Shown here: one piece after another, positions 1 to 31,270 of the stretch
How positions within the stretch are numbered: the stretch's first letter is position 1
How the letters are laid out: each line of letters opens with the position of its first letter
From: an uncultured Candidatus Saccharibacteria bacterium
GTDB lineage: Bacteria; Patescibacteriota; Minisyncoccia; Minisyncoccales; CG1-02-41-26
Length of the DNA stretch: 31,270 nt
Assembly: GCA_964417825.1 (NCBI GenBank)
Contig: CAYQJC010000002.1
Location: 1 to 31,270 of the forward strand
Direction: 5' to 3'
Notes under the pieces: generated by a model
Seen by the model: only the letters and a program-made list of their open reading frames with translations
Database searches by the model: none
What the model was told of the DNA's origin: nothing
Made by a program: the position numbers and the translations under genes

Positions 1-930
1 TTGGGTTGGGGAAGTCGGTGTCCAAATAAAATCAGGAGTAGGATAAATATGGACCTCGGTATCAAAGGCTGGCCCATAAATCCAACCAGAAGAGGCTCCA
101 TGCTCGTCCCAAACTTTCAATCTCCAATTATAGCTAGTATTGTAGCCAAGTTGATTAACACCAGGATCTTTTACTACCGGAACTTGAGCGTTTTGGACAC
201 TAGAATAACAAACTCTTGAATCATATTCGTCTTTTCCTGCCACCCAATCAGGAGGTAAATCTTTATCAACCTGAAGCTGATAAGCTCCTTGAGTATCTCC
301 AGGATCGGGGTCTTGAAATTGCCAAGTAAAATATTGGACTGGATTGGTACAATAATTCTTAGGCTCAACATTGAGATTGGTGGCAGTCGGGGGAAAACTG
401 AAGGAGGTTTGAACTTTATAATTCGAGGTTGAGCAAACATTTCCAGTCTCGGGATTATCACAATTAAAACTTATCCAACCAATAACATCACCACCCCAAG
501 CCCAACCTTCAAAATCTTTTGGTGAAGTAGAAAAATCTATACTAACTCCATAAGAGCTTCCTCTTAAATGGATCCAACCATCCCAACCGTCTCCATAGGA
601 GAGAGCTCTAGCCCAACCAGAAACCTCCCCCGTCACCAAATCAAGTTTTGCTTGGCAAACTCCTGAAGGGCAGCCGATTAAGTCAGTTTCGTTAAAACTT
701 ATCCAGCCAATATTTTCTGACCAAGCATAGCCAGAAAAAACACCATCGGTCCCAATATGCACTCCATAATCCACACTTCCTCCACCAGTGGTTGAATTAA
801 AACTTATCCAGCCGATATTTTCTGACCAAGCCCACCCAAAAACATTCTCTTGAGAATCTGCCTTTACTTGCTCAATACTGACCAGCCCCAAAAAGGTAGT
901 AACTAAAATCAAAAATATTATTTTTTTCAT
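1..930 (-). CDS. Secreted CPR-type surface protein with GWAWSENIGWISFN repeats followed by an Ig/FN3-like region (3' end outside window)
   Basis: Missed by the ORF track because there is no stop in the window. Manual translation from ATG at 928-930 is open for 310 codons: MKKIIFLILVTTFLGLVSIEQVKA (signal peptide), FGWAWSENIGWISFN, SGYAWSENIGWISFN, EGWAWGGDVIGWISFN, then FTWQFQDPDPGDTQGAYQLQVD...YNWRLKVWD. Confidence 0.85.
   Translation of the reverse strand, partial: MKKIIFLILVTTFLGLVSIEQVKADSQENVFGWAWSENIGWISFNSTTGGGSVDYGVHIGTDGVFSGYAWSENIGWISFNETDLIGCPSGVCQAKLDLVTGEVSGWARALSYGDGWDGWIHLRGSSYGVSIDFSTSPKDFEGWAWGGDVIGWISFNCDNPETGNVCSTSNYKVQTSFSFPPTATNLNVEPKNYCTNPVQYFTWQFQDPDPGDTQGAYQLQVDKDLPPDWVAGKDEYDSRVCYSSVQNAQVPVVKDPGVNQLGYNTSYNWRLKVWDEHGASSGWIYGPAFDTEVHIYPTPDFIWTPTSPTQ
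692..831. repeat. 35-bp direct repeat (692-726 and 797-831, one mismatch) encoding the AWSENIGWISFN motif
   Basis: ttaaaacttatccagcc(a/g)atattttctgaccaagc occurs twice inside the 1-930 CDS. Confidence 0.9.
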
Positions 931-1055
931 AACCGCTTTCTGTTGCAAGAATTTTTTGTTTCGCTCAAGAATTTTAAAATTATATTATCCCGTCAAAATT
1001 CCAATAAATTCTCGATTCTCCTCCTTACTTGTAACTATAGCAAATAGTAGCTCAT

Positions 1056-1970
1056 TCAGCAATAAGGTTTTAATTCGTCTAGTCCATAGATTTCTGCATA
1101 ACTTTTCCAAACCCCAAAGCAATATTTTTTCAACTTGCAAATTTGACATTGTTTTCCATAAACTTTAGAGGCCTTATTATAATCAAAAAGATTACTTTGG
1201 TTTTTTCTATTTTGCTGAATACATTGGTATTCCATAGAATACTCTTCAAACCCTTTTAAAAAACAAAGGGGAAATCCACAGCCAGAATTCATAAAACTAA
1301 TATTTTTCTCTTGGCAATATTTCATTGCTTGAATTACATAGGGTGCGACTTTTGACATTTTCGGAACTATCCATCTATTTTCCCAAGCCAAACCAGCTGG
1401 TTGAACAAAAGAGAAAGAAAACACATTAATATTCTTCTTTCGATCTATCTTGATTACTTTTTTAAAATTCCGATGGATAAATTTTATAGTCTCTGGTACT
1501 TGCTGATAGTTTAAACTGTTGACTAAGATATTGAAGGTAATAAAAACTCCTTGATTCTGAAGATTTTTAATTCCCTGTACTGCATGTTTAAAGCTACCAG
1601 GAGTTCTAGTTAAAGCATCAAAAGTTTTTTTATCAGAAGAATAAAAAGGAACAAAAGCATGAGTCAAACCACTTCTCCGAAGGCGTTGGGTAAAATATTG
1701 ATAACAGCAAAGCATAGCATTAGTCTGAATGCCGATTCCTTCAATACCTCTCTTTTTAGCATATTTAATTAAATTTATTAAATAAGGATTAAGGGTTGGC
1801 TCACCGCCGGTGAATAACACAACCAAATCCTTTGAGTTAGAAGATAATTCATCGATTTTCTTTTTAGCGGTAATGTAATTGAAAGAATGTTCGTCTTTCT
1901 TGCCTCGGATATTACAAAATATGCAGTTCTGATTACAACTTAAATTTAATCTTAAAATAAATTCTCGCAT
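1056..1970 (-). CDS. Radical SAM protein, HxsC-like paralog
   Basis: CNQNCIFC cluster motif, FTGGEPTL, QTNA, TRTPGSF, C-terminal FPLC...CQICKLKKYCFG. Confidence 0.85.
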   Translation of the reverse strand: MREFILRLNLSCNQNCIFCNIRGKKDEHSFNYITAKKKIDELSSNSKDLVVLFTGGEPTLNPYLINLIKYAKKRGIEGIGIQTNAMLCCYQYFTQRLRRSGLTHAFVPFYSSDKKTFDALTRTPGSFKHAVQGIKNLQNQGVFITFNILVNSLNYQQVPETIKFIHRNFKKVIKIDRKKNINVFSFSFVQPAGLAWENRWIVPKMSKVAPYVIQAMKYCQEKNISFMNSGCGFPLCFLKGFEEYSMEYQCIQQNRKNQSNLFDYNKASKVYGKQCQICKLKKYCFGVWKSYAEIYGLDELKPYC

Positions 1971-1973
1971 AAT

Positions 1974-2906
1974 TTAGGGCCTAAGAATTTTTTTAATTAT
2001 TTTATTTTTATCAACAAATACGGGATAAAGTTCTTTGGCATCATAATATTTACCCATCATATATAACCCAGCACAAATATCATTCAAGAAACAGCTTTTA
2101 CAACATTCAGCTTTGGAATATCTAAAATTTTCTACTCTGACAAATCCTTTTTTATCTAAAAAATGAATGGCCATTTCCTCTCTCTTGACAATCTTTCTGG
2201 TCTCAGTAGAGCAGTGTTCAAAACCGGTCATGTAACAAAGAGGTACTCTCTCCACTCTGAAGGTCCGACCAGTTTTTTGTAAATACTCCATAGCCCGATG
2301 TAAAGATAATTCAAAATCATTTAATCGAGGAATGGTATCGGGATTTTCAGTAGCTCTATTCATTGAAGGGTCTAAATTGTTCCAAACGAAATGCCGCAAA
2401 AATGGAAATCTTTTAGTCAGCCAGATCACGTTTTTATCAAGGTGATCAGCATTATATTTGTTAATAACAGTATTAATATCTACTGTGATTCCTCCAATCT
2501 TTTTTAAGTTCTCCAGGGCTTTTTTGATGTTGGAGAAAGAGTCATCATTCTGAGTAAGGAATCCTTGGATGTCTGGTTTAATGGAATATATGGAAAGATG
2601 AAGATGATAAAGTCCTGAATCTTTGAGAAGCTTGAGATATCCAAAATCTGCTATTTTCTGCCCGTTGGTAATGACTCTGGCATGAATTTTCTTTTTTTTG
2701 CAATAAGAAAGGAATTTTGGTAATTGAGGTGATAAAGTTGGTTCTCCCCCAGTAAAAATAACTCCATCATACCCCTTTTTTATAAAATAATTGATATCAG
2801 AAAGGCCCTCTTGGAAAGAAAGGGTTTTTTTAGTGGGAGGGTTAGAACAAAATCTACATTTCTGATTACATTTCCTTGTAACTTGAATATATCCTAAAGT
2901 AGCCAT
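1974..2906 (-). CDS. Radical SAM protein, HxsC-like paralog
   Basis: CNQKCRFC, FTGGEPTL, ITNGQ, C-terminal VPLC...CKSCFLNDICAG. Confidence 0.85.
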   Translation of the reverse strand: MATLGYIQVTRKCNQKCRFCSNPPTKKTLSFQEGLSDINYFIKKGYDGVIFTGGEPTLSPQLPKFLSYCKKKKIHARVITNGQKIADFGYLKLLKDSGLYHLHLSIYSIKPDIQGFLTQNDDSFSNIKKALENLKKIGGITVDINTVINKYNADHLDKNVIWLTKRFPFLRHFVWNNLDPSMNRATENPDTIPRLNDFELSLHRAMEYLQKTGRTFRVERVPLCYMTGFEHCSTETRKIVKREEMAIHFLDKKGFVRVENFRYSKAECCKSCFLNDICAGLYMMGKYYDAKELYPVFVDKNKIIKKILRP

Positions 2907-2909
2907 ACA

Positions 2910-3887
2910 TTAATAAGCAACATTTACTCCTAAATAGAGATACACTTTATTTTCTCTATTAAATCCGTAATCAACTCCCATAGCCGCTGGGAAAAAGGAT
3001 ATTTGTTTATAAGATTCTCTTTTATATTCTGCAAGATTTTTCTCCCTTTTTGTCGAATTTTTTGATAAAAATTTCCATTTCCTTAAGAGAATTATTTATA
3101 TCTTTTATATCCTTGAAATCATATACTTTATTAATTTTGATTGATTTAAGTGAATGTTTGCTAAATCTATACAAGATGTAGAAATGAGCGCTTTTTTCTC
3201 TGTTTAATAAAAGAAAAATGTTAATAGTGCTTCCTGTTCTTTTAGTTTTATTATTTTTGAAAAATTTATTAATGAGTTCTGGATCAAGTTTTTTGTAACG
3301 ATTATATATTTTCAGATTTTCTTCAGCTGAGGAAAAATCAACAGCAATTATCACATCCGAATCTGGATAGCCAGTTTCTTTAACTACTTTTTATGGTCAA
3401 TAGAAAAAAGCCGACAAACTTCATTGATTTTCTTTACTTTTTCTTTTTTGGAATAATCAAGAGATAATTTGTCAAAATAAATCTTTAATCTATTTGGGAA
3501 TCGCCCTTTGGCTTGTTCAAAACCAAAATATAAGCGGTATCTGTCGGTTAAAGGAAAGATAGAGAAGATTTTCTCTAAATTCTCCATATCATAAATTTTG
3601 TAAAAGGCAAAAATTTTTTTAATCTTACTACAAAACTCCTTTTTCTCCCAATATTTATCTCCAGTAGAATAACTTGAAAACCTGAACGAAGAAAATGGTT
3701 CCGAAGGATTAAATGAAAATTCGAACCACATTTTTTGACTCTTTTTTTTACAATTTTTTAACAATATATCTCTTATTTCTATTAAATTATCTCCTTGTCC
3801 TTGAAAAATTTTTTCAATTAAAAAATCCCAAATCTCCTCAAACTTTTCTTTTTGTATTGGATGTTCAGGAATAATAGCTTTGGCCAT
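2910..3887 (-). pseudogene. Stand-alone paralog of the N-terminal (predicted ABBA prenyltransferase-like) domain of 5007-6953, interrupted by three -1 frameshifts
   Basis: ORFs 3384-3887 and 3022-3354 plus unannotated 2910-3030 align colinearly with the 648-aa protein N-terminus (WFEFSF..PFSSFRF, RLKIYF, DSDVIIAVDF, LKIYN, FFPAAMGVDY..YLYLG). One added base each at 3388-3392, about 3032-3041 and 2992-2996 restores a ~326-aa ORF ending at TAA 2910-2912. Confidence 0.8.
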
Positions 3888-3923
3888 AATGATTAAAATG
3901 AATCAACAAAAATCTTTTTCTCC

Positions 3924-4532
3924 TCATTTGTCTGTAATTGGTGTATTTATATCTACAAGATTGGTTGCTATTTCAGTTATTCTAAATTTTTTTCTAATCC
4001 AAACCTCTACAATTTCATAAGCTCCAAAAAAGCAAGAGACATAAAACAAATTACCTAATAAAGTATTTTTAAAAAATGGTAAAGCCATCGAATAACACTG
4101 GAGTAATCCAGAAAAAGTTTTAGGATACCAGGGAGTAAAACCCCAGACAGCAAGATTAGTTATAAGAAAAAATAAAACTGCACCCAAAATTGAACTTCCA
4201 CAAATTGTATAGCAATTCTTATGTTTTTTTAACCAAATTCCTAAAACACTACACAAAAGGAAGCTTCCATACACAAAAACCATTAAAATTGGCCGATAAA
4301 AACCAAGAAATATATCACTAATCAGCATAGCTAAGAGGGGAGTGGTTAAAGCTATTTTTTTTGAAAAATAAACTCCTCCAAATAAAGCAATGGCAGCAAT
4401 AGGAGTAAAATTAGGGAGATGAGGAAGCAATCTTAAGCTAACTCCTACTAAAATTAAAAGCAAGGCAATCGAAAACTCTATAATTTCACCCTTTTTAGAG
4501 AGATTAATTTTTGATATAAATGTTATTGGCAT
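3924..4532 (-). CDS. DUF6580-like putative membrane transport protein (ECF S-component-like, possibly corrinoid or metal uptake)
   Basis: Multi-TM protein with LPHLPNFTPIAAIALFGG and WY...GLLQCYSMALPFFKNTLLGNLFY motifs; adjacent to a DUF4430-like gene. The substrate is inference. Confidence 0.65.
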   Translation of the reverse strand: MPITFISKINLSKKGEIIEFSIALLLILVGVSLRLLPHLPNFTPIAAIALFGGVYFSKKIALTTPLLAMLISDIFLGFYRPILMVFVYGSFLLCSVLGIWLKKHKNCYTICGSSILGAVLFFLITNLAVWGFTPWYPKTFSGLLQCYSMALPFFKNTLLGNLFYVSCFFGAYEIVEVWIRKKFRITEIATNLVDINTPITDK

Positions 4533-4535
4533 AAA

Positions 4536-4972
4536 TTAAAATGGCGACTTTTCAAATCTAAACTCTACTTTATCTCCTGGTTTTATCTCTTTTTTATCGA
4601 CTGAGACCATTGGCATTTCATTATTAACGTAATACATCCAATACTTTCCATCTTGGCCGTTTTTTTTATTTCCAATAGCTTCAATAAGAATTCCAAAATC
4701 ATAAGTTTTTATTTTTAAGGGTATGTTTAATTCCTCCGTTTTATTTTTTAATAAATCAAAGGCAGTCATGCCCTTACTGAATTCGGCTTTAAGGTTCTTT
4801 AGGCTTCCCTCCCCATCATTAATAACCAAAAAATCACCTTCTCTTGAACATTTTCTTGAGTAATTCCAATTTCCTCTTGAGAAATAGGTTGCCCAACCTT
4901 ACTAGAAAATATTAATATTACTAAGCTGCTAATAACAACGATTATTCCTATTATAATATTTACTTTTTTCAT
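4536..4972 (-). pseudogene. DUF4430 (transcobalamin-C-terminal-like) membrane-anchored protein with one homopolymer frameshift
   Basis: ORF 4536-4829 has TAFDLL, FGILIEAIG, GKYWMYYVNNEMPMVSVD..IKPGDKVEFRF. An upstream ATG at 4970-4972 gives MKKVNIIIGIIVVISSLVILIFSS (signal anchor) and joins this frame only if the A6 run at 4828-4833 changes length (+1 or -2). Confidence 0.7.
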
Positions 4973-5006
4973 TTAAACTTTGGCAATTATAAGTTTGTTT
5001 TATCTT

Positions 5007-6953
5007 TCATCTTATTGGTTTAAGGTCACTTAATCCACCACATCTTCTATACCCTTCGTAAATTCCCGGGCATACTTTCTTCCGTGAGCAAAATTGGCAA
5101 CATTTCCCTTTAATCCTTTGGCCCTCGTCGGTTCTATAAAATCTGTCCTCAAAAACTTCACTCATATACAAGATATTATTTGTCTGAAGATTGTCTTTTA
5201 AATCCGGATTATCCACTAAACAATCTGACAGACCATCAAAGCCAGTTTTTATTTTTTTAGAGATAGCGCAGTGCATAGCTTCGTTTATTGCCAAAGAGGC
5301 TTCTTTAAGCGATGGGATTAATTTATTAAAATTTTTCAAAGCTTCTCCTTTTGGCTCAACCAAAGAAAATTTAATTCGATTGATTTTGAATTCTTCTACT
5401 AAATCAACGATCTTTTTTAGGTCTTTAAGATTGAGCTTCGTAACCACCACATTTACTATTAGCTCAATCTGATGGCTAGAAAGATTTTTAAGAGCTCTCA
5501 GGGTTTGATTAAAACTCCCCGGCGTTCTGGTAATAAAATCGTGCCTTTCCGGATTTGCTGAATTTAAAGTAAGATAAACATATTTTAGATTTCTTTTTAA
5601 AAGATTCTCGGAGAGTTTTCGATAACTTAATAATCTTCCATTGGTGATTAATCCCCAAGGAATCTTTCTTTGCCAGAGGGAATTAACTACTTTAGGAAAA
5701 TCTGGATGTAAAGTCGGCTCACCACCAGAAAAAAGAATCATTTCCGCTCCAATTTGTAATGCCTGATTAATTTTGTTTATTATTTGATGAAATCGAAGAG
5801 GAGGAATATTTCTCTTATCTAAAGCATGGCAAAAAAGGCAGTTATTGTTACATTGGTATTGAATTTTTATCAAGGCTTTTTTTAAATCGATTATCTTTTT
5901 CACTTTCTCACATTTTTGATAGGTAACCTTAGAACCCAAATAGAGGTATGGTCTTCTAAAATTATTTTGAGAAAAATCAATTCCTATCGCACTTGGGAAA
6001 AAAGAATATTTGTCCACAAAATTTCTTTTGAGGATTTGCCATGAATTTTTCTCTTTTTTATTTAATTTACTAAAGAATAATTTTAGCTCCTCGGTTAAAT
6101 TTCCCATACCAGTTATTTTCTGGAACTCATAAATTTTAAAAAATTTGATTGATTCCAGTTCTGAATCTTGATTAAACCGATGAAGAAGATACCAAGAACC
6201 ACTTTTCTCTTTATTTAACAAAAGCAAATTATCAATGAGATTTTTTGATGCTTTCAGGTTATTATTTTTAAAGACCCGGGAAATGAGGTTGCGGTTTAAT
6301 TTTTTATAGTGGTTATATATCTTTAGATTCTTTAGATTTTTTGGAGAAGGGAAAAAATCAATACCAATTAAATCAGAATCTGAAAAATGAGCTATCTTAG
6401 AAATTTTTTCATTATTAAACCCAAGAATCTGACACATCTTATTAATTTTTTTTATCCATTCTTGCCTTGGACAACAATGAGATAATCTCCAAAAATAAAT
6501 TTTTAATCTAGCCGGAAATTTTCCCTTAGATTGAACGAATCCAAAGGATACCTGATATTTATCCAGAGGAAAAAGTGAAAGAATTTTTTCAAGCTTATTA
6601 AAATTATCAATTTGAAATAAATCAAAAATCTTTTTTATTTTGCTGACGAACTCCTCTTTCTCCCAATATTTATCATCACCATCGATTCTGGAACATGCAA
6701 ATCTAAAGGAGGAAAAAGGATTTGGGAGAATAAATGAGAATTCAAACCATATCTGCTTTGGGAAGATGTTATCACCCTCATCGAGAAAGATATTTCTAAT
6801 TTTTTTTAGTTTGCCTAAGCTTTCTAAATGAGCTTTTCTAATTAAAAATTCCCAAGCCTCTTCCAGAACTTCTTTCTCTACTCCTTGCTTAAATTTAACT
6901 GGTTTAATAGCTTCTAATCCTCTGTAATTTTTAAAATTTTTTATAATTTTCAT
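5007..6953 (-). CDS. Two-domain protein: predicted ABBA/DMATS-type prenyltransferase-like N-terminal domain fused to an HxsC-like radical SAM domain
   Basis: The C-terminal ~290 aa carry CNNNCLFC, FSGGEPTL, ITNGR, TRTPGSF and CQFCSRKKVCPG (radical SAM, confident). The N-terminal ~345 aa show five beta-hairpin-like motifs with FEFSF..FRF, RLKIYF and LKIY (prenyltransferase call is inference). Confidence 0.7.
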   Translation of the reverse strand: MKIIKNFKNYRGLEAIKPVKFKQGVEKEVLEEAWEFLIRKAHLESLGKLKKIRNIFLDEGDNIFPKQIWFEFSFILPNPFSSFRFACSRIDGDDKYWEKEEFVSKIKKIFDLFQIDNFNKLEKILSLFPLDKYQVSFGFVQSKGKFPARLKIYFWRLSHCCPRQEWIKKINKMCQILGFNNEKISKIAHFSDSDLIGIDFFPSPKNLKNLKIYNHYKKLNRNLISRVFKNNNLKASKNLIDNLLLLNKEKSGSWYLLHRFNQDSELESIKFFKIYEFQKITGMGNLTEELKLFFSKLNKKEKNSWQILKRNFVDKYSFFPSAIGIDFSQNNFRRPYLYLGSKVTYQKCEKVKKIIDLKKALIKIQYQCNNNCLFCHALDKRNIPPLRFHQIINKINQALQIGAEMILFSGGEPTLHPDFPKVVNSLWQRKIPWGLITNGRLLSYRKLSENLLKRNLKYVYLTLNSANPERHDFITRTPGSFNQTLRALKNLSSHQIELIVNVVVTKLNLKDLKKIVDLVEEFKINRIKFSLVEPKGEALKNFNKLIPSLKEASLAINEAMHCAISKKIKTGFDGLSDCLVDNPDLKDNLQTNNILYMSEVFEDRFYRTDEGQRIKGKCCQFCSRKKVCPGIYEGYRRCGGLSDLKPIR

Positions 6954-8368
6954 TTTTTAATCGTTTTAATCGGCTTTAAAATCTTATAGCCGAAATTGCG
7001 AATATAGTTTATATGAACACCCGGACAGCTTTTAAAATATTTACATTTCCGACATCTGATACTTTTGGTATAGTACTTTTTTAAGATGAACCAATCGGTG
7101 TATTTATAAATATCAATAAAACCTCCTCTATAGATTTCAGAAATATCACTATCCTTTTCTGTAACAATCTCGCCTTTGGGATACAGACATATGGGAATGT
7201 TTTCAATCTTAAACCCTGGGAGTTTAACTTTACTAAAAAAACTTCTTAAATTTATATCATTTTTTTTAGATTGAGATAAAAGGTGGTGATTTTCTTGAAA
7301 AAAAACAATTTTATCTCGAAATCTATAAAGTTTTTTTAAATTCCTTAAAATCCAATCTTTGGTTCTTTTATTAATGGCAATCTCAAAACATCCTTTTTGA
7401 GCAAAATTAATTTTTTTTATATCATTCTCATTTTTTATTAAAGTCACAGATTTCTTTGAAAAATCTCTTTTTGTCTCTGGATGTTTAACCAAGAGCAACT
7501 GGAAACAGAAATCTTTTAAAAAACACCATTTACATCTTTCCCCCCAACAAGGCATAAGTTTATCCTCTCTTAAAAATTTGTTAAACAAACCTTCTCTTCC
7601 CTTCACCTCATCGTATAATTTCACCGGATCCTGGATTAAATCCTCAGACCCCTCAAGATAGGGAGGAGGAAATCGGTTGGTCCAAAGATGAACTCTTGAA
7701 TCATGGGAAATCTTAAAAGCTCTTTTAAGATAAGGTAAAGCGTCTTCAATTTTGTAAAAAACTTTCTTTTTGTTTTTCCAAGCATCGCCAAAAGGAATGA
7801 TTTGTAAAAGATCGAATTCATAAACTCCAAGACCCATAAAAAATTTTATAATTTCAGGAAGTCGTCGATAATTAATTTTATTTATAACAATATCTATATT
7901 CACAATCAGCCCCTTGCAACTTAAAGCATTGATTAATCCCGTCATCGCTTGAGAGAAAGAACCCTTAACTTGACTTTGAACTTCATATAATTTTTCAGTA
8001 TGACCATGAATTGAAAAAGTAATTTCATCTACCCCCCTTTCAATGGCTTTTTTAAGAAATCCTTTGTAGCTGAACATTCGGCCATTGGTAATTATCTGGA
8101 CTTTTTTGTAACCAAGTTCTTTAGTAAATTCTACTACTTCTAGAAATTGTGGATGTAAAGTCGGCTCTCCTCCCGAAAGCACCGCTCTTTCAGCTCCGTT
8201 CTTAATTCCCTCCTTTAACTTTTCTTTTATTATCTTTAAGGGAACGAAGGTTCCATCCTGAGAGGGTCTATCCAAACAAAAAATGCACCGGTTATTACAG
8301 CACCGAGTTAACCTAACCCACTGACGTCTTTCCTGGGAAGCTTTTTCTTTCTCCAATAATCTGTTCAT
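6950..8368 (-). CDS. Radical SAM protein, HxsC-like, with an extra C-terminal Cys module
   Basis: CNNRCIFC, LSGGEPTL, ITNGR; two C-terminal Cys sets, CKWCFLKDFC and IPICL...CRKCKYFKSCPG. Confidence 0.85.
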   Translation of the reverse strand: MNRLLEKEKASQERRQWVRLTRCCNNRCIFCLDRPSQDGTFVPLKIIKEKLKEGIKNGAERAVLSGGEPTLHPQFLEVVEFTKELGYKKVQIITNGRMFSYKGFLKKAIERGVDEITFSIHGHTEKLYEVQSQVKGSFSQAMTGLINALSCKGLIVNIDIVINKINYRRLPEIIKFFMGLGVYEFDLLQIIPFGDAWKNKKKVFYKIEDALPYLKRAFKISHDSRVHLWTNRFPPPYLEGSEDLIQDPVKLYDEVKGREGLFNKFLREDKLMPCWGERCKWCFLKDFCFQLLLVKHPETKRDFSKKSVTLIKNENDIKKINFAQKGCFEIAINKRTKDWILRNLKKLYRFRDKIVFFQENHHLLSQSKKNDINLRSFFSKVKLPGFKIENIPICLYPKGEIVTEKDSDISEIYRGGFIDIYKYTDWFILKKYYTKSIRCRKCKYFKSCPGVHINYIRNFGYKILKPIKTIKK

Positions 8369-8380
8369 GATAAGATAAAA

Positions 8381-9271
8381 TTATTTAACCGGCTTAAACT
8401 CCTCCCAGCCAAAATGTTCTGGATATTCTCGCCAAGGTCCTTCGCAAATTTTAAAATATTTACACCTCTTGCAACTTTCCGCTTTGGTTTTACCTTCCTC
8501 TTTTCTCGCTTTAGTGAAATTAATTATTTGATCTCGCTCAAATACTGTAGTATCTGGTATAATTTTCTCAGCAATATAATCTTCATAGCCTTTCATAAAA
8601 CAGAGGGGAATGGCTTCAGTCATTACTCTCTTGCCGGCTTTTCGTCCAATATCTAACCCTTCTTTCACGAAGGGTTCAACTAAGCTTTTTCTTGGAACAA
8701 TTGAATCAAAATTTTCTTCTGCCCTGCCCAAAGCATGAGGGAAGGCAAATTGAAACTGATCTACTCCAAGTTTCACCAGAAGCTTTGCAATCTCGGGAAG
8801 ATGTCGATAGTTAGACTTAGTAATAACAGTATTGGTTACTACCGCAACTCCCAGTAATTTGAGATTTTTTATCCCTCTCACTGTTTGGGAAAAACTTCCT
8901 TTAACGGTCGTTAAATAATCATGAAGTTGAGGAATATGCCCGTGTAAAGCAGGTGAAAATTCGTTGGCTCCAGCTAAAATTGTTTTTTTGCAAAATTCTT
9001 TGTAAGCGAACATCCTGCCATTAGTTTGGATTTGGATAATCTTAAATTTTAGATTACTAGCATATCTTACTAATTCTAAAAAATCTTTTCTTATTGTCGG
9101 TTCTCCACCAGTGAAGACTACTCCCTGACAATTTTCTTTTTTTGCCTTCCTTAGGGCTTCTTTAACTTCCTGGGTAGTTTTATCGGGATAAATCTCTCTT
9201 TTGTTACCTTGAACGCAAAAACGACATCTATTATTACAAGAAAACCCCACTTTTATATCTGCTCTTTTCAT
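8381..9271 (-). CDS. Radical SAM protein, HxsC-like paralog
   Basis: CNNRCRFC, FTGGEPTI, QTNGR, IPLC...CKRCKYFKICEG; first gene after precursor 9406-9660. Confidence 0.85.
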   Translation of the reverse strand: MKRADIKVGFSCNNRCRFCVQGNKREIYPDKTTQEVKEALRKAKKENCQGVVFTGGEPTIRKDFLELVRYASNLKFKIIQIQTNGRMFAYKEFCKKTILAGANEFSPALHGHIPQLHDYLTTVKGSFSQTVRGIKNLKLLGVAVVTNTVITKSNYRHLPEIAKLLVKLGVDQFQFAFPHALGRAEENFDSIVPRKSLVEPFVKEGLDIGRKAGKRVMTEAIPLCFMKGYEDYIAEKIIPDTTVFERDQIINFTKARKEEGKTKAESCKRCKYFKICEGPWREYPEHFGWEEFKPVK

Positions 9272-9293
9272 AAAATCTTCCGTGTCTCAGCTT

Positions 9294-9321
9294 ATTATAA
9301 TAAAAAAAGAGATTTTAGCAA
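9294..9321 (-). promoter_or_regulatory. Sigma70-type promoter for the 9271->1056 maturase operon
   Basis: Minus strand TTGCTA (9321-9316), 16 nt, TATAAT (9299-9294), 22 nt upstream of the ATG at 9271. Confidence 0.55.
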
Positions 9322-9322
9322 T

Positions 9323-9346
9323 AAAAAAGAGCTTAAATAAGGCTCT
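9323..9346 (-). terminator. Putative intrinsic terminator downstream of precursor hxsA1
   Basis: Minus strand AGAGC-C-TTA-TT-TAA-GCTCT followed by a T run; the stem is weak. Confidence 0.45.
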
Positions 9347-9374
9347 CTTGGTAACTTTAGAGAAATGATTAAAA

Positions 9375-9396
9375 TTTTAAAATACCCTCGGGTATT
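9375..9396 (-). terminator. Stem-loop 10 nt after the hxsA1 stop (terminator or mRNA-stabilising hairpin)
   Basis: AATACC-CGAG-GGTATT followed by TTAAAATTTT on the minus strand. Confidence 0.4.
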
Positions 9397-9405
9397 CTCA
9401 AGGCC

Positions 9406-9660
9406 TTACCAATTTCCATGGGAACCATGGGAACCATGGGAACCATGAGAACCATGGGAAGTATGAGAAGCATGACGTCCTCGAGCTCCTGAGTTGTGAA
9501 AATAATTGCTGTGTCCAGCGTGAGTAATAGTTGCATCTAAAGCGATCCCAATTACAGCTAAAGCAGCTCCAATTTTAGCAATACTTTTTTTACTTATTTT
9601 CCCCTCTTCGGAGTTAAGAAAAGTTCTAAGATTTTTTTTGATTTTTGGAATTTTCTTCAT
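9406..9660 (-). CDS. hxsA: His-Xaa-Ser repeat precursor peptide 1 (HxsA-like)
   Basis: 84 aa: basic leader, FLNSEEGKISKK, hydrophobic stretch, THA-G, then HNS...HAS HTS HGS HGS HGS HGS HGN W; located in a cluster with HxsB and HxsD. Confidence 0.85.
   Translation of the reverse strand: MKKIPKIKKNLRTFLNSEEGKISKKSIAKIGAALAVIGIALDATITHAGHSNYFHNSGARGRHASHTSHGSHGSHGSHGSHGNW
9416..9460. repeat. Five tandem 9-bp units (ccatgggaa x3, ccatgagaa, ccatgggaa) encoding Ser-His-Gly repeats
   Basis: Read directly from the sequence; in frame within hxsA1. Confidence 0.95.
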
Positions 9661-9681
9661 AATATTTTAAAATTACTTTAA

Positions 9682-10641
9682 TTATTTTCCCCAGAGAATT
9701 TGTTCATATATTTTTGTTTTCATATCACAATACTTCTCTTTTAATGCTTTCCCATAGAGATTTTGGCAAGTTTTTCCTTCATAAAATAACCCTCTAACCT
9801 GTTTAACAAATTCTACCTCTTGGTGAGATCGATTAAGAATTTTCGACCTTTCTTGAAATTTCTCAGCAGCTTTTTCTCCATTAGGCAGAAGAGACTGAAA
9901 ATAGTAAACTATCATCTCGCAATTATTTTTCTCATCTTTCTCTAATTTTTTGCATAAGTTTAGATCATCCAAAGCTAAGGCTTCACAAGAAGTTTGAAAA
10001 GATGGATTATTCTCTATTTTCGAGCAAAATTGAGCATCTTCCTTAGATAAGACCTCAAGAGCAATCTCGCAGTACTCCTTGCTGCCTCCCATATATTTTG
10101 ATACCTGTTCTTCTTCACAGATACTAATATCGGGGGATCTATTTTCAATTATAGGTAAGATAACTTTATAATAAATAAAATAATTCCGCTGACAAGTATC
10201 GTAACTTACTTTTGCCTCCTCCCCTTTCGCCCCTTCAACAACTTCTCCACTTTCTCTGGTTATCTCTTCAGGACCCATCTCAAAAAATCTATCACATTCT
10301 GCTAAATTTTCATGTTCAAGAGCTAAACAAAATATGAAATCTCTGGACAGTCTCTTTACCTCCCATTCTCCAAACTCCCCCATCTCTTCTCCGGGAAGAG
10401 TCACTGGTTCTATTGCCCAAGCTTCCAACAAAGGCTGAGGAGTCTTCAAACAAGTTTCTTTAAATTTTTCAACTTTCATATCAATCTCCTCTCTTTGAGA
10501 AACAGAAATTTCTTCTCCGGGCTTTCCTTTTTTCTTCCAAAATTCTGCTATTTCTTCTTTTTGAAGAAATACGAACAAAGAAGCTTGGAAAACTACTATC
10601 GCGATTAAAATCCAAATAATAATTTTTATCTTTTTCTCCAC
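9682..10641 (-). CDS. Cys-rich, N-terminally membrane-anchored protein (paralog family member 1)
   Basis: N-terminal TM IIIWILIAIVVFQASLFVFL, 12 Cys in short helical repeats, C-terminal KEKYC; ends 21 nt before hxsA1. Confidence 0.8.
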   Translation of the reverse strand: MEKKIKIIIWILIAIVVFQASLFVFLQKEEIAEFWKKKGKPGEEISVSQREEIDMKVEKFKETCLKTPQPLLEAWAIEPVTLPGEEMGEFGEWEVKRLSRDFIFCLALEHENLAECDRFFEMGPEEITRESGEVVEGAKGEEAKVSYDTCQRNYFIYYKVILPIIENRSPDISICEEEQVSKYMGGSKEYCEIALEVLSKEDAQFCSKIENNPSFQTSCEALALDDLNLCKKLEKDEKNNCEMIVYYFQSLLPNGEKAAEKFQERSKILNRSHQEVEFVKQVRGLFYEGKTCQNLYGKALKEKYCDMKTKIYEQILWGK

Positions 10642-10664
10642 AAAAATCTATTATTAATTATTTT

Positions 10665-10694
10665 ATTATAAGTCAGCGGAAGAAAACAAGTCAA
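10665..10694 (-). promoter_or_regulatory. Sigma70-type promoter for Cys-rich gene plus hxsA1
   Basis: TTGACT (10694-10689), 18 nt, TATAAT (10670-10665). Confidence 0.55.
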
Positions 10695-10708
10695 TATCAA
10701 AATTAAAT

Positions 10709-11857
10709 TTAACGGAAAATAGCTAAAATAATGCTCAAAATGGAATTTTGGGTAACTAAAGTAATAATAAACCCCAAAAATAAAAAAGGAGAAAATGGGA
10801 AAGTACGATAAATTTTTAATTTCTTTTCCGGTTCCTGACCCCAGATCTTCCTAATGAAATTTACCTGATCCTCAGTTAGTCCCTCAGAGAAAAAAGACCC
10901 TATTTTAGCTTCTATTTCTTTTTTTGTTTTTAATTGCATCTTTTTCAAGAGTTCTCTTAAAGTTGTTTGAGAAAGAATCATCTGAGGTCGGAGCTCTTTT
11001 AATTTTATTTCTCTGGTTTCTTTCTTTTCAATGTAAAAATCTAATATCTGACGAAGCAAGTTTATAATGACCATAAAAAATAAAGCAGTTTTAAGAATAT
11101 TAAAAAGAACTCCTAATTGAGAAGTGCTCACTAAGTACCCACTGTAAACCAAAGAGCCAATTCCTAATCCTAAAACAACTTTTTTCTTTTTACCTAAAAT
11201 TCTAAAAATAACTCTATAAGAGAAAAAGATAACAAAGAAAATTAAAACTGGATTTGAAATAACAGAGCTGAGCTGCTGAGAAACCTGGGCCCTTGCTAAA
11301 TGTAAAATAATAAATATCGAAATAAACCCTACAAAAGTACCGGCTATCTTCTTGACTTTCGGTTTAATCTCAATAAATAGTTTTTTCAAAGAACTAAAAT
11401 TAATTTTGGTCTTTTTTATCTTTAAAATTTCTTTTATCCCTATTACTGAACCTTGAATCACCAAAAGAATAAGTAAAGGAAAAAAGGTATTAACTAAGAG
11501 ACAAAAAGAAGGAAAATAAGGTAGATAACTTTTTGAATAAAATTTTAAAGGCAAAAGCAAAGCATATAAAGTGAAAAGTTTAGCATCACCAGCTGACCAG
11601 AGATTAAAATACCAAATCCCATAACCTACCAAAAAGGCAATTCCTCCATTTAATAAAAGGTTTAGTAAATAGCGATCATTCTCCGGCTCATGAAGATAAA
11701 AAAGATTGTAAAGAAATAGTCCGAGATAAAGAAAAATCGCCCACATTAAACCAAAAAGAATCCACTTATTTTTAATTTTCCCATACCTAATATCAGTGAA
11801 ACAACAAATACCACCAACAATAAAAAGAGGGGTTAAGAATAAAAAATCAATAATCAT
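10709..11857 (-). CDS. A24-family prepilin/preflagellin-type aspartic peptidase with an extended membrane region
   Basis: Catalytic-type motifs TDIRYGKIKN and SAGDAKL, many TM segments, KELRPQMIL and C-terminal FPFSPFLFLG. Confidence 0.8.
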   Translation of the reverse strand: MIIDFLFLTPLFIVGGICCFTDIRYGKIKNKWILFGLMWAIFLYLGLFLYNLFYLHEPENDRYLLNLLLNGGIAFLVGYGIWYFNLWSAGDAKLFTLYALLLPLKFYSKSYLPYFPSFCLLVNTFFPLLILLVIQGSVIGIKEILKIKKTKINFSSLKKLFIEIKPKVKKIAGTFVGFISIFIILHLARAQVSQQLSSVISNPVLIFFVIFFSYRVIFRILGKKKKVVLGLGIGSLVYSGYLVSTSQLGVLFNILKTALFFMVIINLLRQILDFYIEKKETREIKLKELRPQMILSQTTLRELLKKMQLKTKKEIEAKIGSFFSEGLTEDQVNFIRKIWGQEPEKKLKIYRTFPFSPFLFLGFIITLVTQNSILSIILAIFR

Positions 11858-11879
11858 AACAAAGAGGATTTATAATTTG

Positions 11880-11908
11880 AGTATAGAAAATAATTAGTTC
11901 TGAGTAAA
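11880..11908 (-). promoter_or_regulatory. Sigma70-type promoter for the A24 peptidase
   Basis: TTTACT (11908-11903), 17 nt, TATACT (11885-11880). Confidence 0.45.
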
Positions 11909-11915
11909 CCAAAAT

Positions 11916-11943
11916 TTGACAATTTAAGCTCTTGATGTATTAT
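11916..11943 (+). promoter_or_regulatory. Divergent sigma70-type promoter for the small plus-strand ORF
   Basis: TTGACA (11916-11921), 16 nt, TATTAT (11938-11943); SD AAGGAGG at 11986-11992. Confidence 0.5.
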
Positions 11944-11998
11944 TAAATATAAAATTGCACCTTTCAAAGCATAAATAACTCAAGAAAGGAGGAGAAAA

Positions 11999-12241
11999 TT
12001 GAAAGAAAGATTTTATAGATTAAATGTAGGTTGGGAGACAATTGTTTTAGCTCTCCTGGTCATTATAGCTCTAAGCGGAACTCAGCGAATAACCACTTCA
12101 CCGAATAAGAGTTTCGTAACCCAGATCCCAAATTTTCTCCAACCACCAACCCGAGAAGAAATTAGAAAAACGGAGAGGATCAGAATAAGGATCGACGTAA
12201 GCCGAAATATTTGTTTGGCAAACCTCTTCGTTATTGGTTAA
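11999..12241 (+). CDS. Small hydrophobic hypothetical protein, probably a truncated membrane or secreted protein
   Basis: Strong SD 6 nt before TTG, upstream promoter, hydrophobic IVLALLVIIAL. The 3' part is antisense to the conserved portion of the 12098-12524 pseudogene. Confidence 0.5.
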   Translation: MKERFYRLNVGWETIVLALLVIIALSGTQRITTSPNKSFVTQIPNFLQPPTREEIRKTERIRIRIDVSRNICLANLFVIG

Positions 12242-12524
12242 AGCGGCTTGACATCCCAGGTAACCAATAAACCGATTGAGCAGTTCATCATCCAAAATAT
12301 TTGCGAAAGAACCGTCTTGAAGAATTCTATCCGAATCGAAATTCTCCAAGCAATATTCTTTTCTTCTTTCAACTGCTTTCTGGAGAAACTTTTGAATTTC
12401 CAAAGATATTTTAGAAGGAATTTCTTCTTTTTTCTCAAGATAACTTTTTCCAAGAAATATAAATTAAAAACAAGAACGATGAGTAAAGCTATCGTTAAGA
12501 TTAGAATTTTTTTCTCTTTTCCAT
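12098..12524 (-). pseudogene. Frameshifted and truncated Cys-rich membrane-anchored paralog (family member 2)
   Basis: ATG at 12522-12524. One added base at T7 12507-12513 and at T6 12428-12433 gives MEKRKKILILTIALLIVLVFNLYFL...VERRKEYCLENFD...YLGCQAALTNNEEVC, matching VEKRKEYCYNNFN...YITCKAV of 18011-18841. Similarity is lost after about 12200. Confidence 0.75.
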
Positions 12525-12558
12525 TATTTATTTGACTTAGAAACCTCTTTGATTTAAT

Positions 12559-13356
12559 TTAATCCCTTCCCCAAACCTTGCGATGACAATATTTTGTTTT
12601 AAACTTCTCAAATTTTTCTTGACAAAAAGAAGTTGGGTTTTCCCTAAAGAATAACTGGCAATACATTTTAATATGAGGGTGTTCTATTTGGTTACATTTT
12701 GATTCTTCATTATCAATTAGGGCTTTGTAATACCGAGCTTGACTCTGGCAATACATTCTTTTTTCTTGAGAGTTATAAAAATTACAATATTTTTCATCCC
12801 CAGATAGCATAGCTAAACACCAGGCTTTAAAATCTTCATCTCCCCCTTCACTGCAGCGATAAAAGTCCCTTTCTAAGATTGCCAGACAAAATTTCTGGCA
12901 CCAAGCTTCCAGAGCTGGGTCTCCAGAATTACTAATTGCTTTTTTACACGCTTCAATTTCTCCTGCTTCACATTTTTTGTTTTTAATTATTCTTCCCAAG
13001 AAATTGGGAAAGAGATAAAATAATCTCTGACAATTTTTAGCAATATCAGGAGAAATATTTTTTAATAAGTTGCACTGAAAGGGATTTTGCTTTATAGCTG
13101 CTTGACATTCTAGGTATTGGATTAAATTTTCCATTGACTCTTGGCTATAGTAAATTACCCCTTCTCGAATCACCTGATTAAAATCAAACCTCTCTAGACA
13201 CTCTTTTTCTTTTTTCTCCAAAACCACCTGAAGTTCGGGTGAAATAGTTGGAGTGACTTCTTCTTTTTCTTTTGGTCGTCGAAGAACAATTAATGTAATG
13301 TTTAATATTACACCAATTGCTATTAGAGAGAGTATAATAATCAGTTTTTTGTTCAT
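12559..13356 (-). CDS. Cys-rich, N-terminally membrane-anchored protein (family member 3)
   Basis: TM LIIILSLIAIGVILNITLIVL, 16 Cys, KEKECLERFDFN, YLECQAA, C-terminal KTKYC. Confidence 0.8.
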   Translation of the reverse strand: MNKKLIIILSLIAIGVILNITLIVLRRPKEKEEVTPTISPELQVVLEKKEKECLERFDFNQVIREGVIYYSQESMENLIQYLECQAAIKQNPFQCNLLKNISPDIAKNCQRLFYLFPNFLGRIIKNKKCEAGEIEACKKAISNSGDPALEAWCQKFCLAILERDFYRCSEGGDEDFKAWCLAMLSGDEKYCNFYNSQEKRMYCQSQARYYKALIDNEESKCNQIEHPHIKMYCQLFFRENPTSFCQEKFEKFKTKYCHRKVWGRD

Positions 13357-13383
13357 ATTTTTGATTATTTATTATCTAAAATT

Positions 13384-13392
13384 ATTATACCA
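13384..13392 (-). promoter_or_regulatory. Extended -10 promoter element
   Basis: TGGTATAAT on the minus strand, 27 nt upstream of ATG 13356. Confidence 0.4.
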
Positions 13393-13431
13393 AAAAGAAG
13401 GAAAAAACATAAATCTTAAATATATGAACTT

Positions 13432-13476
13432 GGAGACAGTCCCCGTCAAGAGAGGAGTTTCTCGAGGACTGTCCCC
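13432..13476. repeat. Two one-mismatch copies of the palindrome GGGGACWGTCCCC, together forming a hairpin
   Basis: ggagacagtcccc (13432-13444) and gaggactgtcccc (13464-13476); gacagtcc pairs with ggactgtc. Confidence 0.65.
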
Positions 13477-13566
13477 TAAGATATGTCCGAGATCAAGAAT
13501 GCCTACCTCTCATCTCTTTTTAAAGACCCCTTAGGTGGATAATATCATATGAACCAGTACACAATC

Positions 13567-13595
13567 TTGACATTTATTTTGATTTACGCTATAAT
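13567..13595 (+). promoter_or_regulatory. Perfect-consensus sigma70 promoter
   Basis: TTGACA (13567-13572), 17 nt, TATAAT (13590-13595); 5' UTR hairpin 13606-13637; SD AAGGAGG 13658-13664. Confidence 0.75.
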
Positions 13596-13669
13596 CTTCA
13601 TTGGAGATTGAGGAAATATAAAACTTACTCCTCAGTCAAATTAACAATTAAAGTAAAAAGGAGGGGAAA

Positions 13670-14182
13670 ATGAAAAGGATCTTGATTGCAATCTTGGTAG
13701 CTCTACTAGGAATAGGGCTTGCTACTCCTGCTTTCAGTAATACTCTATCTCTACAGGAGATGATTACTGTAAAAGAGATCCAATATCCTTATTACTCAGT
13801 GAGCTGGAGGAAAGAGACCTTATTCAGAGAATTAACTTTCTCTTTCTGCCCAGAAGCAGTGAGGTATCAAAGACAAGGTACTCAACTCTATATCATTTTA
13901 GGCACTTTCTCCACTCAAGTGGCAATAGAAGAAGCACCAAGGGAATTAACTCTCAAACCCAAAAAGATAATGGTGGATGTAACTCTAATTCTGAAATTGA
14001 GATTCGGAAGAGAAGAAGATTTAGAGAATTTCCTGGAAGCTCTGAAAGAAATAACTCAAAAGGAACTAAGAGGAAAAGTTGTATGCAAAGCCTACCCGGA
14101 AGTGAAAGTAGATATTGCCCGAGTATTCAGAACCAACTTACAGTACTTTGCTACAGGAATTCTTTACCTTAAAGGACTCTGA
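13670..14182 (+). CDS. Secreted hypothetical protein
   Basis: 170 aa with signal peptide MKRILIAILVALLGIGLATPAFS, strong SD, own promoter and terminator. Confidence 0.8.
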   Translation: MKRILIAILVALLGIGLATPAFSNTLSLQEMITVKEIQYPYYSVSWRKETLFRELTFSFCPEAVRYQRQGTQLYIILGTFSTQVAIEEAPRELTLKPKKIMVDVTLILKLRFGREEDLENFLEALKEITQKELRGKVVCKAYPEVKVDIARVFRTNLQYFATGILYLKGL

Positions 14183-14186
14183 AACT

Positions 14187-14225
14187 AAAAAACCCGTCTA
14201 TGCTTTCCCAAGCTAGACGGGTTTT
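14187..14225. terminator. Bidirectional intrinsic terminator
   Basis: aaaacccgtcta...gctt-tccc-aagc...tagacgggtttt: a 12-bp outer stem with A/T tracts on both sides, between convergent genes. Confidence 0.85.
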
Positions 14226-14294
14226 GATATATGAATTAGGTAAAACTTAAAGAGATTAAAAAAAATTTCTTCAACTAACTTAAAATCCCTCAGC

Positions 14295-14843
14295 TCAATT
14301 TTTAGAGCCAGAGGGCTTTTTATTTGATTTTTTCTTTTTCTCTTCTTCTTCCAACTTTTCAAGCGCCTTTAAATAATGGCGGCTTAATTCAAAAGCTGGA
14401 GGTGAAAATTTTTGGATTTGTTCCATCCGTTTTTGGAAAATTTTCAAGATTCTAATGGTATCAATAACACTAAGATGATAGTCGATAAATCTCCGAATGG
14501 CAAATATTGTCTCTCGTATCTCTATTTGTCTACCAACTTCCTCATTCCAAGCAGAAGCAAGAATAATAAATTCATTAACTAAATCTTTAAGAATCGGGGT
14601 GAGGGGTTGCTCAATGACAATTCTTAATAAAAGATTTAATATTTGTTTTATTTGGCTTTTTTCTTCTTCATTAACCCTAACTTTTCTTTTTTTTCGTTTT
14701 TCTTTCAATTGTCCGCCCATTAGCTCAACAGTTTTCTTGACTAAATCTAATTTCTCTTGGGTGAGAACGGAGTAAATCTGAATATGGCCCAAAATCTCCT
14801 TTAGTTTTTTAATATTTGGTTGATAAATAATTTTATTCTTCAT
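14295..14843 (-). CDS. Hypothetical helical protein coupled to the radical SAM pair
   Basis: 182 aa; start overlaps the upstream radical SAM stop by 11 nt; FSPPAFELSRHYL segment; no recognised family. Confidence 0.7.
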   Translation of the reverse strand: MKNKIIYQPNIKKLKEILGHIQIYSVLTQEKLDLVKKTVELMGGQLKEKRKKRKVRVNEEEKSQIKQILNLLLRIVIEQPLTPILKDLVNEFIILASAWNEEVGRQIEIRETIFAIRRFIDYHLSVIDTIRILKIFQKRMEQIQKFSPPAFELSRHYLKALEKLEEEEKKKKSNKKPSGSKN

Positions 14844-16161
14844 TAATAAATTCTTCTAGTAGATTTAGAGAAACCTTTTTATCTTTATTTAATTTCTCAA
14901 AAATTCTATCATAGATTCCTAATCTCTTATATGTTTTTATCATAGTTAAAATTTTAGCATGTTCAAGTTGGCAAACGGTGGGAATAGGTGAAAATAAATC
15001 TCCGGTTGTTTCGTATTGAGCCCCGAGACATCCCCCAGAACACAAATACTTTAAAGGGCAACTTTCACATATCGGAGCGGTTTTAATATCGAAGGTAATT
15101 GAGCCTATAAGTAATTCTGGGTTCTTACTTTCTATGCCGATAATTCTGCCATTTTTAACAATAAACCTTCCCAATTCAAATGGGGAATAAGATGTCCTAT
15201 GGCAAGGAATAAATGTTAAATCGCCTAATCTTAAATGAAAAGTGGATTGAAGAGAACAGCCTATTCCCCTACCAACAGTTGTTAAGGGAGAATGTAAAAT
15301 GTTATAACCTTTCTTATTGAATACGAAGTCGAGGAAATTGCCTTTGTTTTTTTGGCAAGGAAAATAGTAAGTCCATTCAATCAGAAACTCTATAAATCTC
15401 ATAAACTCTTTAATCTGTTTTTTTGACCACTCAACATTTCTGACTTCTAGTAAATAAATATTAAAAAAGGGAATGTTAAATTTTTTAAAGTTTTTTTGAA
15501 ACCAAAGAAAATTTTTCTGCCAATTCTCAATAAGTACAGAATAAATCATTGGATGGAATCCATAACAATACTTTTTATTAAAAGCGAAAACTCTCTCATA
15601 ATATTCATTATTCCGTTTTTCTTTTCCTGTCTTAAATGGTCTGTTTTTCTCACAATATTTTCCATCAAAGGAAGCTGATAAAATAATAGGCATTTCTAAT
15701 TCTCTTGAAGCTTGGATAAGTTCCTCAACCCGCTTAGTTTTTTCTGGCGAAAGCAGAAAGGTGTAATTGGTAGGAATAACAATGCTCTTTGGCCGATTTT
15801 TTACTGATTTAAACTTATTCAAAATTAGCTCTAAAGCCTTAAATCCTAGTTCCTGCGAGAAAGGTTCACCCCCAAAAATCTCAATTTTTGGATAATATCC
15901 CTTCCGAATAAGCCAGTCTAAAAACAGCGAGAGATTTCTTAAAAGAATTTTTGGGCTTTGAATTTCTATTGGATAAAGTTCTTCACCATAATTAGCCACA
16001 TAACAATATTTGCATTTTAAATTACAAGAAGTATTTAAGAAAATCTCTAACTGTTCAAAGTTAACCAAATCTTCCTTCCAACCCTTGAAAAAAGTGTGGT
16101 TTAAAAATGAATTTACTAATTTGTTATTTTCTTTTTGATAAAGTTTTATTTTTTCTGCCAT
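14833..16161 (-). CDS. Radical SAM/SPASM peptide maturase (non-HxsB/C type)
   Basis: CNLKCKYC, FGGEPF, SPASM-type GIGC..PCHRT..CESCPLKYLCSGGC..VC. Confidence 0.85.
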   Translation of the reverse strand: MAEKIKLYQKENNKLVNSFLNHTFFKGWKEDLVNFEQLEIFLNTSCNLKCKYCYVANYGEELYPIEIQSPKILLRNLSLFLDWLIRKGYYPKIEIFGGEPFSQELGFKALELILNKFKSVKNRPKSIVIPTNYTFLLSPEKTKRVEELIQASRELEMPIILSASFDGKYCEKNRPFKTGKEKRNNEYYERVFAFNKKYCYGFHPMIYSVLIENWQKNFLWFQKNFKKFNIPFFNIYLLEVRNVEWSKKQIKEFMRFIEFLIEWTYYFPCQKNKGNFLDFVFNKKGYNILHSPLTTVGRGIGCSLQSTFHLRLGDLTFIPCHRTSYSPFELGRFIVKNGRIIGIESKNPELLIGSITFDIKTAPICESCPLKYLCSGGCLGAQYETTGDLFSPIPTVCQLEHAKILTMIKTYKRLGIYDRIFEKLNKDKKVSLNLLEEFINEE

Positions 16162-17519
16162 TCTATATATTCTTTTAAAATTTCTTCAAAAGCACCGTTA
16201 GCAAAAAGTCTTATCATTGAGATGGGAGAAAAATGAATAACTCCAGTATTTAAGACATTTTCTGTAGGACATCCAAGGGCTAGATTTAAAAAAATAGCAA
16301 ATAAAATTGCCAAATCTTCATCTAAATAGCATTCGCTTGCTTGACCAACTAAAACAAGCTCCTGAAGCATTGCTAATGTGTAGCTGATTTTTAATCTAGT
16401 AAAATCGTGGTAGTTTCGCCCTACATAAAAAAGTCTTATTTTTTCTTCTAGTTTATTTATATCTACTATAAACTTATTTTTAATTAAATCTAAATTTCCT
16501 TTTTCAAACAAACTTACATCCCAATTTTTTATTTCTTCATTTTTTAAAATACTCTCAATGTACTCTTGATTATTTAAAAAGAAAGAGCGATGGCAAATAT
16601 GCAAATCATTGTCTATTCCCACTCCAAAATTACTATCTCCTCCGCTACAGGTGAACATATAAGGTTTGATAAATAACTCATTCTGATAGTCAAATAATCT
16701 CTTTAGGCGATAAACATAGGTATTTAAAGAACTTTTGACATACTTCCAATGTTGATTTTTTTTATTTTGCTTTCCTAAAATCCTTAAATTTCTAAAGAAA
16801 ATTGCTAATTCTTTCCCGTCAACTGAGGTATATTTCCCAGGGCAAACTAAAGTTGGAGTACAACTAGTTAGCAAACTTACTTTTTGATTTTTGTTCTTTC
16901 TTTTAAATTCTTGGAAAATTTTCTCAAAGAAATCGAAATATTTTCTTAATCTTTCCTTTTTCTTATTCAAGATCTTAATATTGTCAATTGATAAAGTTGG
17001 CTTTAGCGAAAATCTAACATTTAGATTGGTTAAGTTTATGGTATTTAATTTGCTGATTAAATAAAAAAAATTTTCAGTTATTTTTTTTGTTGCTCCAGGA
17101 CCTCTATTGATATCGGTAATAAAATCAGGACCATCTATGGAAATTTGGACTTTAAGATTAATTTTTTTCCTGGTTTTGGTTAAGGCTTTGATAAAATTCA
17201 AAATAATCTCCGGGTTGGTCAAGAGATTGGTCGAAAAAGAGATTCCCACCAGCTTAGGGAAAGTTTTGAAAAGAAAAGATAAAGATTTTTGAATTTTTTT
17301 TAGGGTTAATGTCGGTTCGGTCCCCCAGAATCCTAAATATTGAAGATTCTGACCGTAAGCTCTTTTTAAGGTATCGAGATACTCTCTCTGGTCAAGGTTA
17401 GTTATTATCTTATCTTGGAGAAATCCCATCTGGGAAGTTTTTGGGATATAACAATACTTACAGTTTAAAGGACAGGTAGCTGAAGAGAATAACTCTGTTG
17501 AAACCATTCTTTTGTTCAT
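16146..17519 (-). CDS. Radical SAM peptide maturase with a reduced SPASM/Twitch-like tail (non-HxsB/C type)
   Basis: CPLNCKYC, WGTEPTL, SIDGP, FTCSGG..HICHRS..LGCP; first gene after precursor 2. Confidence 0.85.
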   Translation of the reverse strand: MNKRMVSTELFSSATCPLNCKYCYIPKTSQMGFLQDKIITNLDQREYLDTLKRAYGQNLQYLGFWGTEPTLTLKKIQKSLSFLFKTFPKLVGISFSTNLLTNPEIILNFIKALTKTRKKINLKVQISIDGPDFITDINRGPGATKKITENFFYLISKLNTINLTNLNVRFSLKPTLSIDNIKILNKKKERLRKYFDFFEKIFQEFKRKNKNQKVSLLTSCTPTLVCPGKYTSVDGKELAIFFRNLRILGKQNKKNQHWKYVKSSLNTYVYRLKRLFDYQNELFIKPYMFTCSGGDSNFGVGIDNDLHICHRSFFLNNQEYIESILKNEEIKNWDVSLFEKGNLDLIKNKFIVDINKLEEKIRLFYVGRNYHDFTRLKISYTLAMLQELVLVGQASECYLDEDLAILFAIFLNLALGCPTENVLNTGVIHFSPISMIRLFANGAFEEILKEYIEWQKK

Positions 17520-17560
17520 CGTTTTAGTTTTTCGATTAGCATTAACAATCTTCAGGGTTA

Positions 17561-17995
17561 TTAAGCAAGCAGATTGAGATTTGTATAATCGTCAGTATAA
17601 TTGGTACTAAGAGCAACTGTTTTTTCAGCAGACTTATCACTCAGACAGTGTCCACCTAAATCATCGCTGAAATATATTGAATTATCGGCAGACTTATCGG
17701 CAGAACATCCACCATTATCGTGAGACCCATGAGAACCATGGGAGCCATGGGAATTGTGGGAACTGTGATTACTGTGAGAACCGTGGTCTCCTCTGGCTCC
17801 TGAGTTGTGGAAGGCGCTTGAGTGGGGGGTGGAACTTGAATGGCCAGCCCAGATATTCTTGGCTCCAAAAATAGTAGCCAAGAGAGTTAAACCTAGTCCA
17901 AGCTTGAGGGCATTCTTTTTACTAATCTTTCCTTCTTCTGAAGAGAGGAAAGATTTAAGATTCTTTTTGATTTTGGGGAGGTTTTTCTTTTTCAT
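17561..17995 (-). CDS. hxsA: His-Xaa-Ser repeat precursor peptide 2 with an acidic Cys-containing C-terminal extension
   Basis: Same leader as hxsA1 (PKIKKNLKSFLSSEEGKISKK), IWA-G, HSS..HSS..HNS GARGD HGS HSN HSS HNS HGS HGS HGS HDN, then GGCSADKSAD...GGHCLSDKSAE. Confidence 0.85.
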   Translation of the reverse strand: MKKKNLPKIKKNLKSFLSSEEGKISKKNALKLGLGLTLLATIFGAKNIWAGHSSSTPHSSAFHNSGARGDHGSHSNHSSHNSHGSHGSHGSHDNGGCSADKSADNSIYFSDDLGGHCLSDKSAEKTVALSTNYTDDYTNLNLLA

Positions 17996-18010
17996 ATTTT
18001 GAGTACTAAA

Positions 18011-18841
18011 TTAAAAACCAGCCCATTGGTGACAATAATTATCTCTAATTAATTTTAACCTATTTTCGCAAAGTATTTTCGGATTAGAAATAAAATATAA
18101 GTTACAAATTGTTTTAAGAGAAGGGTTTTTTATTGTCTCACAATTCTCTTCCTTTTTACTACCAAGGGCGAAGAAATATTGCCAAATATCAAGGCATTTA
18201 TCTTTAGTTGACTGGTCTAAAAAATTATCACAATATTTTTTCTCTTTAGATATTACAACCTGACACAAAAAATAGAGAGGCTTTCCTTTTTCAGTCAAAG
18301 GGAAAAGCTGGGAACAGATATTAGTATCTTCTTGAAGATAGGCTCGACAGAAATTTCTGCAATGTTCCTCAGTAATCTTTTCATTAAGGGAATCCTCCTC
18401 CTTTCTCCCCACAAACTCTACACAACTCTGAATGGCTCGATTATTACACTCGCCTTTTTTCTCTACTTCTTCAAAAAAATTATAAGTATAAAAACACCTC
18501 TCACATCCTAGAAAATATTTTGAACCATATAATTGCTCACAAACTTTTATCTCCCTTTCTTGCACTGCTTTACAGGTAATATATTCTGCAAATAAATTGT
18601 TTAATTTATTGCTTAATTCAGTTGGTAAAAGGTGCTTTTTTAACTCCCGGTTTATTACCTCGTTTAAATTAAAATTATTATAACAATATTCTTTTCTCTT
18701 CTCAACCACCTCTAAGGGGACCTCGAAAGAAATCTTTTCTTGTTTTTCCTTCCTTTCTTTTATCATCAGAAAGTACACTATTAAAATCGAACTACCAATC
18801 AGTATTATGAGAATAATTGTAGTTTTTATCGTTTTTTTCAT
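18011..18841 (-). CDS. Cys-rich, N-terminally membrane-anchored protein (family member 4)
   Basis: Likely start is the second Met (18841; the ORF track start 18865 overlaps hxsB). TM IILIILIGSSILIVYFL, 17 Cys, C-terminal RDNYC; ends 15 nt before hxsA2. Confidence 0.8.
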   Translation of the reverse strand: MKKTIKTTIILIILIGSSILIVYFLMIKERKEKQEKISFEVPLEVVEKRKEYCYNNFNLNEVINRELKKHLLPTELSNKLNNLFAEYITCKAVQEREIKVCEQLYGSKYFLGCERCFYTYNFFEEVEKKGECNNRAIQSCVEFVGRKEEDSLNEKITEEHCRNFCRAYLQEDTNICSQLFPLTEKGKPLYFLCQVVISKEKKYCDNFLDQSTKDKCLDIWQYFFALGSKKEENCETIKNPSLKTICNLYFISNPKILCENRLKLIRDNYCHQWAGF

Positions 18842-18846
18842 ATTAT

Positions 18847-20274
18847 CTATCCAGCCCCTAACCACTTATCAAATACCTTTTTTATCTTTTTGTTTTGTAG
18901 TCTCTGAAAGAGGTAATCTAACATTCCTTTGTTTAATCTACACCTATCGTTATTGGGCAAAGAAGCAAAAAGGTTGCCATAAAGAGCATAATTTAGAACT
19001 GGACAGACCCCGCAGTAGGGTTTGTAACAGCAATAGTCACAAGGAAGGTTATCAAGACAAGAAGCTATACAAGCTGCTTTCACAGCATCATGAGAAACTA
19101 TTTCTTGATAACTATTTCTCTTCACATTGCCAATCTTAAATACATCATCTTCCAACATCCTTCCCTCATCGCAAGTAAAAACATCTCCATTGTAATTATA
19201 GGAGAGCTGGCCAATGCCTGCTCCACAGGGAGAACGCAGATCCAGATAACCTGGGTCTTGGTCAGTCAAAATTTTACGAAGCATAACCACCGCTCCCCTC
19301 TCAGAAATTTTTTTCTTTTTAAAATTTAATTCAATGATATAATCCATTGCTTCTCTCCAGAATCTTAAGAATTCCTCAGTTGAGTAACCAATTTTATCTT
19401 TAAGTTTCCCTGAAAGTCCTAAATAACTGAGGGGTCTTAAATGAATAGTTGAAAAACCCCACTTTAGGTATTCATCGATAATTTCTTTGGGGTATTTCAA
19501 TGAATAGCGAGATATAGTTAAAAGAGCATTAACTCGGTTTAATTTTGGATGTTCTTTTCGATAATTATTTATTCTCTTAACCCAGTAGACAGTTTTTTCA
19601 TAGCTATTTCCTCCGATAAGAATTCTGTTTTTGTTGTGAAGTTTTTCTGGGCCGTCTAAAGAAGTACAAAGCCCTACTCTGTTTTTAAAAAGAAATTTTA
19701 ATTTTTTCTCATCCAAAAGTGAAAAATTAGAAACTAGGGTAATCCATAAATCCTTTTCTCTCTTTTTATTTTTTTCTCTAGCATACTCAACAATAAACTT
19801 AACAGTTGGCCAATTAACTAAAGGCTCTCCTCCCTGAAATTCAATAGTTATATTTTTGTTTGGACTACAAAATATCGTATCTACCACCTTGCGAGCAGTT
19901 GGAATATCCATATCATAGCCCTTCTCTTCTAAACTCCGCGAGCTGACCTGACAATAGATGCATTTATGATTACATCTTAGAGTGACCACGACAATGTGTA
20001 AGCTTGGCCCTTGGGCTAAGAAGGCATTTCGAGAACGATATTTTTCTATTAAATTATCAAAGTCTAAGTAGTCTCTGATAAATTCTCTAGATTCCATTTT
20101 CTTGTAGAGTTCTGTCTTTTTGTCTAAGTTTCCTTCCAAAAATCTTATAAACGATTTCTCAGTTAAAAAAATATACTCACCAATGTCATTGGTAAGTAAA
20201 TATTTCCTCCCAAATTTTTTGAACCGGCAAAATCCTATTTTATCTAAGTTAATTTTATCTAAATCAATGTTCAT
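18847..20274 (-). CDS. hxsB: His-Xaa-Ser system radical SAM/SPASM maturase HxsB
   Basis: N-terminal KYLLTNDIGEYIFL region, PSLHIVVVTLRCNHKCIYCQ, IEFQGGEPL, SPCGAGIGQLSYNYNGDVFTCDEGRM, CDYCCYKPYCGVCP; HxS peptide and HxsD neighbours. Confidence 0.85.
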   Translation of the reverse strand: MNIDLDKINLDKIGFCRFKKFGRKYLLTNDIGEYIFLTEKSFIRFLEGNLDKKTELYKKMESREFIRDYLDFDNLIEKYRSRNAFLAQGPSLHIVVVTLRCNHKCIYCQVSSRSLEEKGYDMDIPTARKVVDTIFCSPNKNITIEFQGGEPLVNWPTVKFIVEYAREKNKKREKDLWITLVSNFSLLDEKKLKFLFKNRVGLCTSLDGPEKLHNKNRILIGGNSYEKTVYWVKRINNYRKEHPKLNRVNALLTISRYSLKYPKEIIDEYLKWGFSTIHLRPLSYLGLSGKLKDKIGYSTEEFLRFWREAMDYIIELNFKKKKISERGAVVMLRKILTDQDPGYLDLRSPCGAGIGQLSYNYNGDVFTCDEGRMLEDDVFKIGNVKRNSYQEIVSHDAVKAACIASCLDNLPCDYCCYKPYCGVCPVLNYALYGNLFASLPNNDRCRLNKGMLDYLFQRLQNKKIKKVFDKWLGAG

Positions 20275-20470
20275 TTTTCATTTCGGCTAAAACATAATTA
20301 GAAAATTCGTCCTTTATTATATTTTTAACATCTTTATCTATTTTACTAAGCTCTACTTTTATTTTATTCTTTTCCTCTTTAGTTCCAAACTTAGCCAAAT
20401 TCTTATAGGCCTTGATCGCTTTTTTTACAGCACTGAGTTTGTAAAATCCCTTATTAAAAACAATAGTCAT
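20264..20470 (-). CDS. Short HxsD-like protein
   Basis: 68 aa, FNKGFYKLSAVKKAIKAY...DEFSNYVL, parallel to INPQLYPLEAIYGASYVF...REFLNEIL in 20506-20958; overlaps the hxsB start. Confidence 0.65.
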   Translation of the reverse strand: MTIVFNKGFYKLSAVKKAIKAYKNLAKFGTKEEKNKIKVELSKIDKDVKNIIKDEFSNYVLAEMKNEH

Positions 20471-20505
20471 AGATTCTTAAGAAATAATTTCTGAGTTTTA
20501 ATCTT

Positions 20506-20958
20506 TCATTTTGACTTTTTAGTTTTGACTTTTGATTTTTTACCGTACTTCTCTTCCCAGGGAATAGCAATTCCTAAAGGGTCTTTCTCCCAATCTTCCT
20601 CTGTCCTTCCTTGTTCCAATTCTTCTTGACCTATGGCGGCCAGAAGTGCTTGACCTACAATATATTCTCTAATTTTTTGATTGTGTTTTGAGATTTTCTC
20701 TCTTAGGGTATAATTCAAAATTTCATTTAAAAACTCTCTTGCTAACTCCTCCAATTTCTTTTTGGTCATTTTCTCCTTACCTTTAATAAAAACTTTCACC
20801 TCTTTTTTAGGATTTCCATCCAAAAACAAATAAGCTCGGTCAATGAAAACATAACTTGCTCCATAGATTGCTTCTAAGGGATAGAGTTGAGGGTTGATTT
20901 TAACAGTAATTCTGTTTTCTTTTTTATTAAGTTTAAAATTTACTTTTTTATGACTCAT
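20506..20958 (-). CDS. hxsD: His-Xaa-Ser system protein HxsD
   Basis: EFLNEILNYTLREKI..IREYIVGQAL resembles the HxsD LLNDYxLRE signature; located upstream of hxsB. Confidence 0.75.
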   Translation of the reverse strand: MSHKKVNFKLNKKENRITVKINPQLYPLEAIYGASYVFIDRAYLFLDGNPKKEVKVFIKGKEKMTKKKLEELAREFLNEILNYTLREKISKHNQKIREYIVGQALLAAIGQEELEQGRTEEDWEKDPLGIAIPWEEKYGKKSKVKTKKSK

Positions 20959-20985
20959 TATTATCTCTATTATCGATTGTCAATC

Positions 20986-21528
20986 TTACAGTGGATTATC
21001 GACCTTGCAACAAAGCATATAGCCGGTGGCTGTTCTGCCTTTAGCATCAAAAGCCACATAAGTACCAGCGGGGCAATAAGTAGTTCCTGAACTTCCATAA
21101 TAAACCAAGTGGCAAGTATTTGAATTACCGTTCACTCTGAGATTACCATGGACGTCTAAACTACTTCCAATACTGGCTTTTGGCCAATCTCCTCCATAAT
21201 TGAATCTTAGATCAGAACCTAAGTCTACTATAGCTCTACCCGGGCTTCCTCTTCTTTCACTATATCCTATTTTAAAATCTGCACAGCCAATAGAGGCGGT
21301 ATGATTATCACCTACAGTTAATCCGCCGGCAGTAAAATGACCTTGGACAGTTAAGGCTCCGCTTTTTGTTTGTGCAGTTGGTCCAACATTAATTGGTGCA
21401 TCACATCCAGGATAACCACTCGGGCAAGAAGGAGGAGGGCCTGGAGCATCAGTAAAAGCAAAGATAAAGTAAGTTAAAGTAAAACTTAAAATAATGACAC
21501 TTATTAAAAGGGAGAGTTTTTTAGACAT
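20986..21528 (-). CDS. Secreted CPR-type surface (possibly pilus-associated) protein
   Basis: Signal peptide, then FTDAPGPPP...APINVGPTAQTKSGAL, C-terminal CPAGTYV..LCC. Confidence 0.7.
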   Translation of the reverse strand: MSKKLSLLISVIILSFTLTYFIFAFTDAPGPPPSCPSGYPGCDAPINVGPTAQTKSGALTVQGHFTAGGLTVGDNHTASIGCADFKIGYSERRGSPGRAIVDLGSDLRFNYGGDWPKASIGSSLDVHGNLRVNGNSNTCHLVYYGSSGTTYCPAGTYVAFDAKGRTATGYMLCCKVDNPL

Positions 21529-21562
21529 ATGAGTGTATTTTTATTCCGACCTTTTAGAGTTT

Positions 21563-22150
21563 TTATTTTTTTCCTTTTATTACTTCATCAATTATACCGT
21601 ATTTTTTGGCTTCCTCGGCTGACAGATAAAAATCTCGATCGGTGTCTTTTTCGATTTTCTTTAAGGGTTGGCCGGTGTGGCGAGCTAAAATTTCATTGAG
21701 TTTTCTTTTGATTTTTAGAATCTGTTTTGCTCCAATTTCAATTTCGGTGGCTTGACCAGTAATACCTCCAGCTACCTGGTGTAATAGAATCTCTGAATTT
21801 GGTAAAGCAAATCTTTTCCCTTTAGTGCCAGCAGCCAACAAGGTGGCTCCCATTGAACCTGCTAAACCAACACAAATTGTTGAGACATCACAGTCCACAT
21901 ATTGCATAGTATCATAAATTGCCAAGCCCGCTGTGACCGAACCCCCCGGGGTGTTAATGTAAAGTTTGATGTCTCTTTTTGGATCTTTAGCAGCTAAAAG
22001 CAGAATCTCTGCTATTATTAAATTAGCCAAAGAATCAGTAATTGGTCCCGAAAGAAAAATAATTCTTTCCTCCAACAACCTTGAGAAAATGTCATAAAAT
22101 TTCTCTCCTCTTTGGGATTTTTCAATTACAGTAGGAATGATAGGAGTCAT
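21563..22150 (-). CDS. clpP: ATP-dependent Clp protease proteolytic subunit
   Basis: [45 protein letters not shown]. Confidence 0.97.
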
Positions 22151-23415
22151 AAATTTTCTAATAATTGAAATACCTTTTCATTATATATTACACCTCTATA
22201 ATACTCTTTCAAGCGCTCCAAATCAATCTCTTTTCCAGCTTTTTCCAGGCTGGGATAGTTTTTTAAAAGTTGGTTAAGAGCTTCAATAACCTCTCCTTCG
22301 TTGACTTTCACTCCTTCTCTCTTGCCGATCTCCCGCAAAATTAAAAAATTCCTTGCTCTTTTTTCTGCTTCAGATTTAAGAGAGCTTTTTAGTTCTTCTG
22401 CACTCTTTTTAATTTTTTGAAGATATTCTTCAAAAGAAGTTTTCAATTGGTTTTTCACATTTTGTTTTAAATCCTCAAATATTCTATCTCTTTCTAAAGA
22501 AATCAAGACTTCAGGAACTTCAAATTTGGACTCTTGAGCTATCTTCTCCAAAATCTCCTTTCTTCTTCTCTCTCGCTCAGCTATCTCTTTCTCTTTGGTT
22601 ATACCTTGCTTGATACTATTTCGGAGCTCTTTTAAATCATTGAATTTTCCTAAACTTCGAGCAAAATCGTCATTAATTTCTGGGAACTCAACTTGTTGGA
22701 CTTTTTTAATCTTAACTTTAAAATTAACCTTTTTTCCAGCTAATTCTTTTTTAAAATAATTTGAGGGAAGAGATAGTTGAAACTCTTTTTCTTCTTCTTT
22801 TTTCATCCCCTCTAAATTTTCTTCAAAACCAGGAACAAATTGGCCTTTTCCTAAGAAAAATCTGTCTTGATAAACTTTCCCATTTTCAATTTGAGGAGAA
22901 GAATATTCAATTTCCAAAAAATCTCCTCTTTTTGATTTTCTTTCTAAGTTATGAAATTTAGCTCTTGATTTTTGCAGCCACTCTAAGGTCTGGTTTACCT
23001 CTTTTTCTTCAACTGAAACTTCTTTCCTTTCAATCCCAGCAGCGATTTTTTTATAATCAGGTAATTCTATCTCTGGTAAGACTTCGATTTTAATCCGAAA
23101 AGAAAAAGGGTTGCCCTGAGCCAACTTTAAAATTTCAACTTGAGGAGAACCGATAACCTCGAGGTTTTTTTCTCTTACTACTTGGGGATATTTCTCTTTA
23201 ATCGCTACTTCTGCTCCTTCAGCTAAAACCTTTCCCTCTCCAATTTCTTTTTCCACAAATTCCCGAGGAATTTTTCCCGGTCTGAAACCTTTCAGAGCTA
23301 AGTTCTCGCTTAAGTTTTGAGCTGCTTTATCTAAGTAAGGAGAAAATTCTGGCCAGGGTAATTCAAAGAAGATCTCAATTTTTGAATCTGAGATTTTTTT
23401 GATTTCAGTTTTCAT
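22147..23415 (-). CDS. tig: Trigger factor
   Basis: KGFRPGKIP ribosome-binding motif, FKBP-like [11 protein letters not shown], tig-clpP order. Confidence 0.95.
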
Positions 23416-25398
23416 TTAAAATAACAAAAATAGAGGAATGAAAATTAAAGAAACTACTCCCACCACTTTAATTAATATATTCAAAGAGGGGCCAGCCGTG
23501 TCCTTAAGAGGATCACCTACCGTATCACCAACCACGCTGGCTTTGTGAGCCTCTGATCCTTTGCCCCCTAAATTTCCAGCTTCAATATATTTCTTAGCAT
23601 TATCCCAGGCCCCCCCAGCATTAGCCATCATTATTGCTAAGAGAAAACCGGTCACTAAAGTTCCCAACAAAACTCCAGCTAAAGATTCAAGGCCCAAGAA
23701 CATCCCCACTAAAATTGGAACGGCAATAGCTGTAACTCCCGGTAAAATCATTGATTTCAAAGCTCTCCGAGTAGTGATGTCCACGCATTTTGAATAATCG
23801 GGCTTAGCTTTCTTTTCCATCAATCCTGGAATCTCTCTAAATTGTCGTCTAACTTCTCGGACCACGGTAAAAGCCCCCCGACTTACTCCTCGAATAGCAA
23901 AACTTGAAAAAAGGAAAGGTAAAGTAGCCCCGATAAAGAAACCTCCAATTACTTCGGGGGTAACCAGAGAAAGATTTTCAAGTTTGGCTGCTTGAGTGAA
24001 AGCTGCTAACCAAGCTAAACTAGCAAGCCCTGCTGAACCTATAGCAAAACCTTTTCCGGTGGCGGCGGTGGTGTTGCCAACAGAATCTAAAGCATCGGTT
24101 CTCTGTCGCACAACCTCAGGTAAGGAAGCCATTTCAGCAATACCAGCAGCATTATCAACCACTGGGCCATAACAATCAGCTGCTAGATTAATTCCCAGAA
24201 CCGAAAGAATTCCTACTGAAGAGACAGCTATCCCAAAAAGTCCAGCCACCTCATAAACTAAAATCATCCCTATTCCTATACCAACGGCTGGTAAGACAAC
24301 ACTTATTAACCCTTGAGAAAAACCCTCAAGAATATTTAAAGAAGGACCGCTTTTTGAAGCCCGGGCAATATTCAAGACGGGGGAGTAGCGGTCGGAGGTA
24401 TAGTATTGAATGGAGTAACTGAGCAAAATACCAATAGCTAAACCTATAACTACTGCCCAAAAAATCCCTAGATCTCCTAAAAGATATTGGCTGATGAAAT
24501 AGGCAGAAATTGTCATCAAAATATTAGCTAAAATCATTCCTCTTTGCATAGCTTGGCGAATTCTGGCAGTTTGTTCTTGGAAACTAAAAGCCCCTGATTT
24601 CTTTATTCTGACTAAAAAACTGCCAATGATTGAAGAGAGAATGCCTCCTCCAGCTAAAAAGACAGGAAAAAGAAAACCCCGAATGCCAAAAAGAGGAACT
24701 CCCAAAACAGCCGTAGCAGCAATGGCAGAAACATAGGATTCAAATAAATCCGAACCCATCCCAGCAATATCACCAACATTATCTCCAACTGCATCAGCAA
24801 TCACTGCTGGATTTCGAGGGTCATCTTCAGGAATTCCTTTTTCCACTTTCCCTACTAAATCTGCTCCAACATCGGCTGACTTTGTATATATACCTCCTCC
24901 AACCCTTAAAAAGAGGGCAATTAAAGAGCAGCCGAAAGCATAAGTCACCAAAAACTCTGGGGCTTTGAATAAAACCCAAACTAAAATTATTCCTAAAAGC
25001 CCGAGTCCGGTAACAAACATTCCCATCACCGTTCCTGCTCCAAAAGCTATTTTGAAAGGAGCTCCTAAAGATTTTAAGGCAGAATTCGAAACCCGTCCAT
25101 TACTTAAAGTAGCCACCTTCATTCCCAAAAACCCAGCCGTAGCTGAGAAACTAGCCCCAATTAAAAAAGTAAGGCCAGCTTCAAACCGAATCAAAAAACT
25201 CAGAATAACTGCCAATACTCCTAAAATTAAAAATAAAATTTTAAACTCTCGGCGGAGAAAAGCAGTTGCTCCCTCTCTGATAGCCAAAGAGATCTCTCTT
25301 ATCTTTTCCTCTCCTTCGGGATTTCTTTTAATCTGCCGAATCAAAAAAAGGCCAAAGCCGAGAGCAAAAATAGAAGTAAAAATAGGGAAGTAAAGCAT
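23416..25398 (-). CDS. hppA: Membrane-bound K+-dependent (probably Na+-translocating) pyrophosphatase
   Basis: [54 protein letters not shown] (Ala-type, K+-dependent), [23 protein letters not shown]. Confidence 0.95.
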
Positions 25399-25413
25399 AG
25401 GTTTTAGATTAAA

Positions 25414-25441
25414 ATTATACTTAATAATTAATCAAACACAA
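25414..25441 (-). promoter_or_regulatory. Sigma70-type promoter for hppA-tig-clpP
   Basis: TTGTGT (25441-25436), 16 nt, TATAAT (25419-25414), 15 nt before the ATG. Confidence 0.45.
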
Positions 25442-25458
25442 GACCTAAGAAAAGGAAT

Positions 25459-25821
25459 TTATTTTTGACATTTTTTACAAAATCTCGCTTGGGGATGAAC
25501 TTTTAATCTATCTTGAGGAATAGGATTTCCACATTTCTCACAAATTCCATATTTACCTTTTTTTATTTTCTCCAAAGCTAGGCTAATATCCTTTAACTCT
25601 TTTTCTAACGTCTCTCCTAAAGCTAAACGAGTACCATATTCTTCAACTTCATCTGCCTCTTCTTCTAAGTGTCCGCCGTTAAATTGAGGGTGTCGAGCTT
25701 TCCAGTTTCCTTGTCTCTGGGAATTTAGTCTCTTCTTAGCAAAAGAACTCAATTGACTTTCCAATCTCTTTTTTTCTTTCTCAAGTTTCTGTTTTTGTTT
25801 TTCCAAAAATTCTTTTTCCAT
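25459..25821 (-). CDS. TraR/DksA C4 zinc-finger protein
   Basis: Coiled-coil, EEEADEVEE, ALEKIKKGKYGICEKCGNPI..RLKVHPQARFCKKC. Confidence 0.9.
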   Translation of the reverse strand: MEKEFLEKQKQKLEKEKKRLESQLSSFAKKRLNSQRQGNWKARHPQFNGGHLEEEADEVEEYGTRLALGETLEKELKDISLALEKIKKGKYGICEKCGNPIPQDRLKVHPQARFCKKCQK

Positions 25822-25883
25822 TTCAGTTTTGTTTAACTCTAAACTCTCAGGGCAAGCAGGTTTTGATCTAATGAATTATCTGT

Positions 25884-28394
25884 TTATATTTCTTCTCGTT
25901 TTTGGACCAAGTTCTCTATTAATCTTACCATACTTTTGCCCGAGGTAGTAAAGAGAAAATAATTATTCACCAAAGCATAACATATCCCGAGATTAGGTTC
26001 AAGAGAATTAAGATATCGAAATTCTTTCTCTCCAACCTTAGCCTTTGCAAAATTTTCCTCAAATTTTACTTCCCTGCCTGCTAAAGAATTAAATAAAGCT
26101 GAAAAATCTTCTTCTATAGTCTCTTCCCAATCTTGCATTAAACTTGAGAGGTTTTCTTCTTCTCCTGGTTTTATTTCAGCGATAAACCCAAAGAAAGATT
26201 TACCCTGAGAATGATCAAAAAATAAAGTGGCGGGCTGTTCTAACTTCTGGGAAAAAACCTCTGCTCTAATTTTCACTCCCAAATTTTTTAAAAATTCTTC
26301 TAAAGTTAAAAAATTTTTGTTGGTTTTTTGGCGAAAGAGAACTCGCCAGAAGCCCTCTTCTCCTTCAAAACTTTCCAAAACTCCTAAAAGAAGTTCCTTA
26401 ATTTCTGTTGAAGTTGCGAACTCTAAAAATTTTGTTCCTTCTATTTGAATCAAAGCAGGGGGTAACCCGGCTTCTACCTTCTCGCTTTCTTCTGCTACTT
26501 TTTCTTGAAACGGAGTAAGTTGAGATTGGGGTTTCAGAATGTAAGTGTGCAAAATCAAATAAATAGCCAATCCCAATCCAGCTATTAAAAGCAAAACCAA
26601 AATCCTAATCGTGATTTTTTCCATTAAACTTGGCTCTTTGACAATTGGCCGAAAAACTACCTCTCTTCCTGCTTCTCTCTCTTTTCTCTTCAAAGAGGGT
26701 CTTTCTTTCCCTGCTACTCTGGCTAAAAATTCCCTCCTTTGCTTTTCCTCCTCTGGTGAGATTCTTGTTAATTTCCGAAGGATCTCCTCTTTAGCTACCG
26801 GCCCTTTCGGCTTTATGGCTTTTTCTCTTAATGCTCTTTCTTGGAGCTCCTGAAGTTTTCTCCTTCTTTCTTCTTCTTCTGCTCGTTGGCGAACCTCTTT
26901 TAACCTTTTTTCTTCTTCGAATTTTTCTGCTTCTTTCTTTGCCTTTTCTCTTATTTTCTCTACTAAAATCTCTTCTTTTTCTTTCTCAATTTCTTCTTTA
27001 GCTGGTTTTGGTGGGGGAGGAGCGATTTTTTCTCCCTCAAGTATTTTCCTGCCCTCTCTAATCCCGTATTCTAACAATATTTCTATCTCTTTAACTCGCT
27101 TTGTTTTCCTTTCTTTGGCTTTGAGTAATTGTTGGTACTCCTGATTAATCTCACCCAATTGCTCTTTTATCTCTTCTTGTTTCCTTTCTAATTCCCACCT
27201 CTTCTTTTCCACCGCCTTTCTTTGTTCCTCAATTTGCCATCTCTCCTTTTCTATTTTCATTTGCTCGCTCACCCCTTTTACTTCCCCCTCTTTTCTTTCC
27301 AGTTCTCTTTCTTTCTCCTCTATCTCCTTTTCTTTTTCTGAGATATCTGTTATCTCCTTCTCTAATTTATCCTCCTTTTCTTCAAGATCTAATATTTCTC
27401 TCTCTATTTTTTCAATTCCTCTCTCCAGACTCTTAATCTCGAGTTCCAACCTGGTTTTCTCTTTAGCTAGATTTATCTCTTCAAGAATCTCTGAGATTTC
27501 TTCTAATCTTTTTTTAAATTCTACTTCTTGAGCTGTAAGATTCTCTAATCTTCTCTCAACTCTGCGAAGCTCTTTTTTCTTCAACTCTAATTTCTCTTGG
27601 TAGCGCCATTTCTCTTTTTCTATTTTTCTTCTCCTTCCTTCTATCAGCCATCTTCTTCTCTCTGCTTGATGCTTCTTCTCGGGGGCTTGAGCTGTCCTTT
27701 CTTCTTCCTCTATCATTTCTTTTTTCTTTTCAATTTTTCTTTCTTCCTCTAAAATCGAGTTCAAATTTTTCCGTAAAAGATTTTCTTCTTTTTGGAGTTC
27801 TGCTCTTTTTAATTCCAAAGGTTCTTTTTGGGGAGAAATTTCTTTTAGCTTCCCTTCGATTTCTCTTTTTTCTCGGAGCAGATTCTCTCGGCTTGCCTCC
27901 TTTCTCTTTCTTTCCTCTTCTTTTCTCCTTTTTTCCTCCTCTCTTCTTCTCCTCTCTACCTCTTCCTTCTTCCTTTGTTCCTCTGCCTCTCTTTTTCTTC
28001 TTTCTTCTTCCTTCGCTCTCCGTTTTATCTCTTCAACAATCTCCTTTTCTTTAAACCGTTTCATCTCCTCCATCTTTCTGGCTCGCTGGGGAATCTCTTC
28101 TTCTTTTCTTTCCTCTTCTCTTTTTTTCGCTTCCTCTCTGGCCCTTCTTTTTATCTCTTCAACAATTTCTTTTTCTCTTAGAGCCTCTTTTTTCTTTAAT
28201 GCTTCTTTTTTAACTTCTTCTTCCAGTTTAGCTTTCATTTCTTCACTTACCCGCTTTTCCCTTCTTTCTTTTAATTTCTCTTCTTTCAAGCGATTTAGAT
28301 CATCTTCCATTGTCAAAAGCACTCCTTTGCTTAAGATTTCATTGATTTTCTCTTCAGTGAGGAAATTTCCTTTCTTATTTTCTTTTGGGGCCAT
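25884..28394 (-). CDS. Large Glu/Lys/Arg-rich coiled-coil protein with one TM helix and a C-terminal external domain
   Basis: 836 aa; internal repeats EKEIVEEIKRRA x2 and RW.IE..R..(I/V)EK.(K/R)W x2; TM ILVLLLIAGLGLAIYLILHTYIL. Confidence 0.8.
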   Translation of the reverse strand: MAPKENKKGNFLTEEKINEILSKGVLLTMEDDLNRLKEEKLKERREKRVSEEMKAKLEEEVKKEALKKKEALREKEIVEEIKRRAREEAKKREEERKEEEIPQRARKMEEMKRFKEKEIVEEIKRRAKEEERRKREAEEQRKKEEVERRRREEEKRRKEEERKRKEASRENLLREKREIEGKLKEISPQKEPLELKRAELQKEENLLRKNLNSILEEERKIEKKKEMIEEEERTAQAPEKKHQAERRRWLIEGRRRKIEKEKWRYQEKLELKKKELRRVERRLENLTAQEVEFKKRLEEISEILEEINLAKEKTRLELEIKSLERGIEKIEREILDLEEKEDKLEKEITDISEKEKEIEEKERELERKEGEVKGVSEQMKIEKERWQIEEQRKAVEKKRWELERKQEEIKEQLGEINQEYQQLLKAKERKTKRVKEIEILLEYGIREGRKILEGEKIAPPPPKPAKEEIEKEKEEILVEKIREKAKKEAEKFEEEKRLKEVRQRAEEEERRRKLQELQERALREKAIKPKGPVAKEEILRKLTRISPEEEKQRREFLARVAGKERPSLKRKEREAGREVVFRPIVKEPSLMEKITIRILVLLLIAGLGLAIYLILHTYILKPQSQLTPFQEKVAEESEKVEAGLPPALIQIEGTKFLEFATSTEIKELLLGVLESFEGEEGFWRVLFRQKTNKNFLTLEEFLKNLGVKIRAEVFSQKLEQPATLFFDHSQGKSFFGFIAEIKPGEEENLSSLMQDWEETIEEDFSALFNSLAGREVKFEENFAKAKVGEKEFRYLNSLEPNLGICYALVNNYFLFTTSGKSMVRLIENLVQKREEI

Positions 28395-30537
28395 ATTTTT
28401 TAGGGGGAAATCTTCGAGGGGTTTTTATGTTTGGCCGAAAGCCAGCATCTTTGGCAGAGAGAGCTATTTTCCCTGACTCATCGATGTCTATCACTTTTAC
28501 TGGAATTATATCACCCACTTTTATTAGATCCTCAATCCGCCGGACATGAAAAGGGGCTAATTGGGAAATATGAACCATCCCCTCATGACCTGGCAATAAC
28601 TCAACGATAACTCCGAAAGTCAGAATCTTCTTTACTTTGCCTTGAAAAATCTCTCCTACTTTAATCTCTCTGGCCAAATTTTTTATCCAATCAATAGCTT
28701 TTTTAGCAGCTTCTTCTTTCTCGGCTGTAACAAATATTTTGCCTGATTCTTCAATATCAATGCTGACCCCACAGTTTTCAATTATCTCATTAATCACTCT
28801 CCCTCCAGGTCCAATAACACTACCGATTTTATCAGGACTGATTTGAATGGTGTAAACCCGAGGAGCAAAGGGAGAAAGTTGAGATCTAGGTTCTGACAAA
28901 ACTTTATTTTGAATTTTTAAAATCTCCAATCTGGCTTTCTCGGCTCTCTCTAAGCTCTCTTTTAAAATTTCTTTAGAAATACCTCTAATTTTAACGTCCA
29001 TTTGTAAAGCAGTTATCCCTTTCTCTGTGCCGGCTGCTTTAAAATCCATTTCACCAAAATGATCCTCGGGCCCTTGGATATCAGTTAAGATCTTGTAATT
29101 TGTACCTTCCCCTCCAATTAATCCCACGGCGATTCCAGCTGCCGGTCTTAATATTGGCACGCCAGCGTCCATTAAAGCTATCGAGGCTGCTGAAACTGCT
29201 CCCATGCTAGTTGAGCCATTAGAGCTAAGAACTTCAGAAACCACTCGAATAGTATAGGGAAATTCTTCAAAGGTAGGAATTAAAGGCCGAAGAGCTTTCT
29301 CAGCTAACATTCCATGACCAATCTCTCTTCTCCCGGGAGAGCTAAGCCTTCTTACCTCCCCAGCACAGTAGGGCGGAAAATTATAATGGTGCATAAACCG
29401 TTTTTTACCAACAATCTCCATTCCCTCCAGAAGTTGCTGGTCTCCCGGTGCTCCTAAAGTCAAAATACTTAAGATTTTTGTCTCCCCTCTTGAGAAAAGT
29501 CCTGAACCATGAGTTCTTGGTAGAATTCCTGCCTTCACTTCGATTGGACGAATTTCATCAAGTTTTCTCCCATCAGGCCTTATCTCTTTTTTAAGGATTC
29601 CTTCTTTTAATATTCTCTCTTGGATTTTATCAAAAAGGAATAAAGCATCGGCTATTCTTTCCTCTCCATACTTTGCTTCGATCTTCTCAATCAATTCCTC
29701 TCTAAGCTCTCCAATAGCATCTTGTCTTTCTTTTCTACCTTTCTGATAAAGAGCTTTTTCTATTCTTTCTTTTAAAGTTTTCTCAACCTCCTTTCTAAAT
29801 TCACTCTCCAGCGAAAGAGGTTCGAAAGGAATTTTCTTTTTGCCAATTTTCTTAGCAATTTCTATTTGAAAATCTAAAAGCTGCTTCAGAACGGGCCGAG
29901 CGAAATCAAAAGCTCTTAAAACCATCTCCTTGGAAAACTCTGCCCCACTTCCTTCTAACATATTTATCAAAAGCTCTTGACTTTTTTCTTTTCTCACGGC
30001 TGAGAAAACTATGTCTATCTGGCTTTTTTCTCTTTGAGTGTAATTGGGATTTAACATAAATTCCTCCCCAATTTTTCCTATTCTCACCGCCGCCACCGGT
30101 CCTGCCCAGGGAATCTCCGAAACCAACAAGCTTAAAGAAGTTCCTAATATTCCCAAAAGATCAGGGCTATTCTCAGCATCCCAACTCAAACAGGTGGTAA
30201 TTGCTTGAACCTCATTTAAAAATCTCTCAGGAAAGAGAGGACGGAGAGAGCGATCAATCATTCTGGCTATTAGAACTGCCTCAGTAGTAGGCCTGCCTTC
30301 TCTTCGGAAAAAACGGGATCCTCCAATTCTTCCTGCAGCGTAATATCTTTCCTCATAGTCACACGTTAAGGGAAGAAAACCTAATCCTTCTCGAGTTTCT
30401 CCTATTTGGCAAGTACTTAAAACAGAAGTTTCGCCATATTTTACCAAAGAAGAACCTGAAGCTTGCACCGCTAAGCCCCCTATTTGAACTTCAAGGTTTC
30501 TTCCACCAATTTTGATTTGAAATTTATCACTTACCAT
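28375..30537 (-). CDS. pnp: Polyribonucleotide nucleotidyltransferase (PNPase)
   Basis: RPDGRKLDEIRPI, RTHGSGLFSRGET, RREIGHG, SNGSTSMG, TDIQGPEDHFGEMDFK, KH and S1 domains. Confidence 0.97.
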   Translation of the reverse strand: MVSDKFQIKIGGRNLEVQIGGLAVQASGSSLVKYGETSVLSTCQIGETREGLGFLPLTCDYEERYYAAGRIGGSRFFRREGRPTTEAVLIARMIDRSLRPLFPERFLNEVQAITTCLSWDAENSPDLLGILGTSLSLLVSEIPWAGPVAAVRIGKIGEEFMLNPNYTQREKSQIDIVFSAVRKEKSQELLINMLEGSGAEFSKEMVLRAFDFARPVLKQLLDFQIEIAKKIGKKKIPFEPLSLESEFRKEVEKTLKERIEKALYQKGRKERQDAIGELREELIEKIEAKYGEERIADALFLFDKIQERILKEGILKKEIRPDGRKLDEIRPIEVKAGILPRTHGSGLFSRGETKILSILTLGAPGDQQLLEGMEIVGKKRFMHHYNFPPYCAGEVRRLSSPGRREIGHGMLAEKALRPLIPTFEEFPYTIRVVSEVLSSNGSTSMGAVSAASIALMDAGVPILRPAAGIAVGLIGGEGTNYKILTDIQGPEDHFGEMDFKAAGTEKGITALQMDVKIRGISKEILKESLERAEKARLEILKIQNKVLSEPRSQLSPFAPRVYTIQISPDKIGSVIGPGGRVINEIIENCGVSIDIEESGKIFVTAEKEEAAKKAIDWIKNLAREIKVGEIFQGKVKKILTFGVIVELLPGHEGMVHISQLAPFHVRRIEDLIKVGDIIPVKVIDIDESGKIALSAKDAGFRPNIKTPRRFPPKKYGPKRK

Positions 30538-31046
30538 TATTTTTTTCTTAATAAATATCTCTTGGGATCGCTCTCTATATCAAAAAACTCATCGGCTACT
30601 TCTTTTAACCTAGAAGAGGTAGTTCGACCAAAAGCTATCACCTCGACTCTTTTTCCTTGATTTTTTAGATACTCTATTAAAGGAACGAAGTCTCCATCGC
30701 CGGAGCAGAGGACAATTACATCAACATTTGGTGCGGTTCTTATGGCATCGATGACGATCCCAACATCCCAATCTGCTTTTTTCTGGCCACCATAAAACTC
30801 TTGTAAATCTCGCACTCTGGTTTCGATACCCAAACTTGTTAGGGCTTCAAAGAAAGGCCTTTCTTCACCAGTTTTTGTTCTGACAACATAAGCGAAAGCT
30901 CTTATAAACTTTCTACCAGCGATTGCTTTTTTCAAAACTTCTTTAAAGTTCACTCTGGCCCCGTAAAGATTTTTTGCTGAATGGTAAAGATTCTGGACAT
31001 CAATCAAAACTTCAACTCTTTGTTCTTTTGGCTTAATAATAATCAT
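30537..31046 (-). CDS. NYN-domain (LabA/DUF88) putative ribonuclease
   Basis: [35 protein letters not shown]. Confidence 0.9.
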
Positions 31047-31270
31047 TTTTTAAGGCCTAATTTTTTGATGATGCTATTGTATCTTCTCTTTGACTCTTTT
31101 TCTAAATATTTCAACAATCTTTTCCTTTTGATAACCATCTTCAAGAGCCCTCTTCGAGAATGTTGATCTTTTGGGTGTTTCTTCAAGTGTCCAAGCAATC
31201 TCTTGATTTCTTCTGTTAGCAAAGCAATCTGGACATCAGCTGATCCAGTATCTGCTTTATGCAATTTATA
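31043..31270 (-). CDS. rpsO: 30S ribosomal protein S15 (5' end outside window)
   Basis: [42 protein letters not shown]; the frame is open to the window edge. Confidence 0.95.

Follow-up and report, generated by a model that had tools for sequence, protein, structure and literature searches.

A probable two-cassette His-Xaa-Ser locus of the HxsA3/HxsA4 branch with multiple radical SAM genes in a Patescibacteria genome

Gene content of the locus

The window (the whole 31,270-nt stretch of DNA analysed here) carries a His-Xaa-Ser (Hxs) gene cluster at positions 1056-21528, in which all open reading frames lie on the minus strand. Every part listed in the first-pass annotation was recovered there, although only three of the Cys-rich membrane proteins are intact, the fourth being a fragment, and the second prenyltransferase-like gene is frameshifted. 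As the annotation had also stated, the open reading frames scanned yielded neither an ABC transporter nor a C39 peptidase domain. In the direction of transcription, the features are:

20986..21528 (-) protein of 180 aa whose N-terminal segment is hydrophobic; conserved upstream neighbour of hxsD
20506..20958 (-) HxsD (TIGR03976, 64.2 bits, cut-off 50)
20264..20470 (-) HxsD-related small protein, 68 aa (NF038315, 70.1 bits, cut-off 41)
18847..20274 (-) HxsB, radical SAM/SPASM maturase (TIGR03978, 514 bits, cut-off 370)
18011..18865 (-) Cys-rich membrane-anchored protein 3, 17 Cys, paralog of 12559..13356
17561..17995 (-) precursor 2, 144 aa (HxsA3 55.6 against 65, HxsA4 51.1 against 55)
16146..17519 (-) radical SAM protein, 457 aa, weakly PapB/cyclophane-maturase-like (Radical_SAM, 33.9 bits)
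14833..16161 (-) radical SAM/SPASM protein, 442 aa, weakly PapB-like (SPASM TIGR04085, 28.1 against 27)
14295..14843 (-) 182-aa protein, no family match
12559..13356 (-) Cys-rich membrane-anchored protein 2, 16 Cys, many of them ~11-12 residues apart
12098..12403 (-) remnant of a fourth Cys-rich paralog, N-terminal ~80 residues (tblastn)
10709..11857 (-) A24-family (GxGD-type) aspartic peptidase with a ~200-residue insertion (Pfam Peptidase_A24, 24.3 against 26.5)
9682..10641 (-) Cys-rich membrane-anchored protein 1, 12 Cys, so classed from its composition and location
9406..9660 (-) precursor 1, typical HxsA4, 84 aa (NF038313, 61.2, cut-off 55)
8381..9271 (-) HxsC-like radical SAM protein, type 5 (HxsC4 185 against 500, HxsC 108.6 against 268)
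6950..8368 (-) HxsC-like radical SAM protein, type 4, 472 aa, with a C-terminal extension (best NCBIfam matches HxsC4 and HxsC)
5007..6953 (-) fusion of an ABBA-prenyltransferase-fold domain and an HxsC-like radical SAM domain (AF2, Foldseek)
4536..4829 (-) DUF4430 protein, transcobalamin-like small binding domain (PF14478, 58 bits)
3924..4532 (-) DUF6580 integral membrane protein (PF20221, 180 bits)
2913..3887 (-) second ABBA-prenyltransferase-like gene, with two frameshifts (tblastn)
1974..2906 (-) HxsC-like radical SAM protein, type 2 (HxsC, 91 bits)
1056..1970 (-) HxsC-like radical SAM protein, type 1 (HxsC4 109, HxsC 90 bits)

The proposal that these genes make up an elaborated Hxs pathway is borne out by HxsB, HxsD, the HxsD-related protein (HxsD_rel) and the HxsA4 precursor, since all four score above curated cut-offs. 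HxsB additionally matches Pfam Radical_SAM and SPASM, and HxsD carries FLNEILNYTLRE, a variant of the LLNDYxLRE motif. In nearly all related loci (L numbers below), the HxsD-related gene separates hxsD from hxsB. The 180-aa protein gave no match in Pfam or NCBIfam, and weak homologs of it are found directly upstream of hxsD in many of these loci (for example L007, L012-L014, L016, L019, L022-L024, L031, L033, L064 and L065). The suspected CPR/Patescibacteria host is supported both by the PNPase, whose matches of 59-65% identity lead to Patescibacteria, and by the nearest HxsB relative (60% identical), encoded in the 689-kb Ca. Nealsonbacteria genome CP179887.1. Approximately 20 kb of a tiny genome is devoted to this variant, which is an uncharacterised form of the His-Xaa-Ser system with a putative function.

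Precursors

Judged from their sequences, both precursors combine a conserved Lys-rich recognition leader of ~30 residues with a short hydrophobic export-type segment and a core dominated by H-x-S repeats. In precursor 1, the family leader P-x-I-K-K-x-[IL]-x-x-F-L-x-S-E-E-G-K-I-S-K-K precedes a short stretch of hydrophobic residues, after which come the HxS run and, at the C-terminus, a Trp. Precursor 2, whose leader is 52% identical to that of precursor 1, falls just under both the HxsA3 and HxsA4 cut-offs; here the leader, hydrophobic segment and HxS repeats are followed by a 50-aa acidic extension, in which the pattern GG(H)-C-x-x-D-K-S-A-[DE] can be read twice. A six-frame search found no third leader or HxS run.

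Across 120 members of the HxsA3/HxsA4 precursor family, the leader Pro is 95% and the Phe 100% conserved, and the S-E-E-G-K block is conserved as well; at position +14, 88% have Gly and 10% Ala. Past +14, only ~10-12 hydrophobic residues follow, and Ala is enriched at +29 and +31. Cores are 27-105 residues long (median 51), with runs of up to 21 H-x-S units, and 60 of the 120 members end in GQW or GWC. A long-form HxsA of ~500 residues with the same leader occurs in sister loci. The window precursors did not match classical HxsA and, in contrast to it, lack a peptidoglycan-binding domain; such short, peptide-like sequences fit a RiPP as well as an effector.

Radical SAM enzymes

The five HxsC-like genes (1056-1970, 1974-2906, 5007-6953, 6950-8368 and 8381-9271) are mutual paralogs of 25-34% identity. 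HxsC4 and HxsC are the top two NCBIfam matches of each, and all five fall far short of the cut-off of either model, the best-scoring enzyme, type 5, included. Orthologs elsewhere are closer (47-63% identity) than the paralogs within the window, and the sequences are therefore those of ancient paralog types rather than of a local expansion. Type 5, usually the first radical SAM gene past hxsA, has orthologs in most loci (63% identity in Nealsonbacteria, 47% in L008). Orthologs of type 4 are found in L008 (50% identity), L010 (54%) and L093 (480 bits), and of type 2 in L010 (60%) and L093 (401 bits), while the closest relatives of type 1 are domains of triple-fused radical SAM proteins of 1045-1058 aa in L041, L078 and L083.

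The two remaining radical SAM enzymes resemble PapB weakly. The 16146..17519 protein, which has a CPLNCKYC motif, matches PapB NF047865 with an E value of 4e-10, far under the cut-off, and the 14833..16161 protein matches PapB with an E value of 1e-14; an ortholog of the latter (442 bits) adjoins hxsD-hxsB in L048. The 182-aa protein at 14295..14843 had no match in a family profile search. Its start overlaps the 14833..16161 gene by 11 nt, which suggests that the two are co-translated.

ABBA-prenyltransferase-like domains

Two prenyltransferase domains had been predicted, and the fold is confirmed by the predicted structure of the fused copy, whereas the second copy is broken by frameshifts. 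In the fusion protein, the ABBA domain occupies residues 1-346 (nt 5916-6953) and the radical SAM domain residues ~357-648. L008 encodes a stand-alone ortholog of this radical SAM domain, 305 aa long and 55% identical to it. The AF2 model of the ABBA domain (pLDDT 85.2, pTM 0.85) contains five alpha-alpha-beta-beta units, and the top 50 Foldseek matches in the PDB are all ABBA prenyltransferases (best E value 3e-9). These include the peptide prenyltransferases PirF, PagF and LimF, the last of which we take to be a His-geranylating cyanobactin enzyme, as well as the free-histidine prenyltransferase FunA.

The second copy is complete at the DNA level despite its reading-frame breaks. It is split into open reading frames 3384-3887 and 3022-3354 and a third-frame tail at 2913-3071, and tblastn with the fused domain retrieves residues 25-183, 183-324 and 293-345 in frames -3, -2 and -3. 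An independent, 100% identical assembly shows the same split, and since this copy is frameshifted, the function of the ABBA-like protein may be dispensable. The domains belong to a new family of ~315-residue proteins with a modelled ABBA-prenyltransferase fold, for which there is no Pfam model. All four genomic contexts examined lie inside arrays of seven to twelve radical SAM genes; HxsD and HxsB are visible in two of them, one of which also has an HxsA4 precursor. A fusion in the reverse order, radical SAM followed by ABBA, was found as well.

Membrane-associated proteins

Of the four Cys-rich membrane proteins originally counted, three hold up. The fourth is reduced to an N-terminal remnant, as tblastn places residues 31-110 of the 18011-18865 protein at 12215-12463 and finds nothing beyond. 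Proteins 3 and 2 share 26% identity (E value 4e-21), while protein 1, located directly upstream of precursor 1, has no BLAST similarity to either at an E value of 1e-3. Weak homologs with 10-15 Cys fill the slot between hxsB and hxsA in L007, L068/L080, L087 and L091, the L007 homolog having a signal-peptide-like N-terminus.

The A24-like protein was aligned with five distinct sequences from its six full-length orthologs. These six distinct sequences largely share the motifs D-[IL]-[KR]-Y-G-K-I-x-N-K, LWSAGDAKL and KTFPFxPFLF, all three of which we take to be A24 hallmarks. The two Asp motifs are kept, as is PF-x-PFL at the C-terminus. The ortholog adjoins hxsA in L010, L049 and L051. However, an A24-like gene lies within 10 kb in only four of the 20 loci that extend 6 kb or more downstream (six of 39 overall), and among the 39 related loci it never accompanies a long-form HxsA. 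The pair earlier named an uptake pair consists of the DUF4430 and DUF6580 proteins, for which uptake is putative. Neither occurs in any of the 39 related loci, and the pair therefore lies outside the conserved system.

Related loci

The comparison of 39 related loci overturns the idea that the elaboration is peculiar to this genome: a layout with many radical SAM genes is the norm for the HxsA3/HxsA4 subtype and is widespread in uncultured bacteria. The subtype comprises 762 precursor clusters, the named ones being from Omnitrophota and Elusimicrobiota. A shared gene order (HxsD, HxsD_rel, HxsB, a Cys-rich or extra radical SAM protein, HxsA and two to five or more HxsC-like radical SAM enzymes), sometimes with an A24-like peptidase, is found again in dozens of loci from metagenomes and in MAGs of Omnitrophota. 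The median is three HxsC-like genes per locus, but some loci exceed the window in radical SAM gene number, one contig having ~15. Several sister loci contain B12-binding radical SAM genes. It is highly probable that the cluster is correctly identified and its general maturation logic correctly understood, and the locus is probably a two-cassette member of the HxsA3/HxsA4 branch.

Proposed maturation pathway and alternative functions

The product had been described as a heavily modified, exported or surface-retained RiPP. The precursors do carry an export-type N-terminus, but the RiPP nature was assumed, and it is only one possible reading because classical HxsABCD, the sole characterised Hxs system, is an antiphage system (Li et al. 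2026, PMC13128918). In E. coli HXS, HxsA matured by radical SAM enzymes blocks phage DNA entry from the periplasm; HxsB, HxsC and HxsD are all required for a non-canonical N-terminal processing of the protein, and a +8 Da change lies inside one HxS repeat of classical HxsA (PMC13128918).

In the proposed pathway, HxsB together with HxsD and the HxsD-related protein would modify the precursor core in the cytoplasm, after which the five specialised HxsC-like paralogs would act on it. The fused ABBA domain would be the candidate for attaching a prenyl group, for instance to His or the C-terminal Trp, though we consider prenylation of the precursor somewhat doubtful. The two PapB-like enzymes following precursor 2 would probably cross-link its two C-x-x-D-K-S-A-[DE] repeats. 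An ABC/C39 exporter is absent; the modified peptide would be inserted or exported by the general secretion route, and the A24-family intramembrane peptidase could remove the leader at or near the Gly/Ala opening the hydrophobic segment. Alternatively or additionally, signal peptidase I could cut at the downstream Ala-x-Ala-like site; this pattern fits an ordinary signal peptidase, which counts against the A24 step. Export with proteolytic processing of some kind is nevertheless fairly probable. The product would then be held at the cell envelope with the extracytoplasmic Cys-rich proteins encoded beside the precursors, possibly as a barrier of the E. coli HXS kind. This antiphage role, drawn from homology, is tentative; neither the window nor the related loci show a defence-island context, and PADLOC returned only generic viperin-type radical SAM matches.

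A diffusible natural product, a small and heavily cross-linked His-rich peptide freed of its leader and acting on other cells as an antimicrobial or signal, would explain the short cores, the conserved leader-core design with its C-terminal GQW or GGWC, the PapB-like enzymes adjoining a precursor with C-x-x-D repeats, and the many tailoring enzymes, among them one with a prenyltransferase fold familiar from cyanobactin biosynthesis. We nonetheless judge it unlikely: a dedicated exporter, immunity gene and C39 protease are all absent, a membrane-anchored Cys-rich partner is encoded beside each precursor, the one characterised relative is a cell-bound protein effector, and the ~500-residue HxsA with the same leader implies that the family matures proteins too. 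Less probable again is metal handling, by which an exported His-rich peptide would bind Ni, Zn, Cu or Co at the surface, as metallophore or storage/buffer, with DUF4430/DUF6580 importing the loaded ligand or a corrinoid. DUF4430 is a domain of the vitamin-B12-binder type (PMC4350170), and the long H-x-S runs, the embedding of the pair in the operon and the B12-binding radical SAM genes of sister loci would suit such a role. Against this, the pair is confined to the window among the loci compared, no cobalamin riboswitch was found, a metal-responsive regulator and metal transporter are absent, and the repeats act in phage exclusion in E. coli (PMC13128918).

The dedicated A24-family peptidase, the small residue 98% conserved at the n/h boundary and the type IV pilus genes flanking the locus in Nealsonbacteria and L010 could also indicate a pilin-like subunit, with HxsA processed as a class III (prepilin-type) substrate and its His-rich tail joining a type IV filament via the hydrophobic N-terminus. 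This is very improbable, as the hydrophobic stretch past the Gly is judged too short for a pilin helix, Glu at +5 is absent and canonical pilin genes occur in just three of the 39 loci. Finally, the radical SAM enzymes could be of the MoaA, heme d1/AhbD or PQQ type and no more than neighbours of a minimal Hxs locus, and MoaA, AhbD and NirJ models do appear among the lower-ranking matches of each enzyme. That cofactor-biosynthesis reading is effectively refuted: HxsC4 and HxsC always rank above these models, the cofactor models all score far under their cut-offs, and across phyla these paralog types keep their synteny with hxsA, hxsB and hxsD.

Gene content and organization of the Hxs cluster

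The Hxs cluster (1056-21528) lies in an AT-rich window (28-41% GC) that is coded almost entirely on the minus strand, and it is a two-cassette CPR member of a widespread Hxs branch that is undescribed in the literature searched. In order of transcription, from 21528 down to 1056, it consists of the following genes, all on the minus strand unless stated otherwise:

180-aa protein, hydrophobic segment at the N-terminus
HxsD (TIGR03976, 64.2 bits, cut-off 50)
HxsD_rel, a 68-aa HxsD-related protein (NF038315, 70.1, cut-off 41)
HxsB, radical SAM/SPASM maturase (TIGR03978, 514.2 bits, cut-off 370)
Cys-rich membrane protein, between HxsB and precursor 2
17561-17995, precursor 2
Two weakly PapB-like radical SAM (rSAM) genes, a SPASM domain in one
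182-aa protein, unknown
13670-14182, plus strand, 170-aa protein
Second Cys-rich protein, followed by the remnant of another
A24-like peptidase
Third Cys-rich protein
9406-9660, precursor 1, HxsA4 (NF038313, 61.2, cut-off 55)
8381-9271, HxsC-like rSAM, type 5
6950-8368, HxsC-like rSAM, type 4
5007-6953, HxsC-like rSAM with a 346-residue N-terminal ABBA domain (predicted prenyltransferase fold)
DUF4430 and DUF6580 gene pair
2913-3887, broken second ABBA copy, two frameshifts
1974-2906, HxsC-like rSAM, type 2
1056-1970, HxsC-like rSAM, type 1

The profile searches for Hxs families proposed in the first-pass annotation placed HxsB, HxsD, HxsD_rel and precursor 1 (HxsA4) above their NCBIfam cut-offs, and the HxsD motif LLNDYxLRE was present as the variant FLNEILNYTLRE. 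The gene inventory in that annotation was correct overall, except that the fourth Cys-rich gene proved to be a remnant of approximately 80 residues and the second prenyltransferase-like copy to be split by two frameshifts. The reported lack of an ABC exporter and a C39 peptidase was borne out, with neither domain detected in any ORF scanned in the window. Overall, what had been observed was confirmed, and its interpretation as an elaborated pathway for an exported or surface-retained peptide was supported in part. A search for defence systems with PADLOC returned no defence model, the matches being to generic viperin-type rSAM proteins only.

The cluster falls into two transcription blocks, divided by the 170-aa gene. 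This is the sole plus-strand gene in the cluster, its product has a signal-peptide-like N-terminus, and it has no homologs in the related loci. A 12/12 match to a sigma-70-like promoter was located 5' of it (13567-13595, plus strand), in a scan of the window that overall performed no better than on shuffled sequence. The same was true of the terminator scan, in which a terminator-like hairpin (9386-9403, minus strand) directly following precursor 1 and ahead of the first rSAM gene could be an attenuator setting the precursor-to-enzyme ratio, although such sites are no commoner than in shuffled sequence.

Precursor peptides

The two precursors, of 84 and 144 residues, carry neither a peptidoglycan-binding domain nor any Pfam domain, and only the HxsA3 and HxsA4 models matched them at E <= 0.01. 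Precursor 2 scored 51.1 with HxsA4 and fell slightly under the cut-offs of both precursor models. [quoted passage not shown] In a six-frame search of the window, no third leader and no third HxS run came to light.

A profile of the leader matched 762 protein clusters, the named members of which were annotated as 'His-Xaa-Ser repeat protein HxsA4' and came from Omnitrophota and Elusimicrobiota MAGs; the HxsA4-type leader was not found in IMG/VR viral contigs. Layout statistics from 120 family members revealed a constant leader-core design, starting with a Lys-rich stretch and the leader consensus L-P-x-I-K-K-[DEN]-I-K-x-F-L-L-S-E-E-G-K-I-S-K-K, in which the Pro is 95% and the Phe 100% conserved. 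The leader is followed by K-[IL]-G, with the final position being Gly in 88% and Ala in 10% of the members, a short hydrophobic stretch of approximately 10 residues and an Ala-x-Ala-like region. Median values for the core are a length of 51 residues and seven H-x-S units, and the C-terminus is usually GQW or GGWC. Precursor 1 is a typical family member. Precursor 2 has in addition an acidic tail, in which the repeat GG(H)-C-x-x-D-K-S-A-[DE] occurs twice.

A long form of HxsA, of approximately 476-559 residues, was observed in Ca. Nealsonbacteria (CP179887.1, locus L005, 11538-13031) and about 10 other loci. Its leader is that of the short form, its HxS run is very long, and its C-terminal domain comprises approximately 330 residues.

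Radical SAM enzymes and conservation of the neighbourhood

The five HxsC-like proteins of the window are mutual paralogs with 25-34% identity. HxsC4 and HxsC were always their top two NCBIfam matches, far below the cut-offs: none of the five reached that of HxsC (TIGR03977; best score 108.6, cut-off 267.9) or HxsC4 (NF038332; best score 185.2, cut-off 500), and five orthologs from other loci likewise scored 159-181 against HxsC4, with none passing. A search of the PDB with the sequence of the type 5 enzyme gave nothing informative.

The comparison of gene neighbourhoods drew on 80 metagenomic loci, retrieved with a trimmed leader alignment, as well as on an Omnitrophota MAG and further contigs from NCBI, JGI and ENA. 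The same order recurred, running from a homolog of the 180-aa protein (in some cases) through HxsD, HxsD_rel, HxsB, optionally either a Cys-rich protein (secreted or anchored) or one more SPASM rSAM, and HxsA to several HxsC-like rSAMs. Among the 20 loci that extend 6 kb or more downstream, the number of HxsC-like genes per locus ranged from 0 to 5 (median 3). On one 30-kb contig, HxsD, HxsB and an HxsA4 precursor are surrounded by approximately 15 rSAM genes. As the neighbourhood is conserved, the elaboration is not unique to the window.

Orthologs of the individual paralogs were found at 60% identity for type 2 (L010), 50-54% for type 4, 55% for the rSAM half of the ABBA fusion and 63% for type 5 (Nealsonbacteria). 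These values exceed the similarity between the paralogs, so the HxsC-like enzymes are old specialised types and not the outcome of a local expansion. In four loci (L041, L078, L083 and L088), single proteins of 1045-1058 residues, such as L078 12613-15780, consist of three tandem HxsC-like rSAM domains, and these triple fusions suggest that the separate paralogs found elsewhere work as a complex.

A predicted ABBA prenyltransferase fold

The extra N-terminal domain of the 5007-6953 fusion had no sequence match in Pfam, NCBIfam or the PDB, the last searched both with a single sequence and with a three-row profile. A word-indexed search of 5.8 billion proteins returned solely a fragment of the domain itself, and the family was detected only by an exhaustive HMM search, which yielded 36 representatives. 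Most of these are separate proteins of 300-340 residues, and one is a fusion in the reverse order, with the rSAM preceding the ABBA domain.

A first AlphaFold2 model, built from three window sequences, reached a pLDDT of 49.7 with merely suggestive Foldseek matches, and was replaced by one based on a 29-sequence alignment (pLDDT 85.2, pTM 0.85). The latter predicts five alpha-alpha-beta-beta units forming a ten-stranded PT barrel. All of the top 50 Foldseek matches in the PDB (50/50) were ABBA prenyltransferases (E 3e-9 to 4e-6, TM-scores 0.5-0.67), among them the RiPP enzymes PirF, PagF, PatF and LimF and the free-histidine prenyltransferase FunA. By this modelling, the extra domain is predicted to have an ABBA prenyltransferase fold. 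It shares the predicted ten-stranded barrel with DMATS, IptA, CloQ and NphB as well as with PagF, PirF, LimF and FunA, and its peptide-pathway setting with the cyanobactin prenyltransferases, but differs in being only approximately 10-14% identical to ABBA prenyltransferases, with no Pfam or PDB sequence match, and in being fused to or embedded among rSAM enzymes. Sequence membership of a curated prenyltransferase family (PF11991 Trp_DMAT, Orf2-type) was not obtained for the window protein; with PF11991, two remote homologs scored 17.6-18.2 bits (cut-off 25) and the window protein gave no match.

Invariant or near-invariant residues (R84, K151, Y153, K211, Y213, K270, K273 and Y338) resemble, as judged from the alignment, the K-x-Y diphosphate shield, and the invariant Lys, Arg and Tyr sit on predicted strands. 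PatF illustrates that an ABBA fold can be inactive. In each of the four genomic contexts examined, the family member was embedded in an array that numbered seven to twelve rSAM genes, with HxsD and HxsB visible in two of the four and an HxsA4 precursor in one of those two. The family appears to be an unannotated accessory of HxsA3/HxsA4-type systems.

The frameshifts in the second copy (2913-3887) were read from one sequence version, other assemblies being 100% identical to the window. In a 248-aa JGI protein fragment (P0001) related to the 5007-6953 fusion, the ABBA domain runs directly into the C-terminal end of the rSAM, without the rSAM core (about residues 320-545), which represents a population variant or a misassembly. 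A gene of approximately 374 aa between hxsB and hxsA in long-form loci was considered as an ABBA carrier and rejected, as it encodes another SPASM-type rSAM.

A24-like peptidase, Cys-rich proteins and the DUF4430/DUF6580 pair

The A24-like protein displays the motifs of the family, namely two catalytic Asp (in TDIRYGKIKNK and SAGDAKL) and the C-terminal FPFSPFLF, which are largely conserved in six full-length orthologs. It missed the gathering score of PF01478 (24.3, threshold 26.5), with an insertion of approximately 200 residues interrupting the domain. Full-length orthologs were present in 6 of the 39 loci analysed, with a weaker, shorter (314-aa) match in L093; the gene adjoins hxsA in three of its loci. 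Where it occurs, HxsA is short to medium in length (about 100-240 residues), and no such gene was seen near the long-form HxsA loci.

Prepilin-type processing followed by pilus assembly was judged unlikely, given that too few hydrophobic residues follow the Gly and that canonical pilin genes lie near only 3 of the 39 loci. The Hxs locus is directly bordered by type IV pilus gene sets in L005 (38-8155; pilM/N/O, pilB, pilT, pilC, a pilin and a prepilin peptidase) and L010 (12194-20255; N-methyl-domain pilins, PilM, PilO and a secretin).

Thiol-disulfide membrane proteins of the DsbD/CcdA type are encoded just 5' of Hxs-type clusters in L007 (2096-3269, together with a thioredoxin-like protein) and L092 (164-811), which would fit disulfide handling for secreted Cys-rich proteins. 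The DUF4430/DUF6580 pair was absent from all 39 related loci and is probably a lineage-specific addition or a passenger. PDB searches with both sequences gave nothing informative, and Rfam gave no match at the gathering threshold across the whole window, so no cobalamin or other riboswitch precedes the pair.

Comparison with known systems

According to a 2022 paper, the HxS motif and the putative rSAM maturases HxsB and HxsC are credited to Haft and Basu. HxsABCD of E. coli is an antiphage system in which the periplasmic, peptidoglycan-anchored HxsA blocks phage DNA entry, and a +8 Da modification occurs within an HxS repeat (Li et al. 2026, Nat Commun, PMC13128918). The window cluster shares with this classical system HxsB and HxsD orthologs above cut-off, precursors with HxS repeats and an N-terminal export signal, HxsC-lineage rSAM enzymes and the lack of a dedicated exporter. 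[quoted passage not shown] At 84-144 residues, the precursors are short. Their leader is long and conserved, they lack the peptidoglycan-binding domain, and five diverged HxsC-like paralogs take the place of one HxsC. HxsD_rel, the A24-like peptidase, the Cys-rich membrane proteins, the ABBA domain and the PapB-like rSAMs are additional, and the host belongs to Patescibacteria, whereas 99.7% of classical systems occur in Pseudomonadota (PMC13128918).

Another counterpart is the NCBIfam set HxsA3, HxsA4, HxsC4 and HxsD_rel (NF038309, NF038313, NF038332 and NF038315): precursor 1 scores above the HxsA4 cut-off and the 68-aa protein above that of HxsD_rel, but the window rSAMs remain under the HxsC4 cut-off and precursor 2 just under both precursor models. 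All four are annotation names only, and HxsA3, HxsA4 and HxsC4 go unmentioned in the literature searched. A weak sequence likeness to ranthipeptide maturases (PapB family) was seen for the two rSAMs following precursor 2, one of which has a SPASM domain. PapB was the best NCBIfam model for both, at 54 and 39 bits compared to a cut-off of 340, and precursor 2 carries two Cys-x-x-Asp repeats.

Putative pathway and biological role

From the observed family memberships, leader-core design and conserved synteny, together with the predicted fold, the following route can be envisaged. In the cytoplasm, HxsB, HxsD and HxsD_rel would modify the core first, followed by the HxsC-like paralogs; a prenyl group may be attached by the ABBA domain, and cross-links may be introduced into precursor 2 by the two PapB-like enzymes. 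Export would take the general pathway. The A24-type peptidase, cutting at the conserved Gly, or signal peptidase I, cutting at the Ala-x-Ala region, or both would remove the leader, and the product would be kept at the envelope together with the Cys-rich proteins.

For the biological role, homology to the classical system puts an envelope barrier to phage first, though only tentatively. A diffusible RiPP product comes next and seems rather unlikely, and a role in metal handling is less probable still. There is also a more far-reaching reading, which we consider improbable as a whole: an unrecognised family of ABBA-fold prenyltransferases, dedicated to HxsA3/HxsA4 multi-rSAM clusters, would lipidate the rSAM-modified peptide on His or the C-terminal Trp/Cys, and a dedicated A24-type intramembrane protease would release it. 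The result would be a His-rich coat, anchored to the surface by its lipid, which in ultra-small CPR cells and Omnitrophota would either form an envelope barrier to phage DNA entry or mediate contact with the host cell.

The His-Xaa-Ser system was an orphan for more than a decade, and its function in blocking phage DNA entry is tied only to the four-gene proteobacterial form. The HxsA3/HxsA4 branch, named in an annotation library and undescribed in the literature searched, is far more elaborate and occurs commonly among uncultured Patescibacteria, Omnitrophota and Elusimicrobiota. Its paralog types, triple fusions, short and long substrates, dedicated protease and new prenyltransferase-fold family constitute natural dissections of the chemistry, which could help solve the +8 Da rSAM reaction. 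If the genome is close in size to that of the nearest complete-genome relative (689 kb), 2-3% of its DNA is devoted to the system, which argues for an important cell-surface role, possibly in phage defence or an episymbiotic lifestyle. Apart from testable chemistry and a new prenyltransferase-fold family, the cluster poses the question of why a minimal cell retains it.

Host and genomic surroundings

The flanking genes downstream are clpP, tig, a membrane pyrophosphatase gene, a DksA-like gene, pnp, an NYN-domain gene and rpsO. The taxonomic check through pnp proposed earlier gave PNPase matches that, where a phylum-level name was present, were all 'Patescibacteria group bacterium' (61-65% identical) or 'Candidatus Gribaldobacteria' (59%). 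A search of 185,579 species representatives gave a single close HxsB, 60% identical, in a complete 689-kb genome of Candidatus Nealsonbacteria, a lineage within the Parcubacteria group of Patescibacteria. The initial proposal of a CPR host is supported by these PNPase and HxsB relatives. Copies of this DNA, 99.98-100% identical, are present in several Logan assemblies as well as in one from ENA and one from JGI.

The GC fraction of the cluster (1000-21000) is 0.28-0.36, compared to 0.35-0.41 for the adjacent housekeeping genes (21000-31270), a difference that would fit horizontal acquisition. Between 26 and 29 kb, the extreme AT and GC skew is due to the purine-rich coding of an 836-aa protein (25884-28394, minus strand), which had no Pfam match and consists mostly of Glu/Lys/Arg-rich coiled-coil-like repeats, with a hydrophobic segment and a C-terminal domain of approximately 220 residues after them. 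At the other end, cut by the window edge, a gene at 1-930 (minus strand) encodes a secreted protein with a signal peptide, internal repeats and an Ig-like Rha78A N-terminal domain (PF25788, 41.5 bits), weak homologs of which (875 aa) are located 5' of the Hxs locus in L014 and L022.

What the first reader, a model, noticed from the sequence alone, without database searches (positions are those of the whole stretch)
1056..9271. Five divergent HxsC-like paralogs in one operon, physically separated from HxsB
Seen: 1056, 1974, 5007 (C-terminal domain), 6950 and 8381 share CxxxCxxC near the domain start, GGEPT(L/I), TN(G/A), a GSF segment in most, and a C-terminal PLC-type Cys plus CxxCx5CxG tail. 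hxsB lies 9.6 kb away beside the other precursor. Established: hxsB and hxsC are normally an adjacent pair. Inference: paralog expansion for division of labour over different triplets (HNS, HAS, HTS, HGS, HGN) or sequential modifications.
Basis: partly seen in the sequence, partly recalled or inferred. Interest (0 to 1): 0.65.

Follow-up and report, generated by a model that had tools for sequence, protein, structure and literature searches.

The report
Five ancient HxsC-like radical SAM genes
Five neighbouring genes in a tiny uncultured bacterium are old, distinct relatives of HxsC, the enzyme that matures His-X-Ser repeat proteins, and they form the tailoring part of a much enlarged version of that system that is widespread in uncultured microbes but whose chemistry is unknown and which I found undescribed in the papers I could search.

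Summary
Genes 1056-1970, 1974-2906, 5007-6953 (C-terminal half), 6950-8368 and 8381-9271 (all minus strand) are full-length homologues of each other (25-34% identity). They share the radical SAM motif, GGEPT, TNG/A, and a Cys plus CxxCx5CxG tail that canonical HxsC also has. Trees place all five with canonical HxsC, apart from MoaA, NirJ and SPASM enzymes. None reaches the HxsC or HxsC4 model cut-offs, and the genome lacks the subfamily closest to canonical HxsC.

This is not a local expansion. The five belong to five separate families, and an AU test rejects their monophyly. Three of them (8381, 6950, 1974) form a syntenic triad found in 26 of 80 surveyed loci from Patescibacteria, Omnitrophota, Elusimicrobiota, Myxococcota and DPANN archaea, and fused two-domain forms exist. 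Four of the five are under purifying selection.

Separation from HxsB is real (9.6 kb) and is common in this variant. Of 10 genomes with an array but no HxsB within 10 kb, 9 encode HxsB elsewhere.

One enzyme per triplet type is not supported. Successive, distinct steps on the HxsA4-type precursor is the best reading, but it is untested. I found no description of this enlarged variant in the searchable literature.

The parts
8381..9271 (-). Paralog 1 (296 aa), family OG-A. A twitch-type radical SAM enzyme with 3 + 4 conserved Cys, encoded directly after the HxsA4 precursor gene.
   Evidence: NCBIfam gives HxsC4 185 bits (cut-off 500) and HxsC 109 bits (cut-off 268). More than 120 orthologues at 61-69% identity occur across phyla. 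The OG-A clade has 100/99 support. The AF2 model has pLDDT 94.9, and its best PDB match is the RiPP maturase SkfB. dN/dS is 0.13.
6950..8368 (-). Paralog 2 (472 aa), the C6950 family. Radical SAM core, then Cx4CxxCx5C (residues 274-288), then an extension with PIC (394) and CxxCx5C (439-448). This gives 11 family-invariant Cys, so three Fe-S clusters are predicted.
   Evidence: Motifs are shown, and the invariant Cys. Orthologues share 50-62% identity over the first ~290 residues, in forms of about 377 aa and 690 aa. The clade has 100/100 support. dN/dS is 0.20-0.24.
5007..6953 (-). Paralog 3 (648 aa), a fusion. The N-terminal ~345 aa (about 5916-6953) is a prenyltransferase-like (ABBA-fold) domain. 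The C-terminal ~298 aa (about 5007-5903) is an HxsC-like radical SAM domain of an orphan lineage.
   Evidence: The radical SAM half scores HxsC4 109 bits and HxsC 99 bits. Only one close fusion orthologue was found (P0388, 90%) and one distant one. In tree 2 it sits on a long lone branch with P0388. The N-domain model has pLDDT 61 and pTM 0.65, shows five helix-helix-strand-strand repeats, and its listed top 50 PDB matches are all ABBA aromatic/peptide prenyltransferases. dN/dS is 0.19-0.30.
1974..2906 (-). Paralog 4 (310 aa), the C1974 family.
   Evidence: HxsC is the top NCBIfam hit at 91 bits. Orthologues share 44-58% identity, and many multi-domain proteins match. The clade has 100/100 support. 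It is 81% identical to the L043 gene, with dN/dS 0.08.
1056..1970 (-). Paralog 5 (304 aa), the OG-B grade, the sister group of the C1974 family.
   Evidence: NCBIfam gives HxsC4 109 bits and HxsC 90 bits; the HxsC alignment covers 34-291 of 292 profile positions. It falls in a 14-row clade with the C1974 family at 98/96 support, nearest to the L040 297-aa gene. OG-B-like domains are often fused to other HxsC-like domains. No close orthologue was available for dN/dS.
9406..9660 (-). HxsA4-type precursor (84 aa): conserved leader, a hydrophobic segment, then HNS HAS HTS HGSx4 HGN and a terminal W.
   Evidence: NF038313 scores 61.2 bits (cut-off 55). Similar precursors lie next to arrays in other phyla.
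18847..20274 (-). HxsB, a radical SAM/SPASM maturase, 9.6 kb upstream of the array.
   Evidence: TIGR03978 scores 514 bits (cut-off 370).
20264..20470 (-). HxsD-like small protein (68 aa).
   Evidence: NF038315 scores 70 bits (cut-off 41). It is conserved between HxsD and HxsB in relatives.
20506..20958 (-). HxsD (150 aa).
   Evidence: TIGR03976 scores 64 bits (cut-off 50).
17561..17995 (-). Second HxS-repeat precursor (144 aa). It heads the inserted module that separates HxsB from the array.
   Evidence: HxsA3 scores 55.6 bits and HxsA4 51.1 bits, both just under their cut-offs.
14833..17519 (-). Two further radical SAM genes (442 aa with a SPASM domain; 457 aa). They are not HxsC-like.
   Evidence: Their best NCBIfam hits are PapB and nif11-type maturases. 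BLAST against the five gives E 0.018 or worse.
10709..11857 (-). A24 (prepilin-peptidase)-like membrane protein. In most related clusters it closes the array; here it lies upstream of the precursor.
   Evidence: Pfam Peptidase_A24 scores 24.3 bits (cut-off 26.5). Synteny is shown.
3022..3887 (-). Broken second copy of the prenyltransferase-like gene (fragments 3384-3887 and 3022-3354), lying between paralogs 3 and 4.
   Evidence: The fragments are 93% and 89% identical to an intact 326-aa gene in L043.
3924..4829 (-). DUF6580 membrane protein (3924-4532) and DUF4430 protein (4536-4829), inserted within the array.
   Evidence: Pfam gives 180 bits and 58 bits respectively. The same pair is conserved in L043.

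Best explanation
The five genes are old, functionally distinct members of the HxsC superfamily. Together they form the tailoring array of an enlarged, HxsA4-type His-Xaa-Ser maturation system.

Each gene encodes a predicted active radical SAM enzyme with the SAM cluster plus a C-terminal four-Cys auxiliary cluster. 6950 is predicted to carry two auxiliary clusters, and 5007 carries an added prenyltransferase-like domain.

Shown here: family membership, age, conservation, synteny, purifying selection, and genome-level coupling to HxsB.

Inferred: with HxsB, HxsD and the HxsD-like protein, they act on the His-Xaa-Ser repeat core of the precursor encoded directly upstream (9406-9660), and probably on the second precursor as well. 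Each enzyme would carry out a different chemical step in succession, or as one complex, rather than each serving a different triplet. The product would then be exported or membrane-anchored.

The 9.6 kb gap to hxsB arose from a second precursor module inserted between the HxsD-HxsB head and the array.
For: Relationship among the five and to HxsC:
- The five are homologous end to end.
- HxsC4 and HxsC are the top two of 18,950 NCBIfam families for four of the five; for 1974 HxsC is first and HxsC4 fifth.
- They share the PxC + CxxCx5CxG tail with canonical HxsC.
- A starred clade holds the five together with canonical HxsC, apart from MoaA, NirJ, TIGR04053 and HxsB (98/96; 95/94).

Age and conservation:
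- The five sit in five separate families, four of them with 98-100 support.
- Monophyly of the five is rejected.
- The order OG-A, C6950 family, C1974 family recurs in 26 of 80 loci from many phyla and from DPANN archaea. In 13 of 30 loci with full flanks, HxsB lies within 10 kb of the array, and where HxsD, the HxsD-like gene and the precursor are also in view they usually precede it in that order.
- A distant cluster, L040, carries orthologues of four of the five behind HxsD, HxsD-like and HxsB.
- Fused two- to five-domain proteins of these families exist.
- dN/dS is 0.08-0.30 for four of the five.

Coupling to HxsB:
- Array and HxsB co-occur in relatives (6/2/2/51, Fisher p = 1.3e-5).
- 9 of 10 genomes with an unlinked array still encode HxsB.

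Fold and precedent:
- The 8381 model is closest to the peptide maturase SkfB.
- Canonical HxsC acts on HxsA together with HxsD (PMC13128918).
Against: - There is no biochemical or expression evidence for any of these genes.
- None of the five reaches the HxsC or HxsC4 cut-offs.
- All five lack the ~90-residue N-terminal domain of canonical HxsC.
- The subfamily closest to canonical HxsC (OG-F) is absent from this genome.
- In 17 of 30 fully flanked loci no HxsB lies within 10 kb. Some arrays sit beside nitrogenase-like genes instead, so another substrate is possible.
- An HxsC-like enzyme also occurs in a non-HxS (NHLP-type) peptide cluster on a Clostridium perfringens plasmid.
- 1056 could not be tested for selection.
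Confidence: 0.7

Rival explanations
1. Each paralog serves a different triplet type. On this reading each enzyme recognises one kind of His-Xaa-Ser triplet (HNS, HAS, HTS, HGS, HGN) and performs the same chemistry on it.
For: The two window precursors carry five X residues in their HxS runs (A, G, N, S, T) and there are five paralogs. There is a weak positive trend across clusters (rho 0.37).
Against: The trend is not significant (p = 0.13, n = 18). There are clear counter-examples: L044 has 5 domains with only HGS, L045 has 7 domains with 2 types, and G046 has 9 domains with 3 types. The paralogs also differ in cluster number and added domains, which points to different chemistry.
Confidence: 0.1
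2. The array is an independent system that does not act on HxS peptides. On this reading the HxsC-like array, together with the A24-like membrane protein, makes or modifies something else (a cofactor, a lipid or another protein) and is only sometimes placed near the HxsB/HxsA genes.
For: In 17 of 30 fully flanked loci there is no HxsB or HxS precursor within 10 kb. Elusimicrobiota arrays lie beside three nitrogenase-component-1-like genes, as noted in 10.1101/765248. The lipid enzyme GDGT-MAS is among the top structural matches.
Against: 9 of 10 such genomes encode a true HxsB elsewhere. Array and HxsB co-occur among relatives (p = 1.3e-5). In this window the precursor gene ends 134 nt before paralog 1, and the same arrangement recurs in many phyla. 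The best structural match is a peptide maturase.
Confidence: 0.12
3. The five are recent, redundant or decaying copies. On this reading they arose by local duplication, and most are redundant or on the way to loss.
For: A broken prenyltransferase-like gene lies inside the array. Copy number differs even between near-identical relatives: L042 has an extra copy and L043 lacks 1056.
Against: Identity among the five is only 25-34%. Monophyly is rejected. Each lies in its own old family. All catalytic Cys and the GGEP motif are intact. dN/dS is 0.08-0.30.
Confidence: 0.03

Closest known systems
Canonical HXS (His-Xaa-Ser) system hxsD-hxsB-hxsC-hxsA of Pseudomonadota (TIGR03976-03979; antiphage system, Li et al., Nat Commun 2026, PMC13128918)
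   Same: Both have HxsD and HxsB above the model cut-offs, a His-Xaa-Ser repeat precursor, and radical SAM enzymes of the HxsC superfamily with the same PxC + CxxCx5CxG tail.
   Different: Here there are five HxsC-like genes instead of one, and none reaches the HxsC cut-off. All lack the N-terminal ~90 residues of HxsC. They are not adjacent to hxsB. The precursor is a short HxsA4 type with no Pfam domain hit, so no peptidoglycan-binding domain was detected. There are also extra genes: an HxsD-like protein, Cys-rich membrane proteins, an A24-like protein, two SPASM enzymes and a prenyltransferase-like domain. The published survey found 99.8% of systems with four genes and 99.7% in Pseudomonadota.
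NCBIfam HxsA4 / HxsC4 / HxsD-like models (NF038313, NF038332, NF038315)
   Same: The precursor and the small HxsD-like protein pass their cut-offs. HxsC4 is the best-scoring family for four of the five paralogs.
   Different: The paralogs score 57-185 bits against a cut-off of 500. No gene in 61 relatives or 400 genomes of the phylum reaches the cut-off. The models do not capture the multi-paralog arrays.
Twitch- and SPASM-domain radical SAM peptide maturases (SkfB, SuiB)
   Same: Both have a radical SAM core followed by a Cys-rich auxiliary-cluster domain. SkfB is the best PDB match of the 8381 model (E 4e-12, TM 0.67).
   Different: Sequence identity is about 20%. There is no N-terminal peptide-recognition (RRE-type) domain. 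The Cys pattern is different, and 6950 has two four-Cys motifs that are not in the SPASM arrangement.
Radical SAM suites beside 'group VI' nitrogenase paralogs in groundwater Elusimicrobia (Meheust et al., bioRxiv 10.1101/765248)
   Same: The same HxsC-like families (C6950 family, C1974 family, A24-like protein, OG-A) sit next to three nitrogenase-component-1-like genes in an Elusimicrobia locus.
   Different: That paper did not link these enzymes to HxsC or to His-Xaa-Ser peptides, and it proposed tetrapyrrole or cofactor chemistry. This window has no nitrogenase-like genes.

Membership tests
HxsC (TIGR03977 equivalog) | Score at or above the curated cut-off of 267.9 bits | tested here: not met
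   The five score 90.2, 91.0, 99.2, 103.1 and 108.6 bits. A whole-genome search finds no match over the cut-off.
HxsC (TIGR03977 equivalog) | Gene adjacent to hxsB (the 'paired' radical SAM) | tested here: not met
   The nearest paralog starts 9,576 bp from hxsB. Canonical loci have the two genes adjacent or overlapping.
HxsC (TIGR03977 equivalog) | N-terminal domain of ~90 residues before the CxxxCxxC motif | tested here: not met
   Four paralogs start 11-23 residues before the motif, and 5007 has an unrelated prenyltransferase-like domain there. The alignment with five canonical HxsC proteins shows that N-domain is missing in all five.
HxsC superfamily (clade) | Groups with canonical HxsC apart from other radical SAM families | tested here: met
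   The clade is starred at 98/96 and 95/94. The outgroups were MoaA, NirJ, TIGR04053, HxsB and SPASM enzymes.
HxsC superfamily (clade) | C-terminal PxC ... CxxCx5CxG four-Cys motif | tested here: met
   The motif is present in canonical HxsC and in all five paralogs. 6950 has it displaced into an extension and carries an extra Cx4CxxCx5C.
HxsC4 (NF038332) | Score at or above the cut-off of 500 bits | tested here: not met
   The five score 57-185 bits.
HXS system (as characterised in E. coli) | The four components HxsA, HxsB, HxsC and HxsD in the order D-B-C-A | tested here: not met
   HxsD, HxsB and HxsA-type precursors are present, but the order is D, D-like, B..., A, then five HxsC-like genes, and there are many extra genes.
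HXS system (as characterised in E. coli) | HxsA effector with a peptidoglycan-binding domain | tested here: not met
   Neither precursor (84 aa and 144 aa) has any Pfam domain hit.
HXS system (as characterised in E. coli) | Antiphage activity | not testable with these tools
   PADLOC gives only generic radical SAM (pVip) similarity.
Twitch-domain radical SAM peptide maturases | Radical SAM core plus a C-terminal auxiliary Fe-S domain with a matching fold | tested here: inconclusive
   The model has pLDDT 94.9. The best PDB match is SkfB (TM 0.67), followed by BlsE, GDGT-MAS and SuiB. Cluster binding was not modelled.
ABBA aromatic/peptide prenyltransferases (N-domain of 5007-6953) | Ten-strand barrel built from five helix-helix-strand-strand repeats | tested here: inconclusive
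   The model shows the five repeats and its listed top 50 PDB matches are all ABBA prenyltransferases (TM ~0.6, 8-14% identity). Confidence is low, however (pLDDT 61, from a 5-sequence alignment), and there is no Pfam or NCBIfam hit.

The most novel reading that the evidence does not exclude
A conserved multi-enzyme radical SAM line is shared across bacterial phyla and DPANN archaea. Its core is the OG-A, C6950-family, C1974-family triad plus an A24-like membrane protein, with lineage-specific additions such as a prenyltransferase fusion. It would convert a genetically encoded (His-Gly/Ser-Ser)n repeat into a heavily modified exported peptide or polymer of a chemical class not yet described. 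The three-cluster 6950-type enzyme and the other paralogs would each install a different modification.
Probability: 0.3. Interest if true: 0.85.

Novelty: new variant of a known kind. Interest (0 to 1): 0.6.

Why it matters
The His-Xaa-Ser system was characterised only in 2026, as a four-gene antiphage system. It was reported to be almost confined to Pseudomonadota, with a single HxsC and a still undefined +8 Da modification.

This locus and its relatives show that the HxsC family has a much larger and older radiation. Arrays of about 4-9 distinct HxsC-like enzymes are coupled to HxsB and to short HxS-repeat precursors, in ultra-small bacteria and archaea and in several other phyla.

In this 0.52 Mb genome the whole cluster (about 1056-20958) takes roughly 4% of the DNA, which argues for an important role.

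The findings also give a testable link for the unexplained radical SAM suites beside the 'group VI' nitrogenase-like genes of Elusimicrobia. In addition, they define conserved enzyme sets (the triad, and the three-cluster 6950 family) that could be reconstituted to find out what chemistry is done on His-Xaa-Ser repeats.

Tried and rejected
- Promoter and terminator scan of 900-9800. Counts were at or below the shuffled expectation. There was only a weak hairpin after the precursor gene (9403-9386), so this gives no evidence for or against a single operon.
- Sequencing-run search for expression.
- PADLOC scan. It gave only generic similarity to viperin-type radical SAM cores, and that release has no HXS models.
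- Type IV pilus idea. I asked whether the A24-like gene marks a pilus locus and the array modifies pilins. PilB and PilC genes lie near the array in one relative (G026), but not in this window (whose neighbours are ClpP, trigger factor, H+-pyrophosphatase and PNPase), nor in loci L075 and L099. I rejected this as a general explanation.
- One enzyme per triplet type. The correlation was not significant and there are counter-examples.
- Phylum-wide search with the HxsC4 model. No other genome among 400 had a match, so the trait is rare in the phylum at large but enriched in the window's own family and order, at 8 of 61 genomes.
- Search for a true HxsC4 member to place in the tree. None was found in the genomes searched.

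Full report
**What is there**

The window is one contig of a 524 kb, 40-contig genome that is 92% complete. Its closest relatives are labelled Patescibacteria, Parcubacteria or Saccharibacteria.

All genes between 1056 and 20958 lie on the minus strand. Read in the direction of transcription, the cluster is:
- HxsD (20506-20958; TIGR03976, 64 bits against a cut-off of 50)
- an HxsD-like 68-aa protein (20264-20470; NF038315, 70 against 41)
- HxsB (18847-20274; TIGR03978, 514 against 370)
- a Cys-rich membrane protein
- a second HxS precursor (17561-17995)
- two non-HxsC radical SAM genes (16146-17519 and 14833-16161)
- several small genes, more Cys-rich genes, and an A24-like membrane protein (10709-11857)
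- the HxsA4 precursor (9406-9660; NF038313, 61 against 55)
- the five genes of the finding, with DUF4430, DUF6580 and a broken prenyltransferase-like gene lying between the third and the fourth

**Check of the observation**

The five proteins align end to end at 25-34% identity (E 1e-21 to 1e-44). They have only marginal similarity to the other three radical SAM enzymes of the cluster.
- 1974 has DSF rather than GSF.
- 5007 has SDC rather than PLC.
- 6950 has no Cys at the aligned PLC position. It has Cx4CxxCx5C at 274-288, plus PIC at 394 and a second CxxCx5C at 439-448.

hxsB is 9,576 bp from the first paralog. 'One operon' is inferred only from the shared strand and short gaps.

**Are they HxsC-like?**

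- Of 18,950 NCBIfam models, HxsC4 and HxsC are the two best hits for four of the five. For 1974, HxsC is first and HxsC4 fifth. All scores (57-185 bits) are far below the cut-offs of 500 and 268.
- An alignment with five canonical HxsC proteins taken from annotated plasmids shows the same PxC + CxxCx5CxG four-Cys tail. It also shows that canonical HxsC has an extra ~90 residues at the N-terminus that all five lack.
- In a maximum-likelihood tree, the five, 32 homologues from related genomes, canonical HxsC and one Clostridium perfringens plasmid enzyme form a starred clade (98/96). MoaA, NirJ, a TIGR04053 enzyme, HxsB and SPASM enzymes fall outside it. A second tree with better sampling gives the same result (95/94).

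So they belong to the HxsC superfamily but are not members of the HxsC or HxsC4 equivalogs. The subfamily that is sister to canonical HxsC (99/98) is a 312-aa group I call OG-F. It scores 165 bits on TIGR03977 and is present in relatives but absent from this genome.

**Age and conservation**

- 8381 belongs to a family (OG-A) with more than 120 orthologues at 61-69% identity. In one genome per species, it has relatives at 53-69% identity in Patescibacteria, Omnitrophota, Elusimicrobiota, Myxococcota, Planctomycetia, Spirochaetes, Verrucomicrobia and DPANN archaea.
- 6950 has hundreds of orthologues at 50-62% identity over its first ~290 residues.
- 1974 has orthologues at 44-58% identity.
- 1056 groups with an OG-B grade that is sister to the C1974 family (98/96).
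- Only the 5007 radical SAM domain is an orphan. It has one 90%-identical fusion orthologue, one 89%-identical domain fused to a B12-type radical SAM in L043, and otherwise nothing above 40%.
- The AU test rejects a tree in which the five are one clade (log-likelihood 66 lower, p = 0.0076).
- dN/dS against close metagenomic relatives is 0.08-0.30 for 8381, 6950, 5007 and 1974.

**Arrays are the rule in this variant**

- Among 61 related genomes, 8 carry such genes, and several carry many: 11, 8, 5, 4 and 3 copies. In 400 genomes spread over the phylum, no other genome has them.
- Around 80 OG-A genes from different species, the 30 loci with full 10 kb flanks hold a median of 4 HxsC-clade domains (range 1-9), and 21 of them hold 4 or more.
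- Two syntenic array types recur. The first is OG-A, C6950 family, C1974 family, A24-like protein (26 of 80 loci). The second is OG-A, OG-E, OG-D, OG-C, OG-F, A24-like protein (12 of 80 loci).
- The window has the first type. The 5007 fusion, DUF4430, DUF6580 and the broken prenyltransferase-like gene are inserted between 6950 and 1974, OG-B (1056) is appended, and the A24-like gene is moved upstream.
- A distant cluster, L040, has HxsD, HxsD-like, HxsB, a precursor and orthologues of four of the five.
- Fifteen fused two-domain ORFs were found in the survey, and proteins with up to five such domains exist. This argues that the paralogs work together.

**Relation to HxsB**

In canonical systems hxsB and hxsC are adjacent. 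In this variant, HxsB lies within 10 kb of the array in 13 of 30 fully flanked loci. Where HxsD, the HxsD-like gene, HxsB and a precursor are all in view, they usually precede the array in that order.

Of 10 genomes whose array has no HxsB within 10 kb, 9 have a bona fide HxsB elsewhere. In a complete Myxococcota chromosome the two are 1.1 Mb apart. Among the 61 relatives, array and HxsB co-occur (6/2/2/51, Fisher p = 1.3e-5), and the four discordant genomes are incomplete or have the gene at a contig edge.

The 9.6 kb gap here is therefore real but not exceptional for the variant. It is filled by a second precursor module.

**Functional differentiation**

- The AF2 model of 8381 (pLDDT 94.9) is closest to the peptide maturase SkfB, followed by BlsE, GDGT-MAS and SuiB.
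- The C6950 family has 11 Cys that are invariant or nearly so (one is present in 19 of 21 sequences) in a 3 + 4 + 4 pattern, so three Fe-S clusters are predicted. The other paralogs have 3 + 4.
- The N-domain of 5007 gives a low-confidence model (pLDDT 61) with five helix-helix-strand-strand repeats. Its listed PDB matches are all ABBA prenyltransferases, including the peptide prenyltransferases PatF, PagF and LimF.
- These differences fit different chemistry per paralog. The idea of one paralog per triplet type does not fit the data: rho 0.37, p 0.13, with clusters of 5-9 domains whose precursors use only 1-3 triplet types.

**What it does**

The chemistry is unknown. In E. coli, HxsB and HxsC, with an HxsC-HxsD complex, are needed for processing of HxsA and for a +8 Da change on one SHRSS motif, and the matured protein blocks phage DNA entry (PMC13128918).

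By analogy, I propose that the five enzymes, with HxsB, HxsD and the HxsD-like protein, modify the HxS core of the precursor in successive distinct steps before export.

Whether the product serves defence is open. The patchy distribution fits a defence role. So does the uneven synonymous divergence along the cluster against L043, where dS ranges from 0.06 to 1.6. The very high conservation of OG-A across domains of life does not fit it.

**Literature**

I found no paper describing multi-HxsC arrays. Meheust et al. (10.1101/765248) noted large radical SAM suites beside 'group VI' nitrogenase paralogs in Elusimicrobia, without linking them to HxsC. One surveyed Elusimicrobia locus shows exactly these HxsC-like families next to three nitrogenase-component-1-like genes.

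Earlier notes of this scan describe the same enlarged system in other genomes. They agree with this report, but they are not independent evidence.

Noticed in passing
window 6950-8368: The C6950 family has 11 Cys that are invariant or nearly so across 21 diverse orthologues (one is present in 19 of 21), in a 3 + 4 + 4 pattern. The second four-Cys set looks like a duplicated copy of the HxsC-type tail. Short (~377 aa) and long (~450-490 aa) forms differ by an insert of about 100 residues between the two sets.
   Followed up: partly
L043 (JGI 3300014869 contig) versus window 1974-8368: Synonymous divergence between adjacent orthologous genes is very uneven: DUF6580 dS 0.06, the 5007 domain 0.33, 6950 0.69 and 1974 1.58. 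This suggests the cluster is a recombination mosaic.
   Followed up: partly
L043:2629-4905 versus window 5007-6953: The same radical SAM domain (89% identical) is fused to a B12-binding radical SAM N-terminal part in L043, but to a prenyltransferase-like domain in the window. In L043 the prenyltransferase-like gene is a separate, intact 326-aa ORF.
   Followed up: partly
window 3022-3887: A second copy of the prenyltransferase-like gene is broken into at least two ORF fragments. An intact orthologue exists in L043 (93% and 89% identity to the fragments).
   Followed up: partly
L034:6001-6915 (Clostridium perfringens plasmid NZ_CP075938.1): A full-length HxsC-superfamily enzyme (30% identical to 8381) lies in a cluster with an NHLP-type precursor, two DUF6365 proteins, another radical SAM gene, mtnK and metK. 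The family therefore also occurs outside His-Xaa-Ser clusters.
   Followed up: no
L075 (Elusimicrobia MAG JACQWX010000103.1): The C6950-family, C1974-family, A24-like, OG-A array is directly preceded by three nitrogenase-component-1-type (Oxidored_nitro) genes and followed by a type I restriction-modification methylase (HsdM).
   Followed up: partly
window 1-948: Directly downstream of the array there is a secreted protein with repeated GWAWSENIGWISFN motifs and an Ig_Rha78A_N domain. A 576-aa protein with the same Ig domain follows the A24-like gene in L040.
   Followed up: no
precursors in L044-L117 and window 9406-9660: HxsA4-type precursors from many phyla share the leader (I/L)PKIKKN(I/L)KxFLxSEEGK and almost always end in an aromatic residue (W or Y), sometimes followed by Cys, right after the HxS run.
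   Followed up: no
window 9386-9403 (minus strand): A weak terminator-like hairpin lies just after the HxsA4 stop codon, followed by promoter-like hexamers at 9321-9294. Neither is above chance expectation in the scan.
   Followed up: no
L042:7633-8577: A near-identical relative (97-98% protein identity for the neighbouring genes) has an extra 314-aa HxsC-like gene between the 8381 and 6950 orthologues. Copy number therefore varies between close strains.
   Followed up: no

Follow-up and report, generated by a model that had tools for sequence, protein, structure and literature searches.

The question raised by this locus is whether a protein encoded among the radical SAM genes of an Hxs cluster carries a genuine prenyltransferase (PT) barrel and, if so, what that barrel does there. 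The window (the whole stretch of DNA analyzed, 31,270 nucleotides of contig CAYQJC010000002.1 from an uncultured Candidatus Saccharibacteria bacterium) holds an HxsA-type repeat substrate, HxsB, and HxsD together, the combination that identifies an Hxs system, along with at least eight radical SAM genes. The features to which we refer below are as follows:

1056–1970, minus strand: HxsC4-like radical SAM protein, 304 aa (Pfam/NCBIfam)
1974–2906, minus strand: separate radical SAM gene (PF04055, E 4.5e-23), 57% identical to L003 17942–18877
2913–3887, minus strand: second PT-barrel gene, stand-alone and broken (pieces 3384–3887, 3022–3354, and 2913–2999)
5007–6953, minus strand: the fusion gene, 648 aa
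5919–6953, minus strand: predicted PT-barrel (ABBA-fold) domain, residues 1–345 of 648 (AlphaFold2, Foldseek, and conservation)
5010–5918, minus strand: radical SAM domain, residues 346–648, HxsC/HxsC4-like (PF04055 and NCBIfam)
5829–5852, minus strand: Cx3Cx2C motif, CNNNCLFC, residues 368–375 (regular expression on the translation)
6950–8368, minus strand: upstream HxsC4-like radical SAM protein, 472 aa
8381–9271, minus strand: HxsC4-like radical SAM protein, 296 aa (HxsC4, 185 bits), 65–66% identical to its L003 and L006 orthologs
9406–9660, minus strand: HxsA4-type precursor, 84 aa, ending ...SHGSHGSHGSHGSHGNW (NF038313 HisXaaSer_A4, 61.2 bits versus a cut-off of 55)
10709–11857, minus strand: polytopic membrane protein, weakly similar to prepilin peptidases (A24; PF01478 at a sub-threshold E of 4e-5)
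17561–17995, minus strand: second HxS-repeat precursor, 144 aa (55.6 bits with HisXaaSer_A3 and 51.1 with A4, each narrowly missing its cut-off)
18847–20274, minus strand: HxsB radical SAM/SPASM maturase (TIGR03978, 514 bits versus a cut-off of 370)
20506–20958, minus strand: HxsD (TIGR03976, 64 bits versus a cut-off of 50)

A two-domain protein and its broken paralog

The gene at 5007–6953 is a single uninterrupted 648-aa frame, and gene calling yields the identical protein in two ENA assemblies and one JGI assembly, all three independent. Its ATG start codon overlaps the stop codon of the upstream radical SAM gene at 6950–8368 as ATGA, and the frame is unbroken through the linker of ∼10 aa that joins the two domains. 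PF04055 matches the C-terminal domain (residues 346–648, also delimited as 355–648) over residues 363–519 (E 4.4e-23; 82.7 bits versus a cut-off of 29.5); the domain contains the Cx3Cx2C motif, which binds the radical SAM [4Fe-4S] cluster, and ends in a cysteine cluster, CCxxCx6C. Its best two NCBIfam matches are HxsC4 (NF038332, 109 bits) and HxsC (TIGR03977, 99 bits), neither of which reaches its curated cut-off (500 and 268 bits, respectively), and it shares only 25–28% identity with the cluster's other radical SAM proteins. By these matches, the domain is best classed as a radical SAM enzyme of the HxsC-like group and not as an HxsC or HxsC4 equivalog. The initial annotation, made from the letters of the DNA, had proposed a PT domain fused to a radical SAM enzyme in an Hxs context, and the PF04055 match, the HxsA4, HxsB, and HxsD matches, and the recurrence of the protein in three assemblies bear this out.

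A paralog of the PT domain had also been reported. This paralog is real, but it occupies 2913–3887 rather than 2910–3887 and is not one intact gene: a 1-nt frameshift at an A5 run near 3384 and a second one, likewise at an A5 run, near 3040 leave it in three pieces, each of which is 45–52% identical to the PT domain of the fusion and is matched by the PT-family HMM. The same breaks are found in the L009 and L010 assemblies, together with one extra indel. The separate radical SAM gene at 1974–2906 begins 4 nt after the stop codon of the broken paralog, and the two together are the unfused counterpart of the fusion gene. A DUF4430 gene in the window also has one homopolymer frameshift.

Fold and conserved residues of the N-terminal domain

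We modeled the 345-aa domain with AlphaFold2 from a 21-sequence alignment (pLDDT 85.6, pTM 0.85). The model has an (alpha-alpha-beta-beta)x5 topology, with ten helices and ten strands and two helices preceding each strand pair. The strands of the model are:

b1, residues 67–75, QIWFEFSFI; b2, residues 82–89, SFRFACSR
b3, residues 134–142, QVSFGFVQS; b4, residues 149–155, RLKIYFW
b5, residues 193–200, SDLIGIDF; b6, residues 208–216, KNLKIYNHY
b7, residues 252–260, GSWYLLHRF; b8, residues 266–275, LESIKFFKIY
b9, residues 319–328, FPSAIGIDFS; b10, residues 333–344, RRPYLYLGSKVT

These ten strands are the five pairs of hairpin motifs that the initial annotation had singled out. Searching the PDB with this model, Foldseek returned 95 matches at E ≤ 1e-3, and the best 50 of the 95 are all ABBA prenyltransferases (probability 1.00, TM 0.45–0.65). 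Among the matches are 5-DMATS (E 2.6e-8), PirF, IptA, PagF, CloQ, LimF, NphB, CymD (TM 0.65), FgaPT2, KgpF, PatF, and FunA, a set that includes all three enzymes cited in the annotation (FgaPT2, LimF, and KgpF). An earlier model from four sequences had a pLDDT of 44, and Foldseek still ranked ABBA enzymes first with it, at non-significant E-values. The ABBA superfamily is defined by ten antiparallel strands in a central barrel with helices in five repeats, and this is the architecture of the model and of its matches. We conclude that residues 1–345 are confidently predicted to form a genuine PT-barrel of the ABBA prenyltransferase superfamily, which is the supporting outcome of the fold test that the annotation had proposed.

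Three groups of known enzymes share this fold. DMATS-type enzymes (5-DMATS SCO7467, 6zs0; IptA, 7w8u; CymD, 6os5; TleC, 4yzl; FgaPT2, 3i4x) have the ten-stranded PT barrel in common with the window domain at Foldseek E-values from 2.6e-8 to 1e-5 and TM up to 0.65; the cyanobactin F-family (PagF, 5tu6; PirF, 6pgm; LimF, 7vmw; KgpF, 8ye0; and the inactive PatF, 4bg2), of ∼300 aa, gives TM values normalized to target of 0.59–0.67; and CloQ/NphB (Orf2) proteins share a PT barrel of ∼300–325 aa (E ∼1e-6). For the cyanobactin F-type and CloQ/NphB-type families the likeness is structural (Foldseek) only, with no detectable sequence similarity. The window domain has no sequence match in Pfam, NCBIfam, or, by phmmer, the PDB, and this includes the DMATS models PF11991 (Trp_DMAT) and TIGR03429, whose curated thresholds it does not reach. 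Across the PT family, these two are the only curated families to give any sequence signal, with weak matches to PF11991 in six of 29 members (best E 0.0017) and to TIGR03429 in two (best E 0.0053); Pfam identified no other prenyltransferase family in the window domain or its 28 homologs. The family profile also matches NotF weakly, on its K-x-Y hairpins. Aligning the family with five fungal DMATS enzymes by hhalign gave P 0.0025 and a probability of 12% (P 0.28 for the reversed control), and the register of this weak match pairs E71 with FgaPT2 E89, R84 with R100, K151/Y153 with K187/Y189, and K211/Y213 with K259/Y261, which puts catalytic and diphosphate-binding positions of FgaPT2 in register with conserved residues of the family. 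With FgaPT2 alone there was only a 40-column local match, and the alignment with NphB alone was out of register and uninformative.

In an alignment of the 28 homologs, which are 19–29% identical to the window domain, the hairpin motifs are the most conserved columns, so that they are no chance pattern. Ten residues are invariant (S73, R84, E98, K105, G138, K151, K211, Y213, K270, and P320) and ∼15 more nearly so, mostly Arg, Lys, Tyr, Asp, and Glu on strands; the conserved set includes E71, R84, R149-x-K151-x-Y153, K211-x-Y213, R259, K270, K273-x-Y275, and Y338. A K-I-Y type motif recurs at 151–153, 211–213, and 273–275, and its spacing of ∼60 aa is as expected for an internal repeat. Because the conserved strand residues fall at i,i+2 positions and alternate with hydrophobic ones, we infer, from this pattern rather than from geometry, that the Lys, Arg, and Tyr side chains line the barrel lumen, and the abundance of basic residues hints that the diphosphate is bound without a metal. 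Like FgaPT2, the family carries an acidic side chain on strand 1, Arg on strand 2, and strands with K-x-Y. It differs from DMATS enzymes in its low identity to them (9–14%), its shorter length (∼315 versus 350–460 aa), the position of R-x-K-x-Y on strand 4 instead of strand 6, and a Ser/Thr where FgaPT2 has K174. The window copy has Glu at position 71, where the rest of the family has Asp, and it also differs at three positions that are otherwise almost invariant (K69W, W141Q, and E155W).

Distribution, gene context, and precursor peptides

The PT family is rare and unannotated, with ∼30 representatives in 1.8 billion proteins, and is known so far from CPR and Elusimicrobia metagenomes. Other searches recovered less: a single-sequence, word-indexed search found only a fragment of the window protein itself, a protein search with a second alignment subset found three proteins, and a genome-contig profile search with a tighter alignment found three genomes. 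Most members are stand-alone proteins. The PT domain is fused to an upstream radical SAM domain in P0019, P0056/P0045, L016, and L021, and to a downstream one in the window only, so that the domain order of the window protein is unique. Radical SAM genes flank the PT gene in all nine contexts, which lie in or beside Hxs clusters, and the stop and start codons of these neighbors often overlap. HxsD and HxsB lie upstream in each of the four loci whose called genes reach far enough (L001/L002, L003–L005, L013, and the window). In related clusters, the ortholog of the radical SAM gene at 8381–9271 immediately precedes the PT gene, and in P0019, P0056, L016, and L021 it is the partner fused to the PT domain. 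The membrane protein at 10709–11857 has orthologs in L001, L003, L006, and L008, and L012 also has an A24 gene; on the strength of its A24 match it is a candidate leader peptidase.

When clusters were retrieved through the neighboring radical SAM gene, the PT gene was present in six of 80 and absent from the other 74. On this count we rejected a core role for the PT protein in HxsC4-type clusters; it is an accessory of HxsA4-type clusters, and a tailoring enzyme that is optional accounts for such an occurrence better than a scaffold that is obligatory.

The HxsA4-type peptide at 9406–9660 is the presumed substrate of the fusion. The 144-aa precursor at 17561–17995 shares the leader of this 84-aa peptide and has a C-terminal extension with Cys. 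Every precursor found in the loci of the nine PT contexts ends ...HGSHG(Q/N)W, and an HG(Q/N)W ending is present in nine of nine independent PT loci with a precursor found versus three of 12 PT-less loci (hypergeometric P ∼7e-4, uncorrected for phylogeny). As the ending also occurs in those three PT-less loci, precursor comparison cannot assign the acceptor residue. Other PT-less precursors also have a near-terminal Trp, and a C-terminal Trp was ruled out as a PT-specific mark because PT-less clusters have it as well. CPR genomes are metabolically reduced, and annotation of the window identified no isoprenoid-precursor genes.

Proposed function and its alternatives

We consider it probable that the PT-barrel domain is an accessory tailoring enzyme of HxsA4-type, radical SAM-rich Hxs clusters in CPR bacteria and Elusimicrobia and that it prenylates the HxsA4 peptide. 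In such a mechanism, DMAPP or GPP, as the allylic prenyl diphosphate, would be bound in the lumen by a conserved basic ring of R84, R149/K151, K211, R259, and K270/K273, tyrosines Y153, Y213, Y275, and Y338 would shield the resulting carbocation, and E71 would orient or deprotonate the acceptor, like E89 of FgaPT2. The acceptor would be a side chain of the 9406–9660 peptide, with its conserved C-terminal Trp and the His and Ser residues of the HGS repeats as candidates, and fusion to the HxsC4-like radical SAM domain would physically couple prenylation to one radical SAM modification step on the same peptide. Counting against this reading are the weak sequence link to known prenyltransferases, with scores short of the curated DMATS thresholds, the three departures of the window copy from the family, the lack of isoprenoid-precursor genes in the window, the C-terminal Trp of PT-less clusters, and the precedent of PatF.

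The barrel could instead be a catalytically inactive, PatF-like module that binds the peptide or serves as a scaffold for the neighboring radical SAM enzymes, in the role of the RRE/PqqD-type recognition domain missing from these HxsC4-like enzymes. One of the structural matches, PatF, comes from a RiPP cluster and illustrates that an ABBA-type PT barrel in this setting can be catalytically dead; the PT domain is fused to radical SAM domains in both orders, Pfam reported no RRE-type domain in the HxsC4-like proteins, and the window copy has lost the three near-invariant family residues noted above. We nevertheless regard this as unlikely, because the ten invariant and ∼15 near-invariant residues have been kept across sequences only 19–29% identical, including the positions aligned to FgaPT2 E89, R100, K187/Y189, and K259/Y261, and because absence of the protein from 74 of 80 related clusters speaks against an essential scaffold. 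Alternatively, the domain may be an active ABBA transferase for which HxsA4 is not the substrate or the cargo not an ordinary prenyl group, prenylating a small aromatic or free amino acid as FunA and DMATS enzymes do, or using an unusual diphosphate donor. The best structural matches do include enzymes of free Trp or His and of small molecules (5-DMATS, IptA, CymD, FunA, CloQ, and NphB), and the precursor comparison yielded no acceptor; against this stand the radical SAM flanks in nine of nine contexts in or beside Hxs operons, the frequent stop/start overlaps, and the repeated fusion to radical SAM enzymes, and no small-molecule biosynthetic genes were seen nearby, all of which make this reading improbable. 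Finally, it is hardly credible that misassembly or faulty gene calling produced the fusion by losing a stop codon between two separate genes: homopolymer frameshifts do lie nearby (two in the PT paralog and one in the DUF4430 gene) and the paralogous pair is not fused, but the same 648-aa frame in three independent assemblies, its continuity through the linker, and the recurrence of such fusions in other loci argue against it.

Known enzymes bear on the proposed prenylation of HxsA4 in different ways. DMATS-type enzymes, whose acceptors are free Trp or small indoles, are not known from peptide operons with radical SAM genes, and CloQ/NphB substrates are small-molecule phenolics. Members of the cyanobactin F-family are optional RiPP tailoring enzymes that modify Tyr, His, Trp, Ser/Thr, or Arg side chains of peptides, and we propose them as a functional analogy for the PT family; they differ in belonging to cyanobactins and cyanobacteria, whereas the PT family is found with HxS-repeat peptides and radical SAM fusions in CPR bacteria and Elusimicrobia. 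Nearly all known peptide prenyltransferases with the ABBA fold are products of cyanobactin clusters or, more recently described, of lanthipeptide clusters. The latter are described as a precedent for prenyl tailoring in RiPPs other than cyanobactins (PMC12715784, JACS 2025), in a different RiPP class and likened here by that description only. No paper that connects prenyltransferases with Hxs or radical SAM systems emerged from full-text searching of a literature library; the annotation, too, knew of no such fusion in Hxs systems. The PT fusion in this cluster suggests a previously undescribed lipid-adding tailoring step.

Canonical HXS consists of four genes, HxsA/B/C/D, and is found to 99.7% in Pseudomonadota; its HxsA carries a peptidoglycan-binding domain, its substrate modification is +8 Da, and the proteobacterial system is a broad antiphage defense whose periplasmic effector blocks phage DNA entry, with no prenyltransferase mentioned in that paper (PMC13128918, Nat Commun 2026). 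The antiphage role is known for this four-gene form only. The window resembles it in having HxsB, HxsD, and an HxS-repeat substrate above cut-offs, and in both the substrate is matured by radical SAM enzymes. It differs in its 84-aa HxsA4-type precursor, which lacks the peptidoglycan-binding domain, in its larger number of radical SAM genes, and in the PT-barrel protein. By analogy, a prenyl lipid on a radical SAM-modified HxS peptide might anchor it to the cytoplasmic membrane or the cell surface in CPR bacteria and Elusimicrobia as a lipidated gatekeeper against phage DNA entry, the lipid replacing the peptidoglycan-binding domain that tethers proteobacterial HxsA; we offer this as a doubtful proposal. 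Were it true, the peptide would owe its lipid to a new family of peptide prenyltransferases that is physically tied to radical SAM chemistry.

If the family is active, it would represent a separate, sequence-orphan branch of the ABBA fold with no Pfam or NCBIfam model, working in a new RiPP-like context in which as many as ten radical SAM enzymes act on HxS-repeat peptides, and the window protein would be a covalent fusion of carbocation and radical chemistry of which the literature search found no mention. Its enzymes could serve as peptide-lipidation catalysts, and an expanded, lipid-tailored HXS in ultra-small bacteria would provide an assayable handle on the form and location of the mature peptide.

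A prenyltransferase-fold domain fused to a radical SAM enzyme

The ORF at 5007..6953 (minus strand) encodes 648 aa and starts within an ATGA that also holds the stop codon of 6950..8368, the radical SAM gene upstream. The initial annotation had proposed a fusion of an ABBA-type prenyltransferase to a radical SAM enzyme. The radical SAM part was borne out by a PF04055 Radical_SAM match over residues 363-519 (E 4.4e-23), with a Cx3Cx2C motif at aa 368-375; the top NCBIfam matches of this half were HxsC4 (109 bits) and HxsC (99 bits), both far under cut-off. Because the identical 648-aa protein was called in three independent assemblies, the fusion is not a single-assembly artefact. For residues 1-345, searches of Pfam, NCBIfam and PDB sequences returned no match.

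AF2 gave no usable model of this domain from four window-derived sequences (pLDDT 44); with 21 sequences it gave a model (pLDDT 85.6, pTM 0.85) of two helices and then two strands, repeated five times. The ten strands match the five hairpin-like motif pairs that had been read from the sequence. Foldseek returned 95 PDB matches at E<=1e-3, the best 50 of which were ABBA prenyltransferases without exception. Matches included 5-DMATS (2.6e-8), PirF, IptA, PagF, DMATS1, CloQ, LimF and FunA, and further NphB, CymD (TM 0.65), TleC, FgaPT2, KgpF, PatF, AmbP1 and NotF. As far as the fold is concerned, the structural prediction was thus upheld by AF2 and Foldseek; the earlier observation is confirmed, and, judged from the model, the domain almost certainly adopts the ABBA prenyltransferase fold.

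We compared the family of PT-like (predicted prenyltransferase-fold) proteins by hhalign with a five-sequence DMATS alignment, built from sequence-search output for PDB 3i4x, to which the FgaPT2 reference is identical over 459 aa. The comparison gave P 0.0025 over 302 columns with a probability of only 12%; a reversed-template control gave P 0.28. In this low-probability pairing, family D71 (E71 in the window) stood opposite FgaPT2 E89 and R84 opposite R100; K151/Y153 paired with K187/Y189, K211/Y213 with K259/Y261, and K270 plus residue 272 (Tyr in the family, Phe in the window) with Q343/Y345; Ser/Thr136 faced K174, and the final hairpin was out of register. Conserved polar residues fell at i,i+2 along the strands with hydrophobic ones in between, as would be expected of lumen-facing residues in a helix-wrapped barrel.

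Homologues and a second copy

A word-indexed homologue search found nothing beyond a fragment of the 648-aa protein itself. When 1.84 billion cluster representatives were scanned exhaustively with an HMMER profile, 35 proteins scored at E<=1e-3. About 28 of the 35 were stand-alone (299-341 aa, 19-29% identity to the window domain). Domain order was reversed in P0019 (618 aa), with the radical SAM domain N-terminal and the PT-like domain C-terminal, and in a second fusion, P0045, which has a full-length relative, P0056. The family alignment held ten invariant residues (S73, R84, E98, K105, G138, K151, K211, Y213, K270 and P320) and ∼15 near-invariant ones, including D/E71, Q134, R149, Y153, D199, R259, K273, Y275 and Y338; the window copy deviates at K69W, W141Q and E155W. 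No member reached a curated family threshold; PF11991 Trp_DMAT was weakly matched by 6 of 29 members (best E 0.0017) and TIGR03429 by two, and among PDB sequences the family profile touched the K-x-Y hairpins of NotF (E 1.3). By sequence the window domain belongs to none of DMATS, cyanobactin-F and CloQ/NphB, and we filed it as a new sequence-orphan family inside the ABBA fold.

The conservation reported between the fusion domain and a paralogue at 2913-3887 (minus) is real (45-52% identity per piece), but this second copy is a stand-alone gene, cut by two 1-nt frameshifts, both at A5 runs, into pieces 3384-3887, 3022-3354 and 2913-2999; a separate radical SAM gene (1974-2906) begins 4 nt past its stop. 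The breaks are also present in other assemblies, which add one more indel, and the paralogue is probably decaying.

Between the two PT/radical SAM modules (3924-4829, minus) lie genes for a membrane protein of DUF6580 (E 4.5e-53) and for a DUF4430 protein; neither was found in the related Hxs clusters examined. Within 4536-4972 (minus), a 57-aa ORF (4799-4972) with a signal/TM-like segment adjoins the DUF4430 ORF (4536-4829); together they look like one gene in which a T6 run has gained or lost 1 nt, and gene calls here vary from assembly to assembly. With the two A5 runs, this makes three homopolymer frameshifts in ∼2 kb.

The Hxs locus and the optional PT-like protein

The window contains a large Hxs locus, bordered by housekeeping genes (ClpP, trigger factor, H+-PPase and PNPase).

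Features of the Hxs locus
20506-20958, minus: HxsD (64 bits, cut-off 50)
18847-20274, minus: HxsB (514 bits, cut-off 370)
17561-17995, minus: HxsA-like precursor
16146-17519 and 14833-16161, minus: two radical SAM/SPASM genes
9406-9660, minus: HxsA4-type precursor (61.2 bits, cut-off 55)
8381-9271, 6950-8368, 5010-5918, 1974-2906 and 1056-1970, minus: five HxsC4-like radical SAM genes/domains

Radical SAM genes flanked the PT-like gene on both sides in nine of nine homologue contexts (an Elusimicrobiota MAG, a Roizmanbacteria contig, an Azambacteria MAG, two further Elusimicrobia MAGs and four other metagenome contigs). HxsD and HxsB lay upstream of the array in the compared loci whose called genes reach far enough (L001/L002, L003-L005 and L013). 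The gene at 10709-11857 (minus) encodes a conserved polytopic membrane protein that weakly matches prepilin peptidase (A24). It recurs in L001, L003, L006, L008 and L012, downstream of the array in the last four, and is a candidate HxsA4 leader peptidase.

Between HxsD and HxsB, a 68-aa ORF (20264-20470, minus) has conserved counterparts in L003 and L006 (39-41% identity), and L013 has a 66-aa ORF in this position. The 68-aa ORF ends ...IIKDEFSNYVLA..., similar to the HxsD family-naming motif LLNDYxLRE, and could therefore be a short paralogue of HxsD. The products of 18011-18865 and 12559-13356 (minus) are paralogous (26% identical), have no Pfam match, showed no Cx3Cx2C motif in the first 140 residues of either, and are related to a ∼307-aa protein after HxsA4 in L003 and L006; one of the pair sits at the HxsC position of canonical systems.

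Using the conserved neighbouring radical SAM (8381-9271) as bait, we retrieved 80 metagenome loci (56-70% identity). Only 6 of the 80 contained a PT-like ORF, so the PT-like protein is an optional addition to these clusters, as one would expect of a tailoring enzyme but not of a scaffold that the radical SAM enzymes could not do without. Two of the six (L016 and L021) are radical SAM-PT fusions. The domain is fused with its upstream neighbour in these and in P0019 and P0056/P0045, and with its downstream neighbour in the window; fusions to either neighbour indicate tight functional coupling. Radical SAM genes of these operons also often fuse with each other, into double enzymes of 866 aa (L006, 11843-14443) and 910 aa (the contig of P0019), and related clusters have up to ten or more consecutive radical SAM genes.

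Precursors and the proposed reaction

Precursors in PT-containing homologue loci end ...HGSHG(Q/N)W. The HG(Q/N)W ending occurred in 9/9 independent PT-containing loci with a precursor versus 3/12 PT-less loci (hypergeometric P ∼7e-4, which ignores phylogeny and includes some short PT-less loci). Because a Trp near the C-terminus is also retained in PT-less precursors (GSW, YSW, GGWC), the C-terminal Trp was ruled out as a PT-specific feature; His, Ser, Tyr and Arg are other possible acceptors.

The HxS-repeat precursors at 9406-9660 and 17561-17995 have a near-identical leader (MKK..PKIKKNL..FL.SEEGKISKK), after which comes a hydrophobic helix. Past its repeats, the 144-aa precursor (17561-17995) has a Cys-containing acidic tail, where the 84-aa one ends GNW. 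One assembly of the same population (L011, 276-533) reads ...SHAIW for ...SHGNW (GGAAAT to GCGATT), a variation within the last three residues ahead of the terminal Trp. Precursors of the PT-less clusters among L015-L094 end variously in HGSW, HYSW, SRGGWC, QIGGW or Cys-rich tails, which suggests HxsA4-like peptide subclasses differing in C-terminal chemistry.

A 2026 paper describes the four-gene HXS system as a defence against phages: HxsB and HxsC mature HxsA by processing its N-terminus and shifting the mass at an SHRSS motif by +8 Da, and mature HxsA works in the periplasm with its peptidoglycan-binding domain as anchor (PMC13128918). Pseudomonadota hold 99.7% of these systems, >99.8% have exactly four genes, and the paper does not mention a prenyltransferase (PMC13128918). 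A full-text literature search found no paper connecting ABBA enzymes to Hxs or radical SAM systems. Both the context and the fusion partner of the PT-like domain are new, and the best-supported reading, a composite claim that we hold with moderate confidence, is that the domain would transfer a prenyl group to HxsA4.

Follow-up and report, generated by a model that had tools for sequence, protein, structure and literature searches.

The question raised by this locus is what a bacterium makes of a short reading frame that ends in seven contiguous histidine triplets and a lone tryptophan. The window, i.e. the whole stretch of DNA that was analysed, is 31,270 nucleotides long and carries this reading frame, here called precursor 1, at the following position.

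9406..9660, minus strand: precursor 1, gene for an 84-amino acid His-Xaa-Ser repeat peptide of the HxsA4 family (stop codon 9406..9408)

The frame opens with ATG, runs for 84 codons with the translation MKKIPKIKKNLRTFLNSEEGKISKKSIAKIGAALAVIGIALDATITHAGHSNYFHNSGARGRHASHTSHGSHGSHGSHGSHGNW* and closes with TAA. Against NF038313 (HxsA4) the protein scores 61.2 bits (E 1.4e-16, residues 3-82), above the cut-off of 55, and a six-frame search of the genome with the same model returns it at 60.1 bits, while no Pfam domain was matched. A database search gives 122 relatives at E<=0.01. Three further assemblies, from different samples, carry the identical sequence, three more have a diverged yet intact orthologue, and the slot of the gene between a Cys-rich protein gene and an HxsC4-like gene is conserved. 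Its layout of a leader, a hydrophobic segment and then a C-terminal HxS tandem is that of HxsA4, a plan common to 48 aligned relatives. Judged on its sequence, precursor 1 is a true small gene and a catalogued HxsA4 family member, not a novel type of element, and within a "type 4" His-Xaa-Ser (Hxs) system of radical SAM maturation it serves as the substrate protein. The earlier note had taken it for a precursor-like substrate of radical SAM maturases, a reading that is supported, and had not recognised the family (NF038313). The Hxs family was catalogued in silico over a decade ago; a literature search on HxsA4 and HxsC4 found no paper naming either, the family being known by names only.

The gene can be divided into five parts.

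9586..9660, minus strand: leader, residues 1-25, Lys-rich, with the motif KKxxxxFLxSEEGK (from the alignment of 48 relatives)
9538..9582, minus strand: hydrophobic segment, residues 27-41 (IAKIGAALAVIGIAL), signal-anchor or transmembrane-like (read from the sequence; position conserved family-wide)
9475..9537, minus strand: linker, residues 42-62, carrying the HSNYFHNSGARGR motif (common to precursor 2)
9412..9474, minus strand: array of seven H-x-x triplets (HAS HTS HGS×4 HGN), residues 63-83
9409..9411, minus strand: C-terminal Trp84 (TGG), tail type HG[Q/N]W (from tail statistics)

In the alignment of 48 relatives F14 and E18 of the leader are invariant and K8, K9, L15, E19 and G20 are kept in at least 90% of sequences; the leader is a probable recognition or processing element. 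Loci were retrieved with a degenerate DNA pattern for KKxxxxFLxxEEGK[IM], and this pattern alone led to at least 119 genome loci, with HxsB within 8 kb in 97 and HxsD within 8 kb in 58. More than 200 relatives share the plan of KKxxxxFLxSEEGK leader, hydrophobic segment, 2-56 HxS units and, mostly, a Trp near the C-terminus, which falls within the last four residues in 96/121 relatives. In many of them the hydrophobic segment is followed by AxA, a site that signal peptidase I could use. The linker motif FHNSGARG(R/D)H is present in both precursors, as had been observed, the second being encoded at 17561..17995; HNSG is a subfamily motif found in 28/213 unique relatives. The translation confirms the seven triplets followed directly by Trp and stop, the array consisting of six HxS units and HGN before W84 and TAA, and H75, H78 and H81 are invariant across the family alignment. 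Precursor 1 contains no Cys, so that any cross-link in it must be C-C, C-N or C-O. As a candidate terminator downstream of the precursor only a weak consensus hairpin was found (fold z-score 0.22).

At the DNA level the HGS units are encoded, in order, by CATGGTTCT, three times CATGGTTCC and CATGGAAAT; these are indeed the near-identical 9-mers with one synonymous change described before, a single T/C difference. In Tandem Repeats Finder the region 9416..9460 is an array of period 9 bp with 5.0 copies, 94% matches and a score of 83 (a period-18 row scores 90), which is the top short-period array in the window except for a 45-bp array at 27894. The description of this array as prone to slippage holds between species, where its length within one tail group varies from 5 to 29 units, and does not hold within the population, where independent assemblies agree on an invariant array at the consensus level. 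From that of a sister lineage the array differs by one unit. In this comparison 17/72 nt differ in array and tail, in addition to a 9-nt indel, against 9/183 nt in leader and linker, i.e. the core evolves faster than the leader.

The cluster around precursor 1 spans about 20 kb and includes, besides a second precursor, eight radical SAM genes together with genes for a peptidase and a prenyltransferase. The genome measures 524 kb, and about 4% of its DNA is given to this one peptide system. The genes relevant here are the following.

5007..6953, minus strand: 648-amino acid fusion of a predicted ABBA prenyltransferase-fold domain (5904..6953) and an HxsC-like radical SAM domain (5007..5903)
6950..8368, minus strand: HxsC-like radical SAM enzyme, 472 amino acids, with a 240-amino acid C-terminal extension
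8381..9271, minus strand: HxsC4-like radical SAM enzyme, 296 amino acids, directly downstream of precursor 1
9682..10641, minus strand: Cys-rich single-pass membrane protein, 319 amino acids, ending 21 nt before precursor 1
10709..11857, minus strand: A24 (prepilin-peptidase-like) membrane aspartyl peptidase (weak PF01478 match)
12559..13356 and 18011..18865: paralogues of the Cys-rich membrane protein
17561..17995, minus strand: precursor 2, 144 amino acids, HxsA3/A4-like, with leader and linker as in precursor 1
18847..20274, minus strand: HxsB radical SAM/SPASM maturase (TIGR03978, 514 bits, cut-off 370)
20264..20470, minus strand: HxsD-like small protein, 68 amino acids (NF038315, 70.1 bits, cut-off 41)
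20506..20958, minus strand: HxsD (TIGR03976, 64.2 bits, cut-off 50)

HxsB and HxsD exceed their curated cut-offs, and the HxsB gene and precursor 1, though 9 kb apart, are parts of one strand-consistent cluster. Precursor 2 stays narrowly under the cut-offs of both NF038309 (55.6 bits) and NF038313 (51.1 bits). The three HxsC-like enzymes score far under the curated HxsC and HxsC4 cut-offs, the 296-amino acid enzyme reaching 185 bits with NF038332 (cut-off 500) and 108.6 bits with TIGR03977 (cut-off 267.9), and by these thresholds they are HxsC-like paralogues, not equivalogs. The closest orthologues of the 296-amino acid enzyme (E about 1e-137) are found in prenyltransferase-bearing clusters, four of them fused to the prenyltransferase, and the 472-amino acid enzyme has an orthologue in the sister lineage which is 96% identical. 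The Cys-rich membrane proteins share seven invariant Cys in alignment, and their homologues adjoin the precursor in six other loci (L008, L009, L093, L138, L144 and L146). The AF2 model of the paralogue at 12559..13356 shows a transmembrane helix and an all-alpha repeat (pLDDT 87.9); this model, though confident, had no significant match among PDB folds.

The A24-type peptidase is a candidate leader peptidase. Both catalytic-Asp motifs, D-I-R-x-x-K-I-x-N and W-x-A-G-D-A-K-L, are kept in 15 Hxs-linked A24 homologues from bacteria and archaea. As in the processing of type IV prepilins and preflagellins, a positively charged leader with a conserved Gly precedes the hydrophobic segment and an A24-type peptidase with both Asp motifs is at hand in the cluster; in distinction to that system the Gly of precursor 1 (EEG-K) follows Glu, not Lys or Arg, and stands some 8 residues ahead of the hydrophobic stretch.

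The series HxsD, HxsD-like, HxsB, Cys-rich membrane protein, HxsA4 and numerous radical SAM enzymes recurs in Omnitrophota, Patescibacteria and metagenome loci, and type-4 clusters occur in Elusimicrobia, Omnitrophota, Myxococcota, CPR bacteria and DPANN archaea. The closest catalogued system is the NCBIfam type-4 set (HxsA4 NF038313, HxsD-like NF038315, HxsC4 NF038332, HxsB TIGR03978, HxsD TIGR03976), all members of which except HxsC4 are found over cut-off here, and the gene order HxsD, HxsD-like, HxsB ... HxsA4, radical SAM enzymes matches that of the loci named by NCBI in Omnitrophota and Patescibacteria. The window departs from this set in the low score of its HxsC-like enzyme, 185 bits against the cut-off of 500 for HxsC4, in the position of HxsB, 9 kb off and beside precursor 2, and in the presence of the prenyltransferase-radical SAM fusion. 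PADLOC 2.0, which has no Hxs model, gave only generic viperin-like radical SAM matches.

The first function for Hxs was described for the HXS system of E. coli and other Pseudomonadota, which blocks the entry of phage DNA (Li et al., Nat Commun 2026, PMC13128918). There N-terminal processing, export and a single +8 Da modification, placed in the last HxS repeat, all require HxsB, HxsC and HxsD, and for function no repeat is dispensable (PMC13128918). The effector, which MS covers up to residue 214 and which is at least that long, has five basic repeats and a peptidoglycan-binding domain; the four genes of the system form one operon of fixed order, D-B-C-A, with 99.7% of its occurrences in Pseudomonadota (PMC13128918). 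Common to both is an HxS-repeat protein with an N-terminal export signal, matured in E. coli by HxsB, HxsC and HxsD. The peptide of the window, in contrast, has 84 residues, Gly-rich repeats and a Trp tail, has no peptidoglycan-binding domain and no room for one, and differs in this from the E. coli effector; its cluster is no four-gene operon: about 20 kb of an ultra-small genome hold two precursors and, besides eight radical SAM genes, genes for a peptidase and a prenyltransferase. Type-4 clusters are much larger than E. coli HXS, their radical SAM enzymes numbering up to ten, and precursor 1 offers a testable handle on them.

The domain at 5904..6953 distinguishes this cluster. Searches of the 350-amino acid N-terminal domain with Pfam and NCBIfam gave noise only and no model match. 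Its AF2 model (pLDDT 78.9, pTM 0.82) consists of five alpha-alpha-beta-beta units, and the best 50 Foldseek matches in the PDB are all ABBA prenyltransferases (E 1e-7 to 1e-5, TM-score up to 0.67), including PirF 6pgm, PagF 5tu6, LimF 7vmw, PatF 4bg2, CymD 6os5, DMATS1 8db1 and also FunA, at a sequence identity of 9-15%. In 18 sequences of the domain R84, R149, K151, Y153, K211, Y213, R259 and K270 are invariant and are located on predicted strands. By its predicted fold the N-terminal 350 residues of the 648-amino acid protein are thus a real ABBA prenyltransferase fold, in line with the prenyltransferase domain that had been proposed. The predicted fivefold barrel is shared with the known ABBA enzymes, while the fusion to a radical SAM domain is described for none of the matched PDB entries and the host genome here is without visible isoprenoid genes. 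A search of 1.84 billion representatives returned 23 proteins at E<=1e-3; this very rare family is always embedded among Hxs radical SAM genes. In four loci it is fused to HxsC4, and in the window to the HxsC-like radical SAM domain, its partners being the radical SAM enzymes which most likely modify the last repeat.

As a check on Trp as the prenylation site, tail types were compared between clusters with and without the enzyme. In one direction the outcome is favourable: wherever a cluster has the prenyltransferase subfamily of the window and its precursor is visible, the tail is ...HGSHG[Q/N]W (7/7), compared to 6/94 genomes without the subfamily, a difference with Fisher p=5.7e-4 that is uncorrected for ancestry. 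A divergent prenyltransferase subfamily is found only with ...GGW(C) tails (8-kb loci and L009: L009/L080, L056, L065, L076, L099), and the weak genome-level prenyltransferase matches behind L017 and L128 go with GGWC tails likewise. On the HxsB tree the presence of the prenyltransferase requires at least 8 changes, and tail type shifts in the same direction in 4-5 of 5 independent pairs and in the opposite direction in none; with 5 pairs the sign test that takes phylogeny into account does not reach significance (median p 0.125). The genome-wide search for the prenyltransferase under-counts, the copy of L009/G446 having been missed and then recovered by a filter-free search, and as divergent copies are missed in this way its calls of absence are soft. 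The link between Trp and prenyltransferase is supported comparatively, the phylogeny-aware tests being underpowered, and the combination of a Trp-ending tail with a rare prenyltransferase-like enzyme hints at lipid attachment.

A natural loss is seen in the sister lineage, which has about 96-97% nucleotide identity to the window. Its prenyltransferase-radical SAM gene, on another contig, is decayed, with two deletions (105 bp and 682 bp) and a frameshift, and the precursor tail of this lineage reads ...HASHGSF, with Phe in place of Trp; enzyme and Trp have been lost together. The window holds a second prenyltransferase copy, frameshifted and truncated, and together with the decayed sister gene this shows that the prenyltransferase family is being lost in the clade. 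A 303-amino acid radical SAM protein of the sister lineage was considered as an orthologue of the fused radical SAM domain without its prenyltransferase and was rejected: it is 54% identical where the flanks are 96% identical, and is therefore a paralogue, inserted together with a B12-radical SAM gene.

The reading which we favour on balance, with some but not strong confidence, is that of a type-4 HxsA4 substrate which undergoes modification focused on its tail, is exported, has its Trp as a candidate for prenylation and serves as a His module of the envelope. In the cytoplasm HxsB, HxsD, HxsD-like and the HxsC4-type radical SAM enzymes would bind to the leader and act on the C-terminal part ahead of export, with a chemistry that, by analogy to E. 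coli HxsA, is probably site-specific and centred on the last repeat and the tail instead of placing one cross-link per triplet. The A24-type aspartyl peptidase of the cluster, or a signal peptidase, would remove or trim the leader at the membrane, and the His-rich array would reach the outside of the cytoplasm, free or anchored. The terminal Trp of ...HGSHG[Q/N]W would be the best candidate target of the ABBA prenyltransferase domain, the outcome being a C-terminal prenyl lipid. The array is probably a multivalent His module at the cell envelope. Its most likely role, by analogy, is an envelope barrier of the HXS anti-phage kind, with metal binding as the main alternative; as precursor 1 lacks the peptidoglycan-binding domain of the E. 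coli effector, the transfer of an anti-phage function is an extrapolation.

A more specific form of this reading is put forward tentatively, as a possibility that we would not yet count upon: the prenyltransferase fused to HxsC-type enzymes would lipidate the C-terminal Trp of ...HGSHG[Q/N]W after radical SAM modification of the last repeat, giving a prenyl-anchored His-rich surface peptide, with enzyme subfamilies co-evolving with the tail (G[Q/N]W vs GGWC). As part of the same tentative proposal, ultra-small Patescibacteria, Omnitrophota and relatives would harbour a prenylating subset of type-4 Hxs systems. If true, this would be the first case of prenylation among Hxs members and also the first radical SAM-prenyltransferase fusion with a peptide as its substrate; confirmation of the link would add lipidation to radical SAM peptide maturation and show what a 524-kb genome gains from spending about 4% of its DNA on one peptide system, while otherwise the gene is one more member of a known family.

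ABBA enzymes can prenylate His (LimF, FunA), Tyr, Ser/Thr or peptide termini too. It is conceivable, if rather doubtful, that the prenyltransferase-fold domain does not act on Trp84 and instead targets His or another residue in the way of LimF, is inactive or uses another donor, the Trp being an element of radical SAM recognition or cross-linking. The His-C2 geranyltransferase LimF and the free-His prenyltransferase FunA are among the fold matches, and both the second copy in the window and the sister copy are damaged. Tails of the Trp type often occur in the absence of the enzyme: in six genomes with no detectable prenyltransferase the precursor ends in HGQW, and together with the frequency of Trp in the family (96/121) this indicates a role of the Trp which does not depend on the enzyme and is not specific to prenylation. 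The suggestion of Trp as the prenylation site thus gains from the co-occurrence of tail and enzyme and from the Phe of the sister lineage, and loses from the family-wide presence of Trp, often without detectable enzyme. Furthermore, the genome of the window (92% complete) has no match to PF00348, PF01255, PF02401 or PF00288 (polyprenyl synthase, UppS, IspH, GHMP kinase), whereas PF00348, PF01255 and PF00288 were found in 14/14 control genomes and PF02401 in 10/14. No own source of DMAPP or GPP is visible, and the prenyl donor may come from uptake from a host or from genes in the missing 8% of the genome. Against an action elsewhere than on Trp84 stand the His repeats, present in all clusters while the enzyme subfamilies track the tail type, and the joint loss of enzyme and Trp in the sister lineage; the invariant Arg, Lys and Tyr, at alternate positions of the barrel strands in the model, would fit a retained diphosphate site.

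The earlier note had proposed a poly-cyclised His ladder, in which a radical SAM enzyme cyclises every His-x-Ser triplet, joining the His ring to residue+2 as in triceptides, to give seven rings in variable number. The substrate is a perfect Omega-x-x repeat in which H75, H78 and H81 are invariant, HxsA4 genes are followed by up to nine or ten radical SAM genes, and the lack of Cys leaves C-C, C-N or C-O cross-links. Triceptides resemble the system in their aromatic-x-x repeat, in His as a possible ring donor and in a SPASM-type maturase nearby, and His-containing three-residue cross-links are made by the radical SAM/SPASM enzymes HtkB and HaaB (PMC11499958). We nevertheless consider such a ladder improbable. 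In the sole Hxs system studied, that of E. coli, MS over the repeat region detected a single site-specific shift of +8 Da, on the last repeat, without multiples of -2 Da (PMC13128918). HxsB of the window is outside the cyclophane-forming families (XyeB, GrrM, FxsB, YhhB, AmcB), with 52 bits for YhhB (cut-off 445), 44 for GrrM (310) and 43.6 for AmcB (425); its next-best families are the nif11, PapB, SCIFF and QhpD maturases at 105-125 bits, which places it nearer to thioether-type SPASM maturases. Arrays in the family that reach 30-56 units, or that join the membrane anchor to a 340-amino acid domain, resemble a functional repeat module more than individually tailored sites. The ladder is left without support.

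(His-Gly-Ser)n is an obvious array of metal ligands, and the product could be chiefly a metal-binding peptide (a Ni/Zn/Cu/Co chelator or metallochaperone-like) instead of a defence effector or a classical bioactive RiPP. A DUF4430/DUF6580 pair within the operon, at 3924..4829, would suit this, as would the fact that His is mostly uncharged at neutral pH, which makes electrostatic DNA binding less likely for Gly-rich repeats without Arg and Lys. Against it, across the HxsA4 loci examined there is no conserved metal transporter or regulator, the Hxs system is very patchy (1/401 sampled genomes of the phylum above cut-off), and the set of tailoring enzymes turns over between lineages that are 96% identical, a pattern that fits conflict systems better than metal housekeeping. 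A chiefly metal-binding product is unlikely on these grounds, and the envelope barrier is preferred.

Least of all, with a chance so slight that it can be neglected, precursor 1 might be a low-complexity frame arisen by chance or an assembly artefact, as its short, A+T-rich frame with an internal tandem repeat and a contig of one assembly (L151) ending within the array could suggest, but this is ruled out by conservation, i.e. by the NF038313 score over the cut-off and the 122 homologues, by the three identical assemblies and the intact diverged orthologue in three others, and by the position kept between the Cys-rich protein gene and HxsC4.

Precursor 1 (9406..9660, minus strand) scores 61.2 bits (cut-off 55) against the NCBIfam model NF038313, "His-Xaa-Ser repeat protein HxsA4", and is a genuine member of this catalogued but unstudied family. 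It ends in ...R-HAS-HTS-HGS-HGS-HGS-HGS-HGN-W-stop, with CATGGTTCT encoding the first of the four HGS units and CATGGTTCC the other three; at 9416..9460 Tandem Repeats Finder detects an array with a 9-bp period (5 copies, 94% matches, score 83). The linker FHNSGARG(R/D)H is common to precursor 1 and the 144-aa precursor 2. Array, terminal Trp and shared linker are all present as the earlier note described them. The genes concerned are the following.

1056..2906: two more HxsC-like radical SAM enzymes
3022..3887, minus: second prenyltransferase-fold copy, frameshifted and truncated (167-aa ORF and 110-aa ORF in another frame)
3924..4829, minus: DUF6580 (202 aa) and DUF4430 (97 aa) genes, set between radical SAM genes
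5007..6953, minus: prenyltransferase-radical SAM fusion (648 aa)
9406..9660, minus: precursor 1 (84 codons)
9682..10641, 12559..13356 and 18011..18865, minus: three Cys-rich single-pass membrane proteins, plus a fragment at 12098..12403
14833..17519, minus: two further, non-Hxs radical SAM enzymes adjoining precursor 2 on its downstream side, with weak PapB-like matches
17561..17995, minus: precursor 2, with an HxS array and, after it, a tail rich in Cys and Asp
directly downstream of precursor 1: three HxsC-like radical SAM enzymes, all far under the curated HxsC/HxsC4 cut-offs
same strand as precursor 1: HxsD (TIGR03976, 64 bits, cut-off 50), a 68-aa HxsD-like protein (NF038315, 70 bits, cut-off 41) and HxsB (TIGR03978, 514 bits, cut-off 370)
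in the cluster of precursor 1: A24-type peptidase, a 382-aa membrane protein

The genome of the window (524 kb, 40 contigs, 92% complete; sampled genomes of the phylum span 0.5-1.4 Mb) is the only one among 401 sampled from its phylum with HxsA4 over the cut-off. Protein search returned 122 relatives, and the leader motif KKxxxxFLxxEEGK[IM], searched as a DNA pattern, gave at least 119 genome loci in Elusimicrobia, Patescibacteria, Omnitrophota, Myxococcota and DPANN archaea; among the loci listed, HxsB was found in 97 and HxsD in 58, with only 8 kb examined. All share a plan of Lys-rich leader (F14 and E18 invariant, G20 nearly so), hydrophobic segment, variable linker and HxS units, which number 2 to 56 overall and 5 to 29 within the group defined by the tail CRGGWCxPRC. 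Of 121 relatives, 96 have a Trp among their four C-terminal residues; recurrent C-termini are HGQW, [AS]RGGWC, SW, RW and SY. On the HxsB tree the window clusters with Patescibacteria loci having long or fused HxS proteins, apart from the other G[QN]W clusters, which suggests that the two precursor modules differ in history.

The earlier note proposed the Trp as a candidate prenylation site. Residues 1-350 of the 648-aa fusion have no match in Pfam or NCBIfam, and their AF2 model (18-sequence alignment, pLDDT 78.9, pTM 0.82) folds into five alpha-alpha-beta-beta units with invariant Arg/Lys/Tyr on predicted strands; its best 50 PDB matches are all ABBA prenyltransferases, including the peptide enzymes PirF, PagF, LimF and PatF. 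The family is very rare (23 matches at E<=1e-3 in a set of 1.84 billion representative proteins), and in all 13 metagenome loci recovered its neighbours are Hxs radical SAM genes. Four of these loci have the domain joined to the C-terminal end of the HxsC4 orthologue, and others encode it as a separate gene immediately after HxsC4; in the window another HxsC-like enzyme carries it as an N-terminal fusion. The second copy covers profile positions 3-158 and 170-275 in its longer and shorter ORF, respectively, and, lacking the last barrel unit, is probably a pseudogene.

Enzyme subfamilies track tail type. Wherever the subfamily of the window occurs with a visible precursor, the latter ends in HGSHG[Q/N]W (7/7: L008, L093, L138, L141, L144, L148 and the window). 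Of 97 genomes in which a precursor could be scored, this tail was found in 3/3 with a strong prenyltransferase match versus 6/94 without (Fisher p=5.7e-4, uncorrected for ancestry). In the 8-kb loci and L009, filter-free searches found a divergent subfamily only with GGW(C) tails (L009/L080, L056, L065, L076, L099), which shows that divergent copies are under-counted in the genome-wide searches; GGWC tails likewise accompany the weak matches at genome level behind L017 and L128. None of the Tyr/Phe-ended precursors examined had a prenyltransferase-like neighbour. Prenyltransferase presence needs at least 8 changes on the HxsB tree, and in independent contrasts the tail shifts in the same direction in 4-5 of 5 and in the opposite one in none (median p 0.125, five pairs putting significance out of reach). 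The comparative support for the Trp-prenyltransferase idea is real but not decisive. Trp-type tails are also frequent without the enzyme. Prenylation here is further weakened by the frameshifted second copy and by the genome itself, in which polyprenyl synthase, UppS, IspH and GHMP kinases had no match (in 14 control genomes IspH was matched in 10 and the others in all). ABBA enzymes are able to target His too, another argument against prenylation here.

Repeat number in the array, which the earlier note called slippage-prone, is stable within the population at consensus level and shifts between close lineages. The locus recurs at 99.96% identity, with precursor 1 unchanged, in three assemblies from other samples, whereas a sister lineage from three further samples, with flanking genes 96-97% identical, has eight triplets instead of seven and ends in ...HASHGSF. 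Leader and linker differ at 9/183 nt, array and tail at 17/72 nt plus a 9-nt indel. The tail changes along with the tailoring set: in the sister lineage the prenyltransferase-radical SAM gene is decayed by a 105-bp deletion of residues 81-115 (invariant R84 and E98 among them), a frameshift near residue 165 and a 682-bp deletion of the radical SAM cluster-binding core. The stretch of the second copy is deleted, and a radical SAM and a B12-radical SAM gene are gained after HxsC4. Such differences at about 96% nucleotide identity (L005:3025-5402 and L152:8-1175 in the sister lineage) amount to fast cassette turnover inside one cluster. The sister lineage, with its B12-binding radical SAM enzyme, has the DUF6580/DUF4430 genes too; they may form a pair for cofactor uptake.

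In the literature searched, HxsA4 and HxsC4 are named in no paper and experimental work on the Hxs system is confined to the E. coli HXS papers. There, HxsA needs all three of HxsB, HxsC and HxsD to be processed at its N-terminus and exported to the periplasm, and protection against phage DNA entry needs every repeat (PMC13128918). Mass spectrometry of HxsA found one +8 Da change, in the last repeat (SHRSS) (PMC13128918). The poly-cyclised His ladder formerly proposed gains no support. Most likely, radical SAM maturation would be guided by the leader and focused on the tail, with possible C-terminal prenylation, processing by the A24 peptidase or a signal peptidase, and display of the His-rich array at the envelope. 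The two catalytic Asp motifs of A24 peptidases both persist in 15 bacterial and archaeal Hxs-linked homologues of the 382-aa protein; candidate cleavage sites are the conserved leader EEG-K or the AxA that many relatives have after the hydrophobic segment. As to the role of the peptide, the leading guess is anti-phage action like that of HXS, metal binding being the main alternative.

The Cys-rich membrane protein at 9682..10641 ends 21 nt ahead of the precursor 1 gene; its family has seven invariant Cys and always adjoins a precursor, in other phyla also. For the paralogue at 12559..13356, AF2 gives a confident model (pLDDT 87.9), an all-alpha helical repeat; nothing in the PDB matches it significantly, and AimR peptide receptors are its weak best matches. 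In some loci of Patescibacteria and DPANN archaea (L032, L060, L079, L082, L107, L124) the same leader and HxS array are fused to a C-terminal domain of about 340 aa, starting CPF(V/L/I)xxWNGK and with no Pfam match; the array sits between membrane segment and domain, reminiscent of the modular E. coli HxsA. Paralogous HxS precursors, two or three in tandem, are encoded in L117:6092-7391 (Myxococcota-type) and L090:5057-6871 (Woesearchaeota). DPANN archaea (L010/L041, Nanobdellota; L045 and L090, Woesearchaeota; L047 and L052, Aenigmatarchaeota) have A24-like peptidases and HxsA4-type precursors whose leader motif is of the bacterial type, which implies transfer between domains.

Follow-up and report, generated by a model that had tools for sequence, protein, structure and literature searches.

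An undescribed variant of the radical-SAM His-Xaa-Ser system with a conserved leader fused to a secretion signal and a linked prepilin-peptidase-like membrane protease

The canonical radical-SAM His-Xaa-Ser (HXS) system is the antiphage system hxsDBCA of Pseudomonadota (TIGR03976-03979; Li et al., Nat Commun 2026, PMC13128918), the effector of which is matured in the cytoplasm, processed at its N-terminus and exported to the periplasm, where it acts. Canonical HxsA starts with a plain signal peptide of ~22-26 residues, contains HRS repeats and carries a peptidoglycan-binding domain at its C-terminus, and its N-terminal processing, which is not simple signal-peptide removal, is unexplained (PMC13128918). 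Antiphage activity and a periplasmic effector were shown for the E. coli system and are known for the canonical system only, and the 2026 study that identified HXS as antiphage defense left open how processing is coupled to export (PMC13128918). The canonical cluster comprises four genes and contains neither a protease nor an A24 gene.

Here, we analyzed a 31,270-nucleotide stretch of DNA (the window), in which a cluster extending from about 1056 to 21528 represents an expanded, non-canonical HXS system with HxsD, an HxsD-like protein, HxsB, two precursors of the HxsA3/A4 type and an array of HxsC-like radical SAM proteins. The two small precursor genes belong to the known HXS system and not to a new RiPP class. 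The variant, by contrast, is undescribed and is hosted by tiny uncultured bacteria and archaea; novel in it are the fusion of an ultra-conserved leader with an ordinary secretion signal and, often, a prepilin-peptidase-like membrane protease of its own. In common with the canonical system, the variant has HxsD, HxsB, radical SAM enzymes resembling HxsC and a repeat protein that begins with a signal peptide, whereas its precursors have a 22-residue invariant leader ahead of the signal and lack the peptidoglycan-binding domain; those of the window did not match TIGR03979 at E<=0.1. Moreover, the window cluster has two precursors, the HxsD-like protein, at least five HxsC-like enzymes, Cys-rich membrane proteins and the A24-like protease. 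The preliminary description of this DNA overlooked that the precursors are of the HxsA3/HxsA4 type and come from an already named system, and that the canonical effector has a signal peptide and acts in the periplasm (PMC13128918).

The assignments of HxsA4, HxsB, HxsD and the HxsD-like protein are backed by NCBIfam matches above the cut-offs. On the minus strand, HxsD (20506-20958; TIGR03976, 64.2 bits versus a cut-off of 50) is followed by the 68-aa HxsD-like protein (20264-20470; NF038315, 70.1 bits versus 41) and the radical SAM/SPASM maturase HxsB (18847-20274; TIGR03978, 514.2 bits versus 370). The 84-aa precursor HxsA_1 (9406-9660, minus strand) is of the HxsA4 type (NF038313, 61.2 bits versus 55), while the 144-aa HxsA_2 (17561-17995, minus strand), which has the same leader as HxsA_1, scored below the cut-offs for both HxsA3 (NF038309; 55.6 bits versus 65) and HxsA4 (51.1 bits versus 55). 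HxsA_2 lies beyond positions 9406-11857, to which the finding in the preliminary description was assigned. Three HxsC-like radical SAM genes (8381-9271, 6950-8368 and 5007-6953; minus strand) are located directly downstream of HxsA_1 and two more at 1056-2906 (minus strand); the best NCBIfam matches of all five were HxsC4 (NF038332) or HxsC, far below the cut-offs (e.g., 185 bits versus 500). Based on the matches to the HxsA3, HxsA4 and HxsC4 models, the precursor type is already catalogued. Orthologues of the gene at 1974-2906 are located directly upstream of the A24-like gene in loci L005, L052 and L062. Two radical SAM peptide-maturase-like genes are present downstream of HxsA_2 (14833-17519, minus strand), with a SPASM-domain match in 14833-16161 only.

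The cluster also encodes Cys-rich proteins with membrane anchors. A 284-aa protein (18011-18865, minus strand) is encoded between HxsB and HxsA_2, and its 265-aa paralogue (12559-13356, minus strand; BLASTP, 26% identity over 257 aa, E 3e-21) has homologues, which are encoded between HxsB and HxsA in L004, L012 and L015 and immediately behind HxsA in L005; a shortened copy of the 265-aa protein is present at 12098-12403 (BLASTP match at 34%). A 319-aa Cys-rich protein with an N-terminal membrane anchor (9682-10641, minus strand), encoded between the A24-like gene and HxsA_1, had no family match and, at BLASTP E<1e-3, no similarity to the other two. We found no ABC/PCAT exporter within the Hxs cluster, in line with the preliminary description, which had proposed a signal-peptide-like leader and an A24 peptidase instead of a RiPP exporter. 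PADLOC returned generic radical-SAM (pVip) matches only, and the sequencing runs containing the region were all hydrothermal-vent DNA metagenomes, with no RNA runs among them.

Tandem His-Xaa-Ser repeats, SHGSHGSHGSHG, can be read directly in both precursors. With hyphens marking segment boundaries, HxsA_1 is laid out as MKKIPKIKKNLRTFLNSEEGKISKKSIAKIG-AALAVIGIALDATITHA-GHSNYFHNSGARG...(SHG)n and HxsA_2 as ...LPKIKKNLKSFLSSEEGKISKKNALKLG-LGLTLLATIFGAKNIWA-GHSSS. In HxsA_1, residues 1-31 (nt 9568-9660) form a conserved cytoplasmic n-region, the last residue of which is Gly31, and residues 32-48 (nt 9517-9567) form an h/c-region ending in T-H-A, with the core starting at Gly49. In HxsA_2, the n-region extends to Gly33, residues 34-50 form the h/c-region with I-W-A at its end, and Gly51 is the first residue of the core. 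The leader, the hydrophobic stretch and the THA-G and IWA-G sites, which the preliminary description had listed as common to both precursors, are all present.

Using leader-based scans of two public collections, we identified 50 loci with 43 distinct leader sequences, the hosts of which are CPR bacteria, Omnitrophota, one deltaproteobacterial genome and DPANN archaea. The similarity of the leaders is far beyond chance. They have the near-invariant motif (L/I)PxIKKxIxxFLxSEEGKI(S/T)K, in which P, K, F and E-E-G-K-I-x-K are invariant, and a median n-region net charge of +5. Directly before the hydrophobic segment, at position +7 after the motif, the residue is small in all 43 leaders (G in 37, S in 3 and A in 3). 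The hydrophobic core then spans 10-14 residues and, in nearly all distinct leaders, an AxA-type site is located 22-24 residues past the motif (29 in one subgroup), directly preceding the His-rich core and just before xH(S/T)S. The putative signal peptidase I (SPase I) sites include THA-G, IWA-G, AQA-D, AHA-Q, TSA-H, VSA-S and VEA-G. The leader is more conserved than the core. In each of the 50 loci, the leader HMM matched the HxsA gene(s) only, on which basis we rejected the idea that the leader is a generic sorting signal present on many proteins. Judged by rule, the N-terminus has the features of a Sec-type signal peptide, i.e., a positive n-region, an h-region of 7-15 residues and small residues at -3 and -1. 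It is a signal peptide of the Sec type, the n-region of which is extended, and not a pilin, Flp or Tat signal; this supports the signal-peptide-like character noted in the preliminary description.

The gene at 10709-11857 (minus strand) encodes a 382-aa A24-like GxGD aspartyl membrane protease (A24L), assigned based on the Asp motifs, an AF2 fold and the PF01478 matches of its relatives. The A24 family motifs D-x5-I-x-N and x-G-D-x-K-L are both present with the conserved Asp, as FTD22IRYGKIKN and SAGD91AKLF (Asp22 codon, nt 11792-11794; Asp91 codon, nt 11585-11587). Neither D22 nor D91 varies among 7 cluster-linked homologues or among 91 family members, in agreement with the earlier report of an A24 peptidase with both Asp motifs in the cluster. 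Against Pfam PF01478, the window protein scored 24.3 bits, just under the gathering cut-off of 26.5 bits, while orthologues scored 32.5 and 29.6 bits, above this cut-off, and 73 of 91 relatives matched the model (E<1e-3); archaeal members of the family also pass PF06819 (Arc_PepC). The A24 core covers approximately residues 1-135 and is followed by about five more TM helices and then by an alpha/beta domain in the cytoplasm (residues 277-351; nt 10805-11029), and the last TM helix has a PFSPFLFLG motif. According to the positive-inside rule, both Asp and the soluble domain are on the cytoplasmic side. A24L lacks the bacterial N-methyltransferase domain. An AF2 model based on the 91-sequence alignment had a pLDDT of 93.5 (48.9 from the single sequence), and its top PDB fold match was FlaK (3S0X_B), a modest match with a probability of 0.94, a TM-score of 0.48 over 140 columns and an E-value of 0.33; sequence-profile searches of the PDB found neither FlaK nor any A24 protein. 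A scan of viral contigs with the protease alignment gave no matches. These data support that A24L is an A24-type GxGD aspartyl protease, a family whose members cleave class III signal peptides.

Of the 50 loci with this leader, 17 encode an A24-like protease (14 distinct genes). Where at least 6 kb flank the precursor on each side, the protease is present in 6 loci and absent from 6, and the window itself also has it; thus, about half of the well-covered loci encode the protease no more than 10 kb from the precursor. In L051, L054 and L063, the 10 kb upstream of the protease gene contained no detectable HxsA, so that the two genes can be more than 10 kb apart, and the forward figure is, therefore, a lower bound. 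Conversely, of 10 relatives sampled on informative contigs (26-33% identity), 8 are located in Hxs/radical-SAM clusters; in seven cases the gene closes the array, and in one case it is next to an HxsA of divergent orientation. Two of the relatives directly abut the end of the preceding gene. Two family members (L055/L056 and L058) are outside any Hxs cluster. About half of the well-covered clusters have no A24-like gene within 10 kb, including L029, in which both cluster ends are visible; because of this absence, the protease must be either dispensable or encoded elsewhere, and it is frequent rather than proven to be obligatory. The co-occurrence of A24 with this leader type, raised in the preliminary description, accordingly holds in both directions but is incomplete. 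L006 and L032 encode a canonical PilD (A24_N_bact plus Peptidase_A24) as a separate gene, based on which we rejected the A24-like protein as the general PilD of the cell. Altogether, the A24-like GxGD protease has a specific link to these clusters, co-occurs with the leader in both directions and is, in our reading, a dedicated accessory of this HXS variant.

We infer a set of cleavage events, their order and the binding partners of the leader as follows. The cytoplasmic n-region of ~30 residues, which is positively charged and contains the near-invariant motif, probably docks the maturation machinery of the cytoplasm (HxsB, HxsD or the HxsD-like protein), and its partner could also, or instead, be the cytoplasmic domain of the protease. 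The small residue (usually Gly), the hydrophobic core of 10-14 residues and the AxA site together form a Sec-type signal peptide, so that the core, once modified by the radical SAM enzymes, would be exported and freed by SPase I; this matches canonical HxsA, which likewise has a signal peptide and an extracytoplasmic site of action. A24L, with its Asp and soluble domain in the cytoplasm, would most likely separate the long leader from the membrane-embedded signal by a cut at the conserved Gly, i.e., at the n/h boundary as for prepilin peptidases. This cut could occur before export and license translocation once maturation is complete, or after SPase I has acted, clearing the leader/signal remnant like a signal-peptide peptidase. 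Among the cuts considered in the preliminary description, that by SPase I (A-G) is the best supported, and the one after K(I/L)G fits the geometry, with G, S or A in 43/43 leaders and both Asp cytoplasmic. Against the A24L cut, positions -2 and -3 of the putative site differ from the basic residues usual in class III signals. We assign a probability of about one half to the proposal as a whole, in which Sec export and SPase I release the modified core and A24L cuts the long leader at Gly. That an archaeal-type A24 subfamily common to CPR and DPANN is the dedicated leader peptidase of a radical-SAM-matured, Sec-exported His-rich peptide, cutting at the n/h boundary while SPase I cuts at the other end, is a tentative suggestion, for which we consider the odds to be slightly unfavorable.

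The strongest alternative, although unlikely, is that HxsA is processed solely by Sec and SPase I with ordinary signal-peptide degradation, and that the A24-like protein owes its linkage to something else; it might act on another membrane or secreted protein or be a non-proteolytic scaffold or gate for the array, and the invariant leader could serve maturase recognition alone, leaving the protease without a role in its removal. Consistent with this, the AxA site by itself suffices for release of the core, the gene is missing within 10 kb in half of the well-covered clusters, the most constant neighbor of the protease is a radical-SAM gene and not HxsA, and two family members are not in Hxs clusters. 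However, the invariant catalytic Asp pair in 91 relatives argues for an active protease. Moreover, the only other N-terminally hydrophobic proteins of the cluster are the Cys-rich proteins and a 180-aa protein; these have no small residue ahead of the hydrophobic stretch, while the n/h boundary of HxsA is always G, S or A, and they are missing from most protease-bearing loci, based on which we rejected them as substrates.

It is improbable that HxsA is a true class III (prepilin-like) substrate that is cut only by A24L after K(I/L)G and is anchored by its hydrophobic N-terminus so that the repeats are displayed on the surface or in a fiber. CPR and DPANN cells are not known to have a periplasm that could hold a free peptide, which would favor anchoring, as would the small residue ahead of the hydrophobic segment in 43/43 leaders and the existence of a dedicated A24 enzyme. 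Also, canonical HxsA needs anchoring by its peptidoglycan-binding domain (PMC13128918), and this domain is missing here. Nevertheless, the hydrophobic core of 10-14 residues is too short for a pilin alpha1-N helix and is followed by the conserved AxA site at a fixed distance, and the protease lacks the bacterial N-methyltransferase domain. Applying features generally known for class III signal families, we found G, A or S at -1, but no basic residue at -2 (where L, I, M, A or V is found; at -3, K occurs in 21, E in 9, D in 3 and T in 4 leaders), no Glu at +5, no Flp motif G-xTAIEY, no hydrophobic helix of the ~20 residues that such proteins retain on maturation and, in the window cluster, no adjacent pilus ATPase, platform or other pilus assembly genes. 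Thus, neither the resemblance to Flp/Tad leaders nor the pilin-like product suggested in the preliminary description was borne out.

Finally, it is highly improbable that the leader is a twin-Lys Tat signal or that the A24 enzyme cuts after EEG, both of which the preliminary description had considered: SKK(S/N)(I/A)(A/L)K superficially resembles SRRxFLK and EEG has a terminal Gly, but the second Lys is kept in only 33 of 43 leaders (otherwise S, E, Q, T or R), no leader has an Arg pair or the twin-Arg motif S/T-R-R-x-F-L-K, and A24 enzymes cleave where the hydrophobic segment begins, while EEG-K is 11 residues ahead of it, inside the invariant, highly charged motif.

The variant is widespread in ultra-small, host-dependent bacteria and archaea, and two of its features make the coupling of processing to export testable, namely the conserved leader joined to a signal peptide and the cluster-specific protease with its active site on the side of the leader. 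If the A24 enzyme is a leader peptidase, it would be a new protease class for RiPP-like pathways, the first of the aspartic/prepilin type, and would point to a two-protease "leader plus signal" export checkpoint, which could also account for the unexplained N-terminal processing in canonical HXS defense systems. Cleavage of the leader would likewise extend the substrate range of prepilin-type peptidases past pilins and add aspartic proteases to the RiPP leader peptidases, and the presence of the same cassette in both CPR bacteria and DPANN archaea would suggest that the two groups have exchanged it. If the protease does not cut the leader, the system reduces to a catalogued HxsA3/A4 precursor with an ordinary secretion signal.

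Among known proteases, A24L is most comparable to the archaeal-type A24 enzymes FlaK, PibD and EppA (PF01478 with or without PF06819). Like them, it has a GxGD-type active site with two Asp on the cytoplasmic face of the membrane, a cytoplasmic soluble domain and the C-terminal PFxPF TM motif, and it lacks the bacterial N-terminal methyltransferase domain. It differs from them in its size (~380 aa, roughly 10 TM helices), in having a WSAGD(A/G)KLF motif instead of GxGD, in being encoded by the last gene of radical-SAM arrays and not beside pilus or archaellum genes, and in that its presumed substrate also has an SPase I site. No NCBIfam model recognized it as an Hxs component, and our literature searches found no paper tying A24/prepilin peptidases to Hxs or RiPP systems. 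As intramembrane aspartyl proteases of the GxGD type, signal peptide peptidase (SPP/SPPL) and presenilin belong to the same mechanistic class as A24L. SPP clears signal-peptide remnants following the signal peptidase cut; by analogy, we speculate that A24L might follow such an order of events. The RiPP leader peptidases listed in a review, including C39 PCAT, S8, S9, M16 and M50 EpeP enzymes, belong to Cys, Ser and metallo families, and this review mentions neither "prepilin" nor "aspartic" (PMC10885120). They are dedicated, cluster-encoded enzymes that remove the recognition leader of a modified peptide, and it is an analogous role that we propose for A24L.

Every gene of the region lies on the minus strand. 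The precursor genes HxsA_1 (9406-9660) and HxsA_2 (17561-17995, outside the interval covered by the preliminary description) encode peptides of 84 and 144 aa, respectively. Their alignment identified a common leader, M(K)KK(I/L)PKIKKNL(R/K)(T/S)FL(N/S)SEEGKISKK-xxx-K(I/L)G, followed in both by 17 mostly hydrophobic residues ending in THA or IWA and then by GHS...FHNSGARG...(SHG)n. Using the NCBIfam models, we identified HxsA_1 as an HxsA4 (61.2 bits vs a cut-off of 55); HxsA_2 scored slightly below the cut-offs of both HxsA3 and HxsA4. The neighborhood encodes HxsD (64.2 bits, cut-off 50), an HxsD-like protein (70.1 bits, cut-off 41), HxsB (514.2 bits, cut-off 370), five radical-SAM proteins with best models HxsC4 or HxsC at scores below cut-off, and two more radical-SAM peptide-maturase-like proteins, one with a SPASM-domain match. 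Because of these NCBIfam identities, we regard the cluster as an expanded His-Xaa-Ser (HXS) system rather than a new RiPP class. The exact HxsA_1 product was absent from a 15-billion-protein collection in which the products of its neighbors are present, and this small gene was probably missed by the public annotation of the contig. Matching DNA for the region was detected in hydrothermal-vent DNA metagenomes only.

Scanning metagenome contigs and contigs from one genome per species with the leader yielded 50 loci, of which 41 are metagenomic without an organism label; the hosts of the nine genome-derived loci are Parcubacteria-type and other CPR bacteria, Omnitrophota, a deltaproteobacterial MAG, Aenigmatarchaeota, and Woesearchaeota. 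In all 50 loci, the leader HMM matched HxsA genes only (one per locus, two in L047), and a general sorting signal is therefore excluded. Among 43 distinct leaders, there is no variation at P(-13), K(-10), or F(-4) or in E-E-G-K-I-x-K, the median net charge of the n-region is +5, and a small residue always occupies position +7 after the motif (G in 37, S in 3, and A in 3). Next comes a hydrophobic core 10-14 residues long. A site whose -3 and -1 positions are small (e.g., THA-G, IWA-G, AQA-D, AHA-Q, TSA-H, VSA-S, and VEA-G) lies 22-24 residues past the motif (29 residues in one subgroup) and is directly followed by the conserved core start xH(S/T)S. As read from these sequences, the leader is predicted to be a Sec-type signal peptide whose n-region is conserved and unusually long, in line with the signal-peptide-like character originally proposed for it.

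Precursors with this leader vary in what follows it. Long HxsA homologs of ~480-560 aa (L006 10001-11530, L007 4104-5741, L025, L028, L029, L031, L036, and L046) keep the leader and repeats and add a conserved C-terminal domain of ~400 aa (CPF(L/V)xVWNG...); L007 has (STT)n in place of His-Xaa-Ser. HxsA proteins of L017, L018, L019, and L024 combine the same leader with Cys-containing (SSCH)n repeats and a CSCTCAT end, and those of L002, L010, and L023 have HGNHGSC-type repeats.

The product of the A24-like protease gene (10709-11857) is a polytopic membrane protein of 382 aa that contains the motifs FTD22IRYGKIKN and SAGD91AKLF; rereading both leaders and both Asp motifs confirmed the preliminary description of the precursors and of this ORF. 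The protein scored 24.3 bits against PF01478, below the 26.5-bit cut-off. Its orthologs nevertheless place it in the A24 family: those in related loci (26-44% identity) retain both Asp residues, two of them pass the PF01478 cut-off, and both archaeal ones additionally pass the model of the archaeal A24 C-terminal domain, PF06819. These orthologs also retain I28, N30, W87, A89-G90, and K93. An exhaustive HMMER search returned 1,243 representative relatives, including 133 with E<1e-30; among the 150 matches listed, nearly all are ~360-400 aa long. In an alignment of 91 relatives, 73 matched PF01478, and D22, D91, K93, P103, and Y107 are invariant. Public annotations name family members "prepilin peptidase," "A24 family peptidase," or "CpaA." The AlphaFold2 model based on the 91-sequence alignment is confident (pLDDT 93.5, pTM 0.88) and comprises about ten TM helices plus a small alpha/beta domain (residues 281-350). 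The GxGD protease FlaK is its top match in the PDB (3S0X_B; probability 0.94, TM 0.48, 140 columns, E 0.33). Based on the positive-inside rule, both Asp residues and the soluble domain are predicted to face the cytoplasm, the side on which the n-region of a substrate would lie. Unlike bacterial PilD, the A24-like protein lacks the N-terminal domain; a canonical PilD (A24_N_bact and Peptidase_A24) is encoded by a separate gene in L006 and L032.

The preliminary description had suggested checking whether A24 enzymes co-occur with this leader type, and we found linkage in both directions. In the forward direction, the A24-like subfamily was present in 17 of the 50 leader-containing loci (14 distinct genes; 487 kb), many of which are short. 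Among the 12 well-covered loci, in which HxsA has 6 kb or more of sequence to either side, the protease was present in 6 (L004, L005, L006, L008, L019, and L049), as it is in the window, but was not found in the other 6 (L002, L003, L015, L029, L036, and L047). In several protease-negative loci, the radical-SAM array continues beyond the fetched sequence. In the reverse direction, we inspected the contigs of 11 relatives with 26-33% identity to the window protein, one of which was too short to judge; 8 of the remaining 10 lie in Hxs/radical-SAM clusters. The protease gene is the last gene of the array in seven of these eight clusters and adjoins a divergently oriented HxsA in L057; two touch the end of the preceding gene (abutting in L063, 4-nt overlap at the P0089 locus). 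HxsD is encoded in four of the eight loci, and three have an HxsA whose leader is either this one or a variant of it. In three of the eight, no HxsA was detected within 10 kb upstream of the protease; there, HxsA may lie more than 10 kb away, and the forward frequency of 50% is therefore a lower bound. Overall, the place of the protease gene within the cluster varies: it may immediately precede HxsA, diverge from HxsD, or close the array. Since the linkage persists across bacteria and archaea, it argues for functional coupling of the protease and the Hxs cluster. An ortholog of the window radical-SAM gene 1974-2906 lies directly upstream of the A24-like gene in L005 (18186-20192), L052 (9049-11200), and L062 (5010-7224), with E-values of 1e-107 to 1e-124; the members of this conserved pair are ~8 kb apart in the window.

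From the observed anatomy, conservation, fold, and linkage, we infer a four-step sequence with two cleavages as the best-supported reading. Cytoplasmic maturation would take hold of the invariant n-region; Sec would export the modified core, directed by the h- and c-regions; signal peptidase I would release the core at AxA; and the A24-like enzyme, acting like a prepilin peptidase, would cut at the conserved small residue and thereby detach the leader from the signal embedded in the membrane. If made before translocation, the A24-like cut could serve as an export checkpoint; alternatively, it could follow translocation, with the remnant cleared in the style of a signal peptide peptidase.

The main rival to this two-cleavage reading assigns the protease a different substrate or role, with signal peptidase I alone sufficing for HxsA. 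Two of the 10 judged relatives (L055/L056 and L058) lie outside Hxs clusters, as against the eight within them. These two A24-like members (28-29% identity; L055/L056, on high-GC contigs, and L058/L059) have no Hxs/radical-SAM cluster around them; one adjoins a sigma-54 two-component pair and the other adjoins genes for BamA and an ABC transporter in a diderm. A true pilin-like fate is unlikely. Although the preliminary description noted a resemblance to Flp/Tad prepilin leaders, the leader is neither a Flp nor a type IV pilin signal, because Glu at +5, G-xTAIEY, and a basic -2 residue are missing and the hydrophobic stretch is too short. Also unlikely are a twin-Lys Tat signal, since the second Lys occurs in just 33 of the 43 leaders and Arg-Arg in none, and cleavage after EEG, since this Gly lies 11 residues before the hydrophobic segment and within the invariant charged motif.

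Three Cys-rich proteins of the cluster (9682-10641, 12559-13356, and 18011-18865) carry a membrane anchor at the N-terminus and match no family; a truncated Cys-rich copy is also present (12098-12403). The latter two full-length proteins are paralogs (26% identity, E 3e-21), and the first has no BLAST similarity to the others; two of the three genes lie directly upstream of an HxsA gene. Homologs are encoded between HxsB and HxsA in L004, L012, and L015 and just past HxsA in L005, and L003 has a 259-aa protein in a similar place. Just upstream of HxsD, gene 20986-21528 encodes a 180-aa secreted or anchored protein (FAFTDAPGPPPSCPSG...PINVG...), with homologs recurring at this position in L001 (2613-3263), L005 (6800-7756), L013, L019, L032, and L045; in the Omnitrophota-type loci L003, L012, and L015, an ITITTYYPSP(Y/F)G-motif protein replaces it. 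Within the radical-SAM array, a DUF6580 membrane protein (3924-4532, 180 bits) and a DUF4430 protein (4536-4829, 58 bits) form the sole membrane-protein pair of the cluster apart from the protease. The ORFs 3022-3354 and 3384-3887 (110 and 167 aa) resemble consecutive stretches of the N-terminal non-radical-SAM domain of the 648-aa radical-SAM protein 5007-6953 (43% and 48% identity, respectively), as if a duplicate of this domain had been split or had decayed. The flank (21563-31046), as judged by eye from translations, contains ClpP-like, trigger-factor-like, membrane pyrophosphatase-like, and PNPase-like housekeeping genes and a gene for an 836-aa extremely Lys/Glu-rich coiled-coil membrane protein (25884-28394), a content in keeping with an uncultured bacterium of small genome and low GC (about 34%).

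The HxsA3/A4 precursor type and the HXS system are already catalogued. In the literature searched, we found no description of a link to a dedicated A24-type protease or of the tripartite leader, and a 2023 review of RiPP leader proteases does not mention aspartic or prepilin-type enzymes (PMC10885120). The canonical four-gene HXS system was characterized in 2026 as an antiphage defense; according to the same study, 99.7% of systems belong to Pseudomonadota and 99.8% consist of four genes (PMC13128918). The canonical locus that we fetched from an Aeromonas plasmid consists of hxsD-hxsB-hxsC-hxsA and nothing more, and its HxsA has a plain signal (MKKLMSTLQRWGVLGLGVLSGHGVTA, followed by SEAH), HRS repeats, and a peptidoglycan-binding C-terminus. 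The canonical system has a plain signal and no protease; the variant in the window has a long conserved n-region and an A24-like protease.

Follow-up and report, generated by a model that had tools for sequence, protein, structure and literature searches.

In the window, the 31,270-nt stretch of DNA that was analysed, one HxsA3/A4-like precursor (precursor 2) appears to be a natural fusion of the regions that two radical SAM systems would target, a reading to which we assign a probability of roughly 0.7 on comparative sequence evidence. Its front part, made of a Lys-rich motif, a hydrophobic helix and a His-Xaa-Ser (HxS) array, would be the HxsA3/A4-type substrate of the Hxs enzymes of the locus. 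The 53-residue C-terminal tail would be a shortened, duplicated version of the core that is normally borne by the leader-bearing precursor of a separate module, composed of the genes rS457, rS442 and p182; in the lineage of the window this module would have lost its own precursor gene, the substrate region now forming the C-terminus of an HxsA. The original prediction, that a single peptide carries cores for two different maturase systems, thus gains support from comparative genomics, through a shared sequence motif, a shared register and the co-occurrence of the genes across loci.

Architecture of precursor 2

Precursor 2 contains a PKIKK...FLxSEEGKISKK motif, a hydrophobic helix and an HxS array (Table 1), a layout common to the 91 relatives retrieved with the whole precursor. 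The Lys-rich N-terminal motif is presumed to be the recognition region for the Hxs enzymes. The hydrophobic helix, which has a counterpart in all of the relatives compared, is separated by a spacer from the array, where sequence identity is 0.40 at lag-3 and 0.46 at lag-6. The NCBIfam models for HxsA3 (NF038309, 55.6 bits, below the cut-off of 65) and HxsA4 (NF038313, 51.1 bits, below the cut-off of 55) both match residues 6–93. A TIGR03979-type HxsA or a peptidoglycan-binding domain was also looked for, and precursor 2 gave neither a TIGR03979 match nor any Pfam domain.

After the end of the array (...HGSHGSHGS), the protein runs on as HDNGGCSADKSADNSIYFSDDLGGHCLSDKSAEKTVALSTNYTDDYTNLNLLA up to its stop codon, which lies 41 nt before the start of rS457. 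The open reading frame is identical in four other independent assemblies, on contigs with 99.98–100% nucleotide identity; all of these represent one strain, so that they confirm the sequence and yield no substitution data and nothing on selection. A scan for promoters and terminators between positions 14,000 and 21,200 gave sites that did not exceed those in shuffled sequence, and no terminator after precursor 2. The window also encodes a tail-less paralogue, precursor 1. The two precursors align through the array and not past the end of precursor 1, which bears out the earlier observation that precursor 1 stops at HGN-W where precursor 2 continues. One genome with both a tailed and a tail-less precursor is a compact test case with a built-in control.

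Table 1. Features of the precursors and of the surrounding genes in the window
Feature	Position	Strand	Basis or description
Hybrid precursor gene (precursor 2)	17561..17995	(-)	144 aa plus stop, HxsA3/A4-like with C-terminal tail; ORF list, translation verified
Precursor 2, Lys-rich N-terminal motif, residues 1-28 (PKIKKNLKSFLSSEEGKISKK)	17912..17995	(-)	Kept in the 91 relatives; inside the HxsA3/A4 profiles
Precursor 2, hydrophobic helix, residues 29-46 (ALKLGLGLTLLATIFGAK)	17858..17911	(-)	18 residues; read off the sequence
Precursor 2, His-Xaa-Ser array, residues 52-91	17723..17842	(-)	Nine HxS units, period 3; regex count
Precursor 2, C-terminal tail, residues 92-144	17564..17722	(-)	53 aa; beyond the HxsA3/A4 profiles; period-4 Ser/Thr
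Tail unit 1, residues 95-113 (GGCSADKSADNSIYFSDDL)	17657..17713	(-)	Cys97 in junction-type motif; 14.0 bits
Tail unit 2, residues 114-137 (GGHCLSDKSAEKTVALSTNYTDDY)	17585..17656	(-)	Cys117; diverged duplicate of unit 1; repeat statistics, 4.4 bits
Precursor 1	9406..9660	(-)	84 aa, HxsA4 family member ending ...HGSHGSHGNW; NF038313 61.2 bits, cut-off 55
rS457, radical SAM enzyme, first gene of the module	16146..17519	(-)	457 aa; more than 200 homologues
rS442, radical SAM/SPASM enzyme, second gene of the module	14833..16161	(-)	442 aa; SPASM TIGR04085 28.1 bits, cut-off 27
p182, helical protein, third gene of the module	14295..14843	(-)	182 aa; homologue in 60 of 104 loci
HxsB, radical SAM/SPASM maturase	18847..20274	(-)	TIGR03978 514 bits, cut-off 370
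HxsD	20506..20958	(-)	TIGR03976 64.2 bits, cut-off 50
HxsD-like small protein	20264..20470	(-)	NF038315 70.1 bits, cut-off 41
Cys-rich, N-terminally anchored protein in the HxsB/precursor 2 interval	18011..18865	(-)	284 aa; no family assigned
First of five HxsC-like radical SAM genes	8381..9271	(-)	Best matches HxsC4 and HxsC, below cut-offs
Other four HxsC-like genes	6950-8368, 5007-6953, 1974-2906, 1056-1970		Best matches HxsC4 and HxsC, below cut-offs

The rS457-rS442-p182 module and its stand-alone precursors

Directly downstream of precursor 2, the genes rS457, rS442 and p182 form a contiguous triad (14295-17519). The homologues of rS457 share up to 58% identity with it, and the family is characterized by an invariant CX3CX2C motif and three more invariant Cys residues; when compared with known structures, the family profile gave weak matches to anSME (4k37) and ChlB (9gm3). 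In rS442 the SPASM Cys signature is complete. Its best family matches are PapB (54.3 bits, cut-off 340), QhpD and the SCIFF maturase (35.1 bits, cut-off 425), all far under the respective cut-offs; AlbA scored 16.3 bits (cut-off 850), and the comparison with the CteB structure (5wgg) gave E=4e-9. There is no room for an N-terminal recognition domain in either enzyme. For p182, no family was found in Pfam or NCBIfam, and a single-sequence AlphaFold2 model, an all-helical bundle with a pLDDT of 76.7, had no informative fold match in the PDB (best E=0.33). The protein was considered as a PqqD-like recognition element, and with neither a family nor an informative fold match it is not recognizable as such. 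A search of the window with PADLOC 2023, which has no HXS models, returned just a generic radical SAM similarity to viperins.

The gene neighbourhoods of 105 rS457 homologues were fetched, and the 104 in which a homologue is detectable serve as the basis for the following gene counts. A homologue of rS442 adjoins rS457 in 92 of these 104 loci and one of p182 is found in 60; HxsB occurs in no more than 11, which makes the triad a self-standing module. The roughly 100 module loci come from CPR bacteria, Omnitrophota and archaea, and are mostly devoid of Hxs genes.

Upstream of the module, 65 distinct stand-alone precursors were collected, most loci carrying one or two of them; no curated family was found for these proteins. 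Their leader follows the pattern M-A-F-S-W-T-E-D-I...E-I-R-x-N-V-D-x-V-D-D-x-K and is followed by a nearly invariant Cys. This residue belongs to a junction motif at the boundary between leader and core, K-C-x-[AT]-[HD]-K/x-S-G, or more loosely C-x-[AT]-[HDY]-[KDNY]-[SVT]-[GS]. The search suggested by the original prediction, for a CxxDKSA-type motif near homologues of the enzyme genes at 14833 and 16146, was therefore positive, the precursors of the module carrying C-x-[AT]-[HD]-K/x-[SV]-[GS]. The cores beyond the junction are rich in Asp, Asn, Ser, Thr, Gly and Tyr and are built of a 4-residue unit, [Y/H/D]-[D/N]-[S/T]-[G/S/T], with an identity of 0.17–0.22 at lag-4, lag-8 and lag-12, compared with 0.03–0.08 at other lags. 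Relative to the junction Cys, the Ser/Thr frequencies in the four phases are 0.01/0.45/0.36/0.01; Asp and Asn dominate phase 0, Gly is frequent in phase 2, and aromatic residues or His make up 50% of phase 3, a position that is often occupied by Val, Asp or Glu. Most of the native cores of the module contain almost no Cys besides that of the junction.

The tail of precursor 2 carries the motif and register of the module substrates

The tail contains two Cys residues, Cys97 and Cys117, one in each of two units and exactly 20 codons apart. As noted in the original prediction, the DNA word gcagacttatc occurs at 17628 and again at 17688; the repeat around it extends to 17 nt with 88% identity at a spacing of 60 nt. 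The aromatic-acidic motifs YFSDD (residues 108–112) and YTDDY (residues 133–137), described at the same time, are likewise present. The internal duplication is beyond chance: the ungapped BLOSUM62 self-score of the tail at offset 20 is 39, a value equalled by 3 of 5000 residue shuffles, and the gapped alignment of one half of the tail to the other scores 40, which none of 2000 shuffles equalled.

A matrix of the junction motif was built solely from the stand-alone precursors, whose own scores range from 7 to 30.5 bits. The segment starting at Cys97 (CSADKSADNSIY) reaches 14.0 bits on this matrix, within the training range, and tail unit 1 ranks at the top of the 578 Cys-anchored 12-mers found in the six frames of the window, the next best scoring 4.8 bits. 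Shuffled tails equalled its score in 7 of 20000 cases, and none of the other 91 HxsA-like proteins exceeds 2.3 bits. Tail unit 2 fits the motif weakly, as the fourth of the 578 12-mers at 4.4 bits.

The register of the tail also matches that of the module substrates. Counted modulo 4 from Cys97, its Ser/Thr residues are distributed over the phases as 0/9/2/0; along the tail string, 9 of the 11 fall in one phase, a concentration equalled by none of 20000 shuffles, and the identity at lag-4 and lag-8 combined has p=0.006. The duplicated 20 residues correspond to five 4-residue units, in contrast to the period 3 of the HxS array, and the period-4 register extends about 45 residues past the motif. 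In its amino-acid composition the tail is similar to the stand-alone cores, a third point of agreement that is independent of motif and register. Their conserved leader is absent from precursor 2, which has an HxsA-type N-terminus in its place.

No alignable homologue of the tail was found. None of the 91 relatives from the whole-precursor search aligns past 67% of the query, which leaves the tail uncovered in every case, and a word-indexed search of 5.8 billion proteins with the tail alone returned nothing. An exhaustive phmmer search of 1.84 billion representatives gave two matches, which were judged spurious as they consist of many weak stretches along giant repeat proteins. The relationship to the module substrates is consequently supported by motif, periodicity, composition and gene context. 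Cleavage at the GG that precedes each Cys, in the manner of double-glycine leaders, was considered and not adopted, no C39 peptidase or transporter having been found in the window.

A tail with no sequence homologue, in a gene whose paralogue stops at the equivalent point, is what unselected read-through after the loss of a stop codon in an HxsA4-type gene would leave, and the original prediction had named an unconserved read-through as an alternative. Read-through would nevertheless have to produce a significant internal duplication, a strict 4-residue phase of Ser and Thr and the junction motif, all of which make it unlikely; moreover, every relative next to the module is tailed too. An origin by stop loss from a gene like that of precursor 1 was rejected, since the DNA that follows precursor 1 shows no alignment to the tail. 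We thus hold read-through to be very improbable.

Tailed and stand-alone precursors exclude each other across loci

All HxsA-like open reading frames that lie 18–233 nt upstream of an rS457 homologue, as well as one at 1394 nt, bear Cys/Asp-rich tails, with lengths of 19 to 163 aa. Three arrangements were observed among these hybrids: an array followed by a mini-core (the window and locus L006), an array followed by a short Cys tail (L016, L019 and L105), and an HxsA-type leader joined straight to a long period-4 core, with no array (L009 and L085). The long tails of the hybrid relatives show the same period of 4 as that of precursor 2; those of L016, L019, L105 and L017 are Cys/Asp-rich and too short to reveal it. 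Several of the tails contain junction-type motifs, among them those of L006 (CSSEKSGD) and L009 (CTGDKNVE and CEWDKVGD).

An HMM of the stand-alone leader matches 66 loci, none of which is a hybrid locus, and it has no match in the window. For 78 loci, at least 700 nt of upstream sequence was available: a stand-alone precursor occurs in 59 of them and a hybrid in 12, and no locus combines the two, so that tails and stand-alone precursors are mutually exclusive. As controls, four long Hxs loci with HxsD, HxsB, HxsC-like genes and an HxsA lacking a module-type tail were inspected, three of them tail-less and the fourth (L111) with a 13-aa Cys tail of another type; rS457 and p182 are absent from all four. 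Neighbour-joining analysis of rS457 places the window and the other hybrids in one clade, sister to stand-alone loci, with the exception of the hybrid L105, which falls elsewhere. The enzymes of this clade are roughly 48–61% identical to that of the window, which indicates an old fusion that was retained; it may have arisen more than once.

Tails as such are not restricted to the neighbourhood of the module. Although their median length in the 91 relatives of precursor 2 is 4 aa, 31 of the 91 have short tails with Cys, most of the others ending in Trp or Tyr, and Cys-bearing short tails of other kinds occur with no module nearby in L110, L111 and L113. These observations would suit a functional HxsA extension that is left untouched by the rS457/rS442 pair, serving as an acidic element for metal binding or surface interaction, or one whose Cys residues are acted on by HxsB or by HxsC-like enzymes, which may also be the case for the Trp, Tyr or Cys ends of other family members. 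Such an extension leaves unexplained both the specific match of motif and register to the module's own substrates and the absence of an own precursor from the modules of hybrid loci, and we consider it unlikely.

The Hxs genes of the locus

HxsB, HxsD and the HxsD-like protein are all encoded at most 3 kb upstream of precursor 2, and all score above their cut-offs. Weak homologues of the 284-aa protein encoded between HxsB and precursor 2 occupy the same position in the Hxs loci L114 and L116. The five HxsC-like genes come after precursor 1; the top HxsC (TIGR03977) score in the window is 108.6, compared with a cut-off of 267.9, and belongs to a gene 9 kb away that is not beside HxsB. In other organisms, long loci with a tail-less HxsA4 keep the customary order HxsD, HxsD-like, HxsB, a gene for a protein of some 250 aa, HxsA and a run of HxsC-like genes.

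There is thus no HxsC-like gene beside precursor 2, and the rS457/rS442 pair occupies the slot after HxsA that HxsC-like genes fill in L114 and L116. This arrangement raises the prospect that the tail serves for docking, as a C-terminal "follower" that recruits the pair to modify the HxS array in place of the HxsC missing from this half of the locus, all the more so since the matching motif of the stand-alone precursors sits between leader and core, the expected place for a recognition element. The precursors of the module, however, mostly have no HxS array to which the enzymes could be recruited, the HxsA-type leaders of L009 and L085 sit directly on long period-4 cores, and the tail of precursor 2 keeps its register far beyond the motif that would do the docking. 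A docking role is, in our estimate, quite improbable.

Proposed maturation of the two target regions

In the preferred reading, precursor 2 as a fusion of two substrates, the front part would be modified by HxsB and HxsD, encoded just upstream, together with HxsC-like enzymes encoded further downstream, and the tail would be modified by the rS457/rS442 pair, as suggested by the fact that the triad has no other candidate substrate in the hybrid clade. Since both target regions are on one product, modification by the two enzyme sets would be expected to take place in the cytoplasm. By analogy with the thioether-forming enzymes of the PapB, QhpD and CteB type, the SPASM enzyme rS442 might couple Cys97 and Cys117 with acidic residues close by (D100/D104 and D120/E124, respectively); a Cys link to Asp or Glu is the leading guess because of the SPASM signature and because PapB, QhpD, the SCIFF maturase and CteB are the closest matches. 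For rS457, the repeat units (Y/F-x-S/T) are a possible site of action. With family scores far under the curated cut-offs, this chemistry is a guess. The handle recognized by the enzymes of the module may be the junction motif itself, and the product would be exported, or anchored in the membrane, through its N-terminal helix.

Taken singly, the parts are of known kinds: Hxs components on the one hand, peptide maturases of the radical SAM/SPASM type on the other. What appears to be undescribed is the tandem arrangement of two cores, the triad and the 4-residue-repeat substrates; in the literature, the E. coli HXS paper was the only relevant report, the searches yielding no publication on HxsA3/A4 or the triad. 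In a broader interpretation, for which we see about even odds, the triad would, with its 4-residue-repeat precursors, constitute an undescribed class of radical-SAM-modified peptides or proteins, widespread in CPR bacteria, Omnitrophota, DPANN and other archaea, whose core has, in one clade, been grafted onto the HxsA of a phage-defence relative, so that a single exported product is matured by two independent enzyme sets. This would represent a "plug-in" design for post-translational modification that arose in nature.

If the pair does modify the tail, one natural protein would combine two core types, each served by a separate set of radical SAM enzymes, an arrangement that peptide engineers pursue by means of chimeric leaders. 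The loss of the module's leader in the hybrid raises the question of how the second system finds its substrate. The comparison across loci also exposes, in poorly studied lineages with small genomes, a conserved and uncurated triad with unusual 4-residue-repeat substrates, and connects it with relatives of HXS, recently shown to block the entry of phage DNA in E. coli.

Comparison with known systems

The E. coli HXS is an antiphage system whose periplasmic effector, HxsA, blocks DNA entry (Li et al., Nat Commun 2026, PMC13128918). HxsA is matured there by HxsB and HxsC, with N-terminal processing and a gain of 8 Da in the last repeat, and 99.7% of the HXS systems (HxsA/B/C/D; TIGR03976-03979) are found in Pseudomonadota (PMC13128918). 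The window resembles these systems in having HxsB and HxsD above the cut-offs, a substrate with tandem His-Xaa-Ser repeats and a gene order that starts with HxsD, the HxsD-like gene and HxsB. It differs in its substrate, which is of the small HxsA3/A4 type and has a hydrophobic helix, nine repeats and an extra tail, and in its enzymes, as no gene reaches the HxsC cut-off and five HxsC-like paralogues are accompanied by an extra two-enzyme module. The loci related to the window come from CPR, Omnitrophota and DPANN-type genomes. The system of the window is a distant HXS variant; protection against phage is known solely from E. coli experiments. Compared with HxsA3 and HxsA4 themselves, precursor 2 extends 53 residues past the end of the models, against a median tail of 4 aa in its 91 relatives.

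Each unit of the tail pairs a Cys with a nearby Asp or Glu, as would suit enzymes of the PapB, CteB and QhpD type. PapB substrates have CxxxD sites; in the tail the spacing is CxxD, and there are only two Cys residues. The triceptide (three-residue cyclophane) maturases XyeB, GrrM/OscB, YhhB and ChlB, as well as AmcB, match rS457 weakly, over the N-terminal radical SAM core only and far under their cut-offs; the resemblance of rS457 to anSME is likewise confined to that core. Candidate aromatic motifs are present in the aromatic-x-Ser/Thr repeats of the native cores (Y-D/N-S/T) and in the YFS of the tail; the repeat has four residues and not three.

Finally, NHLP and Nif11 leaders are used with different classes of maturases, and engineered chimeric leader peptides exist. 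Such leader-sharing RiPPs resemble precursor 2 in pairing a single precursor scaffold with two or more maturase systems. In those cases, however, either one core is shared among several enzymes or the leaders have been joined deliberately, whereas the two core types of precursor 2 would stand in tandem, the leader of the second having been lost.

C-terminal additions and apparent leader exchange in HxsA-like proteins

HxsA-like proteins with other Cys-rich tails were found in three comparison loci (L110, L111 and L113), the tails reading CACACxxPC…GGGM, SSSTCGESTKCVH and HYSCVECCKLLF. The neighbours of these genes are other extra radical SAM genes, not the rS457 module, and the HxsA scaffold may accept several kinds of C-terminal add-on. 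A further architecture is found in L009 and L085, where the HxsA-type N-terminus continues into a period-4 core without any HxS array, even though HxsD, the HxsD-like protein and HxsB are still encoded in L085. Leader swapping seems a better description of this arrangement than a fusion of two cores.

Among the stand-alone precursors, the usual substrates of the rS457 module, long-leader forms from Thermoplasmata and a Nanohalarchaeota genome have His in place of the junction Cys that is otherwise nearly invariant, the junctions reading NKH, NRH, SRH or NMH. This exchange hints at a ligand or cross-link donor at this position, a role in which either residue could serve.

Features of the window and of the comparison loci (L-numbers)
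Feature	Locus	Position	Strand	Remarks
HxsC-like radical SAM paralogues (five)	window	1056-9271	-	run after tail-less precursor
DUF6580 gene	window	3924-4532		among HxsC-like genes
DUF4430 gene	window	4536-4829		among HxsC-like genes
Cys-rich proteins (three paralogues)	window	9682-10641, 12559-13356, 18011-18865	-	N-terminal anchor
Fragment	window	12098-12403	-	belongs with Cys-rich paralogues
Polytopic membrane protein, 382 aa	window	10709-11857	-	near-threshold Pfam match, type IV leader peptidase family A24
180-aa protein	window	20986-21528	-	N-terminal hydrophobic segment, several Cys; directly upstream of HxsD
HxsA-type N-terminus and helix fused straight to long period-4 core	L009	93-641
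	L085	9309-9959
Long-leader stand-alone precursors, junction His	L096	4093-4464
	L098	1144-1551
	L101	220-651
	L102	1367-1684
HxsA-like proteins, different Cys-rich tails	L110	3170-3592, 8146-8580
	L111	6794-7150
	L113	5802-6191

Genes surrounding the precursors

Two independently assembled contigs, L002 and L003, both stop 12 nt past the stop codon of precursor 2 (window about 17549), exactly where the Hxs part meets the rS457 module; this shared end could mark strain-level variation at the junction. Among the HxsC-like genes, the one at 5007-6953 is a fusion with an N-terminal domain that is also encoded separately by small genes (3384-3887 and 3022-3354), and radical SAM gene runs, of up to about ten, occur in other HxsA4 loci too.

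Each of the Cys-rich anchored paralogues, which have no family match in Pfam or NCBIfam, either adjoins a precursor or lies in the stretch separating the two clusters, and weak homologues fill the HxsB-HxsA slot in L114 and L116. No family assignment was found for the 180-aa protein, but six related loci (e.g. L019, L020 and L105) have a homologue of it in the corresponding place.

A candidate processing peptidase

The polytopic membrane protein matches family A24 with E=4.4e-5 and 24.3 bits, below the Pfam cut-off of 26.5, and its homologues adjoin Hxs genes in L006, L007, L009, L017, L085, L111 and L117. It may be the processing peptidase. The N-termini of HxsA3/A4 resemble prepilin-type signal peptides in that they are rich in Lys and have K-x-G ahead of a hydrophobic helix.
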